Assembly (NCBI RefSeq): GCF_964355755.1
Contig: NC_092678.1
Coordinates: 14,224,371 to 14,288,370 of the forward strand
Origin: Antedon mediterranea
Taxonomy: Eukaryota > Animalia > Echinodermata
Length of the DNA: 64,000 bases
Direction of reading: 5' to 3'
Shown piece after piece: positions 1-64,000 of the stretch. Position 1 is the stretch's first letter, and each line of letters starts with the position of its first letter. A program made the translations under genes and the position numbers. A model generated the notes under the pieces. It saw only the letters and a program-made list of their open reading frames with translations, ran no database searches and was not told the DNA's origin.

Positions 1-27
1 CATTACATGAATATGACTTCTTTCTAG

Positions 28-124
28 TATGGAGACACTACACTACATAGGTATGTGCGATATTCTAACAGCAATAGTGACTTGTCTCACATAGTATGGC
101 GCATCAGTAACATCACAACATGTT
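28..124 (+). pseudogene. Degenerate ankyrin exon (97 nt, frameshift and stop)
   Basis: ttctag|TATGGAGACACTACACTACAT.. (YGDTTLHRY). 8 nt shorter than paralog 724-828; TAG in the homologous frame. Confidence 0.75.
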
Positions 125-3100
125 GTAATGTACATACAATCATAGTGGTATTTATGTCATTATTATGAAAACAGTATCTGTTCCAGCAAACATCTCTATT
201 TCAATTATAATACGTAATTTATAATTAATATTAATTATTTTGAATTATATATTGCGAATTTTAGAAGCAGTTATTGAATAAAACAAGACATGAAGACATG
301 CCATAACCGACATATATTTTTAGAAACAATATTACATTGCATAAAGTCAATTAATATTAATTCACACATTGTATTACAATTATAGTAGCACTTTAATTTA
401 TCTGTCTAGGTTGTTTAAGTTGGTTTATATAATATAATAATCGACTTTTGAAATAATTTTATTTGGGTCCTATTTTATAAAGGCGTAGACAAGTAGACTG
501 TTGCATTGACGCTGGTCTGTACGGCATGCTATATGTAACAAGCTATGTGTGGTAAATAATGTACAAATGAATTTGGCTGGCTTTTATTGTTTTGTACATT
601 CAGAAGATTTTGTCATAACAATGTAGAATTTATAACCATTATCAATGTGACATGACCAAAATATATGATTACATTACAGTTGGAATTGATGTTTACTACT
701 ACATGGTTATGATTTCTTTCTAGTATGGAGACACTCCACTACATGAGTATTTACAATGTGCCAACCCTAAAACAGAAATAGTGGATTATCTCGTACAACA
801 CGGCGCAGAAGTAACGTTACGAAATAAGGTAACATACAATTTTCGGAGGTCTATTATGCCAGTATTAATGAAACATTATCTGTTCATGCAAACATCTCTA
901 TTCTATTTATGACGTCTCTTTTATATATAATATGAATTATTTATTAGAAGTAGGTATTACAAATTCAAAAACAGTTATTAAATAAAAATAAATTAATTAA
1001 AAACTATATTATGCAGACATGCTATGAACGATATGTTTTTGTAAAAACAATTATTCCATGGTATAACTAAGTGCGTCTCGCCAATTATGACGTCATATAA
1101 TCGATTGTCATTCATACAACGATTTGCCCCAGATAGGGGTGTTTTTCGATCGTGGTATACACTGTCTAATGGATGTCCGTCTTGAAAAATACCCGCAGAC
1201 GATAATACGAGGATGCTTCGCATTTTCCTATCTCCTCCTACGATAATTGTTTTTAATGGCTGAAAACCGGTTGAACAGCTCGAGTACAGCATCATAATGT
1301 TGAAGACAGGCCGATTTTCTTTAAAAAAAATACTATTTTCATAGATTTAATATACGTTTATACAAATGTATTGATTTGCGATGAATGGAAAATTCCAATC
1401 TCTGTTCCACAAGTGTCTATTCCCTCAGGCGTCGTAAAGACAAGTACTTTATACTCATAACAGAAATTCGATCCATTTTTTTTTCAATCTGTGCTGCAGA
1501 GGTTGGATATACATTTTTTTAAACGGATAATAAAGAGCTAGCGTTTTCACTCGCCGTATATTATGTATAAATCTTTATTATTGCAGTTAAACCACCTACA
1601 TCATCACCCTTCCCTCACTGGCATGAGTAGCGTTGTAAAACCAGTAGAGGATAGGCCTACGGTACATCACATGCCTTAAACGCAGAACAACTTTGGTGGG
1701 TAGGGTAGGAACCAACTTAAGTATGAATTGGCTCTAAGAAACAATTGAAAACCATTAGGCCTACTAATTAAGTTGAGTTAGATAATTTAATATTTATTGA
1801 CGATTAAATCGAATTTATGATTTTCCCGAATAGAGGTGGTTTTCACAAATTGTTTTACATTATATAAACATATACACGTCGTAGTGATGTATCGTTACAT
1901 GTAGGGCCTACTGTACTATTTCAATCGACTAGGACGGTGATAGTTTCAACAAAGTATTACATCGCAATGTTTTACTGTGTTTAGTGGTATATTATTTGTA
2001 AAACATGAAAACAATAATAATAATAATAATAACTGGTACTTGATATAACGCATTATGCTGAAAGCCTCAATGCGCTTTACAAAGACAGAACAATTTAGAA
2101 ATTTAAAAATTAAGAAGTGGGTTTTGAGGAGAGATTTGAAGACACTGGTGGAAGTAGCCTGACGGATTTCAATAGGCAACGCATTCCATAGAGAAACGGA
2201 TGCCGAAGAAAATGAACGATTTCCATAAAACTTAGTGGAAGGATGAAATATATGGGCAAGAACAGACTCAGATCTAGATCTCAGAGACTGCTTAGGAACA
2301 TAAGGTTGAATAAGTTCAATTAATATTTCGTTACTAAATGAATAAAGAATAATATTAAAAAATTGTTCCTCTTTGCACCCATCCTCTTCCCCATCCCTCA
2401 ACCCTAATGTTACATACAAAACACAAATTAAGTTTGTTTAAATTTGACTTAGACAACTGGTTTCTCTTTCGGAAGTAATTCCCATGGTGCTAATTTTAGT
2501 TGAGTACATAAATCACAGTGTCTATTTATTCGTTCCTATAGGCTGTAAACGACGTGTATTATTGTCCTGCGGTACGTACATTTGAAATCGCCAGCTTTTT
2601 AATGCTGAAATTATTATGTATTCGAGAACCATCTGTGGGCACGACCTAGATGGTACGCTCGCTTCGCTCGCGTACCATCTAGTTTGTACAATTATAGTAG
2701 TTCTTTAATTTAGCTTTCTATTTTTTAAACTGGTTAGAATATAATTATTATTCTTGAACTAATTTCATTGGGTCTTAATTTAAAATAACACAAATATGAA
2801 TGCATTAAATGAATATGATTTCTTTCTAGTATGGAGACACTACACTACATAGGTATTTGCGATATTCTAACAGCAATAGTGACTTGACTCACTAGCCCAG
2901 ACAATCTACAGTTTCAACTCCCAAAAGTAGACAAAATAGCAACAAAAGGTTTTTTTTACTCAACTTAAAGTTAATTTTACGATAAAAAACATACAAAAAG
3001 TCTACCAAAATCGGAAAACTGGAAAGGTGATAAAAAGACAATAAATCAAAGCACTATTTCATTAAAATATGTTCGTATTCGGCGTAGTAATATTGTTAGA

Positions 3101-5754
3101 AATTGTTGTCTCTGATTGGTCGAATAAGTTTTGTGCCGTGTTGTTGTTACGACGGAAAATCTGATATTCCCTAACAAGTATGACTTTAAATCTTGTAATC
3201 AGGTAATTTATCCATTTTTTTTTTCATATTTCATAATTTTAAAAGCAACATTTAATCTTACATTAACTATTTAAACGAATGCGGCAATGTAAATTAGTCT
3301 TAGTAGATACGTAAAGAGCGATATAGCATAGGGAGCGGGGATCTACTCGCGATGTTGTTGAAAAACGTTACGTCACGCTAATTTGCGTGTACTGATGTAG
3401 GCCTCCACTCGTCGTACCACATACAGCAGTACAAACACGTGAGACGAAGGGAGGTGGGCCGGTGGCTGGCACCCCGCCCGGGTAGCTAAAAGAAGACCGC
3501 CGATATTATATAGGCCTAGGGGATGATACTAAACATGATCTTAACATATTTACTGTCATTTCAACCTACTCTGACTAGGCGTAAAAAGACAAAATTCGGA
3601 TATTATTATATAGGCCTATGGCCAACCTCTCTTCATTTTTTTTAGGAATTAAGCACAAAAAATAGGGCTACTATATGTAAGCCTAGCTAGGCTATCCTAT
3701 ACTGTCTAATAAAAGGTCAGGCAGCCGCTACCCGACTGGGCCATGGTCTAGATCTAAACACCAGATCTAATAGATATACAATATAGGGCCTATGCCTAGG
3801 TAGCCTGGTAGGCACAGCTATGCACTGAAATCTTAACCTCGGAATGTTTATATAATTAATATAAGAGTAGCCTGCCTTTTTTAGTAGCTAGGCCTAGTTA
3901 ATTATAACTTATGTAGTAATTATACTTAGGCTAATAGTACAGTAGTGAGGCTAGGCCTCTATAGTCTAAGTACTGTAATACTATTTATTCTTTATCAAAC
4001 CTATAGGCCTAGTAGGCCTATGCGATATATATTTCCTCTGTGTAAACTACAGATTATATTCTATTAATGTATTTGTTGTGATATCTATTTCATTTACCTT
4101 AGATATCTTATACTACTATTAAACAATGCAGTACTGTACTGCATCATTTGCAGAGAAACAATTGATGAGAAGAGTTATAAATCTGTATCAATCAGACAGA
4201 AAGGTATGTTTAGTTACATTTTTCTCTGGCATTATACATTATAATTTTTTTTCCCAATTACATTTTCATCTTCAATGAACTATAAAAACAAATGAAAGTT
4301 TGTTTTTCACTGTATAATTTTGTTACTCACTGTATAATTTTGTTACTACTATTTTAGGAGCAGATAGTGTGAATACAGCGAGCATTCAAAGAGGATTGAA
4401 GCCCAATGCTGTTGCGGGGTCAGTGGTCCATACAAATTGCCAGAAGAATTACATAAACGTGAAGGTCATAAAATATGGTGTACATTTCAAGATACATACA
4501 TTCCTTGACCATGGTTTCAGTGAACTATTGGCAAGTTATTTAGTTTATGTAGTGTTGACTGTTATACTTTATTGTAAAGTAAATAATTAATGTTTATGAA
4601 TTGAATGGAGATAATAATATTTCAGAATGATTGACTTATATTTAACAGGGCAGAGAGTTAATTAATCTTTAAATGAATGAAATATTCTCTCCACTTCACG
4701 AAAAAATACATTCATTATTATTATAAACTTTTATTCAATATATGTGTAATTATTGTACTTATTACTTGAGTTTCCTGTCTCTTGTAATAAGAAATGTTTA
4801 CATAAATGTACTTATACTTATTATTTGAGCTTCCCATCTCTTATGATAGTACAGTACAAACAATGTTGAAATACATACTTGTGTTTCAAGTACCGTAATT
4901 TAAAATGATATATAGTATAGTATATAATAATACTGGTGTATATTATTACTAATTACTTTTAAATTTCTCATATTTTGTGTCAGTAATACTGTTATGAAAA
5001 GATTGAAGTAAACACGACATCTCATATTTTTAAGAGCTATGCATGTTTGTTATATTCAACATCTATTCATGAGATCTTTTTGACTAGTTTGTACCTGTAC
5101 GTATTTGAGAATGATCAGATTTGGTTGAAAATATTAACGTTCAGATTAAATATGTGTACAAATTACAAACAAAAATTAAAAATAACTGGCTGGGTCGAGT
5201 TTATTTACTAGAAAAATAATGCAACTGACCAGCTGCAGCATGTTAATTTATAAGTAGTGCTCGGGTAAATGATTTCTGTGTACATCTTATGAAAACTACA
5301 GTACTGCCATTATTAAAATGCACATTGCACGACTGAACTATTTTATACATATACAGTAGTACATGTAAATGCATGTAAAAAGAAATGATGTGTGCAATAT
5401 AATATAGTTACTGTATTTATGAAAATAAATATTGAGAAATTACTTTACAAAATGTAATTTGTGTTAGGCCTATTTGTCGTCCAATGTCGTATACAGTACT
5501 CGTAATAGGGCTAGTATACAGTATTAAAATAAAATAATCATCATGGGTTAACAAAATTAATTTATCTTACAATTTATTTAAGGGCTATCCAATGAGACAT
5601 ACTGTAATAAAAATTCCTTCACTTTCTAGTGTTGCCCGAAAGCTCTGCTAATTTTTTCTGGCTGTTTTACTTTATCGTTTTGATTTAGCTTTTCGCTTTT
5701 TTTTTGTATCTCATTGTCATTTTTTCAGTAATTTGCCTTTGGATAAATAATAAT

Positions 5755-5837
<83 letters not shown>

Positions 5838-6489
5838 ACATTAGGCAATGAACATTAATTCGAAACCGCCCGGTGATATACTGAAATTTAATTAATTAAT
5901 TTGAAACGATAAAGATGAGAAAATCTGTGAGAATGAGAAAAAGTCGCCCCAACCGAGACTCGAACTCGGACCGCCTGCTTGATATGCAGATGTCCTAACC
6001 ATTAGACCACTGGGGCTTTCATGGTATTTCAGGATCTCCGAAGAGATACTTTTATATATATAAACACATCAGGCAATGAACATTAATTCGAAACCGCCCG
6101 GTGATATACTGAAATTTAATTAATTAATTTGAAACGGATAGTAGAATGTGATGAGATCCCGCCTCGTGAATAAAAATACTGTAAGATGAGGGCGTATCAA
6201 TTTGATCTCTGGTGCGCGTGCGTACAACTGAGGACTAGTGCTGTTCCGCCGTACCACGCCGAGAATGTTAAAGAGTCGCTATCCAATCGAGTTCAAACAA
6301 TACCATGAAAGCCCCAGTGGTCTAATGGTTAGGACATCTGCATATCAAGCAGACGGTCCGAGTTCGAGTCTCGGTTGGGGCGACTTTTTCTCATTCTCAC
6401 AGATTTCCTCATCTTTATCGTTTCAAATTAATTAATTAAAGTTCAGTATATCACCGGGCGGTTTAGAATCAATGTTCTGTGCGTGATTT

Positions 6490-6545
<56 letters not shown>

Positions 6546-9500
6546 CACATTATTACTTTACGTAGCGTAGTTTGTTGTTTTCATTCAAGTAAGGCGTATA
6601 GCTTCCATCGTTGATATTAAGCATTACATCTAGGTAGTTTATAATTTTCTTATTCGCTTTGATCGTTATCTTTAGATTATGTTCTTTGATTGTGACGCAG
6701 AGATCTTTTTTTTTTCAATAACATGAGGAGTTTCATTAAATGCCGTGAGTCCGTCATCCCTGTACTACCCTATGTTATTACCGTACTTGGATTCTAGTTT
6801 GGCTAACAGAAACAGACCAATTAACTCGAATGTTTCAGCACCGTCGTAGCTACCCATAGTAACATCGAATAAGGTGCTCCTTTTGCACCAAGCTGTCTTG
6901 TAGTTGAATAGTAGTGTATCATTGGCTTTGATTACTATTTCCCTTTCTTCCTCTGTAATATCGGTGAATTTTTGAGCAAAGTTGAGGGCTTTATTGAGAA
7001 GGTCCAAAGTTATCGAAGGATAAAATAATGTTACATCAAAGCATAGTGAACAGATTGTTTTCCATATCCTGTATGCCTTTAAACCATTCTATCATGTCGT
7101 TAGTATTCCTCCATTGGTTAAGCTTGGTTGAGGGCTTCATGGAGAAGGTCCAAAGTTATCGAAGGATAAAATTCTGTTACATCAAAGCTTATGAACAAAT
7201 GATTTTCCTTATCCTGTATGCATTTAAACCATTCCATCATGTCGTTAGTATTCCTCCACTGGTTAAGCATGGTTGACGGCTTCATTGAGAAGGTCCAAAT
7301 ATTTGTATATATATATATAATATCAATACATCCACACGTATATATATATAGAAGTACATAACATATATAAAACATATATACATATATACAATATACCCAT
7401 ACAATATAAATGCATAACATTATTAAAACCAAGAACGATAACAAATTTACACAAATATAATACATTAGACCTATATACACGGGCATAAAAAAACTATAAA
7501 AACTGTCAAGTAATAAAATGGAAATTTATATACACAGATTACACTATTTCTGTGTGGTCACCGTCGAGTACAGACGTATCACGTATTTCGCTCTCTAGGC
7601 CTCCTTTGTTCATTTGTTCGTACACTCTCACAGGCGCATAGTTAAAGGGCCCGTCGAAGTTTGTGATACTTTAGCTGTAGGACCCTGAAGACTACTTGCA
7701 ATACTTGTATTAGTACACTGTAGTATATTATTATATATTTTTTTACTGGAGCCCTTTACCAACTTACGGTTGGCATACGGATTTCTTTTTGCATTTCCAC
7801 TACGCCGGAACAACTCGTACAACACCTGACAGCTACACATAAATACCACACATGTGCACACAAACAACATAGAATGCGGAAGTAACAGCACGCTTAGTCA
7901 GTACTGTTTTTCATAATTAATATGCTAGGCCTTTTAAGGCTACAATTACTCAGATAGGAGCCCTCGGATATACACGCTGATCTTAAAAGAAGTGAACTGA
8001 AAACAAACTTAAAATGATTGGTATTGTAAACTATCGTATAAGAATAGGGATGTACAACAAAGGAAAACGAACGATAACAAAGCATAATTGTAACGGGAAA
8101 TCATATGGCAAGTTACCGATAGGTTTTAGCTGCGCGCCAAAGGGTAGCCATCTTTTGTGCAATATTTAATTTATAAATGTAGAATTGGTAAAACTCTGCC
8201 AAGTATTAAGGCTTTAAATTATTTATATACGAAATTATTTAATGATGTTAAGGTATATTGCAAGGCAAAATGGAGAATCAAATGATTTTGAGAAAAATGG
8301 GTAGACTTTATTAATTTATTGTAATCTTAATCTTTTTTACTGCTGGTATAGACACGTCTTTTTGTTTATTTTGTCCTTTTTAAATTTTTTTTCTCTGTAT
8401 GAAATATGAATAATATTTAAATAATAATAATAAAAAAAAAATAATGTACAGTATTAGTACATTATGTATTTTCAGATGTTGCAAGACATGAGATCCGAAA
8501 TAGGCTAGGCCTAGGCCTAGTGGCAGCGCAGTGCATACCTAGCTAGGGTGGGTGGGAAGTGTAACAGTTAGCCGTGGCATCGTGCAGATGTACAATAACC
8601 CAGCATAGTATGCTGCACGATGCCACGCGGTAACGATGAAGGAGGATATGGATGGCCTGATAGTGTGTAGTGTACTAATAAACTACTACTCAAATATACT
8701 GTATTTTACTTTAGTTAGGCCGCTAGTGAGTAGGTAGTATCATAGAACAAAAAATTTGAAAACAATATACTTTATTTCCATTAAAGCTTACTGAAAATAT
8801 TCTGACAGATTTTCTTTGACCTTAGCCCATTCATTCTTAATTAAATTTAAAATTTCTATTCTGTATAGGTTCCATATCGTTATTTAAACATTTTCGTTTT
8901 CAACGTTTTTTATATGTTATACATGATTTATATATTGAAAAACAAAAAACAGAGATTAATTAATTGATGAGTTTGCAATTTGTATTTCCAGAAACTATAA
9001 TTAGTCCAACATGAACAGTTGTGTTGTGTTTCGTTAACAGGAAAACACATTGAATCGAACTTTCTCCAGACTGAATTGTATGACATGTAAAAAGCATATG
9101 TTTTTTGTTTTCTACTTCTATTTTACATTTTTGGCATATATCACTATCAGCTAATTTCCATAGTTTAAATTTTTTCTACATGTTTTAATTCTGTGTAACA
9201 AATTAAAGTTGAATTGGGCAACTTTTACTATATGTTTGGTGTTTAAAACTTTATTAGGCTACACCATATTGCGTGCCAATTTAAATCGACACCAAATTCC
9301 TGTTCCCATTTCACTTGTGATCTTGGGATAGAGACTTTACTATTAATAAGATATCTATAAAACGTAGATGATCTATTTTGTTTATAAAATATAAGCATGT
9401 CAAAGGTTTTATCTATTTCATTTTCAACATTTCCTGGTTTAACAATTGTTTTCCATGATGCGATATGGCATTGATAACAGCAAAGTATTCAGTCAACCCG

Positions 9501-12500
9501 TTTTCTCTATTACATAACATTGGAATCAACCTTTGATATGTTATTAGTTCATTATCAACAATTATATCATTGATTGTTTTGATACCAGCATTTAACCAGG
9601 AGCAGAAGTACATTGATTTGCTATCCAATGTTACATACTTGTTTTCTCATAATTGTTGAGTTTTAATGTCTTTTACAGTGTGTTGTTCTGTACTGAATTT
9701 GTTATTTAGAATCACAACAGCTTTTAAAAATTGTTGATAGTACAATGGCATATCTTTTAAAATTGTATGATTTTCAGTATTAATTTTACTAATCTTAAGT
9801 GTACATCCTATTGGGTACATATAAGGTATCGGGATAAATTTCCATTTCGCAAGATTTGGGGTTAGCAAACACTTGACCCAGTTCTGTTTTAGAGACTTCA
9901 CTAATGCATTAATTCTTTTAATTTTTTCTCTATTTCCGCTAAATAAAAAATTACAAATTTCTTTTTCAACAATATGAAAGATAGATGTTGGTACATTTAT
10001 TACTGTAGAATTGTAAATCTGTTTTAATTTTTATTATTTTTCCAAAGAAAGATAAGTGTCTTGTTTTCCATAACTGTATTTTTTTTTTCAAATTAACAAT
10101 TTTATCGTCCTTATTATTTTTTTCACACAACTTTTCGTCGTAACCAACGTAAATTCATAATAATTTAATTGGTTCTTTTGTCCAAAAAATATTATATGGA
10201 GAGGAATCAAGAAATCTGCTTGATCCAATGCAAATGTCATTTGTTTTTTTTTTTAAATTTTAATTTCAAGCCTGATATATCACAAAATTTTTGAATTTCA
10301 TAAAAAAAATATTTTAGGCTATGTCCATCAGGCGTGAAAATTACTGTATCATATGCTAATTGGGCAATTTTAACAATTTTTTCTGCAGCATTTTCTGTAC
10401 TTGGTAGTGTGATGCCTTTGCATAGTGGATTCGCTCTTATATTTATTGACATAATTTCGGAAACTAAGTTAAATAATAAGGCAGACAGTGGACACCCTTG
10501 TCTAACACCGCAATTCATTTTGAAGCTCTCAGAGATCCAACCATTCTTTATCACTTTACATCGTGTATCAGTATAAATTAAGTTAATCCTTTTTATGAAC
10601 GATATTCCGAAGCCGAATTTCCCGAGTGTTGTAAGCAATAACTTTCTGTATATGGAATCAAAAGCCTTAGCAAAATCAAGAAAGATCATTGCACCAGGTA
10701 TATTTTTTCTTTTGTAACATTTAGTAAGTCGTCTACTAATCTAATATTTTCTCCGCCGACCCTTCCTTTTATATATGCTTTTTGGTCGTTGCTTATTATA
10801 AAACCAATAACGTCGTGCATTCGGTTAGAAAGGGCGTGTGCCATAATTTTATAATCTACGTTAAGTAAAGTAATTGGCCTACATTTTTTAAAATTTTCTC
10901 TCTCACCTGATTTGAATATTAGATTTATTATTCCTACTCGCTGTGAGCTGTATAATTTATTTTGATTGTAACTATAATTTAAAGAATTGCGTAAAATGTG
11001 TTTAATTTCATTCCAGAAGATTCTATAAAATTCGATCTTGGACTTTTGTTTAGATGCATTTTATCAACAGCGTTCATGAGTTTTTTTTTTAGAATGATTC
11101 CATCACATTTTGCAAAATCACATTGTGAAAGTGTGTTCACATTTGCATTTTAATCTTTTATATTTTCTGTTTTTATCTGTTTGTCTTCATATAACTGTTT
11201 ATAAAAAAGAACATGTTCTTTGAAAATTTCTTTTTTTATCAGAGGTATATTTACCATTTTCTTCCTTATAACAGTAATATGTTGTCTTTTTGCATTGTTT
11301 TTTTTAACCGCAAACAAAATTTAGTATTTTTTTCTCCGTTCTCAAACCATTCTATTCTGGATCTTATCTTTGCACCTTGTTCTTCAATTTGGTATATTTC
11401 TCGAGATCTTTTGATTTTGATCTAAGTTCTTTATATATGTCTTCATCATAACTGCTATCTAATTGATTACTTCTTTGGTCAATATTTCTTTTTGAATATT
11501 TTCGTTTTTTCTTTTTTTTACACAATATTTTATAGAAAATTCTTTAATTTTTATTTTTATATATTCCCATAATATTTCTGGGTTTAGGTTACGCTTATTT
11601 TTTTATCCTTTTCAAATATTCTTTTTATAGCAATACTGTAATTTTCTTCGTTTAGAACACTGTTATTTATTTTCCAGATTCCAGGTCCTCGATCGTTGTC
11701 TTCGTTTAACAATTTGAGTGAAATAGCTAAGTGATCGAACAAATTGAGGGCCTTTATTATCTGTTGACATAATGTCACCATTTTTATGTAGTGGTTTTGA
11801 GACACACACGAAGTCTAATCATCTGTAGGTATTTTTACTGCGCCATGTGAATTGTGATATACAGTTATGAAAATGTCTCCATATTATCTAATGGACACTA
11901 TTTCTTTGGTAACATTTTCTATCAAGAACGCAGTCTAGATTTAAGCATATTAATGAAATAACTCCACTGTTGAAACGAAGGGAAAATGCATTTTTAAAAT
12001 ATATGGCACTAATTGACGCTATTCCAAGAAACTGGAAAGTTATAGTGGTTGAGAAACCCTATTGTTATATACATAAAGAGGTTGATACAATAGACAACAA
12101 TTTTAATGTTACTTCAAATTATAAAACTGTCAAACAATTATATTCCACTTTTACCGATGTAGCATATAAAGCGTGCATACCAAAAGCACAAGATAAATGG
12201 GAAAACCAACTTCAAAATTGTTTTATTGACTGGAATCTATGTTGGAAAAACAAAGTTAAGAGTACGTTGCACATAAAAAGAGTGGCTTTCTTTAATTTTA
12301 AGTTGCTACATAAAATTTTACCAACTAGGTGTAAGCTAAAATTATGGAATTTGTCAAACAGTAATTATTGTGAATATTGTAATGAGGAGGTTGAAAATGA
12401 AAAGCATATGTTATTTACATGCAAAGAAGTAAAACATTGCTGGGTACAATGTTGCGCTATGCTGAAAACATGTTTTGCATTTACTCAGGAAGTTACATGG

Positions 12501-15500
12501 GAGACAATTTTACTTGGAAAATATGATGTCAAAATTAATGAAATATTTTCCATTTTAACTTTCTGTGTTTATAAAAATAAAGTCAAAAACAGACTAGGAC
12601 TTGTTAAAAAATGTCCATGGTTAATGTTCACTGCGGAGTTAGAAGGTATAATCAATTGTGAGTTTTTAATAAATAAAGAAAAGGCAAAAAAAAATGTGGT
12701 CAGATATGGACCGTAACAATTTAGCAAGGTATAAAATTAACGTTTATAAAATTGATATTTAGGTAATTTATGTAAAATATAACTTTTTTTTTTGATTGCA
12801 TGAAAAAGATAAAAAGAGTTATAAAATAAAGAATTCTGTGGTAAATTATACGTACATTGTTAAGGATTGAAAAACGTGTAAAGAGTGTATAACATAGAGG
12901 AATTTTTTTTTTCTTTCCTTATACTATTATATATAAAATGCAATGGTAGGAGTGAGATATCAGATGTACTGAAAGTTACTTAATGTCAATTATATTGTAT
13001 TGTATCATTACATTACTCATGTGCAATGCATTGTAAACGAACATTGATGAAGAAATAAAAGTGGGTCGATCCTACATAAGACAAAAAAAGAACGCAGTTC
13101 ATGTCTCCACCTAAAATAATATAATCGTCAGTTGTATTACAGAGAGTGTCGATTTTTGTCTCTACTTTTTTAAAGAACAACGTTCTCTCTTTGAAATTGT
13201 TATGTGAGTAAACGTTAATTAAATTAATTATTTTCTTCCCATTTTTTATACAAAGAACTACCATTCTTCCCTCATCATCAATGTATTTACATTCGATATT
13301 TGCTTTAAATAGGATTGTTACACCTCTACTATTTGTGGTGCCACAGCAGTATGGTACGCCGTGCCTTTCCATATGTTTTCTTTACAATTTTTATCTTTCT
13401 TATCATAATGTGTTTCTTGTAGGAAAACAATATCAACTGTTTGGTCTTCTAACCATTTATAAACTTTTCTTTTCTTAAACTGATATCTTAGACCTCTTAC
13501 ATTTAATGAAATTAAATGCAGAGAATTATTTTTGTTATTATTTTCTTTCATTTATATATAATTTTTTTAATTTTTTTTCCCAAGATTTTTTTAATTGAGC
13601 TTTCAACGTACAAATATCGACGTTAATGATTGTAGTAAGTCATATTTTAACTTACGGAGTCGGATTTTTTTCTCTTTCTTTTCAGCCTTTTTTTCTCCAC
13701 TTTCCTTCTTTTTGCAGCTGCAAACTTCTGCCTAGCTATTGCTGCTTGATAGTAATTTTCTGGATTTTCTGGTTTGTCTGGTTTGTGTGTGGTACTTTTT
13801 GCAAAGTCGGTTATTGGGCGCATGCCTTTCGTACTTTTGGTTGTTTTGTCAGTGTTTTTGTTTTCAGGGTCTACTTTTTAGTCGCGTAGACGCGACTCTT
13901 AGGTTCACTATGTCGGTCAGTCTGTCGGTCTGTTCGTCTGTCTGTCGGTCCGGTATTACTATGCATTTCAGCACGCGACTTATGTCTGTTGGCTTTGTTT
14001 CTTTTCTCGTTGTTTTTGTTTTTTTTTTTCATTTGTAGTTGTCTGGAACTCTTGAATTTCTTGTAGATTCTTCTTGACTAACATGTTCCATTCGTTTAAT
14101 CGCTTCTTGCATTGTTTTCTGAACTCTGTCGTCTAGTTCCATAGAGTCTATGGGCTTCCCTAAAAGGCTCTACTAAAACGGCCCGGTCTCCGTTCAAAAA
14201 TCGTGATAATTTTCCATTTATTCTAAATTTGATTAATTGTATGTCGCCTAGGATTTTGCAGCCTAGTTTCTTCAGAGATTATATTATTTCATCGTTTCTG
14301 ACTGATAGAGGAATGTCTTTCACTAGAACTCGAATTCCATTGTCATTATTTATGAACGGGTTTAGATCATATACTTGAATATTTTTGCCTCTTATGTTCA
14401 GGCCAGTGAATCAATATTATATTCTCCATAGGTTTTTAATCTTTTGCGCCCCAATTAAATGGTCGCAGTTAATTACATCATTAATAGCGAAGTATATTAC
14501 CTCTTCTTTTATGAATTTGTCATTTCTTTTGATGATGTCATCGTTTTTTATGAATATTGGTTTAACGTACTGTTGTTGGATTGTTTGGTCAGCTGTCTCC
14601 ATAGTAACAAGCGGTCTTAGAATTACCGTTGTCAATGTGTTCACTGAAGCAAACAGCGTGTATAGATCTAGCCCTTTTGTAACAGGGTTAACGAATGTGA
14701 TTTTCTCCTGGATACAGCTAGTTAGTTGGTCAGAACCAAGTTGTCTCGTCGGGCTAGCACAAACTCTACTTTCAAAGTTAAAGACATATACTTCTATGAA
14801 TACTGAAGATGTTTGATATCAAGTTGTATAACACTCACAATTAACAATTGAGTTTAATCTATGATGATCTCTGTCTAAAATCGTCATTTTGATCTATAGT
14901 TTTTAGCGTTTGTTTTTTATGTACATGTACATTGAGCGCCACCAACGGTCTTTAAAACGATCTTTTTAACTAGTTTGTTAAATCAGAGAAAATTCCCACT
15001 GAGTGGAATAAAGGAATCATTATACCTATCCATAAAAAAAGATAGTAAGAACGATTTAAATAACTATGTCATGTGTTGCTAACATTTTCAATCATATTAT
15101 TTGTGATCATTTCTCAAAATGTTGTGAGAGTAATAGTATTCTTACGGAAATCAAGAGAGGCTTTAGGAAAAATCATAGATGTGAGGACCATATATTTAAA
15201 CTTAAAAGCATATTGGCTACGCGTAATGCAGAAAATAAGTTAGCATACTTAGGCTTTCTGGATTTCCGTAAGGCGATTGACACGGTTTGGCGTAATGGTC
15301 TTTTGTCAATAGCATGGAATACTGGTATCCGTGGTAAAGTCTGGAAAATTATTTTATAAACTTATTATAACTGATTATTTTGATGTTTAGTTTCAGTTTG
15401 TTTCAGTTTATTTTCCATTTCAATTTATGAACATAAGATAAACAACTTATATGGATGGATAACCGTAAGAGCGAAGCTCGTTAGCCGGTCACCCGTTAGT

Positions 15501-15788
15501 GTAGTGACATTACAGACAACATAAAGACAAGACAAAGGTGCAATACATAACAAGACATGTGAACACTTGTGTTTGCAACCCCTTGGATAAAATAATATAT
15601 TTATATAAAGGAGAAAATTAGATATTATATTTCTTTTTGATCATAAAATGATAATTTTTAACTTACTTCTTAAGAAGGTTAACATGAAGATTACATATAG
15701 TTATTTTTATTTTTACTAGTACATGGTAATAAAATCTCAATATCATCTTTTAGATAAAAAATGTAATAGATTTACATACACACACATA

Positions 15789-15857
<69 letters not shown>

Positions 15858-18607
15858 CAATGATGTTGCGTAGCACTGTGTAAATTATATATAAATCATA
15901 CTGTAAATTATAGAAACAGTGCTCATATTCGGAACATGATCTCATAATCGCGTCGAGCATAGCTCATTGGCGAAAGTTCCATATTTTTTAGTTGTATGAA
16001 AAAATGTCTCTGGCTGGATTCGAACCTGCAACCTCTCGCTTACAGGGCGAGTATCATCATCATGTTCCGAATATGAGCACTGTTTCTATAATTTACAGTA
16101 TGATTTATATATAATTTACACAGTGCTACGCAACATCATTGATTTACATATACACAATCAGGGCCGTAGCCAGGATCTGTCAAGGGGGGGTTCGGACACT
16201 AAATATTTGGGTCAACACCCCCCCCCCCAGCCTGATGCGAAGCGAATTTTGTTAAATGACACCCCTAGATGGCCGGAAAAGACACTCTCGTGCAGCATGC
16301 TATATAACCAATGAGCAAAAAGATCGTACTTTTTTCCTCCTCCTCAAACACGTCGATAATTTAAATGACGATAACTCTTTGTTGCCGTATGTTAGATGCG
16401 CGTGCTCTGTGCGGAACCGCCGATTGTTTGATCATTTACTCCGTATTTTGTTTTGCGTTCAAGTTCAATGCGAACGTATATCTAGGAGCAGCCCCGAAAA
16501 AAGCACACTGGGTAAAGGCAAATGCTATTTGCTAGCTCTATCTATAATATTTATTTACAGCAATTTGTTGAGGAATATAAATATGTAAATAGGTGATATT
16601 GATACATTTTAGTACGTATCGGCTGGTGGTCTAGAAAAAAATAATCGGATGCCATAATGTGAACTACAGTACTTGATACCATAGATATTATAGTGTAAAA
16701 TATTAATATTCACTATCCTCTATGATACATTATACTTCATAGTCGCACATAAATACTGATGTACGTCGGAAGGCTATACTTTATGCATGCTGCCTGACTG
16801 CCAGTGATCTAAACAATAGGTACGCAGTTGTCTGGCGGTGTCCTTTGTACGAATCGTTCGTGCGCCAGCTCGCTATGAGACGCGTCAATATCATGTTACA
16901 TGCAGGGACCAAACCAGGGGTGGCACCAGGATCTTCCCGACGCGGGGGCTACATTCCCCGACGAGGGGGCTATGCGAGCGAAGCGAGCATCACTAGGCTG
17001 GGGCCGCCAAGGGCCCCCGGTGGGGGTCGAGGGGGGGGGGGAGCGAAGCCCCCGGAAGCAACGCGTTCTAGCGTCATTTGAGGTCATTTTAATCAGATCT
17101 AGGGTAGCCATTTTTTCCATTTTTTATAATGCATAAGGCCTAAATAAAATACTGCGTCCAAAAAAACGATGCGCGATGACTGTTTCAATCCATATTTTTC
17201 AATTTAAAAAATAAAAGTTGAAAGAAAATTTAGAAAAATAGAGTTGGAGGTCCCGGAAATTGGACTTATTATACTTCAAAACATGAAACAAAATATATAA
17301 GTCCCTATCATGGTTGTGACTGAGCTAAGAAATGTTTGAAAAATAGAGATGTTAGGTCCCGGAAAATGCACTTCTTGTACTTCGAAATATGACCAGCTTT
17401 ATTGTTGGGGCTGAGCTAAGAAAATGTTTAAAACTAGAGGCTGCAGGTCTTCAAAAAATTGCATTTTATACTTTGGAAACATCAGGCCTAGAGGCTTAAA
17501 AAACGCAAGCGTAGACCTTTTTCAGTCGGGGAAATAAGTTTATTCTTCCCAAGTGTATGCGTGCGTACCATCTGGACCTCCGAGTGGTGAGAAATTCATG
17601 AAATACAGGACATTGTAATAACTTAGCTAAAATAAGATGTTGGCTAAGCGAAAATGGCATGTTTTTTTGTTTAGTAAATGGATGAAAAATTTATTTTAGG
17701 TGCCCCACGGTACTGTATATTATATTCCCCGACAAAAGTACCCGTGTTCCCTTCGGTATTTCCCTTCGGTAACCGTCGGTAAACTTCGCCTGGAAAATAA
17801 CTACATTACACATTTTGGTCCCTGGATGGAACTTGATATCACGCGTCTCGACCCAACGTTGAACGATTTGTACAAAGGGATACCGCCAGACAAGTGCGTA
17901 CCTAGCTAATGTTTAGTAGTAAGTTAGATCGCTGGCAATAATGAATGCATAAAAGTGCATAATAGCCCCCCTGCTGGCGCCACCACTGGACCAAACATTT
18001 ATTTTTCAGGTTAAAATCGGCAATTCATTTGCAGCTTTTAGAAATTTACAGACACGTATCACTAGTTGACGCTCATACAGAGAAGAAGGTTCACGAACAA
18101 GTTTACGAATTTTTCAATTTACAAACAACTTTTTGTACTGTGGGGCACGTATTTGGAGGATTTTTGGAGATGAGGGTGAGGTATTGGGCATGTCGGGGAT
18201 GGGGGTTCGCAGTTGGTTAAGGGGGGTTCGCTGTAAAGGGGGGGGGGGTTCGCCCGAACCATAAAAACCCCCCCTGGCTACGGGCCTGACAATATTATTT
18301 AAAAAACCGTTGCGAATTAAAGTTGGAATTTATTCTGACTTGTTAAGCCTCCACTGATTGTGAGGGCGTTTGTTGTATGAGAGAATGTATCTGGTGGGTG
18401 AAAATCTGTGATAATACCATACATGGCTCTGTGGTCTAGTGGTATGATACTCGCCCTGTAAGCGAGAGGTTGCAGGTTCGAATCCAGCCAGAGACATTTT
18501 TTCATACAACTAAAAAATATGGAACTTTCGCCAATGAGCTATGCTCGACGCGATTATGAGATCATGTTCCGAATATGAGCACTGTTTCTATAATTTACAG
18601 TATGATT

Positions 18608-18646
<39 letters not shown>

Positions 18647-21600
18647 TGTTTAAGTAAACTTAAATAATGTTACTCTACTAATTAAATAATATAACATAAT
18701 ATTACTGATACGTTGATAATAAACTGTGAATAAATTTCTTCTCAAATAAACTTAAGGTACATTTGTTCTAAATAAAATTACTTATATCATTCCACAATAT
18801 AGGTCCTTGCCGTTTAATGGTATTCATTCCCATGTCTGTTCTGAAATTATGCGGTCGCAAATCATTTAATGTTCTTGTACTATGACAATGTGTTTTTTTT
18901 ACCCTAGCCTAAAAAGTATTGAAATTACTTGGTAGATTATTATTAGCAAAATTTAACATAAAAATTGCTTTTTGTAATTTATGAATATCATAGATTGTTA
19001 AAAGTTTTTAATTTTAAAGATAAGGGTGCAGTATGGGCCAGCCAGGATGAGTTTGTACAGAGTCTAATTATTTTCTTTTGTTTTAAATGAATGGTTTTTA
19101 AATTGCAGTTGTTTGCATCTGCCCAAATAAGATTACAATAATATAAGTATGGAAGAACTAATGTGCGATATAAAGAAAATAAAATATTCGGTGCGAGAGC
19201 ATGTTTTAGTCTAAATAAAATGCCAGTTAATTGATGGTAGTGCTATAGTTTTCCACAAGATATTACCAAAATAAATCCTATTAAAATCTTTTTGCTCATT
19301 AATAATAAACTATATATATATCCAATTAGATATTCCCTTTTCTAACTACATCATTAACATGTATACTTTCGAAGAAGTTTCTTGAAATATTCACTCCCAA
19401 GTATTTGTACCTATCTACTTCTTTGATGAAGTGGTTTGCAAGAGGCCAATGTTTACTTTTATTAGTACGTTTACCAACGTTTACCAACAACCAAAACATT
19501 TGATTTGTCAGCATAATTAAAGTTAAGTTTCCATTTTTTGGAGAAAATTTCAGCGATAGATAACATTTTCTTCAGATTATTTTCATCTTTAGCAATCAAG
19601 ACAACGTCGTCAGTCCAAAAAAGAGAGCTAATTGTTGTGCCTAACGTAAGTATGACATCCGACATTTTCATTATATAACATTTTGGAGAGTTCATTTATA
19701 AAAATACAGAATAAGGTCGGTGATAATACGCAGTCTTTCTTAACCCCTTCATGACAATACTACTATTTCACAGGTCTCTAATACTAAATGTTTAGGCGTA
19801 ATTATAGATGAAACACTAACATGGTTTAATCACACAGAATATATATCCAATAGTATAGTACTGGCATTTTATTTAGACTAAAACATGCTCTCGCACCGAA
19901 TATTTTATTTTCTTTATATCGCACATTAGTTCTTCCATACTTATCTTACTGTTAAAACTGATTTTCATGGTGCTTAATTGAAATTTAAGGCAAGATCAAA
20001 TACGGTACTCTTCAACTTGAAAGTAGATTAAGTAAATGGGATATGAATAATACTGGTAATTGTATGTTATGTAAGGATGAATCTGAAGATTTATATCATT
20101 TTATTTTAAATTGTAATGTACTAAAAAAAGTGCGAATTTCAGAATTTGAATGATTGGAACAAAACCTTAATGATTCTGGTCTTTCAGATTTATGGAATTC
20201 ACTCCAGTTAAATAATTTAGAGGTTATCTTAATGATTATACTTGGTGGTGATTGTTCTGTTCTCATTCCAACAATGGCGATTAATATGGTAAACAAAGCC
20301 CATAACATTCTTGATAAATTCTGCAAATCATATCTTAAGAAAGCATGGGCCTTTAGACAATGTATAAAGTCTAACATTATTGAATGATTTTTATATTTTA
20401 TATTGTATGTAATTTGGTTTAGTTATCTTACTGTGTTTTTTATCAATTCTGTTTACAGTCATCAAATAATTCACCACAGCTTAAATAATTTAATCTATGC
20501 TTTCCTGTTTATCGATGTCCCTAATTTGGGTTCCTATTGTTCCTTATTAGTTTTGCTTGTAGACACTGTGTATCAAGAGTGTGTACATATTAACATAGAT
20601 TCTAAGTACTGTATATCGATCCTTTGTTCATATACTAATTGATATGCTAATTCAGTGTCCAAGGTTATGTATGTGGGTTGCATTTAATTGGTATTAGTAT
20701 TACAGTTTATTTTTAATTTGGTTTTATCGAACTTCCGTCTTATCTGAGTATTATCTGTTTTAATCTAGTCTACCTTTATTTTTATACTCATATATTTTTA
20801 TATTGTATGTTTAATTGTTTTAAGGATGCACCATTATTATGTGTGCCGCTGTTCAAAAAACGTTTTCCAAATAAATTATTATTATTAATAATACTTTATT
20901 TAATATAGAATACAAATGTGACTTGACACTCTTAAACAATGTAAATATTTTGATGTCGAGGAGTTCAAAACGAGTGTGATTTCAAATAAGAAGGTCAAGC
21001 AAAATATTCCATCCTTCCTGATACATGATGGGGAAGACATTTCAGGGGAAGATAATATCACCTCTTCATTTAACAAGCATTTCGTTAACATTGGAAATAA
21101 CTAAATTAAACAAATAAACTGTTCGACTGATCCATTATAATATATGGGTAAGAGCCAGTCAAATTTAGTTTTCACCACACCTAACGGAACAAGATATAGT
21201 TGACATCATAAATAACATATACGGCAATAAAAGTCAAGGGTACGATGACATATCCCTTCGCATTGTTAAAGCCATTACAGAATATATAACTGTTCCCCTT
21301 ACTCATATCAACTGTTCTTTCGTTTCTGGTACTGTGCCAAACAAACTTAAAATTGATATGGTAATATATAAAAAGGGTAAAATCAACGAAATTAAAAAAT
21401 TTTCGTCCTATATCAATCCTTTCAGTCCTTTCCAAAATCTTAAAAGAGCAATGTATAATAAACTATACACCTACTTAACAAAATATGCACTCTTAAACCC
21501 CCATGAATACGGATTTCGAGCTAAGCACTCAACGTCCCACGCCATACTTGAACTAACAAAACACATAATCACATCATTCGGGAACAAGAAATACTTAATT

Positions 21601-23106
21601 AGCGTATTTATGGACCTATCAAAGGCATTCGATGTAATGAATCATGATATTTTGCTTAAAAAGATGCATCACTATGGTATTCGAGGAACTGGTTACAAAT
21701 GGATTCAAAGCTATTTACAAGAACGAAAACAATTTGTACAAATAAATCAAACCAAATCATCACTCCAACATATTAAATGTGGAGTACGGCAAGGGTCCAT
21801 TCTTGGACCCTTGTTATTTCTTATCTATGTCAACGATATTATTATAGTAAGTGATAAAATAAACGTGATTTCCTTTGCAGATGATACCACTGTTTTCATG
21901 AGAACTTTAAAACTGAATAAATTGTTTATGACAAACAAACTTATTTTAAATATCGATAAGACTAACTACATTATTTGTAGACGACGACAAAAAATGACCC
22001 CTGAAATTACCTTCCAAATCCAAATTAGCAATTCAATATTACAAAGAGAACACACAGTCATGTTCCTCGGAATACATATAAACGAACATTTTTGTTGGAA
22101 ACCCAATATAAACTACATCTCAAATAAAATCGGTAAATCCATTGTATCATCTACAAGGTAAAACACGTCTTTCCTAAACATATTCTTTTAAATTTGTACA
22201 ATGCATGTAGCCTACCATACCTCTATTACTGCAATATAATATGGGGAAATGAATATCGAACAAAATTTGAACAAATACATAAATTACAACAACGTATAGC
22301 TAGAACGATTACAAACTCACCGATGAGAACAGCCTCCAAACCACTATTACACAGTTTATAAATGTTAAATATATACGATATATATAAAATTAAAATTGCA
22401 TGCTTTATGTTCAAATATCATCTCTATGAACTTCCCGTCCCTATAAACAACTTGATTGATTTAAACCCTAAAACTGATCGTTTGAAGACATTAAGAAACG
22501 CAAATAAGACATATATACCACACCGTAGACTAGAAATAAGTAAAATATCAATTTTCATTGAAGGACCATCTTACTGGAATAAACTCCAGTCTACTCTAGA
22601 ACAAAATCACATAACCTCGCTCCCTACACTAAATTACAATAATACAAAAAAGATGATAATTTAAAACATATTGCTAGCTCATAAGATCATTTAAATTATT
22701 GTTACCTAGTGCATGCATATTATGCTTATATTATATTTTAGATTTAACGCTTAAGACGCATGACCCCTCTAATTGTGGACCAGTCCACTCCACATCCTAT
22801 CGATATACACACACAGTACAGACTAGATGGACGCCGGGGATGTCCGGGACTGACTGACGGCTGGGTGCCAAAGTCAGCCGTATACATCAGGAGCGAGATC
22901 TCTGCTTTTACCCGACGGTGGTCCAAATTGGAGCGGTACACTGCATCATGTAATTGAAACTATGTTGCATTACCTGATTTGCTTTATATTTCTGATATAT
23001 TTATATATATATATATATGTTTTAAATGTCCTGCTTTATAAGCAACCATTCCTGCTTTGTACCCTATAGATTTTGGAGGCGTGCCTTTATAACTATGCCT
23101 TATATA

Positions 23107-23197
<91 letters not shown>

Positions 23198-26100
23198 CAA
23201 TGATGTTGCGTAGCACTGTGTAAATTATAAATAACTAGATGGTACGCTCGCTTCGCTCGCCATTTCCTGCTTCGCTCGCGTACCATCTAGGTCGTGCCCA
23301 CAAATGGTTCTCGAATACATAATAATGTCAGCGTTAAAAAACTGGCGATTTCAAATGTACGTACCGCAGGACAATAATACATGTCGTTTACAGGAACGAA
23401 TAAATAGACACTGTGATTTATGTACTCAACTAAAATTAGCACCCTGGGAATTACTTCCGAAAGAGAAACTTGTCACAAAATGAGACCAATTGTTTAAGTC
23501 AAATTTAAACAAACTTAATTTGTGTTTTGTATGTAACATTAGGGTGGGATGGGGAAGAGGATGGGTGCAAAGAGGAACAATTTTTAAATATATTCTTTAT
23601 CCATTTAGTAACGAAATATTAATTGAACTTATTCAACTTTATATGATATCTAGATCTGAGTCTCTTCTTGCCCATATGTTTCATCCTTCAACGAACTTTT
23701 ATGGAAATCGTTCATTTTCTTCGGCATCCGTAATACGTTGCCTATTGAAATAGGCTACTTCCACCAGTATCTTCAAATCTCTCTCAAAACCCACCTTTTT
23801 TTATTTGTAATTTTCTAAATTGTTCTGTCTTTGTAAAGCGCATTGAGGCTTTCAGCATAATGCATGCGCTATATCAAGTACCAGTTATTATTATTATTAT
23901 TATTATTGTCATGTTTTACAAATAATATACCACTAACACAGTAAAATATTGCGATGTAATACTTTGTTGAAACTATCACCGTCCTAGTCGATTGAAATAG
24001 TACAGTACATGTAACGATACATCACTACGACTACGACAAAAACAATTTGTGAAAACCACCTCTATTCAGGGAAAATCATAAATTCGATTTAATCGTCAAT
24101 AAATATTAAATTATCTAACTCAACTTAATTAGTAGGCCTAATGAGTTTCAATTGTTTCTTAGAGTCAATTCATACTTAAGTTGGTTCCAACCCTACCCAA
24201 CAAAGTTGTTCTGCGTTTAAGGCATGTGATGTACCGTAGGCATATCCTCTACTGGTTTTACAACGCTACTCATGCCACCAGTGAGGGAAGGATGATGATG
24301 TGGGTGGTTTAACTGCAATAATAAAGAGTTGTACATAATATACGGCGACTGAAAACGCTAGCTCATTATCCGTTAAAAAAAAAATTATATCCAACCTCTG
24401 CAGCACAGATTGAAAAAAAAAATGGATCGAATTTCTGTTATGAGTATACAGTACTTGCCTTTACGACGCCTGAATGAATAGACACTTGTGGAACAGAGAT
24501 TGGAATTTTTCATTCATCGCAAATAAATACATTTGTATAAATGTATATTAAATCTATCAAAATAGAATTTGTTAAAGAAAATCGGCCTGTCTTCAACATT
24601 ATGATGCTGTACTCGAGCTGTTCAACCGGTTTTCAGTCATTAAAAGCAACTATCGTAGGAGGAGATAGGAAAATGCGAAGCATCCTTGTATTATTGTCTG
24701 CGGGTATTTTTCAAGACGGACATCCATTAGACAGTGTATACCACGATCTAAAAACTCCCCTATTTGGGGCAAATCGTTGAACCTAAATTCGTTTTAATCG
24801 TCAATAACTAATTATCAAACTCAATTTAATTAGTAAACAGGGTTACATCAGGTGGTTAAAATCAGTACCGAAAGTACGAACCAACTTTACATACCATCGA
24901 GTAAACATTCTAGAAATAACGCGCGATTTACCGAATTTTGCCCTTACGTAAATTTATATATAGAATCATACTGTAAATTATAGAAACAGTGCTCATATTC
25001 GGAACACATTGTTGTTGGTTTTTGTTTTGTTTGTTTTTTTGTTTGTTTTTTTTTGTTTTTTTTTTTTTCATTTTTGTAATTGTAATGCGTCCGTCTATGT
25101 TTCATGTTTTATGCTCAGGGAATACAAAGAGAAGCCACTTTGCCTTCTGTGTGTCTTGACCATAAACTATGTAAACTATCTGTTGATGTTGAATAAATGA
25201 GTTCGGTTTATCGACACGACCAACGCCAAAAAAAAAACAACTGATTGTATACTATTAATTTATTCTTTATCATAAATGTATTGTAAATGCTCATTGTATA
25301 CATCAAGTTCATGTTTATTAGGTCAAAGGTCAATAACTTTACTTCCGGTCATTTTCTAACAAAATGTTTCATTACAATAAATATAAATATGTATGGTCTC
25401 AGCAATTTGAGACCATTTTTAAATTTGAATGAACAGCCGTTTTTTAGATACAATGCAAGTCAAGGTCAAAGGTCAATAGTGCAGAAAAAATAGCATTTCG
25501 TATTACATTTCGTCAAAATGTTCCATTACAATGAATATAAGTATATACGCTCCGAGTATTTTGATACCAATATCTTGTTGATAGACCAAATGGATACGGA
25601 GATAGGGCCAATTGGGCGCCATTTTGATATTGGGGCTGTTACCATGGTTACGGAATCGTGAACATTTGTTACCTAGCATTTTTGGTATCCTAGCACCATA
25701 TTAAAGAAGTGAAATCTCACTTTGGGCACAAAAATCCTATGGAAATATACGAGGAATCTGACTATAAAATGCATGGATTATATTCGTTATAATGGCGGCT
25801 ATCTTGGTATTCAATATGGCTGCCATATGCTATTATTATAAATTGTACCATTGGACTGATTTATCATATTATTGTAAGAGTTATCACACAAATGACGTTC
25901 ATACGTGGTTTAAAATAGGAGCTACTATCAGTTTTGAGTAAAATTTGGGGGCCATTTTGAAATCCAAGATGGCGGCCAAAATAGGGTCGGGTCAACTCAA
26001 CTTGAGCATTAAAATCTCACGGAATTACATTAGATTCCCCAATATTATTATAATGTGATTATATTTCTATATTATGTTAAAATATATTACACTTTGTCTA

Positions 26101-29100
26101 CAGTACAAACATTTCAGACTTCAGACCGAATGTTGTATTTCCTTTTACTACAATAAATACAATAAGAAGAATCAGTAATACATGAAAAAACAAAATCAAA
26201 CAAACATTGTGTAACTATAAACGTTATGATTATGTTTTTTAGAACGGAAACACCCCGCTGCATGTATATTTGAGTACAGATCAAGCTACTTTAGAAATAG
26301 TAACGTACCTCACGAAGAAATGTGCATCAGTAACAGCATTAAATACGGTAATACACATAAAATATTGATATGTTTAGATTTAACATTCACATGACATGCA
26401 CATATTTCCCCGAGAATTACAAGTATTCTCAAATTATAAATTACGTCAGAGTAGTGCAAAACATCTGACCAATTACTCTATGACGCAAAGCTACTCCACA
26501 TTAGTTGCATGCAATTACAACTCTGTTGGTGCATTATCTCCTGCTAACTTGGGGCAGGGAGTTTTAAAATAATTGTATTTATTTTACAACTCCCTGCTTG
26601 GGGGTTCTGTTTTAGTTCGAGTCCCCACCGAGAATTTTTGTCGCAAATATTCTCAAATGTACAAAATACGCCAGAGTAGAGTAAACGTCTGTACAATAAC
26701 ATATTAAATACAAACTAAGAACACTACTTAAAATTATGATTTAATGGAACTGTATTGACTGAACTATGTTTTATGTAGACAGCCATAATAACAGGATTGG
26801 ATTTAGAATCATGATCCGTAAGATAATGCGCAGACAATTCATAAAAATAGATCTACGTCTGCAGCATATCATGAACCAAAACATTTCAAACCATCTGTTT
26901 ATTATTTATTGTCACTTACTATTTCTATCATAATTAGTTGCTGCATAATTGTTTGCATTACTAATTGTTCAATAACGCACTAACAACACCTAAATAAATT
27001 AATTTCATTTGTATGGACAATTATGTGGCACATGGCGAGCTTTTAGTATGCACATAATTAATGTTTATGAGTGCGATGTTACAAATAAGTTTAAGAGGTG
27101 AAGAAGAAAAAGGCTTTCGCCCCTTGAAAAAATACCATGTATCTTTGACCAATTGAACTTCTTTGTAACATTAGGCCTACACGAATTATAAATCATTCAT
27201 CTTTGATTAATATCAAAGTAAAACATCACGGCAAAAACTCGCCCAAACACATACATCGTACGGACGCATCATTATACATTTGATTACAAACATTCAAAAA
27301 GTGTCAAAACTAAGATAAATATTGTAAATGTAAGTTTTATTAATGCTATTTTTTAGTTAAAATATTTCATCACACAGATGATCTGTACAGCTGCTCAATA
27401 ACGGTGTCAACGCACTGCGCACAGTCCTTATTTGACGCTCTTATACGCCTCCCATGTGACTTGCTAAGGGAACGTTAAGTATCCATCTGCATTGCCGGTC
27501 ACGTAGAAAGTTTTGCACTTTGGAGAACTCGTTGATCGCCCCAACAAATTTTTTTCCCTGGTCAGATCGCATCTGGTACACTGGACCTCTTATGCTTAAG
27601 AAGCGTCGTAAGGAGTTTATGAATGAATTTGTTTCTAGTTAGTTGACTTATTCCAGGTGTATAGCCCTAGACGCCATACAAGTAAATAATACACCGTATC
27701 TCTTGACTCGGCTCCTTCTCTCTTTGATAATAAATGGCCCAAATAAATCAACTTCACAATATGTAAATGAAAGCGATTCAGACAGTCTATCAATAGGTAA
27801 GTCGGCCATTTTTTGGGCACCTAGTTGACCTCTGGATCGTCTACATGTCACACATTTCCGTAAGTATTGTGAGACAGCGGATACTTCGATCGCCGATAAA
27901 CCAGAAACCACCTTGTCTTAGAGTGTTTAACGTGGCACTTCTGCCCATATGGTTTACTTTCTTGTGGTGGTGATCAACAGGAGAAGTCATTAAATGTGAG
28001 TATTTTGGTATGATTATAGGATGTTTTATTTCCATAGGCATAGATTAATAATGTATTCGACCCCCAACTCTCAGAATTTCAGATTCGTCTAGAATGAGAT
28101 GTAATTTACACAAACGGGAATTCTTGAGTGCAAATGTCTTGCTTTTAGCCACATCTCGGTCCGGTAAGTCAACATTAAAGTTTTGCAAGTAATGTTCACG
28201 TTGAAGAGAACGAATGATTATTGTCTCTGCTAGCTGCAAATCGTCAACAGTCGGTATGAAGTATCCAGAAAACTTGTTCATGACACCATTGGTTTCAAGT
28301 TTGATTTTTGCTGCGGTCATTGATCTTGTCTTAAGGTTTAAAAGTCGAGCAAACACAATATTTAACATTTTCCATTTAGAGAACGTCTTAATTATTCTAC
28401 CAATCACATCATTCTGACTTGCAATTACAGCTGTGACAGCAAATGAACGTTTAAATTCTGTGGAAACAAGTTTTGTTGCTTCTTCTTCGACGGCATTTTG
28501 TCTCAAACATTTTAATTCGCCATCCTGCTTCAGAAAATTAGGTCCACTGATCCACTTAGAAGTAATATTGAGAGTTGTCAGCCATCGACTTTCCTCATCA
28601 CTTGAGTTATCTAAAGAATTGATTTAGTGCCAATCATCAACATTAGTTTGGTCATGAATTTGTTGCAATCGATTGCCAACCAACATTTGATACCGTGTAG
28701 CCACATTCTTTATGTACCCTAGTACAACTTTACTATCGGTCCAAAAGAAATCCTTTAATATCCATCTCATTCTTCAGGATATGACTAACTCGAGCTGATA
28801 ACACTGCTGCATTCAACTCAAGGTGAGGTATCGTAATCTTCTTATTAGCAGGAGTTACCCTGGCCTTGCCAAGCAAAAATGAGAAAACTGTCTTTCCATC
28901 TCCATCAATTAATCGCAAGTAGGAGCATTGACCGTACGCAGCTTCACTTGCATCTGAAATGTGATGACATTCTGCGGTCACTGCTAAATTGATTGGTTTA
29001 TAACAACGTGGTATGCCTAGTGTATTTAAGTTATTTATGTCTTTGCACCATCTCTTCCATTTGCTCTGCTCTTCGGGACCCAAAGGATCGTCCCAATAAA

Positions 29101-32100
29101 GATTCTGTGCACATAAACTTTGCAGAACCATCTTTGCAACAATGAGGACAGGATTGATAAATCCTAACGGATCGTAAATGGAGCTTACGGTCTTGAGAAC
29201 AGTTTGTCTGGTAAGGAGATAATCATTTAGTTGCACTCTAAATTTTAACTCATCACTTTCGATGTACCACGATATGCCTAACACTCTTTCAATTGGTAGA
29301 GTGTCCGACTTCACATTGATGTTATATAATGACTTCCCTCGTTGTCCTTCTGGAATACAGCTAAGAACTTTCCTATCATTTGAGATCCATTTATGTAGTC
29401 CCAAACCGGCTTCAGCACATATACCTGTACTATTTTTTTTATTAAGCTTATTGCTTCATCAGCTGTAGACAGGAACTTTAAACCATCATCGACGTAGACA
29501 TCATTCTTTTTTAAGTTTGCTGCTTCTTTTCCATATAATTCTTCACCATCGTCAGCAGCTCTTTTCAAACCAAAATTAGAGCAACCCGGTGAGCTAGTTG
29601 CTCCGAGCAGATGAACCATCATTCTATATTAAATTACTTCTTTTTTTAGATTAATTTCTTTAAACCACAGGAACCGCACGAGATCTCTATCCGCATTAGC
29701 AACAAAGAATTGATGAAACATTCCCTTGATGTCAGCCATTATTGCGACTTTATCCTGTCTAAACCTCAGCAAAATTCCAAGTAGACTGTTAATTTGGTTC
29801 GGTCCGGGCAACAAACGTTCATTCAATGATGTACCTTGATACATGGCAGAACAGTCAAATACCACTCTAATTTGACCAGGTTTTTTTGGGTGATATATTC
29901 CCGTGTGGTACATAGTTTATTCTTCCGATAACAGGCTTTGTGTCTTTAGGAACTTACTCCGCTACATCCGTCAGTACATCCTTCATGAAACCAAAATAAT
30001 CTTTCATGAACTCTGGTTGCTTTGTAAATCGTTTTCTCAGACCGTTGAATCGTTTAACAGTCAATGGTTTATTATCAGGAAGATTTACTACATTCGGTGA
30101 ACGGAGTGGTAAGGGCATCTCGTAATGTCCGTCACTTCTCTGACAAATATTACCACTCAGGATGTTCAGAATGATTGATTGAAATTTATATTTATACTGG
30201 GTAACCTCTTCAGTCAAAGACTGGTCTCCCAGATGGCCCAGTTGGTGATCAGTGGATGTGATGTACTAATACACCGGGGTAACCCCCTACTCGTCTCGAA
30301 AGATGTACTAGGTTCTTTAAAGTGCACACGAGCTAGATGTGTACACTGGACCTACAGTTTATAGTCCTTATCCGAGAAGACTCGTTCTACCACCAGAACC
30401 ATGGAGTGAGTGAGCCTCGAACCCCTGCCGATGTTATGGCTACGTAATTACGGTTCCACTGTCTTAACCGCTCTGCCACTCACTCACTCATCAACCGTCT
30501 TTCGTCAACTGACATGGGAACACCAACACTTCTATCTGAAAAATCAACTTCCATCATTTCTTTAATGTGAATTGGTGATTTTATTCTTTATGTTTAACAG
30601 TGTTAGTAATGTAGGAAACCAAATGATGAGACATAATATCCTCCTGTTTAAAAAGGGTGCTAATTATTCCCCAGTCAAGTATAGATTGTTGAACATATGG
30701 ATGGTTTTCTTCACCAGCAATAATGTTCTGAGGTCGTAGTACACAGGGCACATTATTTCCTATCAACAAGGCAACTGGAACATCTTGCATATGAGGCACA
30801 ATTTTATCAGCAATTTGGTTTAGGTGATCCCACTTTTTCGCTACCTCTGGTGTCGGTATCTGTGACCTTTTAGGTGGTATGCTATGTCTGCTTTTTTCTG
30901 TCAAAGCTTACTATTTCGAGATCAGCTACCCTTATACAATCTATTAAAGAACATGAAGCATGCATGGTAGAAAGTATAAGTTGTGTGAGATGAGATTTTA
31001 CACCCAGTTTACCAAACCATATCTTCTTTAATAAAGCAGGTATTGCTTTGTGAGTCTAAGATACAGTAAACCAATCTTTCGGATATACTACCTCTACCTC
31101 TAACCCATGCTGGTAAAATCATAGAGTTGTCATTGCATACGGTTTCATCTCCGCCTACCACAGTGCATTTGCCATCTACACTCGCTAGCTTGTCGAAGGG
31201 AAGGCAGGATACATGTCCTTTGCTATTACAGTGATGACATTTCACTTCAGTCTTGAAGTGCGCTGAAAAATGACCACCAGTACAACACCTAAAGCATAAT
31301 TTTGATGGAAATATTTTTTCTTTGTATACACTGGCTGGACATTAAAGGATTCACGTTTGTCTAATGAATGCGAGGACTTACAAAATATTCTCAGCTTCGG
31401 CAACTTAACCTCGTGGATGCAACTCTTTTGTCACTTCATAATGCGACAACTCCGACATATTAGTGTATTCTTCTCTTTCAACCACATTCAAAAGTGGACA
31501 GAGCTCTGAGTATACTTCACGCAGTATTATCTGTCACTTATGACACCCTCATTGGGTTCTACGGCATCACTCACAGCGTTGATAAGTATGTGCAACCGCT
31601 TCCTGCTGCTGAGAGACTTGTAAGTGTTTTGATGTCCATGTAGTTGTGTATGTTCATAAATCATGGGTTGTGAAGAATAGATAATGTTATGTGTATGCTT
31701 CGGAGGTGGATTGCAGCTCCACCTAAATTAAGATGAAGTCATGTCTCGTAAACTGTAGGATTGTTTATTTTAATAACACACATTCCATATTGAAGACAAA
31801 TGCTGGGTATACATTAACGGATATCCTAGGTTTCCGTGCATATACAGTATCTTGAAAGTGGGATGAAATTTCAAAATTATCAATATTAATATTACTGCAA
31901 TCATTTGTAACTACATTTTCCACATGGCTTAGGTCTAGACTATATTCTTACTTAAGTTATCACTGCCCTTGTCATTGTAATAACTGATATATTTTGAAGT
32001 CCTCTTGTTTTATGTGCTTCAACATAGAGTATCCTATTAATAAGCTTTTTCTATGAATCAGTGTTGAGAGGTTGATTTTGCATTCCTGTTTTCAGAATTT

Positions 32101-34375
32101 TCTGCTTGTTTCTCTTAGATTTTAGGTTCATTGATTAGATTTATGGTATTAGCGGCATGTTTTTTTTTTTTTGCTTATGTTCAACAGTGAACTTCTTATT
32201 ATGTCTACTTTTCATACCATTAGATTCAGATTTGGAAGATGATTCGCCTAGACACTCTAACGAGTTATTCAGTTCAATTGGTGATGTTGATAAGGGTGTG
32301 TTTACTGAATCTGTCTTTGTATTTAGCTATGGCCTCTTGTTGGCCCATGCTTTGTAATCCACACCCTGCTCCTATATGCACTCTGTTGGTTAGTGATAAG
32401 TTGTTAGCACACCAGAGAATAACTATAGAAAATGGAAGAACAAAAAAAGAATAAAATTAACAACCCATTTCATCGATATAGCGTTCCGTAAAGTCGAACG
32501 AACTCCTTCCATAAGAAGCGAATGGTCGGTCAAGTCAATTACCATGGCTCGCTTAAATTTTCCAATACGCTCAGGTGGCTTCTCGTCTAGAGAGATGTGG
32601 CTGCTACGCGACCCATTTATTAATGACCAAATTCCTCTGTCCTTTATATCACAGCACAAACGTCGTTTAGCCAATCATACACAAGTTAAAGGCATCATCA
32701 CGTCCATAAATGTGTACATAACGTGTTTTTTTTTGTCACATAAAGTTTGCTATAGTAGACAGAGCTTAAGCCGGTTGCAATAAGTCAAATACCCGTCATC
32801 GTTATCTCGTACGTCAATAGTAGTAGTAGTAGTAGTAGTAGTAGTTTGTGCACTAAAACGAAAACGAAAGTGTATCATATCTCAGTTACGTAATAATATG
32901 TCGGCATACAAAGTCAAATGTACTTTTTATCGCACCAGCTTCAATTGTTATGTTACTAAGAGGACTGGGACAGTGACGATGATTATCAAGTTTCTGAGTT
33001 CCAAGTTGATCCATTGACTACCGGTGTTGACTCTGTGGACTATGTGGTGATCCTGCTATTGATGATTTTCACTTCATCTACGTGTACATCAGTTAGCCCA
33101 TCGGTTTAGGCTTGCATGGGGCCAAATTTGTAGGTTACATTTTCCTCTCTTTTAGCACATGGCTGATAACATAACAGTAGGCTTTTCTGATACAAAACTA
33201 GGCATTATATGCAAAATCAAAATATTAAAATAAATTTGTGCAACGCGACAATCACATCGTATGTCTTCCGCACTAACTTGTAAATTGAGGGTAATGTAAT
33301 TCTATATCGGAAGTCGGAATTTACCCATGTCGATTGTGTAACCTTAATAGATTACCTCAAAAGAAAGGAATATTGTTTTCAATTGTGGTGTACTCGCAAT
33401 CTTTAACACTTACATACCAAAGAAATTGTCACGACAATATGGTGTAATTGGTCAATGGTGTATTCCGAATTATTGTTTTACAGTGTATTAACAGTACCAT
33501 GCGGAGAAAATGTAGTTTGGCCAGAATAAAATATAGCAGCCACACGTCAAAGTGAATATGGCACAATTACGCAATCAAAAAATACAAGCTATATGTACTG
33601 TATAAACTTTATTATTATTAATTCTTTATAGGACGAAAACACCCCACTGTGTGAATACATGCGTTCAAAAGAACCTACTTTAGAAATAGTGAAGTATCTC
33701 ACGAACCAAGGTGCATCATTAACAGCACTAAATAAGGTAATATACATATAATGTTTTATTGATACACCCTCATCTTTCAGTATTTTTTATCTCTGGTGCG
33801 CGTGCGTACAACTGAGGACTAGTGCTGTTCCACCGTACCACGCCGAGAATATTAAAGAGTCGCTATCCAATCGAGTTTGAACAATACCATGAAAGCCCCA
33901 GTGGTCTAATGGTTAGGACATCTGCATAATGTGCAGCCAACCGAGTTCGAGTCTCGGTTGGGGCGACTTTTTCTCATTCTCACAGATTTCCTCATCTTTA
34001 TCGTTTCAAATTAATTAATTAAATTTCAGTATATCACAGGGCGGTTTAGAATTAATGTTCATTGCCTGATTTGTTTATATATATAAAAGCATCTCTTCGG
34101 AGATCCCGCCTCGTGAATAAAAATACTGAAAGATGAGGGCGTATCAATTTGTTCTCTGGTGCGCGTGCGTACAACCGAGGACTAGTGATGTTCCACCGTA
34201 CCACGCTGAGAATGTTAAAGAGTCGCTATCCAATCGAGTTTGAACAATACCATGAAAGCCCCAGTTGTCTAATGGTTAGGACATCTGTATATCAAGCAGG
34301 CGGTCCGAGTTCGAGTCTCGGTTGGGGCGTCTTTTTCTCATTCTCACAGATTTCCTCATCTTTATCGTTTCAAAT

Positions 34376-34411
<36 letters not shown>

Positions 34412-35038
34412 TATATATTATTATAACTGCCGCAATCCCAATGAATGCCCGCTCCCAGGTAACTGCCTAACAAAAGGTGTAGTTTACCAAGCTACAATAA
34501 AGAGAGAAGATTCATCAAAAGAAGAAACATATGTCGGACTAACTGAAAACCAGTTTAAAACCAGATACAGAAATCATACGTCTTCATTCCGGAACGAAAA
34601 ACTAAGAAATGCAACGGAACTCAGTAAATATATATGGACACTTAAAGACTCTAAAACAAATTACTCAATTAAATGGAAAATTATAAAGAAATGCAAACCT
34701 TACTCAAATATTAATAAAGGATGTAATTTATGTATATATGAAAAGTATGTTATTATATGTCAACCAGAGCTATGCTCACTGAATCGTAAGAACGAGTTAG
34801 TCTCTACTTGTAGACATATGAAAAATTTTTTACTAAATTGCAGATCCAAACAGTTTATCTAAAACAATAGTCTATTGTATACGACTTCCTGATGACTCAC
34901 TTCTATTAAGCACTATGAGACAACTGTGTCACTTATGTTTTATATTTCACCTGAAGAGTGCGGCTAGCTACATGCTGGTCGTACGAAACAAATTTGTAGT
35001 GATTAAAACAATGAAGTAACCAAGGTTTCTGCTGTTAT

Positions 35039-35120
<82 letters not shown>

Positions 35121-38100
35121 TATATAAGGCATAGTTATAAAGGCACGCCTCCAAAATCTGTAGGGTACAAAGCAGGAATGGTTGCTTATAAAGCAGGACA
35201 TTTAAAACATATATATATATATATATATAAATATATCAGAAATATAAGGGCTTGTGTTGCTCGAAAGCTCTGCTAACTTTTCGGGCATTCATTGGGATTG
35301 CGGCAGTTACATCCGCTTTTTTTCGCGTTGGTTTCAGTAGACTTTTCTTTGGCTATCACATATTTGTTGTGTGCGTTAATTACTTTGTCTACGCTGGGCA
35401 TGCAACTGTAGCTTAGTTTCAAGGTATTTTTGTTAAATATTTTTCTGAGCTTGTTGCCGGCAGGAAAACAATCTTCTACTATAGCTAAAAACTTGTGGCC
35501 GATGTTGGTTGCTACGTTTTTGCTGAATGGTGGGTTAAACCAAATTATGTTTCTGGTACGTGATTTTTTGTGCTTCTGCTGTTCAGCATTGAACTCAAGT
35601 TGATGATTGTATCCACTTTCTTTGAGGGCTTCCTGGTATAGGGGTGCAGATGCATGAAATATATCTTTGTCTGATGAGATGTCAGAAAGGCGTTTATTTA
35701 TAGCAAGTGGGATGTTTCGGATAATAGATGGAGGATTATATATATATATATATAAATCCAAAGGCAAATTACTGAAAAAAATGACAATGCTGTGGGTATC
35801 AGTGGCTGGATCTCAATGGAGATACAAAAATAAAAAGCGAAAAGCTAAATCAAAACGATAAAGTAAACAGCCAGAAAAGTTAGCAGAGCTTTTGGGCAAC
35901 ACTAGCCATTCATCAGTACAAGTGAAGGAATTTGGATAACGTCATAGTATAAAGCTGGCAGGTGCTGCCTGGGTGGACAGGAAAAAAAGAAATATAACAA
36001 AGGGAGCCAGGGTGGAGTCTGAATAAGAGTGGAAAACAAAGAAGGTAGCTTGGTAGAGATATAAACAATTTTGGAATGAGACTAAAAAACAGCTTAAAAG
36101 GTGGTTAATATTGAAACTTAAATGTTGGTAGTCAATGGAATAATTTTACCGATCTGGGAGTATGTTCCTAATGTTAAGTCCAAAAGGTTTTGTGGTTTTA
36201 AGTAGTAATTCCCAGTGGTTTTCTTTGTCTTTGCGAGTTTTGTCGCTCCATTTGACATTGTGGTCTATTGCAATAACTCTGAAATTTGCAATCGAGTGAC
36301 CAGCTGAATTAAAATGTTCGGCTACAGGTTGATCAAGCTTTAATGTTTTGATAGCTGATCTATGTTGTGTCATTCTCATACGGAGAGTGTTTTTTGTTTC
36401 TCCGACGTACTGTTTGCCACAAATATTACAGTATATGAGATAAATGACGTTTTTGGTTAGACAATTAATTGATTGTCTTATCCGAAAAATGCGGCCAGTT
36501 TGGTTACTCTCAAATTTTTCAGTAGAATCAACCAATGAACAAGTTTTGCAAGATTTGCCGCAAAGGTGACTGCACAAATTTTGGCTGTCATGAGAGTTAA
36601 TTTCACTCTTAAATTTGGATCTGACTAATATATCACGAAGGTTGGGAGATCTACGAAATGCAATAATGGGTGGTTCCGGAAAAACAGTCCTGAGACGTTC
36701 TGTGGACTGTAGAATGGGCATATGTTTCTCAATAATAGCCCGTAATGGAGGCAACCTAGGGTGGTAGGTTGTGACCAATGGCACTCTGGTCGATTTTTTT
36801 GGCTGACGTGGTTTGTACGTCAGTGTTTGACATAGAGGAATATCTTTTGCTTTCTTTATAGCAGTGTCGATGTATTCCTTCTTGTAATTTATATTCCGGA
36901 GATGTACGGTTAGTTCTTCGGTACGATTCTGAAAATCTAAATCTGAAGAACAGATACAGTACGTCTGATACGTAATGCTTGACTGTACGGTATGTTTTTA
37001 GTACAGTGTCGGGGGTGACAACTGCTAGGGAGCAGGTACATATTTTTATCCGTGGGTTTACGGAATAGGTCAGTTTTGAGTGTACCATTTTCTATGGTCA
37101 CTACAGTGTCCACAAAATCAACGCTACTAGTGGATTTGGTAGCTGTAAATTTGATAGTTGGGTGGGCTGAATTAATATTGAGAAGAAAAGATTCCAAATT
37201 ATCTTCACCATGGGTCCAGATCATGAAGATGTCGTCAATGTATCTAAACCAAACAAGTGGTTTATTTGGTTGGAGGGACAGAAAATTGGCCTCAAATTGT
37301 CCCATAAATAAATTTGCAAAAGATGGCGCCATTTTTCTGCCCATCGCTGTGCCATGAATTTGAAGGTAATGGTCATTTCCAAAAATAAAATTGTTGTTGG
37401 TTAAAATCAACATGATCAGTTCTCGTAAATGAGCTTTAGTAGGCGTTTTGCCTGGAATTTGTATGTAATTTAAAATACATGCGTCGGCTCCTTCTTCGTG
37501 AGGGATATTAGTATACAATGATGAAACATCTAATGTAGCCAGAAGAGAATTATTAGGTAAATTTTGAATTTGGTTAATTTTGCGGATAAAGTCCGTGGAG
37601 TCCTGAATGTATGAAGGGAGATCAGTCACATATGGTCTTAGTAAATCATCCACATATTCAGAAATTTTCTCTGTAGCAGTGCCATTGCCCGAAATAATGG
37701 GTCTACCAGGATTGCCTGCTTTGTGGATTTTAGGTAGGAAATAAAATCTGCCTGGAACTGGATTGACCTGTGCTAAATGAGGTCCAATCTTAGGATCGAT
37801 GGAGTGTTTTTTTACCATCACAGAAACAGATTTGGCCACCTTATCCGCAATTTCCGGGGTGGGATCCGTTGTAAGTTTACGATAATGAAGAGGATTGTTT
37901 AGCTGTCTTAAGGACTCCTCTTCATAAAATATGATGTCCATGGCAACAGTGGCAGAACCTTTATCAGCTGGTTTAATGATAATATCATTACGCTGACGCA
38001 ATTTGGCAATGGCCTGCCTCTCTTGTTTTGAGAGATTGTCACGTTTATCTGGACTCGGGACGTAGTTTTGTACATCCTCCTCAATAGCCTGAATAAATGT

Positions 38101-38466
38101 TTCTAAAGCGGGACAACGATTTTTAGGTGGATTCCAGGAACTTTTTGGTTTAAATGTGTTAGCGTTGCCTTCGTTTTGCGTGGTGCTGCTATCTGAATCA
38201 GCAAAATGTTCACGTAATCGTAATCTTCTGGAGAAAGACTCCATATCCAAAGATAGTTGTTGTGCGCCGACCTGCCTTGGTTTTGGACAGAATTTAAGTC
38301 CTCGGGAAAGAAGTTATATATATATATATATATATACATATATATAAATATATATATATATATATACAAAATTTGTGATGTCCCCTTCGGGCCATTGCCG
38401 TTGATTGCTTACGGCAATTCATTGGCGATAATCCTGAGTTTGTTTTGAAACTCGGATGCAGGAAGT

Positions 38467-38504
<38 letters not shown>

Positions 38505-41500
38505 ACTTCCTGCATCCGAGTTTCAAAACATATATATATATATGAGAACTTCCTGCATCCGAGTTTCAAAACAAACTCAGGATTATCGCCAATGAATTGC
38601 CGTAAGCAATCAACGGCAATGGCCCGAAGGGGACATCACAAATTTTGTCTACCTGCAGACTTGGTCATTTCAACACAAATGACTCTACCTTCGGATGATT
38701 TTAGGGCGTTTAGGAAACCCTGCAGAAGGTTCGTTCGGACTTATAACAAGAATCGGAGCAACACCTCTGATTCAGTTGTTGAAATTAATTGCCGACTTTC
38801 CGAAGGAGAGAAAAAACTTCTTTCCCGATGACTTAAATTCTGCCCAAAACCAAGGCAGGTCGGCGCACAACAACTATCTTTGGATATGGAGTCTTTCTCC
38901 AGAAGATTACGATTACGTGAACATTTTGCTGATTCAGACAGCAGCACCACGCAAAACGAAGGCAACGCTAACAAATTTAAACCAACAAGTTCCTGGAATC
39001 CACCTAAAAATCGTTGTCCAGCTTTAGAAACATTTATTCAGGCTATTGAGGAGGATGTACAAAACTACGTCCCGAGTCCAGATAAACGTGACAATCTCTC
39101 AAAACAAGAGAGGCAGGCCATTGCCAAATTGCGTCAGCGTAATGATATTATCATTAAACCAGCTGATAAAGGTTCTGCCACTGTTGCCATGGACATCAAA
39201 TTTTATGAAGTGGAGTCCGTAAGACAGCTAAACAATCCTCTTCATTATCGTAAACTTACAACGGATCCCACCCCGGAAATTGCGGATAAGGTGGCCAAAT
39301 CTGTTTCTGTGATGGTAAAAAAACACTCCATCGATCCTAAGATTAGACCTCATTTGGCACAGGTCAATCCAGTATCAGTCAGATTTTATTTCCTACCTAA
39401 AATCCACAAAGCAGGCAATCCTGGTAGACCCATTATTTCGGGCAATGGCACTGCTACAGAGAAAATTTCTGAATATGTGGATGATTTACTAAGACCATAT
39501 GTGATTGATCTCCCTTCATACATCCAGGACTCCACGGACTCTATCAGCAAAATTAACCAAATTCAAAATTTACCTAGTAATTCTGTTCTGGCTACATTAG
39601 ATGTTTCATCATTGTATACTAGTATCCCTCACGAAGAAGGAACCGACGCATGTATTTTAAATTACATACAAATTCCAGGCAAAACGCATACTAAAGCTCA
39701 TTTACGAGAATTGGTCATGTTGATTTTAACCAACAACAATTTTATTTGTTGAAATGACCATGAATTTGAAATTCATGGCACAGCGATGGGCACAAAAATG
39801 GCGCCATCTTTTGCAAATTTATTTATGGGACAATTTGAAGCCAATTTTCTGTCCCTCCAACCAAATAAACCACTTGTTTAGTTTAGATACATTGACGATA
39901 TCTTCATGATCTGGACCCATGTTGAAGATAATTTGGAATCTTTTCTTCTCAATATTAATTCAGCCCACCCAGCAATCAAATTTACAGCTACCAAATCCAC
40001 TAGTAGCGTTGATTTTTTGGACACTATAGTGACCATAGAAAATGGTACACTCAAAACTGACCTATTCCGTAAACCCACGGATAAATGTACCTGCTCCCTA
40101 GAAGTTGTCATCCCCGACACTGTACTAAAAACATACCGTACAGTCAAGCATTACGTATCAGACGTATCTGTTCTTCAGATTTAGATTTTCAGAATCGTAC
40201 CAAAGAACTAACCGGACATTTCCGGAATAGAAATTACAAGAAGGAATACATCGAAACTGCTATAAAGAAATCAAAAGATATTCCTCGATGTCAAACACTG
40301 ACGTACAAACCACGTCAGCCAAAAAAATTTGACCTGAGTGCCATTGGTCACAACCTACCACCCTAGGTTGCCTCCATTACGGGGTATTATTGAGAAACAT
40401 ATGCCCATTCCACAGTCCACAGAACGTCTCAGGACTGTTTTTCCGGAACCACCCATTATTGCATTTCGTAGACCTCCAAACCTTCGTGATATATTAGTCA
40501 GATCCAAATTTAAGAGTGAAATTAACTCTCATGACAGCCACAATTTGGGCAGTCACCTTTGCGGCAAATCTTGCAAAACTTGTTCATTGGTTGATTCTAC
40601 TGAAACATTTGAGAGTAACCAAACTGGCCGCATTTTTCGGAAAAGACAATCAATTAATTGCCTAAACAAAAACGTCATTTATCTCATATACTGTAATATT
40701 TGTGGCAAACAGTACGTCGGAGAAACAAAAAACACTCTCCGTATGAGAATGACACAACATAGATCGGCTATCAAAACATTAAAGCTTGATCAACCTGTAG
40801 CCGAGCATTTTAATTCAGCTGGTCACTCGATTGCAAATTTCAGAGTTATTGCAATAGACCACAATGTCAAATGGAGCGACAAAACTCGCAAAGACAAAGA
40901 AAACCACTGGGAATTACTACTTAAAACCACAAAACCTTTTGGACTTAACATTAGGAATATACTCCCAGATCGGTAAAATTACTCCATTGACTACCAACAT
41001 TTAAGTTTCAATATTAACCACCATTTAATCTATTTTTAAGTCTCATTCCAAAATTGTTTATATCTCTACCAAGCTACCTTATTTGTTTTCTACTCTTATT
41101 CAGACTCGACCATGGCTCCCTTTGTTATATTTCTTTTATTCCTGTCCACCCAGGCAGCACTTGCCAGCTTTATACTATGACGTTATCCAAATTCCTTCAC
41201 TTGCACTGGTGAAGGGCTTGTGTTGCTCGAAAGCTCTGCTAACTTTTCTGGCTGTTTACTTTATCGTTTTGATTTAGCTTTTCCCTTTTTATTTTTGTAT
41301 CTCCATTGAGATCCAGCCACTGATACCCACTTTAACGATAAAGTAAACAGCCAAAAAAGTTAGCAGAGCTTTCGGGCAACACTAGCCCTTCATCAGTGCA
41401 AGTGAAGGAATTTGGATAACGTCATAGTATAAAGCTGGCAAGTGCTGCCTGGGTGGACAGGAATAAAAGAAATATATATGTGCGTGTGTGTGTGTGTGTT

Positions 41501-44500
41501 TAATTATCCGCATCGTTTGTTTAATTACATTTTATATTGTATGAATAATACGTGTGATTTGCAATGAAATTGAGAGAAAAGTGACTTACGTACATCTTCC
41601 TTATTATAATATAATAATATATATTTATAAAGGTTTTTTACCACATAGTAAATAAATGGAGGTATCTTTTTTTGTGTTTAGTTCAAGTGATAGTTAGGTC
41701 CATATGAAGTGATACCAGCTAATAGCATTTTGCCTAACTATAATTATTTTTCTGCAATACACTGTATAATATACACTTCATGAATATAATTTCTTTAAGG
41801 GACGGAAACACGTCACTGCATAAATACATGCGTTCTAATGAACCTACCTTAGAAGTAATATATAGGCTTTCGATATGGTATAATTATGATCACACCAACA
41901 AACCTATAATCTGCACCGCAAACATTATCTTATCCACTTTATTTTATATCATATTACAATTATAAAAGAGCTGAATTTATGTTATCCGTTGTGTCTAACA
42001 GTATCATTTATAAGAATAATTATATTTTATGTTTATGATTTCTTCACAGAATGGATATGGATACACACCGATAAATATTTATCTGGAGCGTGATGATGTT
42101 AAATTAGATATATTGTACTGTCTGATAACCAATGGTGAATCACAAACATTACGAAAAGATGTAATTCGACAAAAAATGTAAATTGAAATAGTATGGCATA
42201 CTGGTAATAGTACACGTATGCTTAATAATAATTACTATTTTTGCTCCGTTCTTGCTCATCATTAGTATTACATTCAAATACATGTTAATTAGTATTAACA
42301 TGATGCAACTGCTCTTGGTATACATAATATATTTTAGCTACTTTCGATTAATATGATTTAAAAATATTTATTTATTAAAAATATAACATTTTTTATTTTT
42401 TTAGGAAGGAAGCAATGCTCTACATATACATCTAAGTGGTAGATATGTTAAACCTACGTTAGAAATAGTGACTAATCTCATTAAGCTTGGTGTATCTCCA
42501 ACATTACAGAATAAGGTAAAGTGCATAAGAGTTGGCATATATTCCCGTGAACTAACATTGTGTAATTATCTGGTGGGACTCAAACACACCTCAGATCACG
42601 AGTGTTGTGTTGTTCATAACTCTATACCTGCACAAGAGTGGTTACAACAACCAAATACAGTTGGACACCACTAACGTTCGTGGTACCGAGATTAAATCTC
42701 TAAATAGGAAAAGAAAATATATATTTTTTTAATTATCCGCATTCTTTGTTTAATTTAATTATTTATTGTGTAAATTAAGTACGTATGATTTATAATGAAC
42801 TTGAGAGAAAAGTGTCCTACGTAAGTAAAGTAGTAAAGTTGAAACCTAAGCTAATGCTAGCGACCTTGGTGCCAATCTCCATTTCCTTAGCGTTTGGGCC
42901 AGGCTCCACTAAGTATGTATGTTTGCGGGGGTACGCCACTCACGCAAACACGAGTCTGATTTACCTTCCCAGTACTTTTACATACCGGTACCCATTTCTA
43001 TCACCTGGGTGGGGAGGAACAGTGTGGATAAAGAATCTTGCTCAAGGACTCAACACCGCCGTGACCGGACCGGGCTTTAACCGGCAACCTCTTGATTGCA
43101 AGTCCAATGCTCTAACCACTGCGTCACAGTGCTCCACTAAGTGCTGCCTTACGTACGTCTTCATTATTATGTAATACTACATCTTCATATCACATTTCAT
43201 AAGGTAATAGGGATAGAGATAATTTATTGAATGAATTATCAATTTAACTATGTTTTATGTAGACATGTCATTATACAATGGTTGAATTTAGAATGATGAC
43301 TGAAGCAATGTTCACATTAATCTGTATGTATAAACTACACGATTATGTTTTTTTTGTCAGTAAAATTGCAAAATTAGGGAATCCACAGACAATTGGTAAA
43401 ATTCGGTCTACGTTCAGAGCATAAGCACCAGTAAAATATTTTTTTTTTTATTTATGTGTGTATTATTTATCATTGCATAACTAAAATTATTTTCTGCAAT
43501 AACCTTTATGTATAATTTCTTTATATGATGGAAAAACCCCGCTGCATGAATACATGCGTTCAAATAAACCTACCTTAGAAGTAGTAAACTATCGTAGGAA
43601 ACAAGGTGCTTCAATAACAGCACTAAGTAAGGTAATATAGGGTTACAGATAAGTTATTATGATTGCACCTATAACATACGTATGATCTGCACCGCAACAA
43701 TATCGTATCCACTTATTTTATATCATATTACAATTGATAAAGTTATTTAGAATTACTTGCTGCTGCAATAATTATTTAGTAGTAATTAAACAAGATCCTA
43801 CAGTTATTGTGAGATTGGTATATTGACTATAATAATTTTATGTGGACATGCTATTATAAAAGAGCTGAATTTAGAATCATGACAGAAAGCAATGTTTACG
43901 TTGACATATATGCATAAACTACACGATTATGATTTCTTTTATGATTCTGTAAAATTACAAAATAAGAGACAATTGATATAATTCGGTCGACGTTCACAGG
44001 ATATCCACAAGAAAAACGTTTTATTTAAATTTCTTTGTTTGTATTGTTTATCATTATCTAACTATAATTATTTGCTGCAATACACTGTTTGTATAAACTT
44101 CATGATTATAATTTCTTTAAAGGACGGAAACACCCCGCTGCATGAATACATGCTTTCAAATGAACCTATCTTAGAAGTAGTAGACTATCTCACGAAGCAA
44201 GGTGCATCCGTAACAGCACTAAATAAGGTAATAATGGGCTAGAGATCATTTCAAAATAAGGGAATGCATAGACAATTGATATACTTCGGTCTACGTTCAC
44301 AACATATGCACCAGCAAACATTTTATTTCAATTTTTGTTGTGTATTATTATCATTAACTCATTAACTAACTATAATTATTTCCTTCAATACACTGTTTGT
44401 ATAAACTTCATGATTATAATTTCTCTATAGGACGGAAACACTCCGCTGCATGAATACATGCGTTCAAATGAACCTACCTTAGAAGTTGTAGACTATCTCA

Positions 44501-47500
44501 CGAAGCAAGGTGCATCCGTAACAGCACTAAATAAGGTAATATATGGCTACAGATAAGTTATATGATTGCACCTAACGTCGGCGAAATTATGTTTATTTAT
44601 CTATTTTTTACCTCATTTAAAATATAATGTTTTGGTGTGATGTCACTTACAACAATGGCATCAAAATAATCAATAAGGATACGAATGAATTATGACTGGA
44701 AGAACACGCCGCGGAATGTTCAAATGTTCTATTCCAGTACTAATACTACTTTCAATTACAACCTAACTATCTCATATTGCATCTTGCATAACACTCAACA
44801 TCTCCTTACCACAATACTAATTTTCATATAGATTCCAATATATTCATGGTATGTGGTACTGATATTGTTTACGTTTAATAATAAACTTTGTCTTAATATT
44901 TTGTTTCTCTATAGGACGGAAACACCACGCTGCATGAATACATGCGTTCAAATAAACCTACCTTTGAAGTAGTAAACTATCTCAGGAAACAAGGTGCTTC
45001 AATAACAGCACAAAACAAGGTAATATAAGTCTAGAAATAATTTATAATTATGATTACACCTATAACGTACGTATGATTGTCACGAACTCCTCTCACGTAT
45101 GTTTCCGGGCGGTTGAAAATACTTTAGAAACTCCCTTGTGACATAAAAGTATAAATACAAAATCCACAAAGTTGTAAAATAACTCAAAACAAAGCTTTAA
45201 TTTCAATCAACTTCAACTTTTAACAATCCAGTAAGCACTTTAAACAACAGCTTCACAATGACTTTACAATATAACATCCAACCTCTAATCCAACAACCTT
45301 ACAATAGTTTACATTCCTTTATATACAAGATGCTCCTATCCTTCTAGATCATTCTTTATCATTATTACATGAATACAGTTTCTATTAATAGCACTTCTGG
45401 AATGTTCTTGATTGTTCTTATTAATTATACATGGTTTCTTAAATCAAAACATCTTATTCTAGAATGTTCATGTAAATACTATGTTACTCTATGTTAGAGA
45501 ATGGTAATTTATTACAATGATATGTGCCGCAAATATATGTTATCCACTTTATTTCGTATCATATTACAATTGATTGAGTTATTTAGAATTACTTGCTGCA
45601 ATCATTATTTAGTAGAAATTAAACAAGATCCTACAATTATTGTGGGATTGGTATATTGATTATGTTTTATGTGGACATGTCATTATAAAAGAGCTGAATT
45701 TAGAATCATGACAGAAAGCAATGTTTACGTTAACCTGTATGCATAAACTACACGATTATGATTTGTTTTATGATTCTATAAAATTACAAAATAAGAGACA
45801 ATTGATATAATTCGGTCTACGTTCACAGGATATGCACCAGCAAACATTTTATTTCAATTTCCTAACTATAATTATTTGCTGCAACACACTGTTTGTATAA
45901 ACTTCATGATTATAATTTCTTTAAAGGACCGAAACACCCCGCTGCATGAATACATGCGTTCAAATGAACCTACCTTAGAGGTAGTAGACTATCTCACGAA
46001 GCAAGGTGCATCCGTTACAGCACTAAATAAGGTAATAATGGGCTAAAGATCATTGCAAAATAAGGGAATGCGCAGATAATATTGATATACTCCGGTCTAC
46101 GTTCACAACATATGCACCAGCAAACATTTTTATTCCAATTTGTTTGTGTATTATTATCATCATTACCTAACTACAATTATTTCCTTCAATACACTGTTTG
46201 TATAAACTTCATGATTATAATTTTTCTACAGGACGGAAACACTCCGCTGCATGAATACATGCGTTCAAATGAACCTATCTTAGAAGTAGTAAACTATCTC
46301 ACGAAGCAAGGTGCATCCGTAACTGTACTAAATAAGGTAATATATAGCTACATATAAGTTATATGATTACACCTAACGTCTGCGAAATTATGTTTATTTA
46401 TCTATTTTTTATCCTATTTAAAAATGTAATGTTTTGGTGTGATGTCACTTACAACAATGGCATCAAAATAATCAATAAGGATACGAATGAATTATGACTG
46501 GAAGAACACGCCGCGGAATGTTCAAATGTTCTATTCCAGTACTAATACTACTTTCAATTACAACCTAACTATCTCATATTGCATCTTGCATAACACTCAA
46601 CATCTCCTTACCACAATACTAATTTTCATATAGATTCCAATATATTCATGGTATGTGGTACTGATATTGTTTACGTTTAATAATAAACTTCGTCTTAATA
46701 TTTTGTTTCTCTATAGGACGGAAACACCACGCTGCATGAATACATGCGTTCAAATAAACCTACCTTTGAAGTAGTAAACTATCTCAGGAAACAAGGTGCT
46801 TCAATAACAGCACAAAACAAGGTAATATAAGTCTAGAAATAATTTATAATTATGATTACACCTATAATGTACGTATGATTGTCACGAACTCCTCTCACGT
46901 ATGTTTCCGGGCGGTTGAAAATACTTTAGAAACTCCCTTGTGACATAAAAGTATAAATACAAAATCCACAAAGTTGTAAAATAACTCAAAACAAAGCTTT
47001 AATTTCAATCAACTTCAACTTTTAACAATCCAGTAAGCACTTTAAACAACAGCTTCACAATGACTTTACAATATAACATCCAACCTCTAATCCAACAACC
47101 TTACAATAGTTTACATTCCTTTATATACAAGATGCTCCTATCCTTCTAGATCATTCTTTATCATTATTACATGATTACAGTTTCTATTAATAGCACTTCT
47201 GGAATGTTCTTGATTGTTCTTATTAATTATACATGGTTTCTTAAATCAAAACATCTTATTCTAGAATGTTCATGTAAATACTATGTTACTCTATATGTTA
47301 GAGAATGGTAATTTATTACAATGATATGTGCCGCAAATATATGTTATCCACTTTATTTCGTATCATATTACAATTGATTGAGTTATTTAGAATTACTTGC
47401 TGCAATCATTATTTAGTAGAAATTAAACAAGATCCTACAATTATTGTGGGATTGGTATATTGATTATGTTTTATGTGGACATGTCATTATAAAAGAGCTG

Positions 47501-50500
47501 AATTTAGAATCATGACAGAAAGCAATGTTTACGTTAACCTGTATGCATAAACTACACGATTATGATTTGTTTTATGATTCTATAAAATTACAAAATAAGA
47601 AACAATTTATATAATTCGGTCTACGTTCACAGGATATGCACCAGCAAACATTTTATTTCAATTTCCTAACTATAATTATTTGCTGCAACACACTGTTTGT
47701 ATAAACTTCATGATTATAATTTCTTTAAAGGACCGAAACACCCCGCTGCATGAATACATGCGTTCAAATGAACCTACCTTAGAGGTAGTAGACTATCTCA
47801 CGAAGCAAGGTGCATCCGTAACAGCACTAAATAAGGTAATAATGGGCTAAAGATCATTGCAAAATAAGGGAATGCGCAGATAATATTGATATACTCCGGT
47901 CTACGTTCACAACATATGCACCAGCAAACATTTTTATTCCAATTTGTTTGTGTATTATTATCATCATTACCTAACTACAATTATTTCCTTCAATACACTG
48001 TTTGTATAAACTTCATGATTATAATTTTTCTACAGGACGGAAACACTCCGCTGCATGAATACATGCGTTCAAATGAACCTATCTTAGAAGTAGTAAACTA
48101 TCTCACGAAGCAAGGTGCATCCGTAACTGTACTAAATAAGGTAATATATAGCTACATATAAGTTATATGATTACACCTAACGTCTGCGAAATTATGTTTA
48201 TTTATCTATTTTTTATCCTATTTAAAAATGTAATGTTTTGGTGTGATGTAGCTTACAACAATGGCATCAAAATAATCAATAAGGATACGAATAAATTATG
48301 ACTGGAAGAACACGCCGCGGAATGTTCAAACGTTTCTATTCCAGTACGAATACTACTTTCAATTACAACTATCTCATATTATTGCATCTTGCATAACACT
48401 CAACATCTCCTTACCACAATACTAATTTTAGAATACAATACAATTCATGGTATGTGCTACTCTTATTTTTTAAGTTTAATAATAAACTTCGTCATAATAT
48501 TTTGTTTCTCTACAGGACGGAAACACCCCGCTGCCTGAATACATGCGTTCAAATAAACCTACCTTAGAAGTAGTAAACTATCTCAGGAAACAAGGTTCTT
48601 CAATAACAGCACACAATAAGGTGATATAAGTCTAAAAATAATGTATATGATGATGAGTTATTTAGAATTACTTGCTGCAATAATTATTTAGTAGTAATTA
48701 AACAAGATATTACAGTTATTGTGAGATTGGTATAATGACTATGTTTTATGTGGACATTTTTATTATAAAAGAGCTGAATTTAGAATCATGACAGAAAGCA
48801 ATGGTCACGTTAACCTGTATGCATAAACTACACGATTATGATTTTTTTTATGATTCTGTAAAATGACAATATAAGAGACAATTGATATAATTCGGTCTAC
48901 GTTCACAGGATATGCACAAGAAAAACGTTCAATTTCTTTGTGTAATGTTTATCATTATATAACTACAATTATTTGCTGCAATACAGTGTTTGTAAGCTTC
49001 ATGATTATAATTTCTTTTAAGAACGGAAACACCCCGCTGCATGAATACATGCGTTCAAATGAACCTACCTTAGAAGTAGTAGACTTTTTCACGAAGCATG
49101 GTGCATCCGTAACAGCACTAAATAAGGTAATAATGAACTAGAGATCATTTCAAAATAAGGGAATGCACAGACAATTGATATACGTCGGTCTACGTTCACA
49201 ACATATGCACCATCAAACATTTTATCTAAATTTATTTTTGTATTATTATCATTATACCTAACTATAATTATTTACTGCAATACACTGTTTGTATAAACTT
49301 CATGATTATAATTTCTTTAAAGGATGGAAACACCCCACTGCATGAATACATGCGTTCAAATGAACCTACCTTAAAAGTAGTAAGCTCTCTCAGGAAACAA
49401 GGTGCATCCGTAACAGCACTAAATAAGGTAATATGGGCTAAAGATCATTGCAAAATAAGGGAATGCGCCGATAATATTGATATAATTCGGTCTACGTTCA
49501 CATCATATTCACAAGCAAAACCTTTTATTTCAACTTCTTTGTATTACCAAATTATAATTATTTGCTGATTTACACTGTATTTATAAACTTCGTGATAACA
49601 ATGTTTTCTCTATAGGACGGAAACACCCTGCTGCATGAATACATGCGTTCAAATGAACCTAACTTAGAAGTAGTAGACTATCTCACAAAGCAAGGTGCAT
49701 CCGTAACAGCACTAAATAAGATAATATAGGTCTAGAAATAATGTATATGATTTCAACTAACGTACGTATGATCTGCACCGCAACATATCATCTTACCCAC
49801 TTGATTTCATATCGTATTAAAATTGATCGAGCTATTTTAATTGCTGCAATAATTATTTAGTAGTAATTAAACAAGATCCTACAATTATTGTGAGATTGAT
49901 ATATTGAGCAATGAAATTGATACTTTTTTTATGTGGACATGTCATTATACATTTTTTGAATTTAGAATAATTACAAAAAGCAATGTTCACATTATCTTAA
50001 ACTATTATGATTTCTTTTTTCTTTTCTTGGATTTTTCTTTACATTTCATTAACATTTCAAAATAAAGGAATGCACAGACAAGTGATATAATTCAGTCTTT
50101 GTCCACAACATATGCACCAGCAAAACCTTTTATTTCAATCTATTTGTGTATTGTATATCAAAATCTAACTATAACTATTTGCAACAATAACCTGTATGTA
50201 TAAACTCCATGATCATAATTTCTTTATAGGACTAAAACACCACACAGCATGAATAATTAGTCATTTGAATGATAGTTGTTTTGTTTCTTCAAAAACATTT
50301 AATCCAAATTCTAGCAAATTGATTACGTCGCCCATGCATATACACTATACTAGTACAAAAATGCCTTTCATTAAATGTTCTTTAAACTTAATTTTAAATA
50401 GAGTTAAAAACAAAATCATTTTGTTAACATTAATTATAAATACTATAACTTTATTGCGTGAATTAGTTCCCTTTGAAGAGACGTTGTTTATTATTGCATG

Positions 50501-53500
50501 AGTTATTACCACATTGAGGGCGCAGTTATTTTGTATGGAAGGCTGCACGCAATTTTAAGTTTATCTGGAAATATAGCTTTTAAAAGGTATTCCCTGATTG
50601 TTTACTATGTTTAAATTTACCAGTATATAGTGTACGGTAATGATAGTTAATTATTATTGGGCTTACGCGGAGCTACACATTGGAAGGATGGGAGATGTCC
50701 TGTCACTGGTCATTCAATATTACATTTACGGCGAAATTATGTTCCTTTATTTGGTTTTGACCCCATTGAATTGAATAGTCATGAAGAAAGTAATGTATTG
50801 TGTATATGGTTGTATATATACATGATTTGCAATATTGTAATAAATACCAATGGATACGGAATTGTTTGTTAGTTAGTGTAAATAAGAACCGTTCTTCATT
50901 ATAGACATCTGTAAGTACAAGGTGTTTAGAAGTATACTAACTAGAATGTTTTACATATGTATATTTGTTGTTTTTAATTTATTTAAGTTTACCGCAATTT
51001 TAGGTTTGGGATTCCCTTTTGATGAATACATTTAAATTAATATTTGAATTTCAGAACGGGGTTTACAATTACTATGAAACAGTGTACTTTGTACTGCGAC
51101 ACGGTATTTTCTTAGAAGCTCTATGCTTAATTTAGAATTGACTTATGATGTGTCTACAAAAATATTCATTTTGATTTGCTTGTTGTTTGCACTCACTTAC
51201 TACGATTGGGGTTTTATATATGTCTGATTCCATAGACATATTGTTTCTTTGATTTCTAAATCGGTTTATGAACAAATATTTCTACTATTAGCAATGCTTA
51301 AAACACTTTTATGTTTATAGGAAGGAAAAACAGCAGTATCTGTTTTAGAAGAAAATACGCAGATAGAACAAATAACAAAAATCAAGATTGTAGAGTATTT
51401 TGACAGTAAGCTATTATAATAAAATTTTTAACATGAAAAAGACAATGTTAGTAACAAATATTTGAATTCTGAAACAAATGTTATTCATAATGTTTACATA
51501 AAACCATGAATTTGAATGTATGTATGTTATGCGTATTTTCTATATCTTAATATTAGAATTGTTGGTTCCTCCTGAAATATTTGCCAGGGGTAAACAGGCT
51601 ATAAAAATATATAAAAATGAACTTAAAGATGGTAAAATTGCAGTGGTAAATTCGAGATGTATGTTTCTTGGGAAGGAAGGTGCTGGTAAGACTAGCTGTG
51701 TAAAGGCCATGCTTAAAGAAAGGTAAGTAATTGCAAATTATTTAACGTATACATCATACATTTTAGTATTGAAAAAATGATCAGTGTATTTTTAATTATA
51801 TATTTGATGTAGATACTAATACTATTTTAACCATTTTACCTCACCATACGTTGTTAAAATAGATTCAATCCCGACGAACCATCGACAGACGGTATCGTTA
51901 CACGGACAGTGTTTCAATCAAATAGTAAGAGTGAATGGAAGAGGATTAAAGATGAAAACGACGGTAAGATGTGTGTAACTACCTGTAGAGTAGAAAATCG
52001 AGTTTCTGCCGTCATGTGATGCCAAGCGAACGTGGAATTAATATCTGTGATTGTAGTACTAACAAGTAGAGTTTTGTTATACTCTTACTCTAGAGTTGTG
52101 GCTTGTTAAATTGTGTAGACCTATACTTATTAGAGAAATTACCAACAATGTACCAGGAATAGGCACGATGTTATATGTAATGTTTAAAATGATTTTATTA
52201 CACATTGATCCAGATTAAATGAAATTCAGTGTTTCCTATAAACTCCAACCAGCATAAATATTTGTATACATATTGTTTTAACCAATTGCTATTTTTGTAC
52301 AGATGCCGACCTAATCAGGAAAATGCGTGAACATGTAATAATACAAAGGGTTAATAAGGAGTTAGGTATGTAATACCGCAACACAAATTATAATATAAAG
52401 CTTTTTAACAATTGAAATAAATCATTTAACCTTGAACCATATTTTTTAAACGGAACTATTATACAAATAATGAATGTTTATTAGTGTAATGATACAATAT
52501 GCCCTAATTGCATGAGGTTAATGATGAAAGGTTATATATCAACGAGGCAACGCCAAGTTAATATTTAACCTTTCATCATTCACCAAATGCCATTATTTGT
52601 ACCATTACACGAATATAACATTTATTATTTGTTTATATAACATCAAAATAGATTCCTGTCATTTGAATCAAATAAAAGGTAGCCCTCTAGCCAAGGCCTA
52701 CATTTGATTCACATTGATTAAAACAGTAACATTTGGTTTTTAATAATATTATATTAAATGTTATATTTATATGGATTTTATAAACACACGTACTTTAGTG
52801 TTAATTATGTTCATAAACGACCAAACAATCATAATACTAACAGGCCTAGGCTTATGCTAAACCCTAGTAGTAGCTTGACGCTGATTACATTTTAATGTAC
52901 TATTATGTAAATATGAAATGCAATTTTGACAGTACATGGCCAGGCAATACTGCCTCTCATATGTTGTTGCTGTTGTTTGATATTGTAGGTATAAGTTAAA
53001 AACGTAAAGGTAGGCGTCTGGATCGTTTAAAATGTACAAGTTAAATAATACGATTTTATGTAATATGAGATAATATGAATGTGAATAAAAGTGGTGTTTG
53101 CGCCACAAAAGAGAAAAAAAAATGGTACTTTGTCAAAATGGTCGATATTCGGCAATCTATAAATACTTTTATTTTATTTATTTTATAATAGAGGACAACC
53201 AAAGCTACCCAATTGGAGGTGATTCTGTGAACATTCCAAATGAAATAACTAGCATATGGGACTACGCTGGTCAATTGGACTATTACATAACGCACAGGGT
53301 ATGCCTATCAATATGTTGTTTATTGGCAGAATATGATCTGATAATCACATAATTAATGTAGTAGTAGTGATATTGACAGTGATGGTGGTGGTGGTGGTAG
53401 TGGCAGTGACATTAGTAGTAGTAGTGGTAGTGGTATTAGTATTTAGGGCCTATATTGCGTTTGAATAATCTGAAAACAATTATATTCTAATAATTTTTTC

Positions 53501-54444
53501 TCGATTTACAGTATATTGTTTTCCCCCCACTTGTTAAACAAGCGAAGATGGCTTTATCTCAATAGAGTTGCCCAGACATCTATCTAATGTTACATTAAGA
53601 TTACAATTATGAGTAGTGTTTTATTATAATTATCATGACTTGCACCATGTTCTTGACACGCACGTGTATATTAATTTGTAATTATGTCTTTAAAACATTG
53701 TTTAATAATAGTCTTATATACTACGAAGAACTTGCGGTCCACATTCTTATATACGCAACGGTGTTAAACTGTAATTATTTTCCTCCTTATATTCTTTAAA
53801 AAGGAATAAAAAGAAATATAATATGTAGCGTTCTGATTTAACATTAGTATCGACATACTCGCTTCAATATGCAGTATTCCCGCTACAATTATTGCATCGA
53901 TGTAGGCTTACTACATGTCACTAATTATAATAAAAGACTCTCTCCCGATAGAATATGGATAATTATCCATCATAATAACCACCTTATATCTGTATTTTGT
54001 TGTTCAGTTTTTCCTCACAAATACAGCATCGTACTGTGTTGCATTTAATGCTTTGGATAACTTGGATGAACCAGCTAATGCAAGAGATCCATCAGTTGTA
54101 AGTTCAACATTATTTTAAACTTCAATTATTACTATCATTAATTGTTACTCGTAATAAACAAAATGTTTTATTACAAAAAATATATACTAATATAGTATAT
54201 TACCGTACATTACAATTTTTTTTATTTTACCTACCTTTTATTTTAGGGTCCACTAGGAATGACTAACTTAGACATGAATTTGTTTTGGATAAGGTCAGTA
54301 TATGAGCATACTGTGGCGCAACATGCTTCAGGAAACCCCATTTCAATTGATGGCAGGGTTTCCATAGAGTCACCTCCCATCAGTTTGGTTGCTACTCATA
54401 TGGACAAATTGCCATCATGGAGAAAATCGAGAAATCGTAAAAAG
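28..54444 (+). CDS. Multi-exon ankyrin-repeat + ROC GTPase (ROCO family) gene, partial at both ends
   Basis: Chain of AG/GT-bounded exons with compatible phases. Phase-0 ankyrin exons lead into 51321-51405, 51557-51722, 51863-51963, 52303-52365, 53192-53298, 54008-54097 and 54247-54444, which splice in frame to give [37 protein letters not shown] and [11 protein letters not shown]. Joining the distant 5' exons to this gene is inference. Confidence 0.85.
724..828 (+). CDS. Ankyrin-repeat exon (105 nt, phase 0)
   Basis: tag|[35 protein letters not shown]|gtaac. Confidence 0.9.
1003..2682 (+). mobile_element. Non-autonomous Helitron-like element, copy 1
   Basis: 3' 13-bp-stem hairpin CTAGATGGTACGC..GCGTACCATCTAG ending CTAG|T (2646-2682). 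It interrupts an intron whose flanks match the paralogous intron at ~260-480, and ~1115-2682 is an inverted near-copy of 23235-24780. The left boundary is approximate. Confidence 0.7.
2010..2360 (-). mobile_element. CR1/L2-group LINE 3' end captured inside the Helitron
   Basis: Translates [37 protein letters not shown] followed by a (TTA)n tail; also present in copy 2 (~23580-23910). Confidence 0.7.
2830..2892 (+). pseudogene. Truncated ankyrin pseudo-exon (duplicate of 28-124)
   Basis: Near-identical to 28-90, then similarity stops abruptly at TAGCCCAGAC (2893). Confidence 0.75.
2893..5600 (+). mobile_element. Possible Academ-like DNA transposon remnant with intron-containing N-terminal Zn-finger exons
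   Basis: Begins TAG where the ankyrin exon breaks off. Segments ~4137-4203 and 4359-~4470 splice to [47 protein letters not shown] (CxxC..HxxC). Family assignment is from memory and the right end was not found. Confidence 0.35.
5610..5745 (+). mobile_element. Penelope (Neptune-like) pseudo-LTR fragment
   Basis: Matches 41190-41300 and the reverse complement of 35757-35930; hammerhead core partly deleted. Confidence 0.75.
5757..5833. repeat. (TA)n microsatellite
   Basis: Direct reading. Similar runs at 6494-6543, 15786-15853, 18606-18646, 23110-23196, 35045-35116, 38316-38365 and 38470-38498. Confidence 0.95.
5945..6016 (-). tRNA. tRNA-like cloverleaf (anticodon ATC), repeat-borne; probably not a canonical tRNA gene
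   Basis: Reverse complement of 6311-6382 with one change in the anticodon stem. Confidence 0.5.
6311..6382 (+). tRNA. tRNA-like cloverleaf (anticodon ATC), repeat-borne; probably not a canonical tRNA gene
   Basis: Acceptor GCCCCAG/TTGGGGC, A-box TGGTCTAATGG, anticodon arm TCTGC-ATATCAA-GCAGA, T arm CCGAG-TTCGAGT-CTCGG, followed by TTTTT. Confidence 0.55.
6590..7300 (-). mobile_element. Penelope-like (Naiad-type) RT fragment, degenerate, with internal duplication
   Basis: [40 protein letters not shown], then IG*YRDDGL; 7005-7170 and 7145-7300 are duplicated. Confidence 0.8.
11925..13075 (+). mobile_element. Inverted 3' end of an L1/Tx1-like element (zf-RVT region), ORF 11970-12716
   Basis: [31 protein letters not shown]; paralogous to 8800-9400 on the opposite strand and splits ORF2 of the host LINE. 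Confidence 0.75.
13875..14000 (+). mobile_element. Helentron-associated (HINE/DINE-1-like) short element
   Basis: TTTTT-AGTCGCGTAGACGCGACT palindrome, (GTCY)n tract, and a second ACGCGACT near the T-rich end. Confidence 0.55.
14975..15360 (+). mobile_element. Non-LTR RT fragment (CR1/L2-like)
   Basis: [41 protein letters not shown]. Confidence 0.75.
15854..16152. mobile_element. (TA)n-associated repeat family 2 (tRNA-like cassette): minus copy plus inverted tail
   Basis: 15854-16057 includes the reverse complement of ~18444-18610; 16058-16150 is an inverted copy of ~15856-15940. Confidence 0.7.
16159..18288. mobile_element. Non-autonomous TIR element with 5-bp TSD (hAT-like)
   Basis: TIRs CAGGGCCGTAGCCAGG / CCTGGCTACGGGCCTG (15/16 match); TSD ACAAT on both sides. 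Confidence 0.8.
16915..17988. mobile_element. Nested non-autonomous hAT element with 8-bp TSD
   Basis: TIRs CAGGGGTGGCACCAG / CTGGCGCCACCACTG; TSD GACCAAAC at 16907-16914 and 17989-17996. Confidence 0.8.
18425..18496 (+). tRNA. tRNA-like cloverleaf (Pro-like body, anticodon TGT) within repeat family 2 (~18300-18606)
   Basis: GGCTCTG TGGTCTAGTGGTATGAT A CTCGC-CCTGTAA-GCGAG AGGTT GCAGG-TTCGAAT-CCAGC CAGAGAC A TTTTTT; two stem mismatches. Confidence 0.5.
18640..20880. mobile_element. Jumbled CR1/L2-group LINE fragments on both strands
   Basis: Minus: QGPILWND (~18800), [13 protein letters not shown] (~19150), [11 protein letters not shown] and YKYLGV (19326-19695). Plus: a 3' end at 19960-20880. 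19861-19943 is an inverted copy of 19143-19226. Confidence 0.65.
20900..22740 (+). mobile_element. CR1/L2-group (Crack/Daphne-like) LINE, RT and 3' end, degenerate
   Basis: ORF 21334-22161 [43 protein letters not shown]; ORF 22362-22664 EGPSYWNKL. Confidence 0.85.
23235..24964 (-). mobile_element. Non-autonomous Helitron-like element, copy 2
   Basis: On the minus strand it runs 5' TCTATATATA ... hairpin-CTAG|T 3'. It is inserted with no TSD into a family-2 repeat tail (flanks rejoin to match 15881-15935). Confidence 0.8.
25200..26150. mobile_element. Probable DNA-transposon terminal region with repeated GCCATTTTG/AAGATGGCGGCC motifs
   Basis: Recurrent short inverted motifs typical of non-autonomous TIR elements; ends not resolved. 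Confidence 0.35.
26243..26347 (+). CDS. Ankyrin-repeat exon (105 nt)
   Basis: tag|[35 protein letters not shown]|gtaat. Confidence 0.85.
27400..31400 (-). mobile_element. BEL/Pao LTR retrotransposon internal region, degenerate
   Basis: Gag Zn knuckles (~31200-31300), protease [31 protein letters not shown], RNase [10 protein letters not shown], integrase [23 protein letters not shown]; no LTRs found. Confidence 0.9.
30172..30490 (-). mobile_element. tRNA-derived SINE inserted in the BEL element
   Basis: Minus-strand A box TGGCAGAGCGG and B box GGTTCGAGGC at the 5' end; interrupts BEL pol. Confidence 0.65.
33632..33736 (+). CDS. Ankyrin-repeat exon (105 nt)
   Basis: tag|[35 protein letters not shown]|gtaat. 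Confidence 0.8.
33790..34375 (+). mobile_element. Repeat family 1, head-to-tail tandem (period 363 bp); tRNA-like cassettes at 33895-33965 and 34258-34329
   Basis: Near-identical to 6151-6495; units separated by a short (TA)n. Confidence 0.75.
34424..35045 (+). mobile_element. Penelope-like (Naiad-type) GIY-YIG endonuclease C-terminus and 3' pLTR
   Basis: [52 protein letters not shown], stop at 34862, then a hammerhead and (TA)n. Confidence 0.85.
34947..35002 (+). ncRNA. Type I hammerhead ribozyme (Penelope pLTR)
   Basis: TCAC-CTGAAGA-GTGCGGCTAGC tacat GCTGGTCGTAC-GAA-ACAAATTTGT-A-GTGA: stem I TCAC/GTGA, 11-bp stem II, palindromic stem III, GUA cleavage triplet. Confidence 0.8.
35278..35735 (-). 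mobile_element. Naiad-type Penelope RT-thumb/linker fragment
   Basis: [57 protein letters not shown]; overlaps in sequence with the start of the 34424 fragment. Confidence 0.8.
35757..38471 (-). mobile_element. Penelope-like (Neptune-type) element, left inverted copy: RT 36937-38250, GIY-YIG 36146-36784
   Basis: [43 protein letters not shown]; [19 protein letters not shown]; frameshifted. Confidence 0.9.
38499..41330 (+). mobile_element. Penelope-like (Neptune-type) element, right copy: RT 38880-~40330, GIY-YIG 40338-40976
   Basis: Inverted paralog of the left copy with its own stops (38828, 39750, ~39880). Confidence 0.9.
41363..41399 (-). ncRNA. Minimal type I hammerhead ribozyme in an inverted pLTR (41334-41475)
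   Basis: GCA-CTGATGA-AGGGC tagtgtt GCCC-GAA-AGCT-C-TGC. Mutated copies at 41203-41239 (+, CTGGTGA) and 35883-35919 (-, GAAA>AAAA). Confidence 0.75.
41801..41857 (+). pseudogene. Truncated ankyrin pseudo-exon
   Basis: [19 protein letters not shown], then the 3' half is deleted; the homologous acceptor reads GG. Confidence 0.75.
42050..42160 (+). CDS. Divergent ankyrin-repeat exon (111 nt)
   Basis: cag|[37 protein letters not shown]|gtaat. Confidence 0.7.
42405..42515 (+). CDS. Divergent ankyrin-repeat exon (111 nt)
   Basis: tag|[37 protein letters not shown]|gtaaa. Confidence 0.8.
42823..43135 (-). mobile_element. tRNA-derived CORE-like SINE
   Basis: Minus-strand head GCAGTGGTTAGAGCA; core-like TCTTGCTCAAGGACTCAAC; absent from the paralogous intron segment at ~41575-41610. 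Confidence 0.65.
43527..43631 (+). pseudogene. Ankyrin exon (C type) with dead acceptor
   Basis: Open 105-nt frame [35 protein letters not shown], but the acceptor reads AT. Confidence 0.75.
44123..44227 (+). CDS. Ankyrin exon A1 (105 nt)
   Basis: aag|[35 protein letters not shown]|gt. Confidence 0.85.
44431..44535 (+). CDS. Ankyrin exon B1 (105 nt)
   Basis: tag|[35 protein letters not shown]|gt. Confidence 0.85.
44915..45019 (+). CDS. Ankyrin exon C1 (105 nt)
   Basis: tag|[35 protein letters not shown]|gt. Confidence 0.85.
45078..45516 (-). mobile_element. Solo LTR with 5-bp TSD
   Basis: ATGAT|TGT...ACA|ATGAT; empty sites at ~43680 and ~49767; TATA-like and ATTAAA signals on the minus strand. 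Confidence 0.8.
45927..46031 (+). CDS. Ankyrin exon A2 (105 nt)
   Basis: aag|[35 protein letters not shown]|gt. Confidence 0.85.
46232..46336 (+). CDS. Ankyrin exon B2 (105 nt)
   Basis: cag|[35 protein letters not shown]|gt. Confidence 0.85.
46717..46821 (+). CDS. Ankyrin exon C2 (105 nt)
   Basis: Same translation as C1; AG/GT intact. Confidence 0.85.
46880..47320 (-). mobile_element. Solo LTR, duplicated copy with the same ATGAT TSD
   Basis: Near-identical to 45078-45516, including flanks. Confidence 0.8.
47731..47835 (+). CDS. Ankyrin exon A3 (105 nt)
   Basis: Same translation as A2; AG/GT intact. Confidence 0.85.
48036..48140 (+). CDS. Ankyrin exon B3 (105 nt)
   Basis: Same translation as B2; AG/GT intact. 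Confidence 0.85.
48516..48620 (+). CDS. Ankyrin exon C3 (105 nt)
   Basis: cag|[35 protein letters not shown]|gtgat. Confidence 0.8.
49022..49126 (+). CDS. Ankyrin exon A4 (105 nt)
   Basis: aag|[35 protein letters not shown]|gt. Confidence 0.85.
49323..49427 (+). CDS. Ankyrin exon, A/C mosaic (105 nt)
   Basis: aag|[35 protein letters not shown]|gt. Confidence 0.85.
49616..49720 (+). pseudogene. Ankyrin exon with dead donor
   Basis: Open frame [35 protein letters not shown] followed by AT instead of GT. Confidence 0.75.
50230..50255 (+). pseudogene. Truncated ankyrin pseudo-exon
   Basis: tag|GAC TAA AAC ACC ACA CAG CAT GAA TA after a typical array intron, then unrelated sequence. Confidence 0.65.
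51321..51405 (+). CDS. C-terminal capping ankyrin half-repeat exon
   Basis: tag|[28 protein letters not shown]+1|gtaag; its phase fits the next exon. Confidence 0.8.
51557..51722 (+). CDS. ROC exon 1 (pre-ROC helix and P-loop)
   Basis: [55 protein letters not shown]; AG/GT intact. Confidence 0.9.
51863..51963 (+). CDS. ROC exon 2 (switch I)
   Basis: [33 protein letters not shown]; phases 2/1 fit. Confidence 0.85.
52303..52365 (+). CDS. ROC insertion exon (63 nt, phase 1-1)
   Basis: cag|[20 protein letters not shown]|gtatg. Confidence 0.65.
52465..52630. repeat. Long imperfect palindrome, probably part of a non-autonomous element
   Basis: ATGATGAAAGGTTA../..TAACCTTTCATCAT and outer arms around a GAGGCAACGCC centre. 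Confidence 0.6.
53192..53298 (+). CDS. ROC exon (switch II/G3)
   Basis: [35 protein letters not shown]|gtatg. Confidence 0.9.
54008..54097 (+). CDS. ROC exon
   Basis: cag|[30 protein letters not shown]|gtaag. Confidence 0.85.
54247..54444 (+). CDS. ROC exon (G4)
   Basis: [37 protein letters not shown]|gtaat. Confidence 0.9.
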
Positions 54445-54821
54445 GTAATTCATTCTTGAGTGAATGAACTGAACAATCTAACATGATATGATACTGAATA
54501 CCAATGATGCTAATTTAGCTTATCAATTATTCCTCATCCAATTTAATTCTTGTATCAATAGGTGCTGTCATTAATGCCACGTAATAGTTATTAACTTTGA
54601 ACCAAAAGTTGGATAGAAAAAACAATTATTTGCCAAAAAAAACATTAATTTAAAACAAGGTTAAGTAGAAGAAAAGGTACTTCAGTCAGGAAATGACCTT
54701 GGGGTATTTCATGGTGGTTGCGCAAGAGTTATGTAATTACCGCCAGGTGTTTCTAATGAAGGTCATTCATTTCCTGGTACTTCAGCCCAAAGTTGACCTT
54801 GGTGTATTTCCTGGTGGTTAC

Positions 54822-54822
<1 letters not shown>

Positions 54823-54868
<46 letters not shown>

Positions 54869-55652
54869 TATATTTATACAAGGATAAAACAATCAGATAA
54901 CAGTGTATCTGTTTTACATTGTGGTCCTGTCTTAATCAAAATATTCAAAAGAGAAACTTAAAGATGTATTGTCCCTTTGACTAATTCCAAAAAAATAAAA
55001 AATAAAAGATTTCGAAAAAAGGTGGGTCATTTTGAAGTATCATAATAGTTATTAACTATCACCAAAAATTTTTCAAAAAAAAAAAAAGTTTAACTGAAAT
55101 ACAGACGTTTTTTTGTTTAAAAAATAACTTTGACTTCCAGTCAAAGTTTTCAATCAAAACATATCCCATAATGAAACGCGATTGTTTGGCTACTCTGTAT
55201 GCATAATCATAAAACTTCCTCATGATCTGTGTGAAAATACCTTCTTAACCGTGACGAGTTTTAAACAATCCTAATTTAGCATATACATAATGCATACTCA
55301 TGGTTTGAAATCTTTGTTTACTTTCGCTCGTGACAATTTTCCAGATGAAATGTAATCAAACTAATTTACCTGTTAATTACGTAAACTTGTTGTTTTTGGC
55401 TCAAATTTTCGACTTAAAGTGAATAACTTTAATATTACTTTGATATGGCCACTTTAAATTTAGAATATTTTGACCTTCATTTTTTTGTGTTTCAAGGGAC
55501 AATACATCTTTAATTAAATATAATACATGTCAGTTTTTTATGAAAAGAAATGAGATTTGTATCTAGCCTTAAAGGACGTAACTGTTGGTGCCGATTTAAT
55601 ATTAACTGGTAAATTGTTCCATATTTTTGAGCCTGCAACTTTAAAGGACGAA
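54823..55652 (-). mobile_element. L2/CR1-group 3' tail inserted in the minisatellite
   Basis: FKVAGSKIWNNLPVNIKSAPTVTSFKARYKSHF on the minus strand and an (ATT)n tail at 54823-54862. Confidence 0.7.
54962..55509. mobile_element. Kolobok-like MITE (TTAA TSD)
   Basis: TTAA|AGATGTATTGTCCC ... GGGACAATACATCT|TTAA. Confidence 0.75.
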
Positions 55653-56837
55653 TGTAATTTCCGCCAGATGTTTCTAATGAAGGTCGTTCATTTCCTGGTA
55701 CTTCAGACCCGAAATGACCTTGGGGTATTTGCTGGTAGTTTCGCAATAGATATGTAATTTCCACCAGATGTTTCTAATGAAGGTCATTCATTTCCTGGTA
55801 CTTCAGCCCAAGGTTGGCCTTGGTGTATTTCCTGGTAGTTACGTAATAGTTATGTAATTTCCACCAGATGTTTCTAATGAAGGTCGTTCATTTCCTGGTA
55901 CTTCAGCCCAAAGTTGGCCTTGGTGTATTTCCTGGTAGTTTCGCAATAGATATGTAATTTCCGCCAGGTGTTTCTTTGTCTCTTATTTATTAATTTTTGG
56001 CGCGATGTTCTGGTACGTGGTGAGTGACGTCATTACTTTATTTATGATTTAAGACAGTGAAACAAAGTGAAGCGGTTATTGTTGTACTATTTTCCTGTTT
56101 TTTTTTGTCTATTTTTGCGTAGAGTATCTCTTTACAGTATTTCATTATGTCTGGAAGTATATATTTTTCGCAAGGGAGTTGTGCAGATAATGTTATAATA
56201 ACTAGCGATGATGAGGAGACTGTTGTTCCAGGCAGTGATAGATGATCGTTACACGGGGGTCGAAGAGGTTATCCCCGCCGGTATAGTTGAAGGAGTCGAG
56301 AGGAGTAAAAGGCCTACAAGTTGTATATTTACGTACGTAGACGAGGTGGAGAGAGAATTTTTGCTGAAAATGGAGCGTTTGATTAAACAACCAGTTGTTT
56401 CCTTTTAATTGTTTGCAGTGATTACCGTTTAGGTATAATAAATTATTTTTCTGGCGCGTATTTTTGATTTGTCCTTTCACTACATCTCTCAATTGTTTCC
56501 CTTTGTTGTTTTAATTAAGGTGTTTCCGGGGTCCATGTTTTCCGTTTGGTCGAAGGCTAAATCTAATGGTCACTGTTGTGGGAGGGTCTTCCTAATTATG
56601 TAAGGGCTGTTTGACCAATCTTAATAGCGGACACATTTCCTAAAGGAAGTTCTAAGTATCTTTGTTTGCATATATTATTAAATTTAATTAGTGTCATGGG
56701 GTGGTATAAAAAACAGCGTAAGTGTGGGTATTTTTTCATTCGCTTACTGATTATTCTAGACTTATTACTAATTTTTTTACAATGGCTCATTACGTATCAT
56801 CATCATCATCTTCCGATTCTAACGATAGCTTGTTTAA

Positions 56838-58960
56838 GATAAGATAAGATAAGATAACTTTTATTGATCCTCAAAAAGGAAATTCATTGCCCGTCATAAT
56901 AACAAAGAAAACACTATAAAAACAAATATAGCATAAAACCAATCATATAAAAACATCTAAAAAATTACAATATAAAATTATCTTCTTGACTTCCTGTTGT
57001 ACTGGATGATACCGGAGGGAATAAAGGATTTAGCAAATCGATTTGTTTTCACACTGAGGAGCCTCAATCTACCACTTGGATTAAGTTGGTCTATGATCAC
57101 TTTGTGGAGAGGATGAGAGGCATCCGACTCAATGCGTTCGAAATCTTTCTGGAGGTGTTCTAGGTGCACATCGGTAAAGGAAGGCAGTTCCAGACCAATC
57201 ATTTTACCAGCCCGACGGATGAAAGTTTCAAGGCGTCCTTTATTCCCTCCGGTAACATTACCAGCCCAACAGGAGAGGCAATACGTCCAAACACTACATA
57301 TTACGGATCTATAGAACGAAAGTAACATCAAATCACAGGAGTTAAATTTATATAAAGTTCTCATACAATACATTCTGGGACTTAATTTTTTGCTGATGAA
57401 GTCTATATTGTCTCCCCAACTCAGTTTATCATTGAAAACAATTCCTAGATACTTGTACTGGTCAACAATTTCAATTTCTTTACCTTTGATAGTGATTGGT
57501 TGAAAATTAAATTTATGTTTAGTCCTAAAATCAATGATCATCTCCTTTGTTTTTGATGCATTTATTTGGAGATAATTATCGTCACAAAATTTAACAAATC
57601 TTTGTATTTCGCTACGATAATTTTCATCATTGTTTGAAACTATGATACCAATAGTACTAGTGTCATCAGCGAATTTAACAACGGGGCAAAGCTCATCATT
57701 TAAAGATCTGTAATCCGCCGTATACAAGGAATATAATTTAGGTGCGTTGACAGTACCCTGAGGAACACCGGTGTCAGAGGTTACGATTTCTGACTTAACA
57801 CCATTAATATTAACAAATTGTTTTCTATCACAAATGAAATTTAAAACTAAACGAACAATCGGACGGGGAAACTCCATATTCAACATTTTGTCTGCTAAGA
57901 TATGGGGTTGTATGGTATTAAACGCAGATTGAAAATCAAAATACATAATACGTGCCGAGTGGCCTTTCTTTACATTATCTAGATGTGAATACAATTTATG
58001 TAATTTAAAATAAATCGCATCACTGGTACTACGGAGTGATCGGTAAGCAAATTGCAACGGGTCTAACACTTTTTCAGCATAAGGTTGCATAATTTTTAAA
58101 ATAATACGTTCCAATATTTTCATCGCGACAGACGTGAGTGCAACGGGTCTCAAATGATTCATGCTGTTAATCTTAGGTTTTTTAGGTACCGGTATTATGC
58201 ATGAAAGTTTCCAAATATCCGGGAACGCATGATAAGAAAGACACATATTGAAAATAAATGTAAATATACCATCAAGGTGAGGAGAGCAGACCTTAAGTAC
58301 TCGTGGTGGGATTCTATCCGGCCCAGCAGCCTTCGATGAATTGAGTTTCATGAATTCGTTATGTACATCAGAAATACTTATACTAAATTTGGGATCATCT
58401 TCAGTCACCCGACACAAGCTAAATAGAGCCTCTCTTTCTTTTTTAAAATCATGAACATTAAAACGGTTATAAAATTCATTTAACTCATTAACATATTGCA
58501 CAGTAACATTCGGAATCGAGGTGGGTGTATTACCACCGTTTGTGTAACCACTCATAAGTTTCATACCCTGCCAAACTTGTTTCATATTATTAGACCTGAA
58601 GTTATGTTCAACTTTTTTCCTATAAATGTTCTTCTGTTTCATTATTTCAGATTTAATCTCTCTAGTCAATATTTTCATACGATTAGAGTCGCCCATCTTA
58701 AAGGCTTTACGTTTCTCACACAACAGTAATTTAACGCCTTTCGTGATCCATGGCTTGTTGTTAGGGTAGATTTTCACTTTTTTAACTGGAACGCATTTAT
58801 CAATACAAAAGTTTATGTACGAGCTCACTGCATAAGTAATACTATTCAAATCTTCATCCTCCGTAAAAATATCCCAATCGGTAGATTCAAATTCCGCTAT
58901 CAGGGCTTCCTCGGCTTCAGGAGACCATTTACGTACATTAATAATTTTTGGTTGGCATGT
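56838..58960 (-). mobile_element. Rex-Babar-type LINE, 5'-truncated, RT frame open (stop at 56978)
   Basis: VPVKKVKIYPNNKPWIT, KAAGPD, RPVALTS, DPLQFAY, DFQSAFNTIQP, GVPQG, KFADDT; (TTATC)n tail; imperfect TSD CTTRTTTAA. Confidence 0.85.
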
Positions 58961-59454
58961 CTTATTTAACTTGCGAATTTGTGAAGGAAATGTTTTCCTC
59001 ATTAGAACTTTGTAACGACAGTGATTTGGTAAGTAAATTTCTTTTTTTTTCATTTATTCTCATTTTTGGTAATCAAATGTTTCTATATTATCTTTTATTT
59101 ATTATTATTATTTTTATAGGAACTTGCTCTATGTAGTACGAAGCTAGGAATTAACAAAGCATGGTACTTGATCGACTGGCTAGTAGACATTTATAAGGCC
59201 TTGCTGGAACGAATTGTTTGGTGACGTTGGATAAATAAAAAATTTAAACAAGAAAGAGGAGAGATTACAATATTTATATTGGATACGATAAAATAAAAAA
59301 ATACAGTCACCATTACGTACGTCTTTTGTTGTTGTTGTTGTTATCGTCATCGTCTACGTCAACATTAAGAAACAGACAAGTATATATAAACAAGTACAGT
59401 GATTCAATTTATTTCAAATTTCGCATAAAACAAAATAACTTTACAAAAATGTAT

Positions 59455-60835
59455 TTGCTTAATCTGCAAAATGAGAAACGGTATCGACATAAGAATTCAA
59501 GTCGAAAAATATTTAAATTAAAATTACAAAAATATTGCTTAATCTACAAAAATCGACTTTATAAGTATAAAATGTATTAACATTAAAACAGTTATAACAA
59601 TATTTACTTAATCTACAAAAAAAGAGAAACGGTATCGACATAAGAATTCAAGTGGTAAAATATTTAAATTAAAATTACAAAAATATTGCTTAATCTATAA
59701 AAATAGATATTATAAGTATAAAAGTTATTAACATTAAAACAGTTATAACAATATTTACTTAATCTACAAAAAAAGAGAAACGGTATCGACATAAGAATTC
59801 AAGTGGTAAAATATTTAAATTAAAATTACAAAAATATTGCTTAATCTATAAAAATAGATATTATAAGTATAAAAGTTATTAACATTAAAACAGTTATAAC
59901 AATATTTACTTAATCTACAAAAAGAGAAACGGTATCGACATAAGAAATTCAAGTGGAAAAATATATTTACTTAATCTACAAAAAGAGAAACGGTATCGAC
60001 ATAAGAAAATCAAGCGGAAAAATATTTAAAAATATATTTACTTAACCCGCAAAAATTCGACTTTAAAAAACGGGTATAAAAATTATTTATATTAAAACAG
60101 ATATAAAAATATTTACATTAAAACTACAAATATATTTTGTTCAAACTATAAAAAGAGAGAGAGTACGGTGAAGAATGTATAAAGAGTAACAAATAATTAT
60201 CTATAACGAATTATGTTTACATTTTTAAAAAGAAATTTATGGCCGTGATTCACCAAACATACCCGTAAGGAACTGTACGATAATTTTCGATAATAATTCT
60301 TTTGTCGTACACGATTCGATAGTCTTTAGTCGATGTTTCGTTGACTATCTTTCGTATTTTTGGCTTGCGCGTTATGCGATTCTTCTCAACCGTCTTAATT
60401 GTATCGGGGCCAACACCCCTTACCATATTGAAGACGGTGTCAAAATTAATTTTCTGAGCGTTTGTAAAGTTAAGGGTAAAAATAGATATTATAAGTATAA
60501 AAGTTATTAACATTAAAACAGTTATAACAATAGTTACTTAATCTACAAAAAGAGAAACGGTATCGACATAAGAAATTCAAGTGGAAAAATATATTTACTT
60601 AATCTACAAAAAGAGAAACGGTATCGACATAAGAAAATCAAGCGGAAAAATATTTAAAAATATATTTACTTAACCCGCAAAAATTCGACTTTAAAAAACG
60701 GGTATAAAAATTATTTATATTAAAACAGATATAAAAATATTTACATTAAAACTACAAATATATTTTGTTCAAACTATAAAAAGAGAGAGAGTACGGTAAA
60801 GAATGTATAAAGAGTAACAAATAATTATCTATAAT
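59455..60835. repeat. AT-rich tandem repeats (~151-bp unit and shorter) plus a ~355-bp duplication
   Basis: GAGAAACGGTATCGACATAAG recurs near 59473, 59624, 59775, 59924, 59985, 60552 and 60613; 60481-60835 copies ~59850-60205. Confidence 0.85.
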
Positions 60836-63800
60836 TATCCAACACCCCTTACCATATTGAAGACGGTGTCAAAATTAATTTTCTGAGCGTTTGTAAAGTT
60901 AAGGGTAAAACCCTTAACTTTACAAACGGTCTTCCCCGTATCCAATTTATAGGCGTAGTTCTTAGGCCCCCCCAGAAACGAAGGACTCGATGAATTTACC
61001 ATCTTTAGGATCGACCTCGGTCGTTAACTGACCCAAATAGTCGCCCAGGGGAGGGTCCCAATCCCCGGGTTTTGATACGAAGATTACGCTGTCGGTATCG
61101 TAATACAGGACGCGCTCCTGTAATTGTTCCAACAGCTCGTACAATTTTAAACGCGCTAACGCTGTGGTAAATGCGGCAATGACAACGTTAACCTTTCGGT
61201 TAACTTCTACAAATTGTTCCTCGTCCTCGTATTTTACCTCCGCCAAATCATCATTAACAAAATTTATGTCATGAACGGTTATCCCAGGGTTCGATAAAAT
61301 ATCGTAAACCTCGTTAGGATCTTGCGTATATTTAATTCTCGTGAGATTTTCACGCTGGCCAAATTTACCCCAAAAACTATTTAGCATTAATTTGGCCAGA
61401 GATCGAAGCCCAGGATTGTACGCAATGTCGTCATGATTCAAGTCGATACCTTCTACGGTTCGATAATCCGAAATGTATTTTTGTTTATCTTCGGGCGTTT
61501 TACACCATTCAGGCCAACCCGAAGCTTCTTGTTTCAATTTTAAAAAGGTGTTAATGTAAGAGGCAAATAGACCGGACGAGTGAGAATCTGCAGAGTACGC
61601 GCTTTTATTTTTAAAGTGCCATACTACGTGAACTTTACGTATCTCGTACCCAACTTCCACGGCTTTAGCGACTTCGATCGTTGCCCAAGAACCCGTAAAT
61701 TCTCTATCTGTACCGGAATGATTGCAAGCGGTTTGTTGTTGGGAATCGGCGCATGTTCTACAGAGGGCAAACATTAATTTACCGTTTGATCTATAAGGTA
61801 AGACCGGATTGAATAATTTTTTAGGCGCTTCGATTGTACACTTTATCAAGCCGAAATAATCATTGATATCCGTGGACATGTCGTTGCGATCATTGATTTC
61901 AGGATGCCCTACGGGGTAGGTACCGTATTTATTTACATAAGGGTACAAGGAAGTATAATCTATGTAATTAATTTCTTCACCCGGTTTTACCTTATAGAAC
62001 AAACAACTGGCATTAGTCCACCCACCGAAAAACGCGTCTCTTGGATTCAAAGTTTGCCTAATTAAAGGAACTTTGGAGACGATAGATTTAATGTTTGGGC
62101 CAACGATTGTTTGATCCGTTTCCATTCGTGCTCCCAAATTTCGACGTACTCGAAATCCGGAAATTGTTCCTTCAGAAACCGTGATTTCTTGCTTGTCTTG
62201 ACAAAGCATTCCAACATGGTCTCGTTATTGAAGGGATTAATGGAATCGGGTCTATAACAATCTTGGCACCCGTGGAAAAAACAACCGATAAATTCGAAAA
62301 TTATTTTGTTTTCTGAACATGCGCCGTCGACAGAGTAAGGCCCAAACATTTTTTCCCCTCCATTTCTGGCATGATGGATAAAGACCCCCCTTTTATGCGC
62401 CTCGTAGCACAGCCATTCCATGCTAGAGTGAGAATGGTTAACGGTTGTTAGATACCCTGATGATGGAAATAGAGCGATGGTGGATGGTTTTTAAAAAATT
62501 CTAGAAAATACGTGGTTACACGCTGAGGCAATTGCCATTAAATTATTTGAAAAGGGGTCAACACCGCCGAGTAGAGGGTTTTTCGGCGATATAGTTACTT
62601 TCAAAAAAAGATGTCTAAAAGTAAGACAACACTTTCTGAGAATATCTACATCGCTGATACAATAGTCGACGAGTTCTTTTTTAAGATCAAATAGTTGATT
62701 ACTTTCAATTTTCTGGTTGTACCATTTAAAGAAAGATTCTCGACCTGAAGTAGTCATTTTATCGGGGGAATAATTTGAAGAATCGGGGTAAGGACCTACG
62801 TAATTTTGGTTTTTTAAAGAATTAAAATAATGAGGAAAGTAACCCTTTTTAAGTTCGGAGATGCCAAAAGTTTTGGGCAATTTGGATAGAGGCATGGGCA
62901 GAAATGAAAGGGAATCGATGAATCGAATACTCGTTTCTTTAGTCCTAATCGAAATAAGTTTACCACCGCGAGCAATTACATCCGGTACAATGGAGTTTTC
63001 GTACAGGTAGTTGAGCACGAAGTAGCTATCATAACCCTGGAAGTTGTGAGCGATACACGTAATATTTTCGTTAAATTTGTAATCTTTGAATACGTAATTG
63101 CAGAAATCTTCGCATGCAGACCCCCCGTGAAAAACCACTGTTTTATCCCCACACACATCACAAACGGCGGAATCATTAGCACCGTCGATACAATTAAGAC
63201 AAGTTTTTTGAAGAACGCATACATTTGGTTTGTGTTCGCCTGTATCTTGCGTGCATTCGAAATCAAAAAAGAAATATTTGGTGACAGCTCTGTTACGGGC
63301 CTCCTGATTCTTAAACTTTTTTTAGTATGCTTAGGGGCTACAACCGGTTCCATGTAGCATTGATGATCGTATGAAACGAAAGTCCTACAAATTCTACAAA
63401 AGCGGTTTTGACAATTGTGATCTTTTTGAACGATCCTATTACAAGTTGAACAATTTTTAATTTTGCCACATACTGAAACTTTAGAATCAGGAGATTTTTT
63501 ATGATTGGTGAAACATTGCTTATCCTTAAAAAATTACATTCTATTCAATTCTACTCTCTCTATTTTCAAAATAATTAGAAGAGGGGCAGTCATTGTGCTT
63601 GCACAGCACGCACGTAAATTGACAATTGTGTTGGTATTTGTGAATATACCCCTTATGACATCTATCGCAGAAATAGTCAATTTTTAGAAAACCTGTCATT
63701 GTGGTTATGAGATCGTAATGGTTAGAATGATGATAAAGATATATCTGCTTCATTCTATAATCGCCGCTAAAAATGACAGAATTTAAATTGTCTTTTTAAA

Positions 63801-64000
63801 TGACAATAATTTGGTAATTTGGTAATTTTGATTGCATCTTTTTTATTTCCTCGATGCCGCATGTCTGCTCCCTAACCCCCGAATCTCTAAGTAAATGAAG
63901 GGCGGCTATTTTTTGCTGACCCCAACCTCGACTAATGTTATTCCATCTAGTTACGTTGTTAATTTTGTCTTCGAGCATAGAAATACCCGTAACAATAGCG
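60250..64000 (-). pseudogene. Protein-primed family B DNA polymerase (pPolB) with embedded VSR-like nuclease domain, frameshifted
   Basis: FFDFE, IAHNFQGYD, FIDSL, KGYFPH, YCISDV; VDG..FEFIGCFFHGC..IWEHEW; DYTSLYP, KLMLNSFWGKFGQ, YYDTDS, KNYAY, KVKGFTL, TVPYGY. Confidence 0.9.

Follow-up and report, generated by a model that had tools for sequence, protein, structure and literature searches.

The crinoid Antedon mediterranea carries a ROCO GTPase gene whose predicted ankyrin sensor is encoded by a long series of symmetric exons, each holding a single repeat, upstream of a capping exon and an open ROC domain. In the reading that we favor, to which we assign a probability of about 0.58, the gene belongs to an expanded family of intracellular sensor-switch-effector proteins, and its sensor varies mainly in repeat number and by inheritance, not through regulated splicing. 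Positions below refer to the window, the whole 64,000-nucleotide (64-kb) stretch of DNA that was analyzed.

One repeat per exon

A search of the 64-kb window with an exon profile (nhmmer, E<1e-7) recovered 22 ankyrin exon copies, all on the + strand and spanning positions 28 to 50257. No minus-strand copy was found in the window at E<1e-3, and the reversed window, used as a control, gave 0 matches at E<=10. Sixteen copies are intact, with AG/GT ends, phase 0-0, no stop codon and a length divisible by 3 (105 nt in 14 of them and 111 nt in the other 2), and any subset of these exons stays in frame. The remaining six, which start at 28, 2830, 41801, 43527, 49616 and 50230, are dead. The profile search thus bears out, in counts and in coordinates, the 16 intact and 6 dead one-repeat phase-0 exons proposed by the first-pass annotation of this DNA. 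Pfam Ank was matched by five of the six single exons scanned, 42405 alone giving no match. A layout of one repeat per exon is common among ankyrin genes; the available portions of PMC1553488 and PMC4494053 do not settle whether it is a general rule.

The copies fall into groups of different age and spacing. Upstream lie a dead exon with a frameshift (28-124, 97 nt), an intact divergent exon (724-828, 105 nt, phase 0-0), a dead, truncated copy of the 28-type exon (2830-2894), an older intact exon (26243-26347, 105 nt) and an intact exon about 15% away from the young copies (33632-33736, 105 nt). These five are ~7-25 kb apart, strewn across 33 kb of retroelements, and are absent from the RefSeq model of the locus; by position only, they may be putative members of the ROCO gene. 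Next come a dead half exon with a GG acceptor (41801-41854, 54 nt) and two divergent intact exons of a 37-residue type, both included in the RefSeq model (42050-42160 and 42405-42515, 111 nt each). The young copies are confined to 43527-50257. They open with a dead type-C exon whose acceptor is lost (43527-43631, now AT), followed by three A-B-C triplets of intact 105-nt exons over 44123-48620 (exon starts 44123, 44431 and 44915 in triplet 1; 45927, 46232 and 46717 in triplet 2; 47731, 48036 and 48516 in triplet 3). Two further intact exons complete the young array, one of type A (49022-49126) and an A/C mosaic that is the final intact repeat ahead of the cap (49323-49427); behind them stand a dead exon with an AT donor (49616-49720) and a dead, truncated remnant with a stop at codon 2 (50230-50257). 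Exon 724 differs from the young copies at 39-43 of 105 nt and exon 26243 at 22-27 of 105 nt. The earlier view of the array as young and turning over consequently holds for 43527-50257 and fails for the divergent exons 724, 26243, 42050 and 42405. No N-cap or ATG start exon was found within the 64-kb window (best E=0.06), and Rfam gave 0 matches in 41500-54600.

From the cap to the predicted effector tail

The C-cap exon (51321-51405, +, phase 0-1), modeled as two helices that extend the solenoid, is followed on the same strand by six ROC exons. Exon 1 (51557-51722) holds the P-loop (G1), exon 2 (51863-51963) the switch I region, exon 3 (52303-52365) a helical insertion and exon 4 (53192-53298) the DxxG motif (G3); exon 5 occupies 54008-54097, and exon 6 (54247-54444) bears the G4 motif, the following exon lying outside the window. 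AG/GT splicing of the cap and the six ROC exons yields 810 nt, or 270 codons, free of stops. This single open frame, in which the G1, G3 and G4 motifs are all found, upholds the proposed cap exon and intact spliced ROC domain.

With the last ROC exon as query, 12 of 14 candidate proteins were recovered, all from Antedon mediterranea. A cluster look-up led to the RefSeq model P0015 (XP_071961256.1, 1431 aa), which we take as the model of this locus because nine of the ankyrin exons, the cap exon and every ROC exon in the window agree with it to the letter. Its domain order is Ank-Roc-COR-A-COR-B-DED. Roc (37.5 bits, cut-off 27) and COR-A (56.1 bits, cut-off 35.3) exceed their Pfam cut-offs, in agreement with the assignment to the ROCO proteins, while COR-B (E=4e-4) and DED (E=2.9e-6) both score below theirs. 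The COR and DED-like domains are known from P0015 only, since their DNA lies beyond position 64000. The ROC domain is open in the DNA and the COR-DED half is an open frame in the RefSeq model, which speaks against pseudogenization of the downstream ROC-COR. P0015 sequence after the last ROC exon matches nowhere in the 64-kb window, so the intron after ROC exon 6 must exceed 9.5 kb. No kinase domain was matched in P0015, the true 5' end of the gene lying outside the window. The model uses 9 of the 16 intact ankyrin exons and skips four intact exons ahead of the cap. Its N-terminal 175 residues resemble, by eye, a retroelement at 38.8-39.7 kb and were set aside as a modeling artifact, not a real start.

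An AlphaFold model (21-row alignment) shows a continuous ankyrin solenoid capped by two helices, the block pLDDT being 84-97 in the young repeats; its ROC domain is partly of low confidence (pLDDT<50 at 409-498). Ankyrin and DARPin chains alone were among the Foldseek matches listed, which are uninformative on ROC. From its sequence, the protein is predicted to bind and hydrolyze GTP and to dimerize in a nucleotide-dependent manner. Against a 91-95% identical paralogue (P0014/P0001), the locus has its differences clustered in short patches at 51321-51405, 52303-52365 and ~54415-54444, which correspond to helix 2 of the cap, the insertion helix of the ROC and the stretch past G4.

An expanded family in crinoids

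Searches for ROC or COR similarity returned 23 Antedon models on 5 contigs, many of them fragmentary, and the same searches recovered 12 proteins from Anneissia japonica. A ROC-COR tree was built from 24 of 28 rows, P0013, P0014, P0032 and P0039 being left out for having <250 aligned residues. Antedon and Anneissia members form separate groups in it (100/100), which argues that each genus expanded its family independently. One Antedon paralogue, P0007, matches the prokaryotic Roco structures 4wnr, 3dpu and 6hlu as well as LRRK2. Among nine P-loop-bearing Antedon proteins, modeled repeats of the array type number from 0 to 9; these counts are lower bounds, as the locus model itself carries 9 of 16 intact exons. 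Borders of the repeat units in these proteins coincide, at the protein level, with exon borders at the locus. The 12 Anneissia proteins gave 0 matches to the locus repeat profile. Tails also change among relatives, with DED, Death, HEPN and ZU5 all represented. A separate Antedon protein, P0034 (XP_071943401.1), combines ~13 ankyrin units of the array type with a cap and has no Roc or COR match; the repeat type is therefore also used outside ROCO genes.

For the range beyond crinoids the ESM Atlas was the one source. It holds Roc/COR/Death clusters in molluscs (score 0.96) and Roc/Ank clusters in sponges (0.90; Ank in 41% of members) and arthropods, and the domain order is accordingly not new in animals. 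Literature searches, which cover subscription papers thinly, gave no paper on crinoid ROCOs among the matches listed, and the crinoid ankyrin-ROC-COR family is apparently undescribed.

Birth, conversion and death of repeat exons

Duplication, conversion and death of exons are all visible within one haplotype. The most recent event is captured by two three-exon units, 44536-46339 and 46337-48143, whose identity is 99.06%; across 1.8 kb, 14 sites and 2 gaps set them apart. Both contain a 439-nt insertion (45077-45515, no strand assigned) that the third junction lacks; its second copy (46879-47319, 99.3%) arose via this last unit duplication. In the DNA-like runs contig depth over the second copy is very high, and the insertion is therefore likely a mobile element. 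Exon 49323, otherwise of type A, carries a type-C tract at nt 61-75 that covers 3 of 7 diagnostic sites and probably reflects gene conversion. A four-gamete test gave a weak signal (5 of 136 pairs). The unit duplication and the mosaic exon are traces of the unequal crossover and conversion that the first-pass annotation had named as routes of diversification; its combinatorially diversified receptor is not supported.

Variation at the predicted binding face

Translated, the 11 intact young exons give 8 different repeats, and these present 4 strings at eight predicted face positions, which we take partly from DARPin design; one string is common to 6 of the 11. Ankyrin repeats are generally variable at the end of helix 1 and in the loop that follows. 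Four paralogues conform to this pattern, with 2.1-2.5 bits of entropy in 5 of 6 columns there, compared with 0-0.8 in the young exons. Nearest-neighbor differences tell the same story, falling at 35 of 99 face positions versus 38 of 308 elsewhere among the paralogues and at 3 of 48 versus 16 of 162 in the young array (p=0.57), the p-value of the face test being inflated because the face columns were picked partly after the paralogue entropy was known. The face differs in every one of the five older intact exons, and the paralogues, known at the protein level, vary there as well. It is probably from one paralogue to another, and within the set of five older exons, that specificity differs.

Substitution rates agree with this picture. 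Among young exons dN/dS is 0.51-0.56, with no excess of replacements, and in like-type, non-identical pairs exon divergence is 4-7% against 6-11% in the upstream introns. Older pairs have dN < dS in 5 of 6 comparisons (0.09 vs 0.30, for instance). Young exons are altered at core ankyrin positions (G2R, P5T, H7P), which fits relaxed constraint. By dN/dS, face strings and face-versus-rest counts, no sign of diversifying selection on the binding face was found in the array.

Splice junctions

Ten sequencing runs contain part of the stretch, four of which (X1, X5, X8 and X9) were compared; X8 and X9 are called RNA-like solely for their GT..AG joints, no run being recorded as RNA. Among the matches listed, X8 and X9 show five of the six cap/ROC introns, either as a joint or as a loose end; neither of the two GT..AG joints displayed has any depth in X1 or X5. 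One X9 contig contains the cap exon of the locus with 0 differences and continues into ROC exon 1. Each of the two RNA-like runs also has ankyrin-to-ankyrin ends and two types of ankyrin-to-cap junction. Splices from ankyrin to cap and from cap to ROC are thus present for the subfamily in RNA-like contigs, and the junctions whose absence would have spoken against an ankyrin-ROC gene exist.

Two junction types at first sight suggest a choice of exons. Among paralogues on the same contig, however, the array of P0013 closes with type C and that of P0014 with type A before the cap, and X9 contains two cap versions (depths 17.3 and 22) alongside the two junction types (16.3 and 17.8), which fits one junction per paralogue. 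Exons can share their ends without a difference for up to 51 nt. Exons 47731 and 49323 agree in all of their final 30 nt, so the exon skip in P0015 may be a mapping artifact. Introns between young exons measure 196-909 nt, and AAG is the acceptor in 5 of 11 young exons, a sequence usually weaker than TAG or CAG. In an ungapped test of two candidate regions for docking/selector pairing, 13 of 14 scores stayed within the range of 5 shuffles.

Other features of the contigs were considered and dropped. The absence of some window exon variants was not taken as array polymorphism, as contigs lose variants, and an 1835-nt skip was rejected as a unit deletion, since the same contig has a 31-nt skip. 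Backward intronic joints may stem from parts of the array outside the compared stretch.

How the sensor may vary

An immune role of the locus would be in keeping with its architecture and the dynamics of its family. The concave ankyrin face would bind a ligand, and at the far end of the protein the DED-like tail would cluster and recruit a DED partner, for instance FADD or caspase-8. Between the two, ligand would shift the GTP/dimer cycle of ROC-COR, by analogy with Roco proteins as described in PMC6337361. Intact exons would mostly be included jointly, with leaky in-frame skipping tolerated. The exon layout would permit repeats to be gained, lost or swapped in the germline without frameshift, and at this locus amplification of one repeat type would have led to a near-uniform surface and a change in avidity or length.

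The first-pass annotation had instead proposed a combinatorially diversified receptor, and one form of it, on the model of brown-algal ROCOs or Dscam, is a cassette library in which cells pick subsets of exons and draw many isoforms from one gene. Every subset is indeed in frame, both RNA-like runs have two ankyrin-to-cap junction types, 5 of 11 young exons have acceptors of a weak type, four intact exons ahead of the cap are missing from the RefSeq model, and such variants occur in Ectocarpus ROCOs (PMC11378527). The junctions are nevertheless explicable by P0013 and P0014, with depths to match, the skip in the model by shared exon ends, and pairing did not rise above shuffles in 13 of 14 tests. 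Skipping near-identical exons would alter length and hardly specificity. With young exons near-invariant at the face and no replacement excess, we consider regulated choice quite unlikely, and the annotation's own caveat, that length may matter more than sequence, is the better reading. A broader version pictures a natural DARPin-like system that feather stars evolved independently, a ROCO family whose ankyrin exons would be exchanged inside genes and from one gene to another, and would be skipped or somatically rearranged as well; each animal or cell would then have its own GTPase-coupled, death-effector-linked sensors. This is distinctly improbable; if true, somatic or splice diversification would be a new way for deuterostome invertebrates to diversify their receptors.

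The young array could also have arisen as a by-product, selection having been relaxed while an exon-intron unit prone to recombination was amplified, and the locus may be decaying, as are many members of the family. The dN/dS of ~0.51-0.56, exon divergence not far below that of the introns (4-7% vs 6-11%), altered core residues, 6 dead copies of 22, a window without an N-cap and the many fragmentary family models all lean this way. Against decay stand a ROC frame open over 270 codons, an open COR-DED half in the model, the locus cap exon spliced to ROC exon 1 in X9 and dN < dS in 5 of 6 older comparisons, which together make this account unlikely. Structural noise is a very improbable explanation. 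Here the upstream copies (28-33736) would be orphans or part of a different gene, or the assembly would have duplicated one of the triplets, as the wide spacing of those copies among retroelements, their absence from the RefSeq model and the 99% identity of two units might suggest. No remnant of ROC or COR separates the upstream copies from the array, however; the two units are distinguished by 14 sites and 2 gaps, and without either part at least 8 young exons remain. Inherited variation in repeat number remains the favored account, and with the births, conversions and deaths of its exons on a dated record the locus makes selection on repeat number directly testable.

Relation to known receptor systems

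Several well-characterized systems share part of this design. Like the locus, DAPK1 and the invertebrate ROC-COR-Death ROCOs join ankyrin repeats to ROC-COR and to a death-fold domain at the C-terminus. Humans have a single DAPK1 gene, in which the number of repeats is fixed. The locus differs from DAPK1 in lacking a kinase match (the 5' end being outside the window) and in having a DED-like instead of a Death tail. Arthropod Dscam1 likewise has tandem duplicated exons of one module within one gene, but its exons are mutually exclusive alternatives governed by docking/selector pairing, whereas those of the locus are near-identical and additive in series, and pairing was not found in the simple ungapped test. 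Exclusivity of the Dscam type is not seen here, as introns are 196-909 nt long and ankyrin-to-ankyrin junctions are present. NLR-type receptors also combine a repeat sensor, an NTPase switch and a death-fold effector, and like the locus family they show lineage-specific expansion and exchangeable effector domains. At the locus, by contrast, the switch is a ROC-COR GTPase and not NACHT/NB-ARC, and the order is reversed, with the sensor N-terminal and the effector C-terminal. The comparison points to a crinoid family with NLR-like logic on a ROC-COR switch.

The closest parallel lies outside animals. In Ectocarpus and Saccharina, exon shuffling takes place in ROCO genes of the LRR-ROC-COR type (PMC3341825; PMC11378527), and by analogy the locus can be regarded as their animal, ankyrin-based counterpart, much as the first-pass annotation suggested. 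Both have one repeat per symmetric exon before ROC-COR and dead repeat exons inside introns; in both families genes are clustered, many are broken, and repeat number varies among recent paralogues. The repeat exons differ (105-111 nt, phase 0, for ankyrin versus 72 nt for the algal LRR). The locus is moreover animal, has a DED-like tail, and lacks inverted repeat exons and any sign of positive selection in its array. Such similarity would amount to convergence of crinoids and brown algae on exon-modular repeat sensors. Among animals, ROCO domains are reported to adjoin TIR or Death domains in Aplysia (PMC9334734), and Trichoplax is credited with 17 ROCO genes whose domains vary (cited in PMC11378527).

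Neighboring elements

Mobile elements fill much of the remaining window. The intron after ROC exon 6 contains a LINE-type reverse transcriptase frame of 691 codons (56981-59053, -) and a Polinton/Maverick-like protein-primed DNA polymerase in several separate frames (DNA_pol_B_2, 60965-63533, -), the latter preceded by 151-bp and 628-bp repeats at 59468-60776. An inverted reverse-transcriptase pair, presumably Penelope-like, lies at 35792-41330 (arms of 1271 and 1009 nt, 97%), and the false N-terminus of P0015 apparently derives from its + copy. A decayed Pao/BEL LTR retrotransposon occupies 27300-31700 (-), with a Peptidase_A17 match at 28736-29455. Five ARAGORN tRNA-like calls with odd anticodons, in repeated or inverted elements at 5945-6382, 18424-18497 and 33895-34329, are probably tRNA-derived mobile elements. 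Two small exon-like frames with a CxxC motif at 4102-4477 (+) resemble a spliced transposon-associated gene fragment, and 58995-59260 (+) holds a possible micro-exon, together with a possible terminal exon that has a poly(A) signal; neither is related to the ROCO model.
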